Part shown: positions 1 through 64,000 of the stretch, piece by piece | Layout: every line of letters starts with the position of its first letter | Numbering within the stretch: position 1 is the first letter of the stretch | Position numbers and translations under genes: made by a program | Source of the DNA: Hypanus sabinus | Lineage: Eukaryota | Length of the DNA stretch: 64,000 nucleotides | Reading direction: 5' to 3' | Assembly (NCBI RefSeq): GCF_030144855.1 | Contig: NC_082731.1 | Location: 20,398,001-20,462,000, forward strand | Notes under the pieces: model-generated | Databases searched by the model: none | Seen by the model: the letters and a program-made list of their open reading frames with translations, nothing else | What the model was told of the DNA's origin: nothing

Positions 1-2012
1 GCCAAACGGCAGCTCTCCGACACCTCCTCGTACTTAACCCTGCCACAGGACCCCGCCAAAAACTTCAGCACAGTCTGCTGCAGCATCTCCACCCTCATCA
101 ACTCTGGACACCTTCCTCCCTCAGCCAAAAAATTCATAATTCCCACACCCCGCACAGCTCGGTTTTACTTCCTTCCCAAGATCCACAAGCCTGACTGCCC
201 CGGCAGACCCAAAGTTTCAGCCTACTCATGCACCACCGAACTTGTGTCTGCCTACCTGGACTCCAGTTTATCCCCCATAGTTCAGACTCTCCCCACCTAC
301 ATCCATGATAGATCCCATGCTCTTCACCTCTTAAATAATTTCCAATTTCCCGGCCTCGACTGCTTCATGTTTACCACGGATGTTCAATCCTTATACAGCT
401 CCATCCCCCATCAAGAGGGCCTCAAAGCCCTCCGCTACCTTTTGGATAACAGACCCCACCAGTTCCCCAGCACCACCGCACTTCTCCGGTTGGCGGAGCT
501 TGTTCTATCTCTCGATAACTTCTCCTTTGGTTCTTCCCACTTTCTCCAGATCAAGGGTGTAGCCATGGGCACTCTCATGGGCCCCACCTGTGCCTGTCTC
601 TTTGTCGTTATGTGGAACAGTCTATGCTCAAAATCTATACTGGCAACCCTCCCCAACTTGTCCTCCGCTACATTGACGACTACATTGGTGCTGCTTCCTG
701 CACCAGTGCTGAGCTCGTCAATTTCATCAACTTTGCCATTAACTTTCACCCAGCACTTAAATTCACTTGGTCCGTCTCGGACACTTCTCTCCCCTTTCTT
801 GATCTCCTGGTCTCTATCTCTGGAGACAGACTATCCTCTGATATCTTCTACAAAAACAATGACTCACATAACTATCTTGGCTATACCTCTTCCCACCCTG
901 CCCAATGCAAAAAGCCATTCCCTATTCCCAGTTCCTCCGACTCCGCCGCATCTGCTCCAGGATGAGGCTTTCCGTTCCCGAACTGCACAAATGTCCTCTT
1001 TCTTTCAGGATCGAGGTTTCTCTTCTGGCGTCATCAAAGATGCCCTCACCCGCATCTCCTCCAGTTCCGCACTTCAGCCCTCAACCCATCCTCCCGTCAC
1101 CACAACAGGAACAGGGTTCCCATTGACCTCACCTACCACCCCACCAGACTCCGGATCCAACATATCCTCCACAACTTCCGCCACATTCAACGGAACCCCA
1201 CCACCGAACACATCTTTCCCTCCCTACCCCTCTCAGCTTTTCGCAGGGATCGTTCCCTTGTCGACTTCCTGGTCCACACGTCCCTCCCCACAGAACTCCC
1301 ACCTGGCACTTATCCCTGCAAGAGCAAATGCTACACCTGTCCCCAAACCTCCCCCCTTACCACCATTCCGGGCCCAAGACAGTCCTTCCAGGTGAGGCAA
1401 CACTTCACCTGCGAGTCTACTGGAGTCGTCTAATGCATCCCGTGCACCCGGTGCGGACTCCTCTACATCGGCGAGACCCGACCCAGATTGGGGGACCGCT
1501 TCATCGAGCACCTACGTTCCCTCCCTCACAATAGACAGGACCTCCCGGTTGCCACACACTTCAACTCTGCCTCTCATTCTAATCTGGATATGTCCATACA
1601 TGGGGTCCTCTACTGCCATGATGAGGCCGAACTCAGGTTGGAGGAGCAACACCTCATCTACCATCTGGGTCGCCTCCAGCCTGGTGTTATGAATATTGAA
1701 ATCTCCAATTTTCGGTAATTCCCTCCCTCTCCCCCTTCCCCTATCCCAGGTCCCTCTCTGCCTCCCTCCCCTTTCAGCCTTCTGCTTTTTTATCTCTACA
1801 GTTCTTTCATGCTTATCCCCTCCCCCTCCTCCCTTTATCTTTCCTACGATTGGTTTTCCACCTGGCACCTCTAGTTCCAACTCCCTCCCCTATCTCTATT
1901 ACTGGGCTTCGGTCCTCTCTTCCCCTATTCCTGATGAAGGATCTCGGCCCGAAACGTTGGCTACTCTTTTCTCACGGCTGCCTGACCTGCTGAGTTCTTC
2001 CAGCGTTGTATT
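1..2012 (+). mobile_element. Penelope-like retroelement, 3' part (RT + GIY-YIG endonuclease), frameshifted and with stop codons
   Basis: RT motifs appear across frames (FTTDVQSLY, QIKGVAMGT, LRYIDDYIG in ORF 612..965). From 1391 the sequence reads VRQHFTCESTGVV*CIPCTRCGLLYIGETRPRLGDRFIEHLRS, a GIY-YIG domain. A pyrimidine-rich 3' region carries a hammerhead-like core. Confidence 0.85.
1926..1963 (+). ncRNA. Degenerate minimal type I hammerhead ribozyme motif in the Penelope 3' repeat
   Basis: CTGATGA (1931-1937), then aggatctcggccc, then GAAAC (1951-1955) and GTT. Flanks tattc/ggcta pair partially as helix I. Minimal hammerheads are an established feature of Penelope-like elements. Confidence 0.55.
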
Positions 2013-4757
2013 CGTAGCCATTCGTGAAACTTGGCTACAGGAGGGGCAGGACTGGCAGCTTAATGTTCCGATGTTTCCGATGTTTCAGACGTGATAGAGG
2101 CAGAGGGATGAAGGGTGGGGGGGCTGGTGTGGGGCATTGCTAGTCAGGGAATGTGTTACAGCAGTGCTCAGGCAGGGCAGATTAGAGGGCTTGTCTACCG
2201 AGGCCATATGGGTAGAGCAGAGAAACAGGAAAAGTATGACCACATTAATGGGGTTGTATTATAGATCACCCAATAGTGAGTGAGAATTGGAGGAATAAAT
2301 CTGCAGAGAGATAGCAGACAACTCCAGCAAACATAAGGTGGTGATAGTAGGGGATTTTAATTTTCCACATATTGATTGGTACTCCCATACTGTTAAAGGT
2401 CTAGACGGGTTAGAGTTTGTAAAATGTGTTCAGGAAAGTTTTAGAAATCTATATATAGAGGTACCGACTGGAGAGGATGTAATATTAGATCTCCTATTAG
2501 GAAACGAGTTAGCACAGGTGACGGATGTTTGTGTAGGGGAACACTTTGCTTCTAGTAATCATAACGCCATTAGTTTCAACTTGATCATTGATAAAGGCCA
2601 AATTTGAAGAAATGAGATAGAATTTGAAAAGCATGGATCGGGACACTTTGTTCTCAGTTCTCCCACTTGTTGGTAAGTGGGAGGCCTTCAAAGGAGAAAT
2701 TTTGAGAATGAAGAGTTTGTATGTTCCTGTAAGGATTAAAGGCAAAGCAGATAAGAATAAGGAACCTTGTTTCACTAGGGATATTGGAACATTGATAAAA
2801 AAAAGAAGTGAGAGATGTATGACATGTATAGGAAACAGGGAGCAAATAATGTACTTGTGGAGTAGAAGAAGTGCAAAAAATACTTAAGAAATAAATCAGG
2901 AGGGCAAAAAGAAGACATGCTGTAGCTTTGGCAGTCAAGGTGAAGGATAATCCAAAGAGCTTCTGCAGGTATATTAAGAGCAAAAGAATAGGAAGGGATA
3001 AAAGCGGTCCTCTTGAAAATCAGAATGGTCGGCTATGTATGGAACCAAAAAAAAAAGTTGGGGGATATCTTAAATGGCCTTTTTTGTCTTCTGTATTTAC
3101 TAAGCACGGCGTCAATGGAAATAAAGTAGTGAGGTCAGAGAATCTCTACAGATTGAAGAGGAGGAGGTGCTTGCTATCTTGAGCTAAATCAGAGTAGATA
3201 AATACCCAGGACCTGATAGGGTATTCCCTCGGACCTTGAAGGACACTAGTGTTGAAATTGCAGGGGCCTTGGCAGATATATTTAAAATGTCGGTATCTAC
3301 ATATAAGGTGCCAGAAGATTGAAGGATAGCTCATGTTGTTCCATTATTTAAAAACGGCTGTAAAGTAATCCGGGAAATAATAGGCTGGTAAGTTTGACGT
3401 CGGTAATAGGTAAACTTGGAAGGAGTACTAAGAGATAGGATCTACTAGAAAAAGAGGGACTTACTAGGGAGAGTCAATACGACATTGTGTGTGGTAGGTC
3501 ATGTTTATCAAGCCTATTAGATTTTTTCCGAGGAGTTTACAAGGATAGTGGATGGAGGAAATGCAGGGGATGTTGTCTGCATGGACTTCAGTAAGGCCTT
3601 TGACAAGGTCCCGCATGGGAGGTTACTTAGGAAGCTTCAGTCGCTAGGTATATATAGTGAGATTGTAAATTGGATTAGACATTGGCTGAGTGGGAGAAGT
3701 CAGAGAGTGGTAGTGGAGGATTGCTTCTCTGAGTGGAGGCCTGTGACCAGTGGTGTGCCAGGGGGATCAGTGCTGGGTATATTTTTATTTGTCATCTGTA
3801 TCAATGATCTGGATGATAATATGTTAAAGTGGATCAGCAAATTTGATGATGATATAAAGACTGGAGGTGTAGTGGACAGAGAGGAAGGTTTTCAAAGCTT
3901 GCAGAGGGATCCGGACCAGCTGGAAAAATGGGCTGAAAAATGGCAGATGGATTTGAATACAGACAAGTGAGATATTGCACTTTGGAAGGAAAAACCAAGG
4001 TAGAACATACAAAGTAAATGGCAGGGCACTGAGGAGTGCAGAAGAACAGAGGGATCTAGGAATACAGATACAAAATTCCCTAAATGTGGCGTCACAGGGC
4101 GATAGGTTAGTAAAGAGAGCTTTTGGGACATTGGCCTTTATAACTCACAGTATAAGAGTTGAAATATTCTGGTGAAGCTGTATCAGGCATTGGTGCGGCC
4201 GAATTTGGAGACTTGTGTGCAGTTTTGGTCACCAAATTACATGAGGGATAGTAATAAGTTTTAAATAGTCCAGAGAAGGATTACAAGGATGTTGCCGAGA
4301 CTTGAGAAACTGAGTTACAGAGAAAGGTTGACGAGGTTAGGACTTTATTCCCTGGAGCGTAGAAGAATGAAGGGAGACTTGTTAGAGGTATATAAAATTA
4401 TGATGGGTATAGATAGAGTGAATACATGCAGGCTTTTTCCACTGAGGCTAGGAGAGAAAAAAAAAACAGGACATGGTTTGAGGGTGAAGTGGGGACATTT
4501 TAAAGGGAAGATTTTGTTGTAGCTTCTTCACACAGAGAGTGATGGGAGTGTGAAATGAGCTGCCAGATGAAGAGGTAAATGCGGGCTCACCTTTAACAAT
4601 TAAGAAAAACTTGGACAGGTACACGGATGAGAGGTGTATGGAGGGATATGGGCTAGGTGCATTTCAGTGGGAATAGGCAGAAAAACAATTCGGTACAGCC
4701 ATGAAGGGCCAAAATGCCTGTTTCTGTGCTGCAATGTTCTATGGTTCTATGGTTCTT
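2013..4757 (+). mobile_element. CR1-type LINE, 5'-truncated and decayed (APE endonuclease + RT)
   Basis: Peptides ETWLQEGQDWQLNVP, VIVGDFNFPHIDW, DFSKAFDKVPHGRLL, GVPGGSVLG, SKFDDD and LGLYSLERRRMKGDL; ends in a (TTCTATGG)n-type tail. Confidence 0.9.
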
Positions 4758-5340
4758 CTTAGGTATGATAGGGTAGACGAACATGCACCTACAGGAATTA
4801 TGGGAAATACGGACGGAGGCCATATTTGCTGCCCAATTTGAGTAGATCTTCCTTAAGATTGGCCTTTCGTTCTAGATGATTATTTTGAGGAGTGAATGTT
4901 CGAGAGAGTTTTAGATCCAGCACATGTGGCAATTGATGGAACTGACTTCGGCCACTAGCCTGCAGAGTCGAATATGCATTTTAGATTATTTTAAAATGCA
5001 GCTCTGAACAATGCCTCCGATTGCAGACAATTCTTATTAAAACGCATTTTGATGTCTGTGGTTTGGGCGCGAATCTTGAAGTATGAGGTTTGTGTGTGCT
5101 TCCAACGAAGGCATTGTCGGTGTATTGTAAGTATGGAATTGTCCTTTGATGGTTAGTACATAATATATGAGATAACGTGGGGATCGAGATCTTTCAACCG
5201 AAAGGGCCTTAATACAGTATATTGCTTGCTTTTTGTTCTGTTTTTCAAAAAAAAAAAACGACCCTGTATAATCAGTTCTTCTTTATAGGTGCGTCCTTTG
5301 CTCCACCCTCTCATAAGGGACTTTACTACCTACTACATCC
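4758..5340 (+). mobile_element. 3' end of an ERV cassette: env-position remnant, PPT and LTR (LTR starts about 4897; end approximate)
   Basis: Paralogous to 9560-10180 and 46960-47590; gaggagtgaa|TGTT boundary. Confidence 0.6.
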
Positions 5341-5701
5341 CCTCCACCTTTCACGGGAATTGCTGTTTACGCAATTGTGCTTTATTCGTCCTGACCATTA
5401 ATCTTCAATCGGACACTTTTTCTTGTAAGCGGCTTGATAGCCACACCTGCCTCACTACCATTGAGAGCCGAATACGTTGCACTTATTTTCTGCCTCAGTG
5501 GCGTACCTCCGTTTGGCGGAGGGATAACATGCGGAGAGAGAGAAATGCATCTGAATTGCGTTTGGCGAGTGGGCAGAGGATAGAGCAAAATCCAGGGGAA
5601 AGTGTGGGGAACTAATATGATGCGAAAATGGAGGGAGAAAGAGGGCGATTGGGAATGATTGCGGGAAAATGGAGAATGAGAATAAATGAGGGAACACTGA
5701 A

Positions 5702-5703
<2 letters not shown>

Positions 5704-5766
<63 letters not shown>
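5704..5766 (+). repeat. (GA)n microsatellite
   Basis: Direct reading; shorter copies lie at the equivalent cassette position (about 10545-10570 and 42484-42513). Confidence 0.95.
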
Positions 5767-5769
<3 letters not shown>

Positions 5770-6334
5770 GGTGATCGATAGAGCAGTAAGTACAGCGAGA
5801 GTCAGGGGAATTGAGGGAAACTGGGAAGCGGACATTTAGTGGAGAAGAATATAAAAAAGAAAATGAGTTCCAGCCACCGTATGGTAATGTTTATGGCGAA
5901 GATGTTTACAGTTCTGGGAATCTGATTTCTGTGTTCTGCTCCTGCGCGTTTATAAGTCTGTATGACCTGCCTTCGGATTGTGGGGAAATTCTGCAGGATC
6001 TCCAGTCTCCGCTCACAGTCCAAAGGCATACTGATAGGTAGGTTAATAACTCATTGCAGATTGTGCTGTGATTAGGTTAGGGTCTTGGATCGCTGGAGGT
6101 GAAGATCTGTACACGATAGGGCAATCCCGCTTTCGGCCGCCAGTTCAATAAATAAAACAGAAGTTGAAACTGTGAGACAAACAAAGCATGAGAGAGAGGA
6201 AGACGGGGAGAGCCCGAGAAAGGGAAACGGAAGGACGGAGCACGAGGGAAGGAAGGATATATCGGGTGGGCAAGAGAATATAACTGCAGGATAAAAATAA
6301 AGATGGAAAGACAAAGACAAAGATGGGAAAGTGG

Positions 6335-9300
6335 CAGGAGCGCAGAAACAAATCATCCACGGTCACTTAATCAAATTAAGAATGCGAACATTGTTCGTAA
6401 ACGACATGCAGATTTGAGGAACCCTCTGTCAATGGAATATGTAACAATTTGCAAAAAATAAGCCTTATAAAATATTTTCCAAACAATAGCAATTGTATCG
6501 ATAACTGATCTGCATTTGTCTACAGCCGGATAGTGTATGAACGGGAAGTTTATATTACGGGTGTAGGAGAAACAACGGTGAAAGGAGAAAGAAGCGAAAT
6601 GAAGATACTCGAAATAGGCAAGGTACCACCTTCAGTGTATTTCTGGATCTGTCCTAATAATGATAGTACTATTCTCGGACTAGATCCTAAAAGGGCAGCA
6701 ATGGTCATTGTAGATCTACGAAAGGGTTAAATGACATGCAGAAGCCAAGGGGAGCGAAAACGTACAACGAAATTCGTACACAACGTCGCCAGCGGAATCG
6801 CACTGACAGATGTTCACAAGTCAGTAACGGAAATTAGTGACACTGGAATTAATCCCGCTTGTACCCTCCTCAGAGATAAGGAGGCACACGAATGTCAAAT
6901 AGGAATAGAGCAGGAAAAAGTTATGGGTGAAAATGAAATACCTCTGAACGGAAAGCAGGGAATACTTTGTGGATGGGTCTCGGAGGTACATAAACCAGAA
7001 CGCACTGTCTGGGTGCACTGTGGTGAAGGACACAGGTGAAGAATGAGCTTCAGCAGCACTGCCAGGGGATTGCTAAGCTCAGGAAGCTGACCTGCAGTTC
7101 CTGACAGAAGCAATGCGCCACAGTAAAGGCAAACAAGAAAATATATATTCAGATAGCCCCTGTACCCTCCGGCTGGTCTGGGGACGATGAGGATTTGTGA
7201 CCACATCAGGTGCAGGTATACAGCACCCAATAAAACAACTGCTGGATGCACTGTCTGTCAGATCAAGTGACAGAAATTAAAGTGGAATCTCAGCAGTAAG
7301 AGAAGAGTAATGAGAAGAAAATAACAACAAGAAGTTGCAAGTGTGCAGGAAGAAACGTCGAAGCCAGTTGAATAAAAACAGAGAGCTCGCAATGGACCCT
7401 TGGATAACATTGAAGAAGCAGGGGAAAAGCTTATGTCTCGTCATTATGAAGAAAATAAAATCTGCATATTTTGGAAATGCAAGAAATACACACAAACCGC
7501 TGGTGGAATTCACGTGGCCAGGCAGCATCTCTGTAGTGATGAACTGTAATTAAGCTGCCTGGTCTGCTGCGTTCCTCCAGCATTTTGCATGTATTGTCTT
7601 CTAATTATGGATCACTTCAGTTGGCGGGTAGAAGTTTTCCCAACCAGAGCAGCATTGCACGGTGTGTTGTCAGTTAATCTTACCAAGGTGAAGAACTCTT
7701 CCAGACGGACTTTTACCAGGAGCACATTTAACACGGAAAGTGATAAATAAAATGTGCCGACTGCTAGGGATTCTACAACGTTTGCACAGACCCTACCACC
7801 AAGGACGCGGCCTGGCAGATTAATGCGCCATCAGGATTCAGGACCTGCTGCGTGGTTGATTCGAGGCCGTTTCTGCTGCCTGATGAGATGTGTGAGCCCA
7901 CAAAAGATCTGAAGCAGCAAGAAGTGTGGACCCGATTTCTTTGGTAAATTGCTCGGTAAAAGCGACTCTGCAGGCTTTAAGCGCCATAAATCAGAGAGTT
8001 GTTTGTTATGTCTCTCCCCTCGCTGTGAAATGGGGCACATCGTTTGCCCTTTTTCGGGAGAAACACAGACTGTGATATGTGGAATACTGGGTGAACGATT
8101 TGTCTTTGATGTACTGCATATATCTGTCTTTCTTATGATTTGCTGCAGGCTTGAGTGTTCTTAGCGGGTGCCGATGTTTTTCACAGGTGTGTGAGTGATG
8201 GGGATTCATTCTTTGGGGCACTCCTCTGTTTTCCTGGATGGTTTCGAAGAAATATTATTTCAGGATGTATATTCTATATATTTCTCTGACAATAAATGTA
8301 CCAATTTAACCCCTCGAAGCTATTGATCCCTCAGAGTTCAGGAATGGCAGAAAACATAAACCGAGTAATACCTTTGCAAAAACTACAGCTGATCGTGAAA
8401 GACAAGGATTGATGTGTTACCATTCATCCTGATGAGATTGCGAGCAATACAAACAGCACGCTGGTTTTCAGACGCTATAAGCTATTGATAGGGTGATTAA
8501 TCAGATTACCTTATGGGATAACTACAGGTTGCGGCGAGCTAAGCCTGTACAGAGATATACTGACTCAGTGCGTGAAAGAGCTTTGTATGCGACTGATCGT
8601 ATTGAAGGATCGAGCGAAACAACAACAGCACATTGACGATCAGGGAGATCCACTGCGAAAGGAGATAGTCCACATAAATGGCAGTGACCGACTCATGGTG
8701 AGGGTGTTGCTTGAAAGTGTATGCTACCACATGGATCGGACCACAGAGAGTTCTTTTAAAAAGTGACACGTGTTTTTATCAACGCGTTACCAATCAGCCA
8801 GTGGAAAGAATGGATTTGGGTTATACTGCAAGAATCACCTTCTCGTTGTCACCATAGACAATGCGGGGGAAGGAGTACAGCCAGCAACTGTGTAATTATA
8901 GAGAATCCGACATATGAACACCAGCCAGCCACACCACAACCGACCACAATGGTTGGAAACTGATCTACAGGAAACGCAATGGTATAGGGCACCGAGCTAT
9001 GAATAATATGCTAAAGAGTGACGGTAAAAGTACTCTGTTCTGACCTGATTACCGAAGGTATCTGATTCGTTTAATAGCAGAAAATAGAAAATATATTGCA
9101 GAAAATGGCTCGGTAGGGATTTAAGTTGAAGCAGACATATCCATAAATTCGAAAGTATGGTAGAATGATCAGGATTGCAGAAGGAATCTGAAGGCAGATA
9201 CACTCAGCCTGATTGGGGAATAGAAGTGGGCTGACCCCTTTCAGTAGTTGCGGCCAGCGATCACTTAGGTAGTTGGGGCAGGAGAGCAACCAGGGAGAGG

Positions 9301-10180
9301 TCGTTCCGGTATTTGAAATGGAGACCACCCGAACTCCTTATTGTATATCGCTGAGAGGGCCTGTGTGTCTGATGCCCCTGCTGGTGCAGTTTGCTTGTGC
9401 CCCTGGAAAGAGAGAGTTGTAGCTACCAGAGATTGGAGGGATGAAGACAAGGAACTGACTGAGCGTCAATGGGTCAGCAAAGGAAGAACCAACGGACATA
9501 CGCGCGAAGCTGTATTTCCAAAGACTGCTGTTCACAATTCGGGACAAACTCTCTGCTTAGCATTTTAAAGGTAGCATCTAGTTGTGATCGGGTAGATGCT
9601 CTTGCAGGAATTATGGAAAATTCCGACGGAGGGCATTTTGCTGCCCAATTTGAGTAGTTCTTTCTTAAGATTGGCATTTCGTGTTCGATAATTATTTTTG
9701 TCCGGGGTGTTAAGAGGATGGAATGTTCGGGAGAATTTTAGATCCAACACAAGTTGCAACTAAAGTAATTGACTTCAGCCACTAGCCTTCAGAATTGAAA
9801 ATGCATTTTCGATTATTTTAAAATGCAGCTCTAAACAAGTGGGTCCTAAACGCCTGAGAACACGGACCAGACAATGCTTATTAAAATACATTTAGATGTT
9901 TGTGGTATGGGTGCGAATGTTGTGGTGTGAGATTTGCATGTGCTTCCAAAGAAAGCATTGTGGGTGTATTGTAAATATGGAATTGTCCTTTGATGGTTAG
10001 GACATCATATATGACGTAGCGTATGGAGTGAGACCTTTGAACCGAAATGACCTTAAATCAGCATATTGTCTGTGTGTTCTGTATTCAAAAATCTGACCCA
10101 GAGTATAAACAGCTGATGGTTATAGGTGCATCGTTTGCTCCACCCACTCCTAAGGGACCCTACTACTTAGCCTCTCGCCT
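6335..10180 (+). mobile_element. Decayed ERV cassette without a V gene (protease, tether/RNase H, integrase, env-position DNA, PPT, LTR from 9724)
   Basis: TILGLD protease-like motif (ORF 6533); GINPACTLL...HEC tether (ORF 6731); YFVDGSR at about 6964; CLVC and YCLLIMDHFS integrase motifs at about 7557-7625; aagaggatggaa|TGTT at 9712-9727. Confidence 0.75.
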
Positions 10181-11284
10181 CTGCTTTCCGTGGGGATTGC
10201 TCTTTCCGCGATTCCATTTCATTCATCATCACCACTAATCTTCAACCATGCACATATTCTTGTAAGTAGCTTGGCAGATGCACCTGCCTCACTACCATTG
10301 AGAGCCGAATACGATTTTCTTATTTTCCGACTCAGTGGCGTGTACTCCGTTTGTCGGAGGGAAGACATGCGGAGAGAAATGCGACTGAATTGCGCTTTGC
10401 CAGTGGGCAGAGGAGAGAGTAAAATCTATGGAAAAGTGTGGGGAACTAATATGGTGCGAAAATGGAGGGAGAAAGAGGGCGATTGGGAATGAAGGAGTGA
10501 GAAAACGAATAAATGAGGGAGACGTAAGTACTCTGAAATCGTGTGAGAGAGAGAGAGAGAGAGAGAGACATGCTGATCGATAGAGCCGTAAGTTGAGCGA
10601 GAGGCAGGGAAGCGAGAGAAACTGGGATGCGGACTCTTAGTGGAAGAAGAATGTACTCTGGGAATGAGGTCCAGACACCATCGCGTATTATTTATCACGA
10701 AGTTGTCTGCAGCTCTGCGCTTCGGAATTCGATGTTCTATTCGTGCTAATCTGTATAATGTCTGTCTGACATCCCTTCAGAATGTGCGGAAATTCTGCGG
10801 GATCTCCAGTCTCCGCTCAGAGTCCAAAGATGTACTGATAAGTAGGTTAATAAATCAAAGTAAATTGTGCTGTGATTAAGTTTGGGTTTTGGATCGCTAG
10901 AGGTGAAGCTCGGTGCCCGATGGGATGATTCTGCGATACATCGCTAATTAATAAATAAAACAATAGTGGAAAGAGTGGGACAAAGCAAGCATGAGAGAGA
11001 GGAAGACGGACTGAGCGAGAGAAAGGGGAAGTGGAAGACGGAGCAAGAGGGAAGGAAGGATATATCAGTGGGAGCATGAGAAAGCAATTGAATAGAATGC
11101 AAAGAAAGAGGGAAAGTCAAAGTATAAGGCAGAAACGAGATAAAGGAAAACAACAACTGTGAAACTGAAGGAACGATCGATGGAGAAAGTAGTGACGTGG
11201 TAGGAAATGAAAAATAGTTTAGAGATGAATAGGATGTGAGGCAATCAGAAAAAGAAAGAGATAGACGGGTGATAAATAAGACTC

Positions 11285-11600
11285 CTTTTTTATTTTGAAA
11301 TATTTGTATTAAATTTCATATACACAAATACAGAATTCATAAGGATATTTATTATAAATCAAAATAAGCTACCACAAAGTACACTATATTTAACTCACAC
11401 CAATGTAATCATGGATTCCCATATTCATGATCAATCAAATAAAGTAAATTAATTTATGAAGTACAATAATATGGTTAAATATATTATAAAAATTATCTGC
11501 ACCCACTACGAAGACAAAGCTGGTTTGAAAAAAAAAACAAGAGAATAAAAATATTACTTTACCATAGAGTGTTTGATAGAGAATAGCTCCGTTAGACATT
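11285..11600 (-). mobile_element. Probable 5'-truncated L1 3'-UTR fragment
   Basis: AT-rich block absent from the other cassettes, starting with a T-run. Its reverse complement ends atatgaaatttaata...aaaataaaaaa, like the L1 3' end at 28499-28530. Right boundary approximate. Confidence 0.5.
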
Positions 11601-12372
11601 CATCTTCATTAATTCTTCTTCATTATGTGCTCGTCGTTCCCTCCTACAATTCAAAGCAGTACATTGGGCTCATATCTGTAAAGACAAGCTCTCTCGTTTT
11701 TCTTTTGCAGATCAATAAGACTCAATATTCACCAGACCAATTCCTAACTGAATTTACATGCAGTGTGTAATATGGAAAAAGACCGAGCTTTGAGAGGAGA
11801 TACAGGAAACAAATGGTGGAGAGACATCGAGCGATTTTGAGAACGTCAGAAAGAATGAGAGATATATAGATAGAGAGCGAGAGAGTGGGTATGTGAGAGA
11901 GAGAAAGGTAGAGTGGAAGAGAAAAACGAATGAGTGGGAAGAATATGGTAAGAATATGGAGCTAGAAAAATAGAGGGCTAACGATAAGCCTAGGTAGTTC
12001 TAAGGTAAAGACATGTTCAGGATAGCTTTGTGGGCCGAACGGCCTGTATTGAGCTGTAGGTTTTCAACGTTTCTATGTTTCTAGTGTGTGAGATCGCAAA
12101 TAATTGAAAGCAGTAGAAACATTTTGCGGAAGTAATAGGAGATAAAAAGAGGTACAAAAGCAAGCAGAAACAGCCAAAAGAACTTAAACAAGTTTTGATT
12201 GGCTTCGTGACCTATTAATTCGAAGCTCACAGCCAATCAATGCACCGACAGAGATGCGCCGCCACATGTACGCAAGCTGAAATCTGTCGCAGGTCTGCTG
12301 TTACCCTTCATTATCTGTCAATGATATTAACTTATTCGACTGCAAAGTAAGCTTTTTTTCGATCCGGACTCC

Positions 12373-12804
12373 ATGAATTTCCGGTGTTCTCTGCTGATTA
12401 TATTGGCTATCATGCCCGGTGAGTCTTCGCGGTCACGGTCTGTATCTGTTCCTTATGCCCGGAGAAAGCTCGATTTGTTCATGTATTCTGTCATTTTATT
12501 GCAGGAGCAATTGGGAAAGATTCAGTGACGCAGTGGCCGACTGAAATAACGATTGTGGAAGCAAAAAATGTAACACTGAACTGTAATTACACTGGTGATG
12601 CTCGAAACATTATTTGGTACGTTCAAAATCGAATGGAATCTCCAAAATATTTGTTGACGTTATATAGCACCGGAATGATGGACCGGCATGCAGAATGTCC
12701 GGAGAGGTTTACCGGTGTTTGGCAGAGAGACAGAAAGGCGGCACATTTGAAAATCTCTGGTGCTTTTGTGTGGGACTCCGCCGTGTACCTTTGTGCGATG
12801 GACA
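12373..12804 (+). CDS. TRAV: TCR alpha/delta-type V segment V1 (leader exon 12373-12418, intron 12419-12504, V exon 12505-12804), open frame
   Basis: Leader MNFRCSLLIILAIMP-G; GT..AG phase-1 intron; V exon DSVTQW...TLNC...IIWYVQ...DSAVYLCAMD with Cys23, Trp41 and Cys104; followed by a 23-RSS. Confidence 0.9.
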
Positions 12805-12843
12805 CACAGGATTGTGAGGTGATGAGAGCACAGGACAAAATCC
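12805..12843 (+). other. 23-bp-spacer RSS of V1 (non-canonical heptamer CACAGGA)
   Basis: CACAGGA (12805-12811) + 23 nt + ACAAAATCC (12835-12843). Confidence 0.85.
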
Positions 12844-12899
12844 GACGTCCGTGATGCAGTGAACGATCACTAGAGGGGGCACTTTGCCGGCAAAGTGGC

Positions 12900-13315
12900 A
12901 GGAGCGCAGGTAAAAAAAATCTACCCACTGTCACATGATATATTTAAGTATGTGCAAATTATTACCAAAAGATATGTGGATTTGAGTAACTCTCCGTCGA
13001 TGCAATGTGTACCAATTTGCACAATTTGAAACGTTATAAATCATTTCCCAAACATATGCGCTATGTTAGTTGACACAGGGGCAATGGTATCGCTAACTGA
13101 TCTGCATTTGCCGATAACCAGCAGGATATTTATATGATGGGTAGAGGAGAAACAACTGTTAACAAAGTACGAAGCGATTTGAAGGTACTCCAAATAGGCG
13201 AGGCGCAAGTTTCAGTATATTTGTGGATCTGTCCAAATAATGAGGGCACTATTCTCGGACGAGAAACTGAAATGGAAACAAGTGACATTGTAGATCCAGG
13301 AAAGGGTAAAAGGTT
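12900..13315 (+). mobile_element. ERV aspartic protease remnant of cassette 1
   Basis: gttagttgacacaggggca encodes LVDTGA; ORF 13134 contains CPNNEGTILGRE (ILGRD-like). Confidence 0.75.
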
Positions 13316-13948
13316 CCGTGTCGAACACTTACTCTCACCTAGTCCTACCTATCCGCACTCAGCCCATAACCCTCCATTCCTTTCCAGTCCATATACCTAT
13401 CCAGTTTCTTTTTAGATGATAAAATCAAACCTGCCTCTACCACTTCTACTGGAAGCTTGTTCCACAGAGATAGCGCTCTCTGAGTTCAGAGGTTCCCCCT
13501 CGTGTTACCCCTAACCTTTTGCTTCTTAACTCTCAACCCATGTCCTCTCGTTTGAATTTCCCCTGTTCTCAAAGGAAAAAGCCTATCTATGAAAACTCTA
13601 TCTATTCCCCTCATAATTTTAAATACCTTTATCAAGTCCACCCATCAACCTTCTACACTCCAAAGAATAAAGACCTAACTTGTACAACCTTTCTCTGTAA
13701 CGTTGGTGCTGAAACTCAGGTAACATTCTAGTAAATCTCTGTAATCTTTCTATTTTATTGACATCTGTCCTATAATTTGGTGACCAGAACGGTACACAAT
13801 ACTCCAAATTTGGCCTCACCAATGCCTTGTACAATTTTAGCATTACATCCCAACTCCTATACTCCATGCTCTGATTTATAAAGGCCAGCGTACCAAAAGC
13901 TTTCTTCACCACCTTATCCACATGAGATTCCACCTTCAGGGAACTATG
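13316..13948 (-). mobile_element. CR1 LINE 3' part (left half, interrupted by Gypsy)
   Basis: ORF 13619..13933 (KLYKALVRPNLEYCVPFWSP...LGLYSLECRRL). Confidence 0.88.
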
Positions 13949-16900
13949 CGTGACGCCCCTGAAAAACGGGGAGAAATAATCACGTCAGCGAAGTGAGGTG
14001 GTTTCCTCATTGAGAATTTACTCAGGTGAAGAAAGTACCGCGATGTCCCCTGGGTATGTAGTTGGTGACAGAATCAATCGGCCTCAGGCTAGCTGATCAA
14101 GGCTTCTCTGCAGAACAATGACAATACTATTAGGGCTTAACTTTACATAATAAAGAATGAAAGAAACAATGAAATGAATTAAATAACTTTTAGTATTTTA
14201 GCCCATTTAACATGTGTTTTCACTGTTTTTAAACAATTTTTGAACTTAACAGATCTTTAGTGTCTTATCCTTTAACTTGCCACATTGCCCGACAAAATTC
14301 AATGTTGTCCAAACATTACACAATTTTCCCTTTTCGCTTTACTTTTACAGTCTCTCATGAACTTGGCACTGAAGACCTTCTGTGAGTTGGTACTCAAGGG
14401 CCAAGGGTCACAGTTTTATGACTGTCAACAGTGCATAATCACAGGTCCCAGTCCATGTCTGGTGACGGGCCGCTGAGACAGTCTATACGCAGTCTTTCAA
14501 CTGTTTTTAGTCTCTCAAGACAATGATCCGCATAAGCAGTCTACGCATTGCCCATGACGTTAGTCAAACATCAAGTCTGTCGGCTCACTCTGGCTGGCGT
14601 CCATACATGGTGGGCGGGGGGGTATTGGAAGTAGTATGACTGTACAGGTGGTAGCCATTGGACCATTCCTGATGCATGGAAGGGAGGCAACATCTGAGGT
14701 GCCGGCTAGACACTGTAGCAGGAAGGGATGCCAAGCTGATCGTAGATCATACATCTCGGCGGGTGTCTCTGCCTTTGTGGCAGCTGATAGGGCGGTTCCT
14801 CATGTTCAGTCGCAGCATTTGGTGAAGAAGAGGGGTGTGAGGAACGATCATCAGGCAGATTTCCAGCAGGGAAGTCTGTTTCCGCACCAGGCAGGTTTTC
14901 AGCAGGTGCATTAAACTCCTCCAGCCGATCTCCTTCAGGAGGCTACGCGGGTGATGCAACAGGAGCTTGCGTTTCAATTCTCCCTTCTGCTGGTGGGTGC
15001 CTGTTTTCAGGCTCCATCTCTGGTTCACCCAATGTCTCATTCCCTTCTGCTGGCATCCTGGGGGGCCGGAGCGGCTCATAATGAAGCTCAGACTCATCCT
15101 CACTGTCCTCATCTGATTCCTGAGTTTGATGTGCAGGCTGGTGTCTCTTTTTCTGTCTCCTCTGGTCATTTGTAGCGATCTCTGGTTGTGTCTCAAAAGG
15201 TAAGTGATGACGGGGCATTAGCACGTTTCTGTATAGGACTCTGGAGTGTCCCTTACCCCTTTCTGGACTCAGTTCATAAATAGGCAGGCCTGACCCCATT
15301 TGTCTCAATACTGTGTGGACTGCCCTCCCAATAGTTTCGGAGTTTACCTGGTCCTCCTCTGGGTGTCAAGTTTTTAATCAGGACACGCCCACCGGGTTGT
15401 AGAACTGAACTCCTCACTTTTGTGTCATAGTACCTTTTACTCCTTTCGGCAGTCCTTTGAGCATTTTGGTTTACAATGGCTTATGTTTCCTCCATACCTT
15501 GTTTCCATTTTTCCTCATAATTTCGCTGATCACTGGAACCTGGCTCTGTGTGCAAAGAGCTTATCAGGTGGCAGCCTGGGTGATCTCCCGTACAGGAGGT
15601 AAAATGGTGAGTAGCCTGTCACTTCGCAGCGTGTGCACTTATAGACATACACCAGTTTGTTCAGGGACTCCTTCCAGTTTGATTTCCGTGTCTCCGTCAG
15701 CGTCCTTAGCATTTGCAACAATGTCCTATTCATGCGTTCCTCTTGACCGTTCCCCATCGGGTGATAGGGCATTGTTCTGGACCCAGCCACACCGCTGAAT
15801 TACTTTAACAGACTGAAGAACTGATTCTCGAACTCTCCTCATTGGTCGTGGTGGATGCGAGAGGGGAAGCCAAACTTCCGGGCGTAGTCACTGAAGATGA
15901 GATTTGCAGTGTTTCCGGACTTTAATGTGATTGCGTACGCCTGAACAAAACGTGTAAAGTGATCAACAACAAGGATGTACTCATATCCACCTTTGCATTG
16001 GTCTAGATGGAGGAAGTCAATACACACCAATTCAAATGGCTGTGTCGTCACAATATTTGTCAAGGAGGCTCTTGTATCGTGGCAGGGCTTTTTCTGTTTT
16101 AGACAAGTGCAGGCTTTGGTCACATAATGCTCTATTTCTGATTGCATTTATGGCCAGAAGAAGCGGTCACGTACTAAAGATACTGTGCAATCCGCGCCTT
16201 GGTGTCCTATGTGATTGTGCAGTTCTTCCAACACCTTCCCTTTGTAGCTTTCTGGCAAGATTAATTGCTTGCGGGCAGTGGTGGTTCTCTGTAGAATGCC
16301 ATCATCGTCTATTGTCAATTTGTCCCATTCTCTGAACAGGCATTTTGTCCTTGGACTGAATGCTCTCAGCTCTCTGACTGTTTGCTTGGAACCTGACAGC
16401 TTACACTCTAACACAGGACAGATGATGGGGTCTGATTTTTGTGTTACTCTTAACTGTTCTTTTGGTATTGGGCTGATGGACGCAGTGGCTGGCTCATTTT
16501 CAGCTGAGGCTGACATGGATACAGCTGTGAGTGGCCTAGTTGCAGTGGACTCTTTCTATACCTCAACAGCTTGTATGGCGGCAGCGATGGTGTTAGGCGG
16601 CAGTTCCTCCGAACATTCTCTCATCAGTGACTCTACGTCCAGCGGCATTCTCGACAAAGCATAGGCATTGTTGTTCTCTTTTCCCGGTCTGTACTTGATG
16701 GTAAAGCGGAAATCAGCCAACTCTGCAACCCACATGGAAGCAGTCGCGTTTAGTTTTGCAGTCGACAGGATGTAGGTGAGTGGGTTGTTATCACAATATG
16801 CAAGGTTGGGGCATTATACAGATGATCGCGGAACTTGTCAGTGATCGCCCACTTAAAGCCAGGAATTTTAGCTTGCCTGCATAGAAGTGATAGTTCCTTT

Positions 16901-19900
16901 CAGCTGCCGTCAATGTGCGAGAGCCATAAGCAATAACTCTAAGCTAGCCGTCTTTTTTCTGATACAGTACCGCACCCAAGTCTTGGTGTGATGCATCCGT
17001 GTATACAATGAATGGCTGAGTGAAATCAGGGAAACCTAACACTGGTGGATGGAGCAGGCAATCAATCAGCTGTTCAAGTACCTGTTGGTGCTGGTGTGTC
17101 CACATGATCGGCTTGTCTGAGGGTACAACCAGGCTCACTTTCTATACCCTTGTTTGTGGTTTTCTGTTGTCAGGAACTTCAGCCGCATCAGCTTTCAGGA
17201 GCTCATACAGATACTGGCTTTCCGTGAAAAATCTTTGATGCACTGCCTGTAGTAGGTGAGCAAACCAAGCATTTTTCTGAGTTGGCCCACAGTATAAGGT
17301 CTGATAGCTTTTAGTTTTTAACAGCTTCGAAGTCGGCTGGATCAACTCTACTGCCCTCTGAGAAAACCCTTCTGCCTAAGTAGCGGACCTCACGCTAGAA
17401 TAGCTCACACTTATCTGGCTTGAGTTTGATGCCGTACTCTCTGAGCACTGTTCGTACATTATTCACATGGTCGTCGAAGGCTTTACTGAAAACCTTCACT
17501 GCCACTATCTGTGGGTTTCATGCTGGTGTGGCTCACTGTGGTTGGTGTTGCAACTTTCTCAGAAATCGGGGCGGCATAACCGTCATGATAGTTTGTATTT
17601 GCCAATTAAATTGCGCCCTGGCAGAGCAATGTCACGGCCAGTTGGGTCAGACACATCAATTGTGATGACTGGGAGTGCATTCTTCCTGACACCGACTAGG
17701 GTGTCATAAAACTATAGACCATCTGGCCACTGTGGGTTCAGGTCTGGTTGAAATAACCATGTCCGCTTTAAAAGGCTGTGTAGCTACACGACAGTTAACT
17801 TGGATACTACTGTGTTTTCAAACTGCAACCTCCTGTTCCTTCATTTTCACCACATACTCATCTTCTGGCTCTGCACTAAGAGCCTGGATGAAAGCTCTCA
17901 CCTTGTTTCCTTTGTGACCTGGGAAAGCTTTCCTCATCGTGCTGTACTGTTAAGTCTTTTCGGTCTTAGTCAGGATGTGCTCGATAACATGGAAGCAAAT
18001 GATGGGATGAGACAGGTGCCAGCCTTTCATGACAAGCTCTGGAATGATCAGTTCTTCTGCTTGGTCATTTTCAGAGGCTCGCCGGAAAGTCGTTTCAATC
18101 CATCCCAAATAAGGCATTTTAGTTCCGTTTCCGGCAGTCAATGTCAAATCGTCACATGAGTCAAGGATCTCCGAGAGATCTCTTAGCTTTGCGGTCGGCA
18201 AGTATTCCTCTTTCCACCTTTCATCGTTATCAACACCTGAGAGCCTGTGTTCCATCAAGCTTGCAGTTAGTGGCCATCCAGGTAACACTCAATAATACAG
18301 AGCCTGCCAACCAGCGAGGTGACTTTGAGGGGATGGCCACCCCGAGCTAAGGGAGGTGAAGTGCTAACATTTCTCTCTTCACAGGATGACCATTGTTTCC
18401 GTTTGTCAGCTAAGTCTATAGTGCCACAATTTTCTCGTTCCTGGGACTCTTTGCTAGTCACGGTTAACACCCGTCCCGTGGTGGTAACCGTTCCCTGTTT
18501 AACGGAGCCTCTCTCTATGGTCTGATTACTCTAATTTTGCAGCCGGCTTGAAAATGTTCTCCACTTCCACATCGGTAGCTTCATTTGTTCCTGTCTGCTG
18601 GCAGCTTCATTTGGTCCTGTCTGACTGCAGACAAAACATCTCCGTGTAGCATTGACAGAGCGGTTAGTGTACAGATTAGGTCCATACTGAGGCTGCATTG
18701 GAGCAGGTGCTTGCGGATGAATGTAGCTGTTGTAATACTGCGTCGGTGAAGCAGTTGGCGGAGGGTCTCTATCTGGCCTGACGGCAGGTAGGGCATAGGG
18801 CTGTTGCTGAAACCTCATCTGTGTAGAGTCTCTTTAATCTGAACAATCTCGGCACTGAGACCTTTTAAAGAAGCTACACCTGTCTTAAGCCCTTGTATCT
18901 CCGTTAACAGTTCAGGGGAAACCAGTGTCTTGTCTTCCTTCACCCGGTACGTAGCAGGTGGCCTATCCTCTGACTGCTCTACGCTTAAACTTGTTGCTGA
19001 CTGTGGGGTGTTTAACTTCTTTTTGTTTCTTCTTTCGCCCTCTGTAACAAAAGCTCATCTGAGGTATCAGTATCTAGGTGCAGAGGCTGCATGTCTGTCT
19101 TGATACTGTCATTCTGGAGACAAGTAAGTAATGTGTGTAAGCACATGCGCTGGAGTGAAGCTGGATCATACCTAAGCCCTGATTCTGACTCTTTGGAAGC
19201 AAACATTACTTTCTCCCTCGCATCTAGAACCCGCATGAACCCGTTTCTTTGCTGTTCTGTACATCAGAATCTAGATGCGTCGGAGTGTGGGGAGAGTCAG
19301 GATGGGTCTTCCTTTCAAATAGCTGCGTAACTGGGAGCCTGGGGAAATAGCTCTAATTACCGCATCTACTATTTCTATTTCAGGATAACCTCTGTTCAGT
19401 CCATTCTCAATCTGCTGAGCAAAGCTGGAGAATGTCAGTTATCTTTTTGTCCTGGTTTTTGAAATCTTTGCGCCAGCTTGGGCTTGGCTGCTGCGGCTGA
19501 GCACAGGCTGAGGGCTGCCTGCTGGCTTGTGGGCTCACGGTAGTTTGAGACTGGTACTGAGACTCATGAACAGTAGTATTAACAAGGGGGAGCTGCCCAA
19601 TTTTCACATTTTCCCCGGTTTGTGCTGCTCCATTATCTGTACCCTTGGGTACCCTTGTACCCAATTTTCTCTTTCAGTAGAAAAAATTCCGGCATGCCGC
19701 CATCGTCTAACTCTGCCACTTCTTCTCTTTCAAAAAATTTCATTACGTGTGTCAATAGTGATATGCGGGACTTTCCTTCAACAGCTGTTCTTCGCTCTCC
19801 TGATATGTTAAGCAAATCACAAACTTCGAGCAAGTTGTCTCTAGTCAGGGTATGTAACACTCCTACTACCGCTTCCTGTAGCTTATCTAAGGCTGACATG

Positions 19901-20492
19901 TTGACAGGACAGGAAAAACTTACTGTGCAGGTTTTGGGTCTGAACTGGATGGCCTTTAACATCCCTGATGATCACTGACTGGCCTGGGATGACGTGTACT
20001 CCACCACCAGCTTCCAGCTCTCCTCAACACAGCAGCGCCTTTTATCTTCACAGCCTGCCCGAGTTGTATTGTGGGGAGAATTTATCTGCTGCAGAATACG
20101 GCCAGCAGGTTGTGGACACCGGACATCTGAAGCGCAATCTCAGCCGTCCCTCCATAATGTTACGCCCATGAAAAGCGGGGAGAAATAATCAGGACAGCGA
20201 TGTGAGGTGGTTTCCTCGTTGAGAATTGATTCAGGTGAAGGAAGTATCCTGATGTCCCCTGGGTATGTGGGTGGAGACAAAAGCAATCGACCTCAGGCGA
20301 GCAGATCAGGTCTGCTCTATAGAGCACTGATAATACTATTAGGGCTTAACTTTACAAAATAAAGAATGAAAGAAGCAATGAAATAAACTAAATACCTATT
20401 AGTATTTTAACCCATTTTAACATGTTTTCTCACTGCTTTTGAACAATTTTTAAACTTAACATCTTTAGTGTCTTATCCTTTAACTTGTCACA
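13949..20492 (-). mobile_element. Ty3/Gypsy LTR retrotransposon, two LTRs (13949-14284 and 20158-20492), decayed gag-pol
   Basis: Direct repeats of about 335 bp (CG/TG...CA); 4-bp TSD tatg (13945-13948) / catg (20493-20496). RNase H PFIVYTDASHQDLGAVLYQ; integrase HNHIGHQG...CTC, PFELVCIDF, ILVVDHFTRF and [17 protein letters not shown]; order RT-RH-IN. Confidence 0.92.
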
Positions 20493-20496
20493 CATG

Positions 20497-21720
20497 CACC
20501 ATTATCCTAGACATTCCTCAATGCCCTACCACTTACCATGTATATCCTATTTTGATTAGTCCTACCAAAATGTAATACCTCACAATTATCAGCATTAAAA
20601 TCCATCCAGCATCTTTCAACCCAATATTCCAACTGGCTTAAATCTCTCTGCAACTTTGAAAACCTACTTCATTATCCATTACGCCACCTATCTTAGTATC
20701 ATCTGCATACTTACTAATCCAAGTTACCACCCATTCATCCAGGCCATTAACGTTTATGATGAAGAACATTAGACCCGGTACAGCTCACTGTGGCGCACTA
20801 CTAGTCACCGGCCTCCAACCTGACAAACAGTTATCCACCACTACTCTCTGGCACCTCCCATCCAGCCACAGTTGAATTCATTTCACTACTTCTATACTAA
20901 TACCTAACGATTAAACCTTCCTAGCTAAACCTCCGTGTGGAAACTTGTCAAAGGCCTTACTGAAATCCGTATAGACAACATCCACTGCTTTACCGTCATC
21001 GACGTTCAGGGCAAAATCTTCCAAAAAACTTCAATAAGATTTGTCAAACATGACCTTCCAAGCACAAATCCATGGTGACTGCTGCTAATCAGACACTGTC
21101 TCTCCAGATAATTATATATACCATCTCTGAATAATTTCGATTAATTTACCCACCACTGACGTCAAACTTACAGGCCGATAATTGCTAGGTTTAATCGTAG
21201 AACCCTTTTTAAACAATGGAACCACATGAGCATTACACCAATCCTCCGGTACCATCCTCGCTTCCAATGACATTTGCAATATTTCTGACAGAGTCCCTAT
21301 TATTTCTACACCAACTTCCCTCAAGGTCCTTGGAAATATCCTGTCAAGACCCAGAGTCTTATCCACTTATATATTTGTTAAAAGCTCTAGTACATCCTCT
21401 TCTTTAATCATCATAGTTTACATAAATACCTTAATTGTTTCCCTTAACTTACACAATTCAATATCCTTCTCATTAGTGAATAATGAAGAAAATAAATTGT
21501 CCAAAATCTCCCCATCTCTTTTGGCTCCACACATAGCTGTCCACTCTGCTTCTCTAAGGGACCAATTTTATCCCTCGATATCCTTATACTATTAACATAA
21601 CTGTAGAAACTCTTTGGATTCATTTGCACCTTACCTGCCAATGCAAACTCATCTCTTAGCTTTTCTAATTTCTTTCTTAAGATTCTTTTTACATTCTTTA
21701 TAGTCTTCGAGCACCTCACT
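20497..21720 (-). mobile_element. CR1 LINE RT region (right half of the element interrupted by Gypsy)
   Basis: ORFs 21112..21366 (VVPLFKKG...NYRPVSLTSVVGKL) and 21444..21719; resumes exactly where 13948 left off. Confidence 0.88.
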
Positions 21721-22266
21721 TAAAACGTAGCCCGTGTAATTGCACTGACTGTTGTTCATAAGTTAGTAACAGCAGTTTGGGACACTGGAATTAATCCCGC
21801 GAGTACCCTCCTCACAGACTGGGAGGCACAGGGATGTCAAATCGGATGAGAACAGGAAAAAGATATCGGTGAAAAGGAAACACATCTGGACAGAAAGCGG
21901 GGAATAGGCTTGTGGATGCTTCTCCGGCGACATAACCTAGATTGGGTGCACTGCAATGAAGGATGCAGGTGCATAATGAGCTTCAGCAGCACTGACAGTG
22001 GATTGCTCAGCTCAGGTGGCTGACCTGTCGTCCCTTACCGAAAAAATGCGCTATAGTGAAGGTCGACAAGCAAATATATATTCAGACAGCCCGTGGACCT
22101 TCGGGACGGTTATCGGATGCCTTGGGAACGATGAGGATTTTGTAACCACAACAGGTGCAGGTATTCATCGCGGGCACCCAATACAACAACTGCTGGAAGC
22201 ACTGTCTGCCAGCTGAAGTGGAAAGTAATTAAATTGGAATCTCAGCGGTAAGAGAAGAGTAAGGAG
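21721..22266 (+). mobile_element. ERV tether/RNase H remnant of cassette 1
   Basis: ORF 21998..22216 SAQVADLSSLTEKMRYSEGRQANIYSDSPWTFG...HPIQQLLEAL matches the retroviral RNase H pattern SAQxAELxAL...NIYTDSxYAFG. Confidence 0.85.
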
Positions 22267-22438
22267 GGGGTGGAGTTTCAAGATGGCGACGTAAGCATCT
22301 GCCTTTTAGGCGCTCTTTATTTTTTTAACTATAATCACCCTTTAATTAGATCTTTTCGAACTTAATCATATGAGTTGCTACCTTTGATTGACCCTTTTTT
22401 CCTAAAATAATAGTTGATCTAATCTTGTCAAACCTAAA

Positions 22439-23344
22439 ATGGCTACAAGTAAGAAATCGGCTAAGGATCCTGTATCCATCGACGCAATTTCTGGTCTTTT
22501 GGACATTAAACTGGATGTTAAATTTGCGGGTATGGAAGGTAAATTGGACAATAAACTGGATGCTAAATTTGCGGGTCTGGAAGGCAGACTAGAAGGTAAA
22601 TTGGACAGTAAACTGTTAAATTTGGAAAGGAGGATTACTTCGAAAATATCCGATCTTGAAGGAGTTGTTAAATCGCTTGAAACTAAGTTTCAGTCGCAGG
22701 CGTTAGTGGTTCAGCAGCTTGGAAATAAGATCACGACTCTTGAACAATCAATTTGTGAAAAAGCACGTACAATTGAAGTGTTAGAGAAGAAGATAGAGTC
22801 AACTGCTAAAACTTTAGATCAGTATAAGTTTAAAATTACTGATCTTGAAAATCGTTCTCGCAGACAGAATTTGCGCATCATCGGAATTCCCGAAAAAGTT
22901 GAGTCCGGTGATTTAACTGAATTTTTCTCTAAATTACTGTGGGAAATTTTCGGTGGTGAAGGTTTGAAAAATGAACCTGTTATCGACCGTGCTCATAGAG
23001 TTGCGAGGCTTTCGTCTGTGCCTGATAAACCACGAGCGGTGATTGTTCGCCTTCATTATCCTCGTGAGAATGAGCTTCTAATTCGGTTAGCTCGTAAAAA
23101 AGGTATGATCTCCTTCAAAAATTACTCATTTCGAATAGTTGAGGATTATTCTTATGAAGTAATGAAAGCCAGGATCGCTTTTAAACCAGTGATGGCAGAG
23201 ATTCATTCGATTGGATTTAAACAAGCTTTAATGTATCCAGCGAAGCTTAGAATTGTGCTGCCTGACAACAGTCTACACTTTTTTAACACTCCTGAAGAAG
23301 CGAAGAAATTTGTTGAAGAATATCGATCCTCTAGTGCAACTTGA
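22439..23344 (+). CDS. L1 ORF1p (coiled coil, RRM, CTD), intact, 301 aa
   Basis: DLENRSRRQNLRIIGIPE, IDRAHRV, PRAVIVRL and LMYPAKLRI motifs. Confidence 0.92.
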   Translation: MATSKKSAKDPVSIDAISGLLDIKLDVKFAGMEGKLDNKLDAKFAGLEGRLEGKLDSKLLNLERRITSKISDLEGVVKSLETKFQSQALVVQQLGNKITTLEQSICEKARTIEVLEKKIESTAKTLDQYKFKITDLENRSRRQNLRIIGIPEKVESGDLTEFFSKLLWEIFGGEGLKNEPVIDRAHRVARLSSVPDKPRAVIVRLHYPRENELLIRLARKKGMISFKNYSFRIVEDYSYEVMKARIAFKPVMAEIHSIGFKQALMYPAKLRIVLPDNSLHFFNTPEEAKKFVEEYRSSSAT

Positions 23345-24339
23345 ACTATGAGTTACATTGAAGATTTTTTTTTTGGAGAGAGGATGTCATTTCATTTTAA
23401 GTTTTAACCCTGGAAGTTGGGTTATAACTTTTTATTTTGATCTATGGGTCTGGGTCTTTTTTTTTACTACTATTATTATTGCTTATAGATGCTGTTTTAA
23501 TTTTTATAATATCCTTTTTTATACACGTTTGTATTTTGTAATAATGAATTATTTTTTCAAAATGTCGTTTCTTCTTCCCATAAGTCTTTACTTTTTATAA
23601 GCGTTTATTTGCTTGCCTGTATTTAGAAATGGAACAAAGGTTTTGAATTCTTTTTTTTTAGTTTTTTTTAAATATGTTGTAGTGTCTATTAAATCTTTTT
23701 TTTTAAAAAAATTCTATTTTGATAACTTTTTTTTTTAATTAAATTTTCTTATTAGATTGCTGAATTTATATTCATATTTTGTAATATGGCTTTCTCAAAA
23801 TGTCGTTTCTTCTTCCCATAAGTCTTGGCTTGTGAAACGTCATCTTTGTATCTGAATATGGAATTTCTTTTTTAAAGGTGTATTACATTTTTAAACTTTA
23901 ATGTTCATTTTTTTTTATTAATGATTTTTCTGGTTTTACTATTTTAGTTTTTTTTTGATTTGTCTGATATGTGTGTGTATGTGTATGTATATATATATAT
24001 GTAGGTATATATATATATATATATATTTTTTTTTTTGCAACTCTATATTTTAATTAGGGTGTTATATAGTTTTTTCTTAAAAAATTTTCTTATGGAGCTG
24101 CCATCTTGAAATGGGGGTAATATTAGTATTAGTTTATGCGCCTGCCGCTTGGCTTTCTTTCAAAGGGTGGGGGGAGGGGGGAGGGATCTTTTTTCATGCT
24201 TTTGCTTTTTATTTTTTTGCTTTTAGTTTATGGGCTGACTTTAAATTGTTAATATTGTTGAGGTGTCAGGATCTCCGTTTGCTCCTGAATCAATTTTCCT
24301 TCTTCCAAAATTGTGGGTTATGTGTCTTTTTAACCTTTT

Positions 24340-27300
24340 ATGATACACACAATTAATATTGGTATGATGGATAAATCTATTAACTTTATCTCGTGGAATA
24401 CTAATGGTTTAAATCATCCGATTAAACGTAAAAAAATATTTAAAGTATTCCATAGATTGAACGCTAATATTATTTTTGCACAGGAGACCCATATTAGGAG
24501 GGAGGATAATCAACGTTTTTTTAGGTTCTGGAAAGGTCAACAATTTCACTCAAATTGTACCGCTAAAATTAGGGGTGTGTCTATTTTTATAGACGCCTCA
24601 ATTTCGTTTACACATTATGAAATTATTTCTGATCCACAGGGTAGATTTTTGTTGATAACTGGTTCACTTTTTAATCGGAAAGTTGTTTTAGTTAATATTT
24701 ATGCTCCAAACTTTGATTGTCCTAAATTTTTTAAACGTTTATTTACTTCTCTTCCTAATTTGAATGAATATATGTTGATTATGGGTGGAGACTTTAATTG
24801 TTGTTTGAATCCTTCGATGGATAGATCTAAACCTATTCGAACTCTTCCGAATAGATCAGCTTTACTTATTAATTCTTTTATGGTTGATTCTGGAATTACT
24901 GAAATATGGCGGTTTTTGAACCCTAAAGATAAAGAATTTTCATTTTTTTCACATGTATATCATAGTTATTCTAGAATTGATTATTTTCTTATTGATCATC
25001 GTTTATTAACAGATGTTATTGATTGTAAATACGATTCTATTGCTATTTCGGATCATGCGCCTTTGAAGTTATCTATCAAGATTCCGGACTCTTCTATCAA
25101 TACTAGATCTTGGAGACTTAATGCTACTTTACTTCAAGATCCAGAATTTATTACCTTCATAAAACAACAAATTGACTTATTTTTTTCAACAAACTATAAT
25201 GAAGAGATTGATAAAGGAATACTTTGGGACTCTTTCAAGGCTTTTATTCGTGGACAAATTATTTCATATTCCGCTGGTAAAAGAAAACAAAGATATTCAG
25301 ATATAGCTTTATTGGTGGATAAAATTAAAGAAATTGATAAGATTTATTCCGTTACTCCTACCAAAGAACTTTATAAGAAGAGAGTTGAGCTTCAAATGGA
25401 ACATAGTTTATTATTATCTTCTTCAATTGAGAATCAATTAATTAAGACTAGGGCTCAATTTTATATTCATAGTGATCGAACTGGTAAATTGTTAGCTAAT
25501 CAATTAAAGGCTATTTCGACTAAGCGACAAATTATTAAAATTCGTAAACAAGACGGTAATTTAACTACTGATTATAAAGAAATCAATAACACTTTTCAAG
25601 ATTTTTATAAATCTTTATATCAATCAGAATTTGACGGTGACCGGTTTACGATGGATAATTTTTATATAATAACTTGAATATTCCTAAACTGATAGATGAA
25701 GATTGTAGCTTGTTTGATGCTCCTATTTCTATGGATGAAATAAGAGAGGCTATTTCATCAATGAATTCAGGGAAAGCTCCTGGTCCTGATGGTTTTATTG
25801 TAGAATTTTTTAAAACTTTTTCTTTATTGCTTTCTCCTTGGCTATGTGAAATCTTTAATGATGCGTTTGTTAAGAAGAGACTACCTCAATCGTTTTATGA
25901 AGCTACTATCTCTCTAATTCTTAAAAAAGATAAAGATCCTACTTTATGTGCATCTTATCGCCCTATATCATTATTAAATGTAGACTCTAAGATTCTTACA
26001 AAAATTTTAGCCATTAGATTAGAAAAGGTATTACCACAGATTATTTCAGAAGATCAAACTGGTTTTATTAGGAATCGGTATTCCTTTTTTAATATTAGAA
26101 AATTGATTAACATAATTTATACTTCATCACCTACAACCCCAGAATGTGTTATCTCATTAGATGCTGAAAAAGCCTTTGATAGAGTTGAATGGACATATTT
26201 ATTTAATGCATTGAGAAACTTTAATTTTAGTCCTAATTTTATATCATGGATTAAATTAATATATTATAAACCTGTTGCTTCTGTTCTTACAAATAATTAT
26301 AGATCCTCTTTTTTTCAATTATCTCGTGGTACGAGACAAGGTTGTCCTTTAAGTCCTTTATTATTTAATATTGCATTAGAACCTTTAGCTATTGCTATTC
26401 GTGAGTCTCCTAATATTTTTGGTATTACCCGTAATGAGAAGTTATACAAATTATCGCTTTATGCTGATGATTTGTTGTTATATATTTCTAATCCTAGTAG
26501 GTCTATTCCTGCTATTTTATCCTTGTTGGCTCAATTTGGTAGCTTTTCTGGTTATAAGTTAAACTTAGATAAGAGTGAGTTATTCCCTTTAAACGCGCAA
26601 ACCTTATTGAGTGATAGGATGCCATTTAAAGTTGTTACTGATAACTTTATCTATTTAGGTATAAAAATCACCAAGAAATATAAAGATTTATTCGGACTGA
26701 ATTTTTTACCTATGCTTCATCAAATTCAGCAACTTACTGCTAGATGGTCTCCCTTATTTTTATCATTAGTTGGTCGGATTAATGCTATTAAAATGATGAT
26801 TTTACCGACATTTTTATATTTATTCCAAGCTTTACCAATTTTTATTCCTAAATCTTTTTTTGATAATATTGATTCAAAAATTTCCTCATTTGTGTGGCAA
26901 AATAAAAATCCTAGGTTAAGCAAAAGGCAATTACAAAAGTCTAAAAAAGATGGTGGTCTAGCTTTACCTAACTTTAGATTTTATTATTGGGCGAATAATA
27001 TTCGTAACCTAATGTACTGGAAACTAGATTTGGATTCACCTGTGTGCCCACAGTGGGTAAATTTGGAATGTAGTGAGGTTAAGGGATATTCTATATTTTC
27101 CGTTCTTGGTTCTTTTCTTCCTATTGATTTAGCCAAATTCAATAAACAGATATCTAACCCTGTTGTTAAACATACACTACGAATTTGGTTTCAATTTCGC
27201 AAATTCTTTAATCTGAAAAACTTTGCTCTGGACAGCCCTATTTTATGTAATTTTTTTTTTAAACCTTCATTGACAGATCAAGCTTTTAGTATATGGAAAA

Positions 27301-28151
27301 GGAAAGGTATAAAATGTTTTCGTGATCTTTTTTTTGAAGGTACTTTGATGTCTTTTGATCAACTATCCAACAAATTTGAATTACCTAAATCTAATTTTTT
27401 TAGATACTTACAAATTAGAAATTTCTTACATAAAATTCTTCCATCTTTTCCTAACTCAACTCCATCGGATTTTTCAGATTTGATTTTTACTTTTAATCCT
27501 TGTCAGAAGGGATTAGTAGCTTTTATTTATAACATGATTATGAAGATACAGCCAGAAATATCGGATAGAATTAGACAAGAATGGGAAAAAGAACTTCGAT
27601 GTAATATATAAACAGATAAATGGGAAAAAATTTTACAAATGGTTAATTCCTCCTCTATTTGTGCTAAACATGCTTTAATACAATTTAAAATTGTACATAG
27701 AGCTTATATGTCTAAAGATAAGCTTGCCCGATTTTATTCGCATATTAATCCTCAATGTGACAGATGTCACTTAGAAGTGGCTTCATTGACTCACATATTT
27801 TGGACATGTCCCACTTTACATAACTATTGGAAGGACATTTTTGATGTCATTTCCTCAGTATGGAATATTGATTTACAACCCCATTTTATTACTGCAATTT
27901 TCGGTATACCAAATGAAGATGGCAATCAGCTTTCCCCTTCAATCAGACGAATGATTGCCTTTGTAACATTAATTGCCAGAAGGTCTATATTACAAAATTG
28001 GAAAGAAGTAAATCCTCCTACTACATTTCAGTGGTTCTCACAAACTATTTCTTATCTGAGTTTGGAAAAAATCAGAAGCACTATCTTTGATTCTTCAATT
28101 AAATTTGAAGAAACCTGGGGACCATTTATTCGACACTTTCATATGAATTAA
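24340..28151 (+). pseudogene. L1 ORF2p (APE, RT, C-terminal zinc finger) with one frameshift near 25660-25675 and one in-frame TAA at 27609-27611
   Basis: SWNTNGLN, QETH, GGDFN, SRIDY and SDHAP (endonuclease); KAPGPDG, LDAEKAFDRV, GTRQGCPLSP and YADD (RT); CDRC...HIFWTC. ORFs 25674 and 27639 share a frame. Confidence 0.92.
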
Positions 28152-28550
28152 TTTGGCCAATTTCAGATCCTTTTCTCTACTTATACTTGTTCAGGTATGG
28201 AGTTCCGGAGTTCTTTTCTTGACACCTTTATATATTTATAAAGTGCTATTATTGCCCATGTTAGTTTTAGTTTAGTATTTTTTTTCAATATATATATTTT
28301 CTCATATATAATTTCAATTTTTTTTTCTTTTTTCGATGATTATTTTTGTTTTTTTTCATATATATTTATATAGACTTGATTGATTTATGTACCTTTTGTT
28401 GATGGATGTTTTAATAGGATATTATTATCCTATTACTAATGTAATCTCAAGTTTATTGAATCTGTAATCTATTCATTATTATGTGTTGTTTTTTTTATAT
28501 ATGAAATTTAATAAAAAGATTGAAAAAGAAAGAAAGAGAAGAGTAAGGAG

Positions 28551-29360
28551 AAGAAAGTAATAACAATAAATTTCAAGTTGCAGAAAGAAACGTCAGAGCC
28601 AGTTGAATAAAAATAGACAGCTCCGAGGGCACTCTCAGATAACATTCAAAAAGCAGTGGAACAGCTTAGGTCTCGTCATTAACTTCAAAAGAAAATCTGC
28701 AGATGCTGGAAATACAAGAAATACACGCAATGTGCTGGAGGAATTCACCTGGCCAGATAGCATCTCTGTCGTGATGATCTGCATTTGAGCTGCCTGGCCT
28801 CTTGGGTTCCTCCAGAATTTTGTGTGTATTGTCTTGTAATAATGGATCACTTCAGCCGGCGGAGAGAAGATTTCCCAACCAGAGACTGCACCGCCAGCAG
28901 CGCTGCACGGAATATCATCAGGTAATACTACCAAGGTGAAGAAATCTTCCAGATGGAGTATGACCAGGAAGCACATTTCACAGTGAAAGTGATAAATTAA
29001 ATGTGCCGACTGCGATGGTCTCGTCAACGGTTCCGCAAACCCTACCAGCAAGGACACGGCCTGGAAGATTTGTGCGCATTTAAAGTCCAGGACCTCGTGT
29101 CGGGCTGATTCGAGGCCGGTGACTACGCCTGGTGGATTATGTGACCAGACGGAAGATCTAAATCAGCATGAACTAGGGCCCGAGTTCTTTGGGCACAGTG
29201 AAAAAAGCGACGCCACAGACTTTGAGCACCATAAATCTGCGAGTTAATTGATATGTCTCTCCTCTTGCTGTTAAACGGGAACACCTCTTTTCCACTTATT
29301 CGGGAGAAAGAGAGTCTGGGATATGTCGAATACTGGGTGAAAGGTTTGTCATTGATATAC
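28551..29360 (+). mobile_element. ERV integrase remnant of cassette 1, truncated by a deletion into the next cassette
   Basis: YCLVIMDHFSRR-type motif at about 28826-28865; paralogous to 7300-8110; at about 29365 it jumps to sequence that lies 3' of the LTR in other cassettes. Confidence 0.7.
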
Positions 29361-30180
29361 TGAAGACGTTTGAATTGCGGTTTGCGAGTGAGCAGAGGAG
29401 AGAGTAAAATCCAGGGATAAGTGTGGGCAAGTAATATGGTGGGAAAAAGGAGGAAGAAAGAGAGAGATTGAAAATGATGCAGTGAGAAAGTTAATAAATG
29501 AGGGAGACATAAGAGAACGGAAAAAGTGAGAGAGAAATGGTGATGGATAGAGCAGTAAGTAGAGCGAGAGAAACTGGGTAGGGGAGACATATTGGAGAAG
29601 AATGTATGAAAGAGAAAGAGGTTCAGCCACCTCAGCGTAGTGTTTATCGTGAAGCTGTTTACAGTTCTGGGCATCGGATTTCTCTGTTCCCTTCCAGCGA
29701 ATCTGTAGAATATCTGTATGATCTCCGTTTGGAATGTGCGGAAATTCTGCGGGATCTCCAGTCACGGCTCACAGTCAAAAGATGTACTGATCAGTAGGTT
29801 AATAATTCCCTGCGCATTGGACTGTGATTAGGTAAGGTGCTTGGATCGCTGGAGCTGAACTTAGTTTCCCAATGAGACTATTCCGTGATCTACCGCTAAG
29901 TAAATAAATTAAACAAAAGTTGAAAGTGTTGCACAAAGAAAGCACGAGAGAGCTGAAGAAGGTGTGAGCGAAAGAAAGGGAAAAGTAAAGACGGAGCAAG
30001 AGCGAAGGAAGTTATATATCGTGGGGGGGGGGGGGGTGATGAGAAATCATTGAGTAGAATGAAAATATAGAGGGAAAGAGGCAGGAACGGGATAGAGGAA
30101 AGCAACGCTGAAGAAACTGAAGGAACGATGGAGAAAGTAGTGACACGGGAAGGAACGAAAAATGGAAGTTTCGAGATGAA

Positions 30181-30353
30181 NNNNNNNNNNNNNNNNNNNN
30201 NNNNNNNNNNNNNNNNNNNNNNNNNNNNNNNNNNNNNNNNNNNNNNNNNNNNNNNNNNNNNNNNNNNNNNNNNNNNNNNNNNNNNNNNNNNNNNNNNNNN
30301 NNNNNNNNNNNNNNNNNNNNNNNNNNNNNNNNNNNNNNNNNNNNNNNNNNNNN
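30181..30353. other. Assembly gap (N run)
   Basis: Direct reading; further gaps at 49971-50118 and 52453-52582. Confidence 1.
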
Positions 30354-30749
30354 AGGGAATAAATGCTGGAGAGTCAACGAGCGATATTGAGAACGTCAGA
30401 AAGAATGAGAGATAGATAGATAGAATGGAGCGGGAGATACGGTGTGTACGCGACCGAGAGATGCAGGGGGATCAGAAAGAACAACTGAGGGGTAAGAATA
30501 TGGTGAGAATATGGAGCTTAGGAAAAATTGAGGGCTATCGATAAGCCTAGGTAGTTCCAAGGTAAGGACATGTTCAGCCCAACTTTGTGGGCCGAAGCCT
30601 CTGCATTGTGCTGTGGGATTTCTATGTTTCTAGTGAGTGAGGTTGCAAATAATTGAAAGCAGGAGACACATTGCGAGGAAATAATAGGAGATAGAAAGAG
30701 GTATAAAAGCAAGCAGAAACAGCAAAAAGTACTGTTTTGAAACAAAGTT

Positions 30750-30795
30750 GTGATTGGTGTCCTGACCGGATTAATTCGGAGCTCACAGCCAATCA
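30750..30795 (+). promoter_or_regulatory. Inverted CCAAT-box pair upstream of the V2 leader, conserved upstream of all six leader-bearing V genes
   Basis: GATTGG...CAGCCAATCA about 135-180 bp 5' of the ATG; also near 12198-12240, 37688-37730, 43006-43050, 50425-50470 and 53083-53126. Confidence 0.55.
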
Positions 30796-30927
30796 ATTCA
30801 CCAGCAGAGCTGCGCCCTCACATGTACGCAAGCTGAAATATGCCGCAAGTCTGATTTTGCTCTTCATTACCGGTCAAGGATGTTAACATACTGCACTGCA
30901 AGTAAGCTGTCTTTCGATCCGGACACC

Positions 30928-31360
30928 ATGAAGTTCCTGTGCTTTCTGCTGATTATATTGGCTATGATGCCCGGTGAGTCTTCGCGGTAACGGTCTGTAT
31001 CTGTTCCTTATGTCCGGAGAAAGCTCGATCAGTTCATGCATTCTATCATTTTATTGCAGGAGCAATTGGGAAAGATTCCGTGACGCAGTGGCCGAATGGT
31101 TTAACGATTGTGGAAGAACAAAATGTAACACTGAACTGTAATTACACTGGAATTGCTCAGAATATTATTTGGTACGTTCAGCATCGAGTGGAATCTCCAA
31201 AATATTTGCTAAAGATCCACAGCAGCGGAAAGCTGGAGCGGCATGCAGAATGTCCGGCGAGGTTTACCGGTGGATTGAAGAGTGGCAATAAGGCGGCACA
31301 TTTGAAGATCTCTGGGGCTTTTGTGTCGGACTCCGCCGTGTATCTTTGTGCCATGAGTCC
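30928..31360 (+). CDS. TRAV: TCR alpha/delta-type V segment V2 (leader 30928-30973, intron 30974-31059, V exon 31060-31360), open frame
   Basis: Leader MKFLCFLLIILAMMP-G; V exon DSVTQWPNG...LNC...IIWYVQ...YLCAMSP; RSS follows. Confidence 0.92.
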
Positions 31361-31399
31361 CACAGTGTTGCAAGGTGATGACAGCGCCGGACAGAATCC
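31361..31399 (+). other. 23-RSS of V2
   Basis: CACAGTG + 23 nt + ACAGAATCC. Confidence 0.92.
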
Positions 31400-31449
31400 G
31401 CCGTCGGTGATGCAGTGAGCTATCGCTAGAGGGGGCACTTTGCCGGCAA

Positions 31450-31917
31450 ATTGGCAGGAGCGCAGAAAGAAACACCCACGGTCACGTGATCGATTTAAGT
31501 ATGCTTAAATTATTCGCAAAAGATATGTAGATCTGAGAATCTCCCTGTTGATGTAATGGGTACCAATTTGCACAATTTGAAACTTTATAAATCATTTCCC
31601 AAACAAATGCAATATGTTATTTGACACAGGGGCAGTAGTATCGGTAACTGATCTGCATTTGCCAACAGCCAGCAGGATATTTTTATTACGGGTACAGGCG
31701 AAATTACGGTTAACGTAGAAAGAAGCGAATTGAAGATGCTCCAAATAGGCGAGGCTCAACTTTCTATATATTTCTGGATCTGCCCAAATAATGAGGACGC
31801 TATTCTCGGACAAGAAAACGAAAGGGAAGCAAGTAGCATTGCAGATGCAGGAAAGGGTGAAATAATAAGCACAATGCAGGAGCAGCGAGCACGTAGAACC
31901 AAATTTTGACACAACAT
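31450..31917 (+). mobile_element. ERV protease remnant of cassette 2
   Basis: LFDTGA at about 31617-31634 and an ILGQE motif at about 31802. Confidence 0.7.
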
Positions 31918-33820
31918 AACCATATTACCATATAACAATTACAGCACGGAAACAGTCCATCTCGGACTTTCTAGTCCGTGCCGAAAGCTTATTCTCACCT
32001 AGTCCCACCTAGCTGCACTCAGCCCATAACACTCCATTCCTTTTCTGTCCAGAACCTCTGCGACTTCTACTAGAAACTCATTCCACACAGCTACCACTCT
32101 CTAGGTAAAGCAGTTCCCCCTTGTGCTATCCCTAAACTTTTGTCACATAAATTTCAACTCATGTTCTCTTTGTTTCAATCTCCCCTACTCTCAACGGAAA
32201 ACATCTATCCACGTCAAATATGTCTATCCCCCTCATAATTTTAAAAACCTCCATCAAGTACCCCCTCAACCTTCTAGGCTCCCAAGAATAAAGACTTAAC
32301 TTCTTCAACCTTTCTCTGTAACTTAGGTGCTGAAACCCAGGTACCAGTCTAGTAAATGTCCTCTGTACTCTCTCTAATTTGTTGACATCTTTCCTATAAT
32401 TCAGTGACAAGAACTGTACACAATAATCCAAAATTTTCCTCACCAATGGCTTGTACAATGTTAACATTACATCCCCAACTCTTATACTCAATGCTCTGAT
32501 TTGTAAAGGCCAGCATACCAAAGCTTTCTTTACAACCTTATCCACTTGAGATTCCACCTTCAGGGAACTATGCACCTTATTCCTTGATCACACTGTTCTA
32601 CTGCATTCCTCAATGCCCAAACCATTTACCAGGTATGTGCTATTTGGATTAGTCCTACCAAAATGTCGCACCTCATACTTATCAGCATTAAAGTCCATTT
32701 GCCATCTTTCAGCCCATCTTCAAACTGGCCTAAATCTCTCTGCAAGCTTTGAAAACCTACTTCATTATCCACAACGCCACACATCTTAGTATCATTTGAA
32801 TACTTACTAATCCAATTTAGCACCCCATCATCAAAGTCGTTAATGTTTATGTCAAACAACATTGGACTCAGTACAGATCCCTGAGGCACATCACTGGTCA
32901 CCGTCCTCCAACCTGACAAACAGCTATGCACCACTACTCTCTGGCATCTCCCATTAAGCCACGGTTGAATCCATTTTACTACTTCAATATTAATATCTAA
33001 CGATTGACCCTTCCTAACTAACCTGCCGTTGTTGAACCATGTCAAAAGCCTTACTGAAGTCCATATAGACAACATCCACTGCATTACTCTCGTCAACTTT
33101 CCTAGTAACCTCTTCAAAAAATTCAATAAGATTTGTCAAACATGACCTTCCACGCAAAAATCCACGTTCACTGCTCCCTGTCAGACCCTGTCTATCCAGA
33201 TAATTATGTATAACATCTCTAAGGAAACTTTCCATTAATTTACCCACTACTGATGTCAAACGTACAGGCCGATAATTGCTAGGTTTACCTTTAGAAGCCT
33301 TTTTAATCAATGGAACCACATGAGCGATACGCCAATCCTCCGCACCATCCCCGTTTCTAATGACATTTGAAATATTCCTGTCAGAGCCCCTACTATTTCC
33401 ACACTAACTTCCCTCAAGGTCCAGGGTCATATCCTGTCAAGATCCGGAGACTTATTAACTGTTATATTCTTTAAATGCTCTAGTACATCCTCTTCTTTAA
33501 TCATCATAGATTCCATAACTACCCTACTTGTTTCCCTTAAATAACGCAATTCAATATCCTTCTCATTAGTGTATACCGAAGAAAATAAATTTTTCAAAAT
33601 AACCCTCATCTCTTTTTGCTCCACACGTAGCTGTCCACTCTGATTCGGTAAGGGACCAAATTTATCCCTCACAATGCTTTTTCTATTAATATAACTGTAG
33701 AAACCCTTTGAATTTATTTTCACCTTACTTGCCAAAGCAAAATCATATCTTCTTTTAACGTTTGTAATTTATTTCTTAAGATTCTTTTTACATTATTTAT
33801 ATTACACGAACACCTCATTT
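31918..33820 (-). mobile_element. CR1 LINE, 5'-truncated, about 1.9 kb (same insertion as in cassette 1)
   Basis: ORFs 32159, 32626, 33014 (DVVYMDFSKAFD) and 33427; acaac on both flanks is a possible TSD. Confidence 0.9.
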
Positions 33821-36595
33821 ACAACGTAGCCAGCGTAATTACGCTGACAGCTGTTCACAAGTCAGTATCAGCAGTAAAGGACACTGGGATTAATCCCGCG
33901 AGGACCCTCCTTATAGACAGAGTGGCACACGTTTGTCCAATTAGAATAAAGCAGGAAAAAACTATGGGTGCAAACGAAACACCTCTCGACTGAAAACAGA
34001 GAATAGGCTTGCGGATATGTCTCGGTGGATCTAAACTAAAACGCGTGGATTGGGTGCACTGTGCTGAAGGGCGCATGTCAATAATAAGATTTAGCAGCAC
34101 TGACAGGCGATTGCTAAGATCAGGTGGTGGAACTGTTGGCCCTGACAGAAAGCATGCTCTATAATGAAGGCCAACAAGTAAATATATATTCAGACAGCCC
34201 GTATTAACTCGAGATGGTTATCGCATGGCCTGGGGACGATGAGGATATGTAACCACAACAGGTGTAGTTATTCATCACGGGCACCCAGTACAACAACTGT
34301 TGGAAGCACCGTCTGCCCGCTGAAATTGGAAGTAATTAAATTGCAATCTCAGCGGTAAGAGAAGAGTAAGGAGAAGAAAGTAATAACAAGAAATTACATT
34401 TGTGCAGCAGGAAACGTCAGATCCAGTTGAATTATAACAGACATCTCCAAGGAGACCCTTGGATAACATTCAAAAAGAAGCGGGAAAAGCTTATGTCTGG
34501 TCCTTATGAACAAAATAAAGTCTGCATATGCTAGAAATCCAAGAAATACACACAATGTTCTGAAGGAAATCACCTGGCCAGGCAGCATCTCTGTAGTGAT
34601 GAACTGTGATAAGCTGTCTGGACTGCTGCGTTCCTCCAGCATTTGTGTGTATTGTCTTGTAGTTATGGATCACTTTATCCGGCGGGAAGTACCTTTCCCA
34701 ACCAGAGCAGCGTTGCACGAATTTTTGTCAGGTGATCCGACCAATGTGAGGAACTCTTCCGGATGGACTATGACCAAGAAGCACATTTCACAGGGAAAGT
34801 GAAAAATGAAATGTGCCGACTGCGAGGGATTCGCCAACAGATCCACATCCCGCCCAACAAGGACGCTGCCTGGAAGATTACTGCGCCTTCAGGGTCCTGG
34901 AGCTGGACGCGTGGTGATTCGAGGCCGGCGTTGCCACCTGGTGAATTGTGTGATCACACGGAAGATCTAAATCAGCATGAACTAGGGCCCCGAGTTACTT
35001 GGGCATAAAGCTCGGAAAAAGCGACGCCACAAACTTTGAACACCATAAATCTGCGTGTTGTTTGTCATGTCTCTCCTCCCGCTGTGAAACGGGGACACCT
35101 CTTTTTCCCTATTCGGGAGAAAGAAAGTCTGAGATATGTCCGATAATGGGTGGACGATTTGTCTTTGATGTACTGTATATATCTGTCTTTCTTAATGCTT
35201 TGTTGGAGGCTTGTGTGTTCATGCCGGGTACTGATGTTCTGTTGTTGGTGGGGGAGGGGATTCCTTGCTTGGCTACTAGTTATGTGTGGCAGGGGGGAGT
35301 CGGGGGGTGGGCGACATTGCGTTTCCAATATCTGTCATTCATTCTTTGGGGGACTACTCTGTTTTCCTCGATGTTTTCGAAGAAATATTACTTCAGGATG
35401 GTTATATCTTACATTTCTCTGACAATAACTGCAGCTATATAACTTATCGAACCTATTGAACCCTCTGAGTTCAGGAATGGTAGAAAACCTAAACCAAAGG
35501 ATACCTTTACCAGAACGTCAGCTGATGGTGAAAGACATTGGTTGATGTACTACCATTCATCCTGATGAGATTGCGGACAATCCAAACCGCACGGTGGTTT
35601 CAGCTGCTATCAACTGAAAAATTAGAGTGAAAAATTGGACTCCCTTCTGAGATAACTACGGGTTGCGGTGATCCTGGAATGCACAGGGATAGATTGACAC
35701 AGTATGTGAAAGAGCTTTTTATGCGACTTAAAGTATTAAAGCATCGTGCCAACCAACAGCAGCACATTGATGATCAAAGAGATGAATTGGGAAAGGAGAT
35801 AATCCTCCCAAAACCTAATGATTATGTCATGGTGAGGGTGTCTCTTGAAAGTGTATGCTCCCAGCTGGATCGGACCACAGATGGTGCTTTGAAAAACTGA
35901 CACGTGTTTGTGTGGAGACGTCACGAGGCGGACAGTGGAAAGAATGGATTCAGGTTACACTGTGAGAGTTTCTTGTTGCCACCACAGGCAAAGCCGGGGA
36001 TGGAGTGCAGCTAGTAACAGTGTAATTATAGAGAATCCAGGAGATGGTCACCAGCCAGACACACTAGAACTGACCAAAATTGCTGGAAAGTGATCCACAG
36101 CATCTCGAAGGTAGAGGGCACCGAGACTGTGATGGAAACCCGTGAATAACATGCTAAAGGGGGACAATAAACTTACTCTGTTCTGACCGCTGAGTACTGA
36201 AGGTATGTGATCACTTGAATAGCAGAAAACAGAAAACATTTTGCAAAGAATGGATCGGCTATTAGCTACCCGAGTATGGAGGGATGAAGACAAGGAATTG
36301 ACTAATCTTCAATCGGTCAGCAAAGAATGAGCCAACAGGCATACACATGAAGCTTCATTTCTAAAGACTGTTGTTCACATTTCTGCACAAACTCCCTGCT
36401 TAGCATTTTGAAGGTAGCAAATAGTTATGATAGGGTAGATGCACATTCGCCAACAGGAATTTTGGGAAATTCCGAAGGACGGCATTTTTGCTGCCAAAGT
36501 TGAGTAATTCTCCCTTAAGATTGGCCTTTCATGCTAGTTAAATATTTTTGTCCGGGGTGCCAAAAGGAGGGAATGTTCGTGAGAATTTTAGATCC
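33821..36595 (+). mobile_element. ERV tether/RNase H, integrase, env-position DNA, PPT and LTR stub (LTR starts 36574), cassette 2
   Basis: NIYSDS motif at about 34182; YCLVVMDHF (ORF 34506); DRLTQYVKEL (ORF 35679); caaaaggagggaa|TGTT. Confidence 0.78.
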
Positions 36596-36681
36596 GTCAG
36601 AAGTGTAAAGAACACTGCAGATGCTGTGGTAAAATCAACACGTACAAAAGCTGGATGAACTCAGGAGGTCGGGGAGCATCC
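36596..36681 (-). mobile_element. Short SINE/Penelope-3'-end-type fragment with an associated deletion; second copy at about 41912-41998
   Basis: Reverse complement resembles gctgcctgacctgctgagttcttccagc at 1977-2004; the same insertion and junction precede both V3 and V4. Confidence 0.6.
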
Positions 36682-37860
36682 TGCGCATCGATAAGGGGCC
36701 GGATTACCTCCCTTCGGAAAGTGCTGAAATTCTGCGGGATCTCCAGTCTCTGCCTATAGTCCAAAGATGTACTGATAAGTATGTTAATGACTTATTTTAA
36801 TTCGAGCTGTGATTAGGTTAGGGTCTTGGACCTCCAGAGGTGAAACTGGGTGCCCGCTGGAAGTATTCCGTGATCCACTGCTTAGCAAATAATTAAAACA
36901 AAAGTTGAAAATGTTGGACAAATAAAGCATGAGAGAGCGGGGAAGACAGAGTGAGCGAGAGAAAGGGAAAGGAAAAGACGGAACAAGAGGGAAGGAAGGA
37001 TATATGGTGGGGGACTCGCATGAGAGAACAATTGAGAAGTTTGTAAATAAAGGGGGAAAGACAAAGTATTCAGGAACGAGATAGAGGAAAGCAGCGCTTG
37101 CGAATTGTAGGAACGATCGATGTAGTGACACGGGAGAAAATGAAAAATGGAAGGTTAGAGATGAATAGGGTGTCAGGCGTTGAGAGAGTGAGACAGTGCT
37201 GGAGAGATGATAAATAAGACTCAATATTCACCACACCAGTTCATTAACTGAGTTTACATACAGTGTGGAATATGGAGAAAGTCCAAGCATTGAGAAGAGA
37301 AATGGGGAATAAATGCTGGAGTATCAGCGAGCGACATTGAGAACATGTCAGAAAGAATGAGACATAGATAGACAGAGAACGGGAAATTGGTTGTGTGTGT
37401 GAGAGAGAGGTTCAGTGGAACAGAGAGAACGAATGAGGGGGAGTAAAATGGTAAGAAAAATAGAGGGCTATCGATGAACCTAGGTAGTTCGAAGGTAAGG
37501 ACTTGTTCAGTATAGATTTATGGGCCGCAGGGCCTGTATTGTGCTGTAGGATTTCTATGTCTTTATGTTTCTAGTCAGTGAGATTGCAAATAAGAGAAAG
37601 GAGGAGAAACATTACGAGGAAGTAATACGAGATAAAAAGAGGCACAAAGGCAAGCAGAAACAGCAAAAAGAACTGCAACAAAATGCGATTGGTGTCCGGA
37701 CCGGATTCATTTGGCGTTCACAGCCAATCACTGCAACGGCAGGACTGCGACCCCACACTTCCGCAAGCTCAAATATGCCGCATGTCTGATCTTACTCTTA
37801 ATTATCGGACGTATATTAAGTTATTCGACTGCAAGTAAACTGTCTTTCGATCCGGAGAAC

Positions 37861-38293
37861 ATGAATTTCCTGTGTTCTCTGCTGATTCTATTGGCTATGA
37901 TGCCCGGTGAGTCTTCGCGGTAACGGTCTGTATCTGTTCCTTATGTCCGGAGAAAGTTTGATCTGTTCATTCATTCTGTCTTTTTATTGCAGGAGCAAAT
38001 GGGAAAGATTCCGTGACGCAGTGGCCGACTGATATAACGATTGTGGAAGAACAAAATGTAACACTGAACTGTAGTTACACTGGCAATGCTGACTATATTT
38101 TTTGGTACGTTCAGCATCGAGTGGAATCTCCAAAATACTTCATAAGGTTGTATGGTACCGGAAAGATGGACCGGCATGCAGATTGTCCGGCGAGGTTTAC
38201 CGGTGATGTCGACAGTGGCAACAAAGCGGCACATTTGAAGATCTCTGGTGCTTTTGTGTCGGACTCCGCCGTGTATCTTTGTGCCATGAGTCC
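37861..38293 (+). CDS. TRAV: TCR alpha/delta-type V segment V3 (leader 37861-37906, intron 37907-37992, V exon 37993-38293), open frame
   Basis: Leader MNFLCSLLILLAMMP-G; V exon ...LNCSYTGNADYIFWYVQ...YLCAMSP. Confidence 0.92.
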
Positions 38294-38332
38294 CACAGTG
38301 TTGCAAGGTGATGACAGCGCCAGACAAAATTC
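38294..38332 (+). other. 23-RSS of V3
   Basis: CACAGTG + 23 nt + ACAAAATTC. Confidence 0.92.
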
Positions 38333-38355
38333 GACGTCAATGACGCGGTGAGCGG

Positions 38356-38369
38356 TCGCTAGATGGCGC
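38356..38369 (+). promoter_or_regulatory. CTCF-like motif 23 bp 3' of the V3 RSS (homologous motif behind all seven RSSs)
   Basis: TCGCTAGATGGCGC versus the CTCF core CCRSYAGRKGGCRS; copies at 12867, 31423, 43677, 51096, 53752 and 56584. Confidence 0.6.
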
Positions 38370-38429
38370 CCTTTGCCGGGGAAGTGGCAGATGCACAGAG
38401 AGAAAAAAAATCCCACGGGCACGTGATCG

Positions 38430-41400
38430 ACTTATGACTACGAATATTATTCGCAGAAAATATGCAGATTTGAGGAAATCTCCGAAACCGGGATGTGTAC
38501 CAATTAGCAGAAATTGAAAAGTTTTTCAATATTTCCCAAACACATGCGATATGTTAGTTGACACGGGAAATTGTATTGACAGCTAATCTGGATTTGCCAA
38601 CTAATGGACAGGAAGTTTATATTACGGGTGCAGGAGAAATAACAGTGGAAGTAGAAAGAAGCGAATTGCGGATACTCGAAATAGGCGAGGCACCACTTTC
38701 AGTGTATTTCTGGATATATCCACATAATATGTGTACTATTCTCGGAATAGACACTGAAAGAAAAGCAAGGAGCATTGTAGACGCAGGAAATGGTGAAATA
38801 ATATGCACAACCCAGGGTCAGTGAGCACGTACAACCAGATTGGTACACAACGCAGCCAGCGTAATCGCACTGACCGCTGTTCACACGTCTGTAACGGTAG
38901 TTAGGGAAACTGGAATTAATCCAGTGAGTAAACTTCTCACAGAGAGGGAGGCACACGGATGTCAAATAGGAATAGAGCAGGAAAAAATATGGGTGCAATG
39001 GATACACCTCTAGAGGGAAAGCAGAGGATAGCTTTGTGGATGAGTCTCGGATTTAGATAAACTAGAGCATACGGTCTGGGTGCACCGTGGTGAAGAACGC
39101 GAGTGAAGAATGAGCTCCAGCAGGACTGCTAGTGGATTGCTAAGCTCAGCTGGCAGACCCTGCTGGTCGTGACAGAAACCATGCGCAACAGTAAAGGCAG
39201 AGAAGCTAATATATATTCAGACAGCCCGTACAACTTCGGGGCCTTTATTGGATGGCCTGGGGCGATGAGAATTTGTAACCACAACAGGACCAGGTATCCA
39301 TCACGGGCACCCAGTACAACAACTGCTGGAAGCACTGTCTGCCAACTGAAGTGAAAATAATTAAAGTGGAATCTCAGCGGTAAGAGAGGAGTAAGGAGAG
39401 GAAAGTAATAACAAGAAATTACATTTGTGCAGCAAGAAAAGTCAGAGCCAGGTGAATTATCACAGACATCTCCAAGAGGACCCTTGGATAACATTCAAAA
39501 AGAAGGGGGAAAAGCTTATGTCTCGTCATTATGAACAAAAGAAAATCTGCACATGCTGGAAATCCACGAAATACACACAATGTTCTGAAGGAATTCACCT
39601 AGCCAGGCAGCATCTCTGTAGTGATGAACTGTGATAAGCTGTCTGGACTGCTGCGTTCCTCCAGCATTTGTGTGTATTGTCTTGCAATTATGGATCACTT
39701 TAACCGGCGGGAAGTAGCTTTCCCAACCAGAGGAGAGCTGCACGAACATTTGTCAAGTAATCCTACCAAGGTGAGGAACTCTTCCGGGTGGACTATAACC
39801 AGGAAGCACATTTCACAGGGAAAGTGACAAATGAAATGTGCCGACCGCGAGGGATTCGCCAACAGATCCACATCCCGCCCAACAAGGACGCTGCCTGGAA
39901 GATCACTGCGCCTTCAGGGTCCTGGAGCTGGACGCGTGGTGATTCGAGGCCGGCGTTGCCACCTGGTGGATTGAGTGATCACACGGAAGACCTAAATCAG
40001 CATGAACTATGGCCCCGAGTTACTTGGGCATAAAGCTCGGAAAAGCGACGCCACAAACTTTGAACACCATAAATCTGCGTGTTGTTTGTCATGTCTCTCC
40101 TCCCGCTGTGAAACGGGAACACCTCTTTTTCCCTATTCGGGAGAAAGAAAGTCTGAGATATGTCCGATAATGGGTGGACGATTTGTCTTTGATGTACTGC
40201 ATATATCTGTCTTTCTTAATGCTTTGTTGGAGGCTTGTGTGCTCATGCCGGGTACTGATGTTCTTTTGTTGGTGGGGGAGGGGATTCCTTGCTTGGCTAC
40301 TAGTTATGTGTGGCAGGGGGGAGTCGGGGGGGGGCGGCATTGCGTTTCCAATATCTGTCATTCATTCTTTGGGGGACTACTCTGTTTTCCTCGATGTTTT
40401 CGAAGAAATATTACTTCAGGATGGTTATATCTTACATTTCTCTGACAATAACTGCAGCTATATAACCTATCGAACCTATTGAACCCTCTGAGTTCAGGAA
40501 TGGTAGAAAACCTAAACCAGAGGATACCTTTACCAAAACGTCAGCTGATGGTGAAAGACATTGGTTCATGTACTACCATTCATCATGAGATTGCGGACAA
40601 TCCAAACCGCACGCTGGTTTCAGATGCTATCAGCTATTGATAGGGTGAAAAATCAGACTCCGTTATGAGATAAGTACGGGTTGCGGTGATCCTGGGGTGC
40701 ACAGGGATAGACTGACACAGTATGTGAACGCGCTTTGTATGCGACTTAAAGTATTAGATGATCGTGCCAAACAACAGCAGCACATTGATGATCAAAGAGA
40801 TGAATTGGGAAAGGAGATAATCCTCCCAAAACCGAATGATTACGTCATGGTGAGGGTGTCTCTTGAAAGTGTACGCTCCCAGCTGGATAGGACCACAGAT
40901 GGTACTTTGAAAAACTGACACGTGTTTGTGTGGAGACTTCAGGAGGCGGACAGTGGAAAGAATGTATTCAGGTTATACTGCGAAACTCGCTTTCTTGTTG
41001 CCACTACAGGCAAAGCCGGGGAAGGAGTGCAGCTCGTAACCGTGTAATTATCGAGAATCCAAGAGATGGACAACAACCAGCCACACCAGAACTGTTCGCA
41101 ATTGATGGAAACTGATCCACAGCAAACTCGAAGGTAGTGGCTACCGAGGGTGTGACGGAAACCCTTGAATAACATGACAAAGAGTGACGATAAACGTACT
41201 CTGTTCTGACCGCTGAACACTGAAGGTATGTGATCACTTGAACAGCAGAAAACCGGAAAATATTTTGCAGAGAATGGATCGGCAGGGATTTAGCTTAAAT
41301 CAGACATATGCATAACATCGATATTATGGTAGAATGAGGAGGATTGGAGACGGAATCTGAAGGCCATTGCACTCAGCCGGGTTGGGGAATAGAAGCTGGC

Positions 41401-41911
41401 CACTCTCGGCAGTTGCGGCCAGCGATCGACTGGATAGTTTGGACAGGATTGCAACCACGGAGAGGTCGTTTCACTAATTGAAATGGGGAAAACCCCAACT
41501 CTTTATTGTACATTGATGAGATGGACTGTGAACATGATGAATTTGGTTTGCTGCTGCCCATTGAAAGGAAGAGATTATTAGCTACCCGAGAATGGAGGGA
41601 TGAAGACAAGGAATTGACTAATCTTCAATCGGTCAGCAAAGAAAGAGCCAACAGCCAGACACATGAAGCTGCATTTCTAAAGACAGTTGTTCACATATCT
41701 GGACAATCACACTGCTTAGCATTTTGCAGGTAGCAAATAGGGATGATAGGCTAGTTGCACATTCGCCTACAGGAGGTTTGGGAAATTCCGCAGGAGGGCA
41801 TTTTTGCTGACAAAGTTGAGTAAATCTCCCTTAAGATTGGCCTTTCGTGCCAGTTAAATATTTTTGTCCGGGGTGCCAAAAGGAGGGAATGTTTATGAGA
41901 ATTTTAGATCC
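38430..41911 (+). mobile_element. ERV remnant of cassette 3 (protease, RNase H, integrase, env-position DNA, PPT, LTR stub from 41890)
   Basis: LVDTG at about 38554; ORF 39169 KGREANIYSDSPYNFG; YCLAIMDHFNRR (ORF 39621); near-identical to 33.9-36.6 kb. Confidence 0.8.
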
Positions 41912-42481
41912 GTCACAAGTGCAAAGAACACTGCAGATGCTGTGGTCAAATCAACACGTACAAAAGCTGGATGAACTCAGCAGGTCGGGCAGCATCCTGC
42001 GCATCTATAAGGGGCCGGATTACCTCCCTTCGGAAAGTGCTGAAATTCTGCAGGATCTCCAGTCTCTGCTCACAGTCCAATAATGTACTGATAAGTATGT
42101 TAATGACTTATTTTAATTCGAGCTGTGATTAGGTTAGGTTCTTGGATCTCCAGAGGTGAAACTCGGTGCCCGCTGGAAGTATTCCGTGATCCACTGCTTA
42201 GCAAATAATTAAAACAAAAGAAAGCATGAGAGAGAGGGGAAGACGGAGTGAGCGAGAGAAAGGGAATGCAAATGACAGAGCAAGAGGGAAGGACGGATGT
42301 ATGGTGGGGGAGTCGCATGAGAGAACAATTGAGAAGGTTGAAAATAAAGCAGGAAAGTCAAAGTATAAGGTAGGAACAAGATAAAAGAAAGCAACGCTTG
42401 CGAAACTGTAGGAACGATCAATGCAGAGACACGGGAGAGAAAGAAAAATGGAAGGTTAGAGATGAATAGGGTGTTATACGT

Positions 42482-42517
<36 letters not shown>

Positions 42518-43181
42518 GGAGAGATGATAAATAAGACTCAATATTCACCGCACCAATTCATTAATTGAGTTTACATACAGTGTGGAATATGGAGAAAGTC
42601 CAAGCATTGAGAAGAGATACGGGGAATAAATGCTGGAGAGTCAGCGAGCGATATTGAGAACATGTCAGAAAGAATGAGACATAGATAGACAGAGAACGGG
42701 AAATTGGTTGTGTGTGTGAGAGAGAGAGGTTCAGTGGAACAGAAAGAACGAATGAGGGGGAAGAAAATGGTAAGAAAAATAGAGGTCTATCGATAAGCCT
42801 AGGTAGTTCTCAGGTCAAGACATGGTCAGTATAGCTTTATGGGCCGCAGGGCATGTATTGTGCTGTAGGTTTTCTATGTTTTTGTGTTTCTAGTGAGTGA
42901 GATTGCAAATAAGAGAAAGGAGGAGAAACATTACGAGTAAGTTATACGAGATAGAAAGCGGTACAAAGGCAAGCAGAAACACCAAAAAGAACTGAAACAA
43001 AATGTGATTGGTGTCCGGACTGGATACATTCGGCGCTCACAGCCAATCAATGCAACGGCAGGACTGAGCCCCCACACTTCCTCAAGCTCAAATATGCCGA
43101 AGGTCTGATCTTACTCTTCATTGTCGGTCAAGTTTATTAAGTGATTAGACTGCAAGTAAGCTGTCTCCAGATCCGGAGAGC

Positions 43182-43614
43182 ATGAAATTCCTGTTTTCTT
43201 TGCTGATTATACTGGCTATGATGCCTGGTGAGTCTTCGCGCTAACGGTCTGTATCTGTTCCTTATGTCCGGCGAAAGCTCGATCTGTTAATGCATTTTGC
43301 CATTTAATTGCAGGAGCAATTGGGAAAGATTCCGTGACGCAATGGCCGACTGATTTAACGATTGTGGAAGAACAAAATGTAACACTGAACTGTAGTTACA
43401 CTGGCGTACCTAACTATATTGCTTGGTACGTTCAGCATCGAGTGGAATCTCCAAAGTACTTGATGAGGTTGTATAGCACTGGAAAGATCGACCGGCATGC
43501 AGATTGTCCGTCGAGGTTTACCGGTAGCTTCGACAGTGACAACAAGGCGGCACATTTGAAGATCTCTGGGGTTTTTGTGTCGGACTCTGCCCTGTATCTT
43601 TGTGCCATGAGTCC
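43182..43614 (+). CDS. TRAV: TCR alpha/delta-type V segment V4 (leader 43182-43227, intron 43228-43313, V exon 43314-43614), open frame
   Basis: Leader MKFLFSLLIILAMMP-G; V exon ...LNCSYTGVPNYIAWYVQ...DSALYLCAMSP. Confidence 0.92.
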
Positions 43615-43653
43615 CACAGTGTTGTAAGGTGATGACAGCGACGGACAAAATCC
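43615..43653 (+). other. 23-RSS of V4
   Basis: CACAGTG + 23 nt + ACAAAATCC. Confidence 0.92.
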
Positions 43654-43729
43654 AACGTCAATGACGCGGTGAGCGCTTTCTAGAGGGCGCCCTTTGCCGG
43701 GAAAGTGGCAGATGCACAGAAAAAAAATC

Positions 43730-46700
43730 TCCGTCACTGGAATGTGTACCAATTTGCAGAAATTGAAAAGTTTTTCAATATTTCACAGGCACATGGGATA
43801 TATTAGTTGACACAGGAGAAATACTATCGATAGCTGATAAGGATTGCCAACTAATGGAGAGGAAGTTTATATTACGGGTGCAGGAGAAATAAATGTGAAA
43901 GTAGAAAGAAGCGAATTGCGGATACTCGAAAAAGGCGAGGCACCACTTTCAGTGTATTTCTGGATCTGTCGAAATAATGTGTGTACTATTCTCGGAATAG
44001 ACACTGTAAGGGAAGCAAGGGCTATTGTATATCCAGGAAAGTGTGATATGCAAAGCCAGTGGCAGAGAAGACGTACGAGTAAATTGGCACACAACGCAGC
44101 CGGCGTAAACGCACTGACAGCTGTTCACACGTCTGTAACGGCAGTTCGGGACACTGGAATTAAACCCGCGAGTAGACTTCTCACAGAGAGGGAGGCACAC
44201 GGATTCTTAAATAGGAATGGAGCAGAAACAAAATATGGGTGCAAATGAAACACCTCTAGAGGGAAAGCAGGATAAAACTTTGTAGACGAGTCTCGGAGGC
44301 ACATAAACTAGAACACACGGTCCGGGTGCACTGCGGTGAAGGACGCATGTGAAGAATGAGCTTCAGGAGCACTGACAGGGAATTGCTAAGCTCAGGTGGC
44401 GGACCTGCTGGCCCCGACAGAAACAATGCGCTACACTAAAGGCAGGCAAGAAAATATATATCCAGACAGCCCGTATACCTTCGGGGCGGTTATCGGATGG
44501 CCTGGGGCGATGAGGATTTGTAAACACAACAGGTGCAGGTATTCAGCTCGGGCACCCATACAACAACTACCGGAAGCACTGTCTGCCACCTCAAGTGACA
44601 GCAATTAAAATGGAATCTCAGCTGTAAGAGAAGAGTAAGGAGCAGAAAGTAATAACAAGAAATTTCAAGTGTGCAGGAAGAAACGTCGGAAGCCAGTTGA
44701 TTAAAAACAGACAGCTCCGAGGGGACTTTTGGAGAACATTCAAAAGGCAGGGGGAAAGCTTAAGGCTCGTCATTATGAAGAATAGAAAACCTGCTGATGC
44801 TGAAAACCGAGAAATACACAAAAAGTGCTGGAGGAATTGACCTGGCCAGTTAAAATCTCTGTAGTGATGAACTATAATTTTAGCTGCCTGGTCTCTTGTG
44901 TTCCTCTGGCATTTGGTGTGTATTGTCTTGTAATTATGGATCACTTCAGCCGGCGTATAGAAGCTTTCCGAACCATAGACTGCATCGCCAGCAGCGCTGC
45001 ACGGAGTGTTGTCAGGTAATCCTACAAAGGTGAAGAACTCTTCCAGATGGCTAAGACCATGAAGCACATTTCACAGGGAAAGTGATAAATGAATTTTGCC
45101 GACTGCGTTGGATTCGACAACGGGTCCACATCCCCTACGACCAAGGACGCGGCTTGGAGGATTAGTGCGCCTTCAGCGACCGGACTTCATGGGGGGCTGA
45201 TTCGAGGCCGGTGCTGCCGCCTGATGTGTTGTGGGAGTACACGGAAGATCTGAATCAGCAAGAACTAGGGACCCGAGTTCTTTGGGCACAGAGCTGGGAT
45301 AAGCGACGCGACAGACTTAGAACACCATACATCAGCGAGATGTTTATCATGTCTCTCTTTTCGCTGTGAAAAGGGAACACCTCTTTTTCCGTTATAAAGT
45401 AGAAAGAGATGCTGTGATATTTCGAATATAGGTGAACGATTTGCCTTTGACGTACTGCAGTTATCTGTCTTTCCTAATGATTTGCTGCAGGCTTGAGTGC
45501 TTTTGCCGGGTGCCGATGCTTTTTACTGATGGGGGAGGGAGTTCGTTGCTTTGATGCTGCTTATACATGGCAGGGGGGAGTTGAGGGGCTGATTTGCGTT
45601 TCTAATATCTGCCATTCATTCTTTGGGGCACCCCTCTGTTTCCCTTGATGATTTAGTAGGAATATTATTTCAGGATGCATTTTCTATACATCTTCCTGAC
45701 AATAAATGCACCTATTTAACCTATCGAACCCATTGAACCCTCAGTGATCACGAATGGTAGAAATCATAAACGAAGGAATGCCTTTGCGAAAACTACAGCT
45801 GATGGGGAAAGATATGGGTTGATGTATTACCAGTCATCCTGATGAGATTGCCAGCAATCCAAACAGCACCCTGGTTTTCAGCCACAATGAGCTATTGGAA
45901 GAGTGAAAATCAGATTCCCTTATGGAATAATTACGGGTTGCCGTGAGCCTGGGGTGTACAGGGAGAGAATTACACAGTATGTGAAAGAGCTTTCTATGCG
46001 ACATAAAGTATTGAAGGATCGAGCCAAACATCAGCAGCACATTGATGATCAGAGAGATCCACTGGGAAAGGAGATAGTCCTCCGTAGTCCGAGTGACCAG
46101 TTTATGGTGAGGGTGTTGCTTGAAAGTGCATGCTCCCAGCTGGATCGGACCAGAAATGGTACTTTCAAAACGTAACAACGTGTTTATGTGGAGACTTCAC
46201 GAGCCAGCCAGTGGAAACAATGCATTCAGGTTTTACTGTGAGACTCACTTCAGACAAAGCCAAGGAAGGAGTGCAACTAGTAACCGTGCAATTATAGAGA
46301 ATCCTTGAGATGGACTCCAGCCAGCCACACCAGAACTGACCACAATTGATGAAAACAGATCCACAGCAAACGCGAAGGTAGAAGGCACGGAGATTGTGAC
46401 AGAAACCCATGAATAACATGCTATAGAGACGGTAAAAAAATTCTATTCTGACCGATGATTACCGAAAGTATGTGATTAGTTGAAGAGCAGTAAATGGAAA
46501 ATATATTGCAGAAAGTGTACTGGCAGGAATTTAAGTTAAATCAGACACATCCATGACTTCGATACCATGGTAGAATGAGGAGGATTGCAGAAGGAATCTG
46601 AAGGCAGTTACACTCAGCCTGAATATGGAATAGAAGTGGGCTGACCACCTTCAGCAGTTATGGCCAGCGATCGAGTGGGTAGTTCGGACAGGAGAGCAAC

Positions 46701-47130
46701 CTGGGAGAGGTCGTTTTAGTAATTGAAATGGGAGACCACACCAACCCCTTATTGTACATCGATGAGAAACCCTATGAGCTGATGAATTTACTTTATAGCT
46801 GCCCCTGGAAAGAGAGAGAGTTAGTTACCAGAAAATAGAGGATTGAAGACAAGGAATGGCATAAGCTTCAATCGGTCAGCAAAGGAAGAGCCAACAGGCA
46901 TATGCATGAAGCTGCATTTCTAAAGACAGTTGTTCACATATCTGGACAATCACACTGCTTAGCATTTTGAAAGAAGCAATTTGGCATGATTGGGTAGATG
47001 TGCATGCGCCTGGGAATTATGGGAAATTCCGAAGGAGGGCATTTTTGGGGCCCAATTTGAGTCGATCTTGCTTAATATTGGCCTATCGTACTAGATAATT
47101 ATTTCTGTCCGGGGTGCTAAGAGGAGGGAA
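43730..47130 (+). mobile_element. Most complete ERV internal remnant (cassette 4): protease, tether/RNase H, integrase with GPY/F-type end, env-position DNA, PPT
   Basis: LVDTG at about 43804; TILGID and GIKPASRLLTEREAH (ORF 43844); NIYPDSPYTFG...PIQQLPEAL (ORF 44396); YCLVIMDHFSRRIEAF (ORF 44825); PSWIGP (ORF 46120); PPT aagaggagggaa at 47119-47130. Confidence 0.82.
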
Positions 47131-47590
47131 TGTTCGAAAAAATTTTAGATCCAGCACATTTGGCAATTAAAGTAACTGACTTCGGGGACTGGCCTTCAGA
47201 GTCGAATATGCATTTTAGATTATTTTAAAGTGCATCTCTGGACAATAGGTTCCTAAACGCCTTAGATCACGGACCAGACAATGCTTATTAAAATGCATTT
47301 CCATGTCTGTTGTATGGGTGCGGTTCGTGAGGTGTGAGGTTTGTGTGTGTGCTTCCAATGAAATCATTATGGGTTCATTGTAAACATGTAATTGTCCTTT
47401 GTTGATTAGTACATAATATATGAGGTAGCGTGAGCATCGATACCTTTCCACTGAAAGGGCCTTAATTCAGTATTTTGCCTGCTCTATCTTGTTGTTTCAA
47501 TAAACTCACCCTGAGTATAATCGGCTCTCGTTTTTAGGTGCGTCGTTGGCTCAACACTCTTCTAAGGGACCCTCTACCTACCCCCATCCC
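47131..47590 (+). mobile_element. ERV LTR (3' boundary approximate); paralogs start at 4897, 9724 and 61284, partial at about 51705
   Basis: Starts TGT immediately after the PPT; AT-rich TATA-like cataatatatga at about 47412; AATAAA at 47499-47504. Confidence 0.65.
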
Positions 47591-48687
47591 TCCGATTTCG
47601 GCAGGGATTGCACTTTCTGCTATTCCTTTTCATTCGTCCACACTACTAAATTTCTGCCAGGCAATTATTCTAGTAACCGTCTTGATTGCTACACCTGCCA
47701 CATTACCACTGAGAACCGAATGCGTTTTACTTATTTTCTGCCTCAGTAGCGTGTCCTCCGTTTGCCGGAGGGAAGACATGCGAAGAGAGATGCATCTGAA
47801 TTGCGGTTTGTGACTGGGCAGAGGTGAGAGTAAAGTGTGGGGAACCAATATGATGCAAAATTGAAGACAGAAAGAGGGCGGGTGAGAATGATGATATGAG
47901 AATGAGAACAAATGTGCGAGACGTGTGAGTATTGAAATAGTGAGTGAGTGAGCGAGAGAGAGAACGAAAGAGAGAGTGAGAGAGAGATATGGTGATCGAT
48001 AGAGCAGTAATTCGACCGAGTGGCAGGAGAAGAGAGAGAACTGGGAAGGCGAGACTGAGTGGAAGAAAAATGGAGGAACGAGAATGCAGTCCAGCCACCG
48101 TAGGTAGTGTTTATCCTGAAACTTTTTTTCAGTTCTGGGCATGGGATTTCGAAGTTCTATTCCTGCGCATCTATATAATGTCTGTATGATCTCCCTTCGG
48201 AATGTGCGGAAATTCTGCTGGATCTACAGACTCCGCTCATAGTCCAAAGATGTACTGAGAAGCATGTTAATCACTCATTGTAATTTGTGTTGTGATTAGG
48301 TTAGGGTCTTGCATCTCCAGAGGTGAAGCTCAGTGGTCGATGGGACTATTCCGCGATCCACCACTAACTAAATAAATAAAACAAAAGTAGAAAGTGTGGG
48401 ACAAAGAAAGCATTTGAGACAGGAAGACGGGAGTGAGCGAGAGAAAGGGAAAGGGAAAGGCGGAGCAAGAGGGAAGGATGGATATATGGGGGGCATGAGA
48501 AAAAATCGAGTGGGATAAAAATAAAGGGGGAAAAAGTATAAGGCAGGAACGGGAAAGAGGAAAGCAATGTTTGTGAAACTCAGGGAACGGTAGATGGAGA
48601 AAGTAACGACACGGGAGGGAATAAAAAACGGAAGATTAGAGATGAATAGGATGTGAAGCAATCAGAGAGTGAGAGAGAGGGAAAGAC

Positions 48688-49430
48688 AACAGGCAATAGA
48701 CAATAAGTGCAGGAGTAGGCCATTCGGCCCTTCCAGCCAGCACCGCCATTCACTGTGATCATGGCTGATCATACACAATCAATACCCCGTTCCTGCCCTC
48801 TCCCCATATCTCTTGACCCCGCTATCTATAAGAGCTCTATCTAACTCTCTCTGGAATGCTTCCAGAGACTTGGCCTCCAGTGCCTTCTGGGGCAGAGCAT
48901 CCAAATATCCACCACTCTTTGAGTGAAAAAGTTTTTCCGCATCTCAGTTCTAAATGGCCTACCTCTTATTCTTAAAATGTGGCCTCTCGTTCTGGACTCA
49001 CCCATCAGCGGGAATATGCTTCCTGCCTCCAGCGTGTTCAATCCCTTAATAATCTTATATGTTTCAATCAGATCCCCTTTCATCCTTCTAAATTCCAGTG
49101 TATGCAAGCCCAGTCGCTCTAATTTTTCAACATATGACAGTCCCGCCATTCCGGGAATTAACCTTGTGGACCTACGCTGCTCTCCCTCAATAGCAAGGAT
49201 GTCCTTCCTCAAATTCGGAGCCGAAAACTGCACTCAATGCTCCATGTGGTGTGGCCCAGGACACTGTACAGCTGCAGAAGGATCTCTTTACTCCTCCTCT
49301 CAATTCCTCTTGTTAAAAAAGCCAGCATGCCCTTAGCTTTCTTTACTGCCTGCTGAACCTGCATGCTTGTTTTCATTGACTGATGTACAACAACACCTAG
49401 ATCTCGTTGTGCTTCCCCTTTTCCTAACTT
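48688..49430 (-). mobile_element. CR1 LINE 3' fragment
   Basis: ORF 48841..49233 RLIPGMAGLSYVEKLERLGLHTLEFRRMKGDLIETYKII. Confidence 0.88.
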
Positions 49431-49681
49431 GGCATGGCCAAGTGGTAAAGGCGATCGAATGGGATCAGAAGGTCGTGAGTTCAAGCCTCAGCCGAGGCAG
49501 CGTGTTGTCTACCAGCAAACTGCTGGGGGTAAACCTCGCGATAGATTGGCGTCCAATCCGGGGGGTGGAGGGGGAAGGGGAAGGGGACGAGGGAGTCTCG
49601 AACTCTTAGTCGCTTCACTCTACAGAAACCGGCATAAGCACCGGCCTGATGAGTCTTTAAGGCTCGGGACAGACTTTAACT
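49431..49681 (+). mobile_element. tRNA-derived SINE (V-SINE-like)
   Basis: A-box-like ggcatggccaagtggtaa and B-box-like gagttcaagcc, followed by a non-tRNA body (gggggtaaacctcgcgatagattggcgtccaatccggggg...tagtcgcttcactctacagaaaccgg) resembling fish V-domain SINEs from memory. Confidence 0.65.
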
Positions 49682-50600
49682 CATTATCTGATGAGACCTG
49701 AAGGCCTTTTGCAAAATGGTTATTTCACCATCATTATGTACTCGTCGGTACATAGGGATCATCTGTCTAAAGACAAGCTCTCTCGTTTTTTCGCAGATGA
49801 ATAAGACTCAATATTCACAGGACCAATTCCTAACTGAATTTACATGCAGTGAGGAACATGGCGAAAGACCAAGCATTGAGAAGAGATAGGGGGAATAAAT
49901 ACTGTAGAGTCAGTGAGCGATATTGCGAACAGGTCAGAAAGAATTAGAGATAGATAGATACTTAGATAGTNNNNNNNNNNNNNNNNNNNNNNNNNNNNNN
50001 NNNNNNNNNNNNNNNNNNNNNNNNNNNNNNNNNNNNNNNNNNNNNNNNNNNNNNNNNNNNNNNNNNNNNNNNNNNNNNNNNNNNNNNNNNNNNNNNNNNN
50101 NNNNNNNNNNNNNNNNNNGTCTGAGAGAAAGAGTTGCAGTGGAACAGAACGAACGTATGTGGGGGAAGAATATGGTAAGAATATGGAGCTTAGAAAAACA
50201 GAGACTTATCGAGAAGCCTAGGTAGTTCTGAGGTGAGGACATGTTCAGCACAGCTTGGTGACCGAAGGGCCGGTATTGTGCTGTATATTTTCTATGTTTC
50301 TGTGTTTCTAGCGAGTGAGATTGCAAATGAGTGAAAGCAGGAGAAACATTGCGAGGAAGTAATACGAGATAGAAAGAAGTATAAAGGCAAGCAGAAACAT
50401 CAAAAAACAACTGAAACAAAATGTGATTGGTGTCCGGACCGGAATACTTACACACTCACAGCCAATCAATCCACTGGCAGGGCTGCGCCTCCACATGTAT
50501 GCAAGCTGAAATATGCCTCAGGTCTGATTTTACCCTTCATTGTCGATCAAGGATATTAACTTATTGGACTGCAAATAAGCTGTCTTTCGATCCGGACACC

Positions 50601-51033
50601 ATGAATTTCCTGTGTTCTGTTCTGATTATATTGGCTATGATGCCCGGTGAGTCTTCGCGGTAACGGCTTGTATCTGTTCCTTATATCCGGAGAAAGCTCG
50701 ATCTGTTCATGCATTCTGTTATTTTATTGCAGGAGCAATTGGGAAAGATTCCGTGACGCAATGGCCGACTGATTTAACGATTGTGGAAGAACAAAATGTA
50801 ACACTGAACTGTAATTACACTGGCGTACCTAACTATATTGCTTGGTATGTTCAGCATCGAGTGGAATCTCCAAAGTATTTGCTGAAGTTGTACAGCAGTG
50901 GAAAGATGGAGCGGCATGCAGAATGTCCGGCGAGGTTTACCGGTGGATTGCAGAGTGGCAGCAAGGCGGCACATTTGAAGATCTCTGGGGCTTTTGTGTC
51001 GGACTCCGCCGTGTATCGTTGTGCCATGAGTCC
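50601..51033 (+). CDS. TRAV: TCR alpha/delta-type V segment V5 (leader 50601-50646, intron 50647-50732, V exon 50733-51033), open frame
   Basis: Leader MNFLCSVLIILAMMP-G; V exon ...LNCNYTGVPNYIAWYVQ...DSAVYRCAMSP. Confidence 0.92.
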
Positions 51034-51072
51034 CACAGTGTTGTTGGGTGATGACAGCTCCGGACAAAATCC
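51034..51072 (+). other. 23-RSS of V5
   Basis: CACAGTG + 23 nt + ACAAAATCC. Confidence 0.92.
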
Positions 51073-51169
51073 GACGTCCGTGATGCAGTGAGCGCTCGCT
51101 AGATGGTGCTCTGTGCCGTGGAAGTGGCAGGAGGGCAAAAACAAACCCTCCACAGTCACGTGATCGGCT

Positions 51170-51810
51170 TAACAATGAGAAAGTTTTTAGCAAAATATAC
51201 GCAGATTTGAGGAACTCTCCTTCAATGGAATGTGCAGTAATTTGCACTGATTGAAACGGTATGAAACATTTTCCAAACAGATGTGACGTATTAGTTGAGA
51301 TAGGGGCAAAATATCCATAACTATCTGCATTTGCCAAGAGCCGGACAGCATATTTATATTACGGGTGCAGGAGAAAGAAGCGAATTGCAGATATTCGAAA
51401 TAGACGTGGCGCCAATTTCAGTGATTTCTGGATAAGTCCGAATAATGTGTGTACTATTCTGGCAAAAGACACTGAAAGGCATGCAAGGGCCATTGCAGAT
51501 CCAGGAATAATATGGACAAGCTAAGGGCAGCAAGCACGTGCAATGAAGTTCACACACAACGCTGCCAGCGTAATCGCACTGACAGCTGTTCAGATGTCCG
51601 TAATGGTAGTGAGGGACTCCGAAATTAATCCTGCGAGTACACCCCTTACAGAGAGGGAGGCACCTGGATGTCAAATAGGTATAGAGCAGGAAAAAGAGTT
51701 TTTTTCCAATAAAAAACTCACCCTGAATATACTGTAATCGGCTGTCGATTTTAGGTGCGTCGTTTGCTCCACCCTCTCCTAAGGGACTTCACTATCCACT
51801 CCATCCCGTC
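51170..51810 (+). mobile_element. Strongly deleted ERV remnant of cassette 5 (protease/tether joined directly to the LTR 3' part)
   Basis: INPASTPLTEREAPGCQIGIEQE (ORF 51543), then a jump at about 51700 to ccAATAAAaaactcaccctg, the LTR R-like region. Confidence 0.7.
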
Positions 51811-53258
51811 CGCTTTCGGCGGGGATTGCTCTTTCCGCGATTCCTTTTCATTAGTCCTCAACACTAATCTTCAACTTCCGCAATGTACTGTTTATCGCGA
51901 AGCTGCTTACAGTTCAGGGTATCGAATTTCGGTGTTCGATTCCTGCGCAACTATAAAGGGCATCTATAAAGGGCCTTCGGAAAGTGCAGAAATTCTGCGG
52001 GATCTCCAGTCTCCGCTGGCAGTCCAACGATGTACTGATAAGCATGTTAATGACTCATTGTAATTCTAGCTGTGATTAGGTTAGGGTCTTGGATCTCTAG
52101 ATGTAAAAATCGGTGCCCGATGGGATTATTCCGTGATCTACTGCTCAGAAAGTAAATAAAACAAAAGTTAAGAGTGTGGGACTAAGAAAGCATGAGAGAA
52201 AGAGGACGACCGAGTAAACGAGAGAAAGGGAAAGGAAAAGACGGAACAACAGGGAATAATATATCTGGGGAGGGGGTGCTTAAGAAAACAAATGAGTATT
52301 ACGAAAATAAAGCGGGAAATTAAAGTATGAGGCAGGAACTAAATAGAGGATAGTAACGCTTGTACAACGGAAGGAACGATCGATGTAGGGACATGGGAGG
52401 GAATGAAAAATGGAAGGTTAGAGATGAATATGGTGTGAGGCGTTCAGTGAGGNNNNNNNNNNNNNNNNNNNNNNNNNNNNNNNNNNNNNNNNNNNNNNNN
52501 NNNNNNNNNNNNNNNNNNNNNNNNNNNNNNNNNNNNNNNNNNNNNNNNNNNNNNNNNNNNNNNNNNNNNNNNNNNNNNNNNNTATTCACCAGAACAATTA
52601 TTGAAGTGAATTTACATGCAGAAGGAATATAGAGAAACACCAAGCAATGAGAAGAAATATGCGGAATAAATGACTGAGAGTCAGCGAGCGATATTGAGAA
52701 CATGTCATAATGAATGAGCGATATACAGTTCGAGAGATAGATAGTTACATAGTTAGAGAAGGAGAGAGTGGGTATTTGTAAGAGAGAGAGATATTCTGTA
52801 GAACAGATAGAAGGAATGGGGGGAAGCATATGGTAAGAATATAGAGCTTAGAAAAATAGAGTACTATAGATAAGCCTAGGTAGTTCTAAGGTAAGGACAT
52901 GTTCAGCACAGCTTTGTGGGCCGAAGGGCCTATATATTACTGTAGGTTTTCTATTTTCCAATGTTTCTACTTAGTGAGATTGCAAATAAGAGAAAGGAGG
53001 TGAAACTTTGAGAGGAAGTAATACGAGATAGAAAGAGGCACAAAGACAAGCAGAAACAGTGGAAATAAGTGAAACAAAATGTGATTGGTGTCTGGACCGG
53101 ATATATTCGGCGCTCACAGCCAATCAATGCACCGGTAGGACTGTGCCCTCACATGTACGCAAGCTGAAATATGCCGCTGTACTGATTTTACTCTTCATTA
53201 TCTGTCAAGGATATTAACTTATTGGACTGCAAGTAAGCTGTCTTTCGATCCGGACACC

Positions 53259-53692
53259 ATGACTTCCCTGTTCTCTCTGCTGATTATATTGGCTATGATG
53301 CCCGGTGAGTCTTCGCGGTAACTGTCTGTATCTGTTCCTTATGTCCGGAGAAAGCCATATCCGTTCATGCATTCTGTCATATTTATTGCAGGAGCAATTG
53401 GGAAAGATTCCTTGACGCAGTGGCCGACTGATTTAATGATTGTGGAAGAACAAAATGTAACACTGAACTGTAATTACACTGGCACTGCTCAGCGTATTTT
53501 TTGGTACGTTCAGCATCGAGTGGAATCTCCAAAATACTTGCTAAATATTTATAGCAGCGGAAAGATAGACCGGCATGCAGAATGTCCGGCGAGGTTTTCT
53601 GGTGGTTTGCAGATAGGCAGCAAGACGGCACATTTGAAGATCTCTGGTGCTTTCGTGTCGGACTCCGCTGCGTATCTTTGTGCTATGAGTCC
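53259..53692 (+). CDS. TRAV: TCR alpha/delta-type V segment V6 (leader 53259-53304, intron 53305-53391, V exon 53392-53692), open frame
   Basis: Leader MTSLFSLLIILAMMP-G; V exon DSLTQW...LNCNYTGTAQRIFWYVQ...DSAAYLCAMSP. Confidence 0.92.
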
Positions 53693-53731
53693 CACAGTGT
53701 TGTAAGGCGATGGCAGCGCCGGACAAAATCC
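53693..53731 (+). other. 23-RSS of V6
   Basis: CACAGTG + 23 nt + ACAAAATCC. Confidence 0.92.
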
Positions 53732-53819
53732 GTCCGTGATGCAGAGAGCGCTCGCTAGAGGGGGCTCTTTACATAGAAGCTGGCAGGAGAGCAGAAACAA
53801 ATCCCCACGGTCACGTGAT

Positions 53820-56218
53820 TGACTTAAGAATGCGAATATTATTTGCCGATGATATGCAGATTTGAGGATATCTCCGTCAATGGAATCTGTACCAATTTGC
53901 TCAAACCGAAACGTTACAAAATATTTCCCAAACACATTCGATGTGTTAGTTGACACCGGGGCGATGGTATCGATAACTGATATGGATGTTGCAACAAATG
54001 GACAGGATATTAAATTACGGGTGCCGGCGAAATTCCCCGGAGAGGAGCTCCAAATCCACCAGACAAACAAGAACAAAAATTAAAGCTGCAAAACCTGCAC
54101 AAAGCCACATAATTATAACACATAGTTACAACAGTCCAAACAATAGCATAATTGATAATAAACAGACTATGGGCACAGTAAAAATAGTCCAAGATGTTGA
54201 AAGACTGTAAGTTCAAAAGAAATCACCACAGTTTCCAAAAGTCCCCTGGGTCCCAATAGACTTACCATCCCACGCCGGCGGCAGAAGGGAGTACCCCTTG
54301 CCATGGACTTTCAAGGCGTCGCCCAACAGCCTTCAGACGCAACCCACACCGAAAGCGACCTGAGTCAGTCGAAAGGACTCCGAGTCAGTCGAACCCCCGA
54401 GCCGACGGCCATTCGCTCCGGCACAGCTTCTACGAGCACCATCCTCTGCCGAGCGTATTAAGATGGCCCCGCTAACGGCCATCGGCAACGCGACGCCGAG
54501 GACTGGGGGCCTGTTCTTCCCATGAGAGTGCCGGCAGCAAAAAAGAAGGTCTTCCTGGAACTTCCCGATGTTTCTCCGTGCTTCCACGTCCGTTTTCAAT
54601 CGATTATGATTGCGCTCGGCACCCCGCTTCACAAATAGCAGATAATCCGTTCTGGTGTGGCCGCTGCAAGCTGCGTCGCGCCGCCATCTTGGATCAAGAT
54701 AATAGTGCAAATAGAAAGAAACGAATTGCAGATACTCGAAATAGGCGAGGAGCTACTTTCAGTGCTTTTCCGGATTTGTCCAAATAATGAGGGTGCTGTT
54801 CTCGGAATAGACACTGAAAGGGAAGCAGGGGTCATTGTAGATCCAGGAAACAATGAAATAATATGCACAAGCCAAGGGCAGCGAACACGTCCAACCCAAT
54901 TGCAAATGTCCAGGAAGTAACGTCGGAAGCTAGTTGAATAAAAACAGACCGCTCCGAGGAGACCCTTGGATAACATTCAAAAAGCAGAGGGAAAATGTTA
55001 TGTGTGGTTATTATGAACAAAATGAAATCTGCAGATGTGGAAATCACAGAAATACACATAAACTGCTGGAGGAACCGACCTTGCCGGGCAGCATCTCCGT
55101 AGTGATGAACTGTAATTAAGTTGTCTGGTCTGCTGCTTTCTTCCAGCATTTTGGGTGTATTGTCTAGTAATTATGGATCACTTCAGTCGGCGGGTAGAAA
55201 CTTCCCCAATCAGCGACTGCCAAGGTGAAGAACTCTTCCAGATGGACTATGACCATGAAGAATATTTCACAAGAAGAGTGATAAATGAAAGGTGCCGTCT
55301 GCGATGGATTCGACAACAGTTCCACATACCCTACCAGCAAGGACGCGGGGCCTGGAGGCGATCTGATTCGAGGCCGGTGCTGCCGCCTAATGTACTGTGT
55401 GAGTACACGGAATGATCTGAAGCAGCAGGACATTGATGATCAGAGAGATCCATTGGGATAGGGGATAGTCCTCCCAAATCCGATGACCAAGTCACGGTGA
55501 TGGTGTTGTTGAAAGTGTATGCTCCCAGATGGATCGGACCACAGAGGGTTCTTTTAAAAAGTGAAGCGGGTTTGTGGAGACTTCACGAGGCAGCCAGTGG
55601 AAACAATGGATTCAGGTTATACTGTCAGACTCTGCTTCTTGTTGCCACCACAGGCAAAGCGGGAGCAGGAGTGCAGCTAGTAACCGTGTGATTACAGAGA
55701 ATCCCCGAGATGGACAAGTTGATGGAAACTGAACCACAGTAAACGCGAAGGTAGTGATCCATGTCATGAGAGAACCACGTGAATAAAATGCTAAAGAGTG
55801 AAGGTAAAATTACTCTGGTCTGACCGCTGATTACTGAAGGTATATGATTAGTTGAATAGGAGAAAATAGAAAATATATTGCAGAAAACAGATCGGCAGGG
55901 ATTTAAGTTAAAGAAGACATATCCATAACTTCGAAAGCATGGTAGAATGAAGAAAGTTGCAGACGGAATCTGAAGAGGGTTACGCTCAGTCGGAATGGGG
56001 AACAGAAGTGTACTGGGCCCTTTCAGCAGTTTTGGCCAGCGATCGCCTGGTTACTTTGGGCAGGAGTGAATCCAAGGAGAGGTCGTTTCAGTAATATAAA
56101 TGAAGACCATCCGAACCCCTTATTGTGCATCGATGAGAGGGCCTGTGAGCCTGATGTATTTACTTTGCTGCTGTCCCTGGAAAGAGAGGGTGTTAGCTAC
56201 CAGAGAATGGAAGGATGG
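53820..56218 (+). mobile_element. Multiply deleted ERV remnant of cassette 6 (interrupted at about 54030-54690)
   Basis: ORF 53862 VLVDTGAMVSITD; AVLGID (ORF 54657); YCLVIMDHFSRRVE (ORF 55155); APRWIGPQRV (ORF 55497). Confidence 0.78.
54030..54690 (-). mobile_element. Unclassified insertion, probably the GC-rich 5' end of a retroelement
   Basis: Absent from paralogous cassettes and splits the protease remnant; the minus strand begins ccaagatggcggcgcgacgcagc. Boundaries approximate. Confidence 0.45.
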
Positions 56219-56220
56219 AG

Positions 56221-56521
56221 GAGCAATTGGGAAATATTCCGTGACACAGTGGCCGACTGATTTAACGATTGCGGAAGAACAAAATGTTACATTGAACTGT
56301 AATTACACTGGCGCTACTGAATATATTTTATGGTACGTTCAGCATCGAGTGGAATCTCCAAAATACTTGCAAAAGGTATATTACTCCGGAAAGTTGGAGT
56401 GGCATACAGAATGTCCGGAAAGGTTTACCGGTGATTTGCAGAGAGACAGCATGACGGCACATTTGAGGATCTCTGGTGCTTTTGTGTCGGACTCCGCCGT
56501 TTATCTTTGTGCCATGAGTCC
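56221..56521 (+). pseudogene. TRAV: Leaderless TCR V exon V7 (open frame; promoter, leader and intron deleted)
   Basis: GAIGKYSVTQW...LNC...ILWYVQ...YLCAMSP is preceded directly by ERV-cassette sequence (ccagagaatggaaggatggag) instead of the intron polypyrimidine tract. Confidence 0.88.
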
Positions 56522-56560
56522 CACAGTGTCGTAAGATGATGACAGCTCCGGACAGAATAC
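56522..56560 (+). other. 23-RSS of V7
   Basis: CACAGTG + 23 nt + ACAGAATAC. Confidence 0.88.
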
Positions 56561-56659
56561 GCCATCGGTGAAGCAGTGAACGCTCGCTAGATGGGGCCCT
56601 TTGCTGGTAAAGTGGCAGGAGCAGAGCAACAACACCCCCCCACGATCACGTGATCGACT

Positions 56660-59600
56660 TATGATTTCGAAAATTATTCGTAAAAGATATGCAGATTTGA
56701 GGAAATATCCGTCAACGGAATGTGTACATATTTGTACAAATTGAAACGTTATAAAGCATTTCTCAAACACATGTGATATGTTAGTTGACACAGGGGCAAT
56801 GTTATCGATAACTGATCTGCATTTGCCAACAGCTGGACAGGATATTTATATTACGGGCGTAGTAGAAATAACGGTTGAAAGTAGAAAGAAACGAATTGCA
56901 GATAGTCGAAATGGGCGAAGAGCAACTTTCAGTGTATTTCTGGATCCATCCAAATAATGTGGTCACCGTTCTCGGAGTAGATATTGAAAGGGAAGCAAGG
57001 GCCATTGCAGATCCAGGAAAGGGTGAAATAATATGCACAAGCCAAGGTCAGCGAGCACATACAACCAAATTCGTACACAACGTACACAATGTAATCGCAC
57101 TGACAGCTGTTCACTAGGTAGTAACGGCAGTTAGAGATACCGGAATTAATCCCGCGAGTACTCTCCGCACAGACAGGGAGGCACACGAATATCGAAGAGG
57201 AATAGAGCAGGAAAAAGATATGGGCGCAATGGAAATACCTTTAGAGGAAAGCGGAGTTGGGTCTCAGAGGTACATAAACTAGAACACACTGTCTGGATGC
57301 ACTATGGTAAAGGACACAGGTGAAGAATGAGCTTCAGCGACACAGCCAGGCGACTGCTAAGCTCAGGTAGCGGACCTGATGGCCCTGACAGAAAGATGCG
57401 CTATAGTAAAGGCAGGCGAGCAAATATATATTCAGACAGCCTGCATATCTTTGGGGCGGTAATCGTTTGGCCTGGGGACGCTGAGTATTTGTGACCACAG
57501 CCGGTGCAGGTATTGAGCACTGGCACCGAATGCAACAACTGCTGGAAGCACTGTCTGCCAGCTCAAGTGACAGTAATTAAAGTGGAATCTCAGTAGTAAG
57601 AGAAGAGTAAGGAGCAGAAAGTAGTAACAAGAAATCGGAAGTGTGCAGGATGAAATGTCGGAAGCTAGTTGAACAACAACGGACAGCTCCGAATAGATCC
57701 TTGTATGGCATTCAAAAAGAAGTGAGAAAAGCTAATGTCCCGTCATTATGCACAAAAGAAAATCTGCAGATGCTGGAAATCCAAGGAATACAGACGATAT
57801 GCTGGAGAAATTCACCTGGGCAGGAAGGATCTCATAGTGATGAACTGTAATTAAGCTGCCTGCCCTGATGCGTCCCTCCAGCATTTTGTGAGTATTGCCT
57901 TATAATTATGGATCAATTCAGCCGGCGGGTGGAAGCTTTCCGAACCAGAGACTGTCCCGCCAGCAGCGCTGCATGGAGTATTGTCAGATAATCTTGCTAA
58001 GGTAAAGAACTCTTCCAGATGGACTGTGACCAGGAAGCACATTTCACAGGGAAATTGATAAATGAAATGAGAGGGATTCGACGGCAATCCCACACACCCT
58101 ATCACCAGGCAACCCGCCTGGAAGATTATTGCGCCTTCAGGATCCCACATATCTGTGTTTGTTAATGGTTTGCTGCAGGCTTGAGTGCTCCTGCCGGGAG
58201 CAGATGCATTTTACTGGTGTGGGAGGGGGGTTAGTTGCTTGGTTCCTGCTTATGCATGGCTGGGGCGAGTTGGAGGAGTGGGTTTGCGCTTCTAATATCT
58301 GTCATTTATTCTTTGGGGCACTCCTTTGTTTTCCTGGACGTTTTCGAAGAAATATTATTTCAGGATGTACAGTGGCATTCAAACGTTTGAGCAGCCCGGT
58401 CGAAATTTCTGATACTCTGAATACCTAAGCCCCTAAAAGATGACCTGATTTCCGAAAGGCATACCGTTAAAGGTGACGTTTCTTTAACGTTTTAAGCAAG
58501 ATTACTTTTATTATTTGCATATTTTAGAGTTTCGAGAGTCTTTCAATTGTTGTTTGGGCGATTTTTGCCCTTTCCTCGTGCAAAAGTTTTCAAGTTCTGT
58601 GAGATTCTTGTGTCGTCTTGCATGCACTATCCTATTCAGGTGTATCCACAGATTTTCGATGATGTTTAGGTCGGGGGACCGTGAGGGCCGTGGCAAAGGC
58701 TTCAGCTCGTGCCCCTTGAGTTGAGGTCTATTTAGGATCATTATCCTTTTGTAGAAGCCATCCTCTTTTCATCTTTAGCTTTATTACAGACGATGTGATG
58801 CTTGCTTTCAGAATTTGCTGGTATTTCATTGAATTCATTCTTCCTCCTACCAGTGAAATGTTCCACGTGCCACTGGCTGCAACACCAGCACAGAGCATGA
58901 TTGATCCACCCCCGTGCTTAACAGTTGGAGAGGTGTTATTTTCATGAAATTCTGCATCCCTTTTTCTCCAAACACACCTTTGCTCATTGCGGCCATGAAG
59001 TTCTATTTTAAATTCATCAGTATTCAGGAAAGGTCTACCAAATGCGTCAGGCTTGTTTAAGTATTCCTTTGCAAACTTCCTACGCTGAATTTTGTGGTGA
59101 GGACGCAGGAAAGGTTTTCTTTTGATGACTCTTCCATGAAGGTCATATTTGTGCAGGTGTCGCTGCACAGTAGAACAGTGCACCAACACTCCAGACGCTG
59201 CTCAATCTTTTTGAAGGTCCTTTGCAATCAAACAGGGTTTTTGATTTGCCTTTCTAGCAATCCAACGAGCATTTCTCTCCGAACGTTTTCTTGGTCTTCT
59301 AGACCTCAACTTGACATCCACTATTCTTGTTAACTGCCATTTCTTATTGACATTACGAACTGAGGAAACGGCTACCTGAAAATGCTTTGATATCTTCTTG
59401 TAGCCTTCTCCTGCTTTGCTTATTTATTTGCTCATACACTTTAACTTTCAGAGTACGAGGCAACTGTTTAGGGAAGCCTATGGCTGCTGATTCTTCGGAA
59501 GAGGTTTGAGGAGTCAGGATAATTGCACAGCTTTGGAAGTTGCATCACCTGGCCTTTCCTAACGATGACTGTGAACAAGTCATTCCCCTAACATGTAATT

Positions 59601-61720
59601 GAAATCTGAGATCTTGGTAAAAGTTATCTGAGATCTCAAATCTCTTGGGGTGCCCTATCTTTTGCTTGGTGCACCTTTCCTTTTTTCCACTCTAAAATTG
59701 TACAAAACCAAAATAATACACTAATATTTCTTAAAATGTTGAAATAATGTTTCATCTTTAACTTTATGACTTTCGGAGATTAGGTCTCTTAACTATTTCA
59801 GTAACAGAAAGTTTGACCAGCGGTGCCCAAACATTTGCATGCCTCTGTATATTCTATACATTTCTCTGATATTAAATGTACCTATTTAACCTATCGAACC
59901 CATTGAACCCTCAGAGTTCAGGAATGATAGAAAACATAAGCCAAAGATTACCTTTGCCAAAGCTACAGCTGATGGGGAAGGAGATGGGTTGTTGTATTAC
60001 CGTTCATCCTCACGAGAGTGCGAACAATCGAAACGGCACGCTGGTTTTCAGCCGCTATGAGCTATCGACAGGAAGAAAAATCAGGTTCACTTATGGGATA
60101 ATTACGGATTGTGGTGAGCCTGGAGAGTACAGGGATAGACTGACACAATATGTGAAATACCTTTCTATGCGACTTAATGTATTGAAGGATCGAGACAAAT
60201 AACAGCAGCACCTCAGCGATCAGAGATCCATTGGGAAAGGCGATAGTCCTCCTAAAGCCGAGTGATTAAGTTCTGGTGAGGGTGTTGCTTGAAAGTGTAT
60301 ACTCCCAGATGGATCGGTAAACAGATGGCACTTTCAAAAAGTGACACGTGTTTATGTGGAGACTTCACGAATCAGCCAGTGGAAAGAATGGATTCATGTT
60401 ATACTGTTAGACTTTCTTGTTGCCACCACAGGCAAAGCCGGGGATGGAGTGCAGCTAGTAACAGTGCAATTATAGAGAATCCAGGAGATGGTCACCAGCC
60501 AGCCAAACTAGAACTGACCAAAATTGCTGGAAAGTGATCCACAGCAAACTTGAAGGTAGAGGGCACCGAGATTGTGACAGAAACCCGTGAATAACTTTCT
60601 AAAGTGTGACAGTAAAAGTATTCTGTCCTGACCGCTGATTACCGAAGGTATATGTTTGCCTGCAAAGCAGAAAATATAAAATATTTTGCAGGGAATGGAT
60701 TTGCAGGGATTTAGTTGAACTCAGACATATCCATAACTGCGATAGCATGGTAGAATGAGGAATATTGCCGACCGAATCTGAAGGCAGTTCCGCTCAGCCT
60801 GAATGGGGAGTAGAAGTGGGCTGGCCCCTTTCGTCAGTTTCGGCCAGCGATCGACAGGAGTGCAATCAGTGAGAGGTCGTTTCAGTAACTGAAATGCAGA
60901 CCAGCCCAACACAACATTGTACATCGCTAAGAGGGCCTGTGAGCCTGATGAATATTTCCTTCTTGCTGTCGCTGGATAAAGAGAGTATTAGCTGCCAGAG
61001 AATGGAGGGATGTAAGCTTCAATCAGTCAGCAAAGAAAGAGCTAACAGGCATACGCATGAAGCTGCATTTCTGAAGACTGCTGTTCACATTTCAGGACAA
61101 ACTCTCTGCTGAGCATTTTGAAGGTAGCAATTAGGTATGATAGGGTAGATATACATGCGCCTACAGGAATTATGGGAAAATCCGACGGAGGGTATTTTTG
61201 CTGCCTAGTATGAGTAGATCTTCCGTAAGATTGGCCTTTCCTGTTAGATAATTATTTTTGTCCGGGGTGCCAAAAGGAGGTAATGTTCGAGAGAATTTTA
61301 GATCAGCTCATGTGGCGATAAATGTAACTGAGTTCGGCCACTAAACTTCAGAGTCGGCTATGTATTTTAGATTATTTTAAAATGTAGCTCTGAACAATGG
61401 TTTCCTTAACGCTGCAAATCACGGACCAGACAATATTTATTAATATGCACTTCGATGTCTGTGGTATGGGTGCGAACCGTGAGGTGTGAGGTTTGTGTGT
61501 GCTTTCAAAGAAAGCATTGTAGGTGCATTGTAAATATGGATTTGTCCTTTGACGGTTAGTCCATAATATATGAGGTAGCATGGGCAGCGAGACCTTTCAA
61601 ATGAAAAGGCCTTAATTGCCCGCTGTATTTTTTTTTCAAAAAACTTCACCCTGAGTATTATATGTTCTTGTTTTCAGATGCGTCGTTTACTCAACACTCT
61701 CCTAACGGACTCTACTACCA
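56660..61720 (+). mobile_element. ERV remnant of cassette 7 (protease, RNase H, integrase, env-position DNA, PPT, LTR from 61284), interrupted by Tc1
   Basis: LVDTGA at about 56781; ORF 59876 PLNPQSSGMIE...FSRYELSTGR...DRLTQYVK (integrase core end); PRWIG (ORF 60289); caaaaggaggtaa|TGTT. Confidence 0.8.
58370..59847 (-). mobile_element. Tc1/mariner DNA transposon, decayed
   Basis: Imperfect TIRs CAGTGGCATTCAAACGTTTGAGCA / reverse complement CAGAGGCATGCAAATGTTTGGGCA; TA TSD at 58368-58369 and 59848-59849; ORF 58728..59189 with RKPFL...TDE...TVKHGGGSIM. The empty site caggatgTAtattctat is visible at 8261-8277. Confidence 0.93.
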
Positions 61721-61890
61721 CTCCGCCTTCCGCTGCGATTGCTCTTTCCTCGATTCCTTTTTATTTATTTTCTGTCTCAGTGGCGTGTTATCCGTTTGCC
61801 GGCCGGAAGGCATGCGATGATAAATGCGACTGAATTGCGGTTTGCGAGTGGGCAGAGTAGAGAGTAAAATCCAGGGATACGTGTGGGCAA

Positions 61891-62482
61891 CCCTTCCACC
61901 TCAGAATATCTTGGACGCCATCAGAAACATCCCGAAACCAGGGATGCCACCAGGGAGGCAATCTACCATCAGGATCTCCTGATTGCGTCCACAGAATCGT
62001 CTATCTGACCCCCTAACTATCGAATCCCCTATCACTACTGCTTTCCACTTCCTTTTCCCTACCGTTCTGAGCTGCAGGGCCGGACCCTGTGCCAGAGGCA
62101 CGGCCACTGTTGCTTCCTCCAGGTAGGGTGTCCCCTCCTAGTGTACTCAAAGAGGAGTACTTATTGTCAAGGTGTACTGCCACTGGGGTACTCTCTCGTA
62201 CCTGACTCTTCCCATACCCCTCCTAACCGTGACCCACCTGTCTGCCTCCCGTGGCCCCGGTGTGACAACCTGCCTGTAACTGCTCTCTAACACCACCTCA
62301 CTCTCTCTGACCAGAAAAAGATAATCGAGCTGCAGCTCCAGCTCCCTAACACGGTCCCTTAGGAGCTGCAGCTCAGCGCACCTGGTGCAAATGCGGACGT
62401 CAGGGAGGCTAGGAGACTCCAGGACCTCCCACATCCGACACCGAGAACAACAAGCTGCCCTCACACTCATACAATGCAACAA
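61891..62482 (-). mobile_element. CR1 LINE ORF1 fragment (zinc-finger-like, coiled coil, SGNH esterase); probable 5' UTR extends towards about 63230
   Basis: ORF 62147..62482 CCSRCRMWE...CTRCAELQLLRDRVRELELQL; ORF 61901..62107 KAVVIGDSIVRGSDRRFCG. Confidence 0.85.
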
Positions 62483-63249
62483 ATACTACAAATACAAACA
62501 CTTTAGTGTCACCAAACAATTGATACTAGAGCGTACAATCATCACAGTGAATTTTGTTTCTGCGCTTCGCGTTCCCTGAAATACAAATCGAGGTAAAATA
62601 ATAAAAAAAATAAATTATATTTCATAATTAGAAAATAGAAAAGGGACTGTACGGTAGTGCATGTCAGGTCCAGATATGTGGAAGTTACGTCCCAGATCCG
62701 GATCAGGATCTGTTCAGCAGTCATATCACAGTTGGAAAGAAGCTGTTCCCAAATCTGGCATGCTTCTGAACCTTCTCCCGGAGGGAAGTGGGACATAAAG
62801 TGTGTTGGCTGGTTAGGACTTATCCTTGATTATACTGGCAGCACTGCTCCGACAGCGTGTGGTGTAAGGTGAGTCCAAGGATGGAAGATTGGTTTATGTG
62901 ATGTGCTGGGTTAGGTTCATGATCTTCTGCAGCTTCTTCCAGTCTTCCCCCTTCCCTCAAATAACAGGAAAAACTGAAACCTAAACCTACCTTGCATTGC
63001 CCGTTTCCGCCTAAGTCCGTTGAGCCAAAGCCCTTAAGCCTGCACTTTGTTTCCGGCTCGCTCCGCTGCCCGCAAACGGCGCTGCCTGCTGTATAAGGCT
63101 GTGTCCTTTTTAAGTCTTCTCCGCTTCACTGCCCGAAGTCACACATCTGCGCAGTCCCGCCACTCTTAACTCCGATGAGAAGAAGAAAAAATCAAAATGG
63201 CTCCCGCCGCTCTCCCGTTCTGATCCTCCGAGTTCCTTTTACTTTGCTG

Positions 63250-63430
63250 CTTCCCCTGGAAAGAGAGAGGTTTAACTACTAGAGAATGGAGGTACAAAGA
63301 CAAGGAGCTGACTATGCTTCAATCGGTCAGCAAATAAGGAGGCAACAGGCATACGCATAAAGCTGCATTTCTAATGTCTGTTGTTCACATTTCTGGACAA
63401 ACTCTCTGCTCAGCATTTTGAAGATAGCTA
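63250..63430 (+). mobile_element. Isolated fragment of the ERV-cassette env-position sequence
   Basis: Paralogous to 9395-9570 and 46800-46970 (cccctggaaagagagag...caatcggtcagcaaa...ctctctgctcagcattttgaag). Confidence 0.7.
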
Positions 63431-63449
63431 TTGGGGGGGGGGGGGGGAA

Positions 63450-64000
63450 GGGTGTTTAAACTAAATTTGCAGAGGGATGGGAAACGGAGTGCCAGAATAG
63501 ATAGTGGAACGGGTGCGAAAATAAATGATGTTGAAGTTTGTTGCAAAGTCACAAATAGATGCGTTGTGAGTGGTGGCAATAATCTTCTGAGGTGTGTCTA
63601 TTTCAATGCGAGGAGTATTGTGGGGAATGCTGACGAACTGAGGGCGTGGATTGACACGTGGAATTATGACGTTGCAGCCATTAGTGAAACTTGGCTACAG
63701 GCCGGGCCGGAGTGGCAGCTTAATGTTCTAAGTTTCCGACGTTTCAGACGTGATAGAGGCAGAGGGATGAAGGGTCGGGGGGTGGTGGTGGCATTGCTAG
63801 TCAGGGAAGGTGTTACTGCGGTGCTCAGGCAGGACAGGTTAGAGGGCTTGTCTGCAGAGGCCATATGGGTGGAGCAGAGAAACAGGAAAGGTATGACGAG
63901 ATAAATGGGTTGTATTATAGATCACCCAATAGTCAGCGAGAATTGGAGGAGCAAATCTGCAGAGAGATAGCAGACAACTCCAGAAAACATAACGTTGCGA
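63450..64000 (+). mobile_element. CR1 LINE, start of ORF2 endonuclease (runs off the window)
   Basis: CVYFNARSIVGNADELRAWIDTWNYDVAAISETWLQ; closely similar to 2013-2345. Confidence 0.88.

Follow-up and report, generated by a model that had tools for sequence, protein, structure and literature searches.

A Tandem Array of V Genes and pol Remnants

The window analyzed in this study, a stretch of 64,000 nucleotides from Hypanus sabinus (contig NC_082731.1), contains an array of V gene segments and remnants of an endogenous retrovirus (ERV). Self-BLAST of the whole window revealed units of approximately 5.3 kb that are arranged head-to-tail, are 75–90% identical and have common internal junctions. 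Mapping to a reference unit (38294-43614) resulted in eight pol remnants and seven V genes, one remnant being devoid of a V gene. The tandem V and ERV cassettes and the figure of about eight units, both put forward in an initial annotation of this DNA, were confirmed in this way, and the five leader-to-leader spacings listed there for V1 to V6 (18555, 6933, 5321, 7419 and 2658 bp) were reproduced exactly. For V6 and V7, the heptamer-to-heptamer distance is 2829 bp. An 89% block common to the V3 and V4 units begins and stops inside the units, and such mosaic similarity between units would be explained by exchange or gene conversion. The array probably extends past the window at the left and right alike; its true ends lie outside, and the first duplication junction would fall beyond the window. 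The array and segments at and between its units are as follows (positions refer to the window):

4759..61891, + strand: tandem array of ~5.3 kb V and ERV-remnant units (self-BLAST, mapping to reference unit)
6309..6329, + strand: V-less unit junction, purine-rich tract joined directly to ~45 bp past the RSS position
46246..48686, + strand: segment between integrase remnant and V upstream region (example), LTR status putative
63238..64000, + strand: right flank, 198-bp copy of the unit segment preceding the array's starting phase (63238-63435), then LINE endonuclease part

At the V-less junction, a short microhomology was observed, and the V segment of ~1.3 kb is absent. This unit is read as the product of a microhomology deletion, but could instead represent an older state. 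The example segment at 46246..48686 contains AATAAA and purine runs, with a purine-rich (GA)n tract at its end, and no protein match was obtained for it. To the right of the array, 1.35 kb of unrelated DNA is followed by another partial unit. The LINE endonuclease part of the right flank belongs to the same LINE family as positions 2016-2339 and is 90% identical to them. A 61.7 kb higher-order repeat, considered on account of this match (2016-2339 versus 63676-63995), was rejected because the right flank matches nothing left of 2016. An array starting and ending with the same stretch of ~0.6-0.9 kb, i.e., one LTR per end, was likewise rejected, its left edge being the 3' end of a LINE-like element, as was an LTR at the right end, where unrelated DNA and the other partial unit continue. 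Rfam and tRNA scans were empty.

Structure and Affiliation of the V Gene Segments

Exactly seven V exons are located on the + strand, and all seven are open. A V exon matched the Pfam V-set domain (E 1e-12), and each of the seven shows the framework motifs LNC, WY.Q and YLC/YRC, which contain the conserved Cys, Trp and Cys. V1 to V6 possess a split leader composed of ATG, a leader exon of 46 nt, a GT donor, an intron of ~85 nt and an AG acceptor. Six of the seven V segments are followed by a recombination signal sequence (RSS) featuring the heptamer CACAGTG, a 23-bp spacer and an A-rich nonamer of ACAAAATCC type, and V1 carries the heptamer variant CACAGGA.

V1, 12373..12843, + strand: leader exon 12373-12418, intron, V exon 12505-12804, RSS 12805-12843 (CACAGGA)
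V2, 30928..31399, + strand: leader, ~85-nt intron, open V exon 31060-31360, 23-RSS
V3, 37861..38332, + strand: leader, intron, open V exon 37993-38293, 23-RSS
V4, 43182..43653, + strand: leader 43182-43227, intron, open V exon 43314-43614, 23-RSS
V5, 50601..51072, + strand: leader, intron, open V exon 50733-51033, 23-RSS
V6, 53259..53731, + strand: leader, intron, open V exon 53392-53692, 23-RSS
V7, 56216..56560, + strand: open V exon and 23-RSS only

V7 probably is a pseudogene, as it has neither leader exon and intron nor an upstream region. In profile searches, a TCR alpha V domain was the best solved relative of the V segments (E 2e-20), and Ig light-chain V domains scored close behind. 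Searches with one V and then with all seven returned no annotated V homologue, and no J or C elements were detected in the window. We infer a V chain type that is most like TCR alpha/delta, the Ig light chain being close in score, and the V-only array would be consistent with a translocon locus.

Retroviral Identity of the pol Remnants

Behind all seven V genes, and once without a V gene, one and the same pol fragment recurs in degraded form; its protease, RNase H and integrase parts succeed one another in this order on the + strand. The motif peptides quoted in the initial annotation were found in the translation of this strand. The eight remnants are:

A, 6490..8892, + strand: behind the V-less junction; protease, RNase H, integrase; at least 19 stop/frameshift interruptions; shared integrase-core insertion
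B, 13063..29102, + strand: behind V1; at least 11 interruptions; three nested transposable-element insertions; distal integrase deleted
C, 31617..35978, + strand: behind V2; at least 16 interruptions; nested LINE-like fragment; shared integrase-core insertion
D, 38550..41044, + strand: behind V3 (reference copy); at least 19 interruptions; shared integrase-core insertion
E, 43800..46245, + strand: behind V4; at least 21 interruptions; shared integrase-core insertion
F, 51290..51713, + strand: behind V5; protease and pre-RNase H part only, the rest removed by a single ~3 kb deletion; at least 4 interruptions
G, 53949..55688, + strand: behind V6; several internal deletions; at least 5 interruptions; best single integrase-core piece (Pfam rve E 0.016)
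H, 56775..60466, + strand: behind V7; at least 19 interruptions; nested Tc1-like insertion and shared integrase-core insertion

Among 30 single open pol-like pieces, Pfam recognised no more than rve (E 0.016) and RNase_H (E 0.23). Such pieces are too short and too decayed for Pfam, and profiles of homologous pieces were therefore used. The integrase-core profile A3, built from pieces of seven units, yielded 11 matches with E<=1e-3 among 1.84e9 proteins (best 8.7e-9). These matches are integrases only; Pfam rve was present in all ten that were scanned, and several additionally carry Integrase_H2C2, MLVIN_C, RNase_H or RVP. By tblastn, the integrase core was located in seven units. Searched against the PDB, the integrase-core profile retrieved integrase cores only, but at E values of about 1. 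As judged from these sequence comparisons, assignment of the integrase core is solid, and the pol-like nature of the remnants exceeds what chance would produce.

Evidence for the remaining domains is weaker. The RNase H profile A7 matched only gammaretroviral (XMRV/MoMLV) RNase H structures such as 3p1g and 2hb5, with a weak best E of 0.0039, and single RNase H pieces gave weak values as well (Pfam RNase_H E 0.23; tblastn E 0.004). The protease-like stretch begins 256-261 bp past the heptamer, where the window's own translation shows the Asp-Thr-Gly-Ala signature. Its matches are weak: the RVP part of P0015 matched behind four V segments (tblastn E 8e-6 to 4e-3), and the protease profile A1 matched P0003 at E 3e-4 in a search confined to a small set, while neither Pfam nor PDB provided a match for the protease remnant. 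The proposed location of a protease remnant behind every V thus holds with respect to distance and to a junction homologous in 7/7 cases, the protease scores themselves being weak. Similarly, the retroviral nature of the quoted motifs is well founded for the integrase core, whereas RNase H and protease score weakly and single pieces match next to nothing in Pfam. PDB searches with profiles of protease, pre-RNase H and distal integrase pieces delivered nothing useful.

In the order of protease, RNase H and integrase on one strand, the remnants resemble gammaretrovirus pol. Furthermore, the best integrase relatives carry an MLV-type C-terminal domain, and P0001 and P0012 are fish ERV-like integrase proteins; P0012 carries the source label 'NYNRIN'. 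The corresponding C-terminal region aligns collinearly, although not significantly, inside MLVIN_C of P0001, P0012 and P0015 (E 0.04-0.2). Identity of the pol remnants to retroviral relatives amounts to 30-50% over short stretches, and every copy is broken many times. Unlike in gammaretrovirus pol, RT, gag, env, a pair of LTRs and the integrase zinc-binding domain (Integrase_H2C2) are undetectable here. The class I (gamma/epsilon-like) affinity proposed initially is plausible in view of the integrase relatives and the RNase H profile.

RT, gag, env and LTRs in Relation to a Possible Proviral Origin

On the + strand, no RVT_1 or comparator RT match was obtained in any unit. In pol remnant E, the protease and pre-RNase H pieces share one open frame, about 80 codons apart, and thus no RT lies between protease and RNase H, an absence that the initial annotation does not mention. 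Scans of the open pieces before the protease and after the integrase gave no Pfam match to gag or env, although short degraded remnants could escape such scans; the env postulated for the unit is not supported accordingly. The postulated PPT and LTR fared no better. One LTR candidate stretch per unit was found, and self-BLAST revealed no second LTR copy or internal direct repeat within any unit; no TSD was found either. The PPT-like run is not distinctive, and since purine runs are frequent after the integrase remnant, the PPT candidate is not significant.

These results bear on the possibility, raised in the initial annotation, that the V gene sits inside a provirus (LTR, V, protease, RNase H, integrase, LTR), so that LTR recombination would have grown the array with the ERV as its engine. 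In its favor, the possible LTR stretch after the integrase has an AATAAA and, ahead of a TG, a 12-nt purine run, and one unit joins the possible-LTR region to a protease remnant without a V gene. The microhomology at that V-less junction, however, is expected of a deletion. Besides the missing second LTR, TSD, gag and env and the non-significant PPT, neither array edge in the window is an LTR end: on the left the array borders on the 3' end of a LINE, and on the right it gives way to unrelated DNA and then a partial unit. Moreover, the V structure is of genomic type, with an intron, an upstream/promoter region of its own and an RSS. A provirus enclosing the V gene is accordingly regarded as very unlikely. 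In a related scenario, the unit would be the residue of a provirus-like element enclosing a functional V, with one real LTR per unit and LTR-LTR exchange having started the array. This is considered very improbable; if true, the ERV would be the actual driver of V-family expansion in an early-branching jawed vertebrate.

Nested Transposable Elements, Unit Lengths and Assembly Gaps

Several transposable elements interrupt or border the units:

2016..4754, + strand: LINE-like element (RVT_1 E 2e-16), 3' end abutting the array's left edge
13950..20493, - strand: separate LTR retroelement in the V1-V2 interval (Integrase_H2C2 and rve)
22270..28533, + strand: L1 LINE in the V1-V2 interval, long ORFs with Transposase_22, endonuclease, RVT_1 and zf-RVT
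31918..33787, - strand: LINE-like fragment (RVT_1) in the V2-V3 interval
58368..59856, - strand: Tc1/mariner-like insertion in the last unit (HTH_Tnp_Tc3_2 E 4e-11)

The LTR retroelement has LTRs of 335 bp that are 86.6% identical and an apparent 4-bp TSD, and the L1 possesses an A-rich tail and a TSD of ~17 bp. The L1 ORF2 shows 66% similarity to a Hypanus sabinus entry, in keeping with a host that is probably a cartilaginous fish. The insertion at 31918..33787 recurs at 13355-13949 and 20512-21698, where it is split by the LTR element. Differences in V spacing result from these nested elements with TSDs and from deletions; both were mapped, in agreement with the initial proposal that insertions and deletions in the ERV part account for the variation.

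Three assembly gaps were identified in the array (no strand assigned):

Gap 1, 30181..30353: ahead of the V2 promoter, at the (GA)n phase; both flanks align collinearly with the reference unit
Gap 2, 49971..50118: (GA)n phase upstream of V5
Gap 3, 52453..52582: (GA)n phase upstream of V6

All three N runs fall at one unit phase, namely in the (GA)n tract that precedes the V promoter, with flanks collinear with the reference unit. None of them cuts a V exon or a pol remnant. The N runs could hide whole units, and because of their position the V1-V2, V4-V5 and V5-V6 spacings depend on estimated gap lengths. Three gaps of one phase inside the array might be taken to suggest that the repeats are an artefact in which one V and ERV unit was copied by mis-assembly. 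However, artefactual copies would be near-identical, whereas the copies observed are 10–25% divergent and carry private insertions with their own TSDs as well as private deletions. Mis-assembly is therefore disfavored and considered highly improbable.

Common Origin, Divergence and Selection

From the V exon through the RSS into the protease remnant, homology between the units is unbroken, and the seven V units have one V-to-protease junction in common. In addition, all long pol copies share two defects: they lack RT, and an insertion interrupts their integrase core. Because junctions and large defects are common, the data point to one already defective ERV fragment beside one V gene that was amplified as a block. 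The V-exon dS of 0.22 compares with p-distances of 0.22–0.30 for the flanks; V exons and flanks are of the same age according to this similar divergence. Identical junctions, shared large defects and similar divergence also support the claim of the initial annotation that V and ERV were amplified together, with the ERV as passenger.

An explanation by independent insertion of related ERVs behind each V at a preferred site could draw on the recurrence itself only. It conflicts with the identity of the junction sequence in all units, with unbroken homology through the whole unit, with the presence of the same large defects in all long copies and with an ERV-part divergence equal to the silent divergence of the V exons; its probability is next to negligible.

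The nearest neighbours of V exons differ from those of the flanks. Due to this difference, block-wise co-duplication appears to have been blurred by exchange between units.

The V-exon dN/dS is 0.65 and seven exons are open, while the long pol copies contain at least 11–21 interruptions each. According to these values, selection acts on V only, and pol was left to decay. The ERV part shows 73–88% identity, as compared to 89–93% reached by the leader, the intron and the 5' V exon, and no conserved non-coding block was found in it. This observation is relevant for the idea that ERV-derived DNA was co-opted, e.g. to serve each V in regulation or accessibility, and hence kept in every unit. Presence of the ERV part behind every V and retention of the segment ahead of the V promoter in most units would be compatible with such a role. 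However, no block stands out within the ERV part, and the V5 to V6 and V6 to V7 intervals are without most of it, the V genes there still being intact-looking. Co-option is therefore rated as very doubtful. Likewise, nothing singles out the ERV part as the source of homology for unequal crossing-over, a role initially attributed to it, because the whole 5.3 kb unit represents homology once two units exist.

Proposed History of the Array

With a probability of roughly 0.8, the locus represents a translocon-type V cluster that has grown by segmental tandem duplication of a block consisting of a V gene and a defective gamma-like ERV fragment. Weak protease and RNase H scores count against this explanation, as do the close Ig light-chain scores, the unit without a V, the location of the array ends outside the window and the differing nearest neighbours of V exons and flanks. 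The array itself, the anatomy of its V genes, homology of the remnants to pol, junctions and large defects common to the units and nested elements were all observed directly; from them we infer the following order of events. The ancestral block would have comprised one V gene (upstream region, split leader, V exon and 23-RSS) located beside a gamma-like ERV fragment. This fragment would have been defective beforehand, retaining protease, RNase H and integrase, being without RT, gag and env, and having its integrase core split by an insertion. Subsequently, the block of ~5.3 kb may have multiplied through segmental tandem duplication and unequal crossing-over. The ERV fragment would be a passenger, because each duplication round copied V and fragment together. 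Afterwards, selection would have kept the V exons open and gene conversion probably homogenised them in part, the pol remnants presumably undergoing neutral decay. Private insertions of the L1, the LTR element, LINE-like and Tc1-like elements, together with deletions, would finally have altered unit lengths.

Comparison with Known Systems and Implications

The view that no comparable cassette has been described is too strong, since two systems of the MHC combine duplicated immune genes with ERVs. The MIC-HERV16-HLA class I duplicon was reportedly described by Kulski and Dawkins. In the primate MHC, gene and ERV of this duplicon occur in equal numbers, with twelve or more repeats (reviewed in PMC6562477). 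As in that system, an immune-gene family has grown here by repeated duplication of a block containing an ancient ERV fragment. The blocks differ in that those of MIC-HERV16-HLA encompass tens of kilobases with two gene types and HERV16, whereas the block described here, in a host that appears to be a cartilaginous fish, measures 5.3 kb and contains one V and an RT-less gamma-like pol fragment. Moreover, the ERV part in the MHC gave rise to transcribed genes (P5/HCP5), of which there is no such sign here.

In the RCCX module, the HERV-K sits within an intron. This module of the human MHC class III region features HERV-K in long C4 genes (PMC3595039). Both RCCX and the present array consist of tandem modules formed via unequal crossover, with an ERV as passenger of an immune gene. 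In RCCX, however, the ERV is dimorphic and 1–4 modules occur in polymorphic numbers, whereas the ERV is intergenic here, exists in at least 8 copies and is old (10–25% diverged).

Within the translocon loci TRA/TRD, IGH and IGK, V subfamilies expand in tandem. The array shares with them V segments of the same orientation a few kb apart, block-duplicated subgroups, pseudogenes and transposable elements in the spacers. Compared to other translocon loci, the unit is traceable unusually clearly, because one recognisable ERV fragment dominates the ancestral spacer.

Sister units and sites of exchange can be recognised from the dead ERV fragment and from private transposable-element insertions, and the array contrasts selected open V exons with decaying retroviral frames adjacent to them. 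Understanding of V expansion and ERV biology is unchanged by these results, because ERV passengers in immune-gene duplicons of the primate MHC are documented. Block copying of a V gene together with a dead piece of a retrovirus is a real but ordinary route of family growth, and as an example of V-gene family growth the array is clean and datable.

Array Layout and Assembly Gaps

The window (G+C 43%, CpG observed/expected 0.65, three N runs) contains an array in which units of approximately 5.3 kb are repeated head to tail, the copies sharing 75–90% identity as determined by self-BLAST of the window. Every block of the window was mapped against a reference unit extending from heptamer to heptamer (38294–43614), and homology to the array was observed from 4759 to approximately 61891. 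Units are composed of a V gene, a degraded pol fragment and a spacer. All assembly gaps are located at one phase of the unit, namely the (GA)n tract upstream of the V promoter region:

30181–30353, assembly gap
49971–50118, assembly gap
52453–52582, assembly gap

The gap flanks align collinearly to the reference unit (at its positions 4173/4329, 4396/4421 and 4181/4249), and neither a V exon nor a pol remnant is interrupted by any of the three gaps, of which the (GA)n microsatellite is the likely cause. The array being tandem, whole units could hide within the gaps, and the V1–V2, V4–V5 and V5–V6 intervals therefore rest on gap-size estimates.

The V Genes

Exactly seven V exons (V1 to V7, from left to right) were identified in the window, all on the plus strand. 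They match the Pfam V-set family (E 1e-12), and all seven feature an open frame of at least 110 codons as well as the Cys, Trp, Cys framework. In V1 to V6, the leader exon is 46 nt long and contains an ATG, and the following intron of about 85 nt is bounded by a GT donor and an AG acceptor; V7 is represented by the V exon alone, lacking leader exon and intron. Six of the seven recombination signals (RSS) combine the heptamer CACAGTG with an A-rich nonamer across a 23-nt spacer, and the V1 heptamer reads CACAGGA. The leader-to-leader spacings listed in the initial annotation were reproduced to the base. Among solved structures, a TCR alpha V domain scores best (E 5.6e-17; 2.3e-20 with a profile), closely followed by Ig light-chain V domains, and homologue searches with the V sequences returned no annotated relative. 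Since an array of V segments in one orientation, with neither J nor C, is consistent with a translocon locus, we infer that the segments belong to a TCR locus.

Identity and State of the Retroviral Fragment

Behind each V gene, protease, RNase H and integrase peptides followed by a polypurine tract (PPT) and an LTR had been proposed. Single open pieces nearly failed against Pfam (rve E 0.016, RNase_H E 0.23) and were outperformed by profiles combining homologous open stretches from separate units, with each stretch left unaltered in one frame. The integrase-core profile A3 matched 11 proteins at E ≤ 1e-3 (best 8.7e-9) in a search of 1.84 billion proteins; all ten scanned matches carry Pfam rve where the profile aligns, most of them also Integrase_H2C2 and some MLVIN_C, RNase_H or RVP. 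Using A3-matched proteins as tblastn comparators, the integrase core was detected in seven units on the plus strand, with scores of up to 64 bits, and a weak match to unit sequence lies within the MLV-type C-terminal integrase domain in three comparators. The RNase H profile A7 retrieved nine sequences from PDB, all of them RNase H of XMRV or MoMLV, with a best E of 0.0039. Furthermore, the RVP part of the database relative P0015 matches 256–261 bp past four heptamers (E 8e-6 to 4e-3), where the window's translation shows the Asp-Thr-Gly-Ala signature. The identity of the integrase remnant is firm, that of RNase H and protease probable, and a class I-like affinity plausible.

No RT was found on the plus strand. 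Because protease and pre-RNase H pieces occupy a single open frame in one unit, RT is absent and not merely decayed. Signals for gag and env were not found, paired LTRs are absent, and the PPT and LTR after the integrase are putative; the units carry a retroviral fragment rather than a provirus. P0015 (743 aa, a single continuous ORF) and P0003, both among the closest database relatives, likewise lack RT between their protease domain and the downstream RNase H and/or integrase. Loss of RT may be frequent among members of this ERV group; the deletions of both relatives look non-identical to that of the V-array units.

The eight pol copies (A to H, from left to right) retain 0.4–2.5 kb of pol-like DNA each, the longest open stretch among them comprising 153 codons. 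Minimum numbers of stop or frameshift interruptions and other large differences are as follows:

Copy A, V-less unit: 19 interruptions
Copy B, behind V1: 11; three nested transposable elements, one large deletion
Copy C, behind V2: 16; one nested fragment
Copy D, behind V3: 19
Copy E, behind V4: 21
Copy F, behind V5: 4; most of the region gone in one deletion
Copy G, behind V6: 5; several deletions
Copy H, behind V7: 19; one additional nested transposon

Single Origin and Co-Amplification

In all seven V units, homology runs unbroken from the V exon via the RSS and a spacer of about 215 bp to the protease remnant. From the integrase remnant via the spacer to the upstream region of the next V, it is likewise unbroken. 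Moreover, all long copies have in common the RT absence and one insertion of about 0.5–0.6 kb splitting the integrase core. Separate ERV insertions behind each V gene are excluded because these junctions and large defects are common to the units. Mean dS of the V exons (0.22) is close to the flank divergence (0.22–0.30), and the V and ERV parts are therefore of the same age.

Divergence of the V exons, leader and intron is about half that of the flanks (8–14% vs. 22–30%, e.g., 43182–43614), leader exon and intron being conserved to the same degree as the V exon. The V exons show a mean dN/dS of 0.65 and are open in all seven cases; no conserved block stands out in the ERV part. Nearest neighbours are V4–V5 and V2–V5 for the V exons vs. 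V1–V2 and V3–V4 for the flanks, and an 89% identical block common to the V3 and V4 units begins and ends within units. This mismatch and the V3/V4 block both point to unequal exchange or gene conversion; leader/intron conservation together with the mismatch suggests gene conversion among V segments.

Unit Lengths and Nested Elements

The following elements lie within or beside the array, those nested in units contributing to the differences in unit length:

2016–4754, plus strand, LINE-like family (RVT_1, Exo_endo_phos)
13355–13949 and 20512–21698, minus strand, same family
31918–33787, minus strand, same family
63431–64000, plus strand, same family
13950–20493, minus strand, LTR retroelement; 335-bp LTRs 86.6% identical, apparent 4-bp TSD, own Integrase_H2C2 and rve
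22270–28533, plus strand, L1 LINE; long ORFs, A-rich tail, TSD of about 17 bp
58368–59856, minus strand, Tc1/mariner-like transposase remnant in the last unit (HTH_Tnp_Tc3_2 E 4e-11)

The V1–V2 interval harbors a LINE-like fragment, the LTR retroelement and the L1. Since the V2–V3 interval holds the same LINE-like fragment, both units are sisters. The integrase of the LTR retroelement is far better preserved (tblastn E 1e-29) than the array's remnants, and the element has no DNA-level relation to the unit's ERV fragment. The L1 encodes ORF1 (301 aa), endonuclease (445 aa), RT (645 aa) and zf-RVT (170 aa) pieces, and the element looks young relative to the array. Its ORF2 is fragmented into three or more ORFs and, among named entries, is closest to one from Hypanus sabinus (66%), which points to a cartilaginous fish, probably a batoid, as host. 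The V4–V5 interval retains about 1 kb missing from the reference unit and additionally holds a private 1.1 kb insertion (48687–49795), and deletions account for the short V5–V6 and V6–V7 intervals. Neither this insertion nor 54034–54698 (about 0.67 kb, V6 unit) matches elsewhere in the window or in Pfam.

V-Less Unit and Array Ends

In the unit containing copy A, the V segment of about 1.3 kb is absent. At 6309–6329, the purine-rich spacer end is joined straight to sequence about 45 bp beyond the RSS position, within short microhomology, a junction more simply explained by deletion.

The left array edge (4759) adjoins the 3' end of the LINE-like element with RVT_1 (2016–4754). To the right of 61891, 1.35 kb of unrelated DNA (61892–63237; no match elsewhere in the window or in Pfam) is followed by 198 bp that duplicate the unit segment normally preceding the array's starting phase, and then by endonuclease sequence of the LINE family seen on the left, with 90% identity to that copy. 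Judging from both edges, the array most likely extends past both window ends, with its true ends outside. These edges also remove the only pattern that might have indicated an LTR at each array end, and a V gene residing inside a provirus is without support.

The two flanking LINE copies have a common 5' homology start (2016 and 63676) and both lie next to one and the same phase of the unit, a hint that a LINE-bearing unit was duplicated on a larger scale; DNA left of 2016 does not match the right flank. Upstream of the left element, a 383-codon open frame (244–1395, plus strand) without Pfam match could represent its ORF1 or something else.

Implications

The V/ERV arrangement described in the initial annotation is real and was carefully observed, and the ERV was rightly regarded as a passenger of the V cassette; its proposed role as driver of the amplification is without support. 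Within a limited library, no published account of a TCR locus with V cassettes that include an ERV was found, which leaves novelty unproven. The mechanism is ordinary segmental duplication carrying a dead ERV as passenger. The array is a further instance of an already known kind, and its importance is modest.
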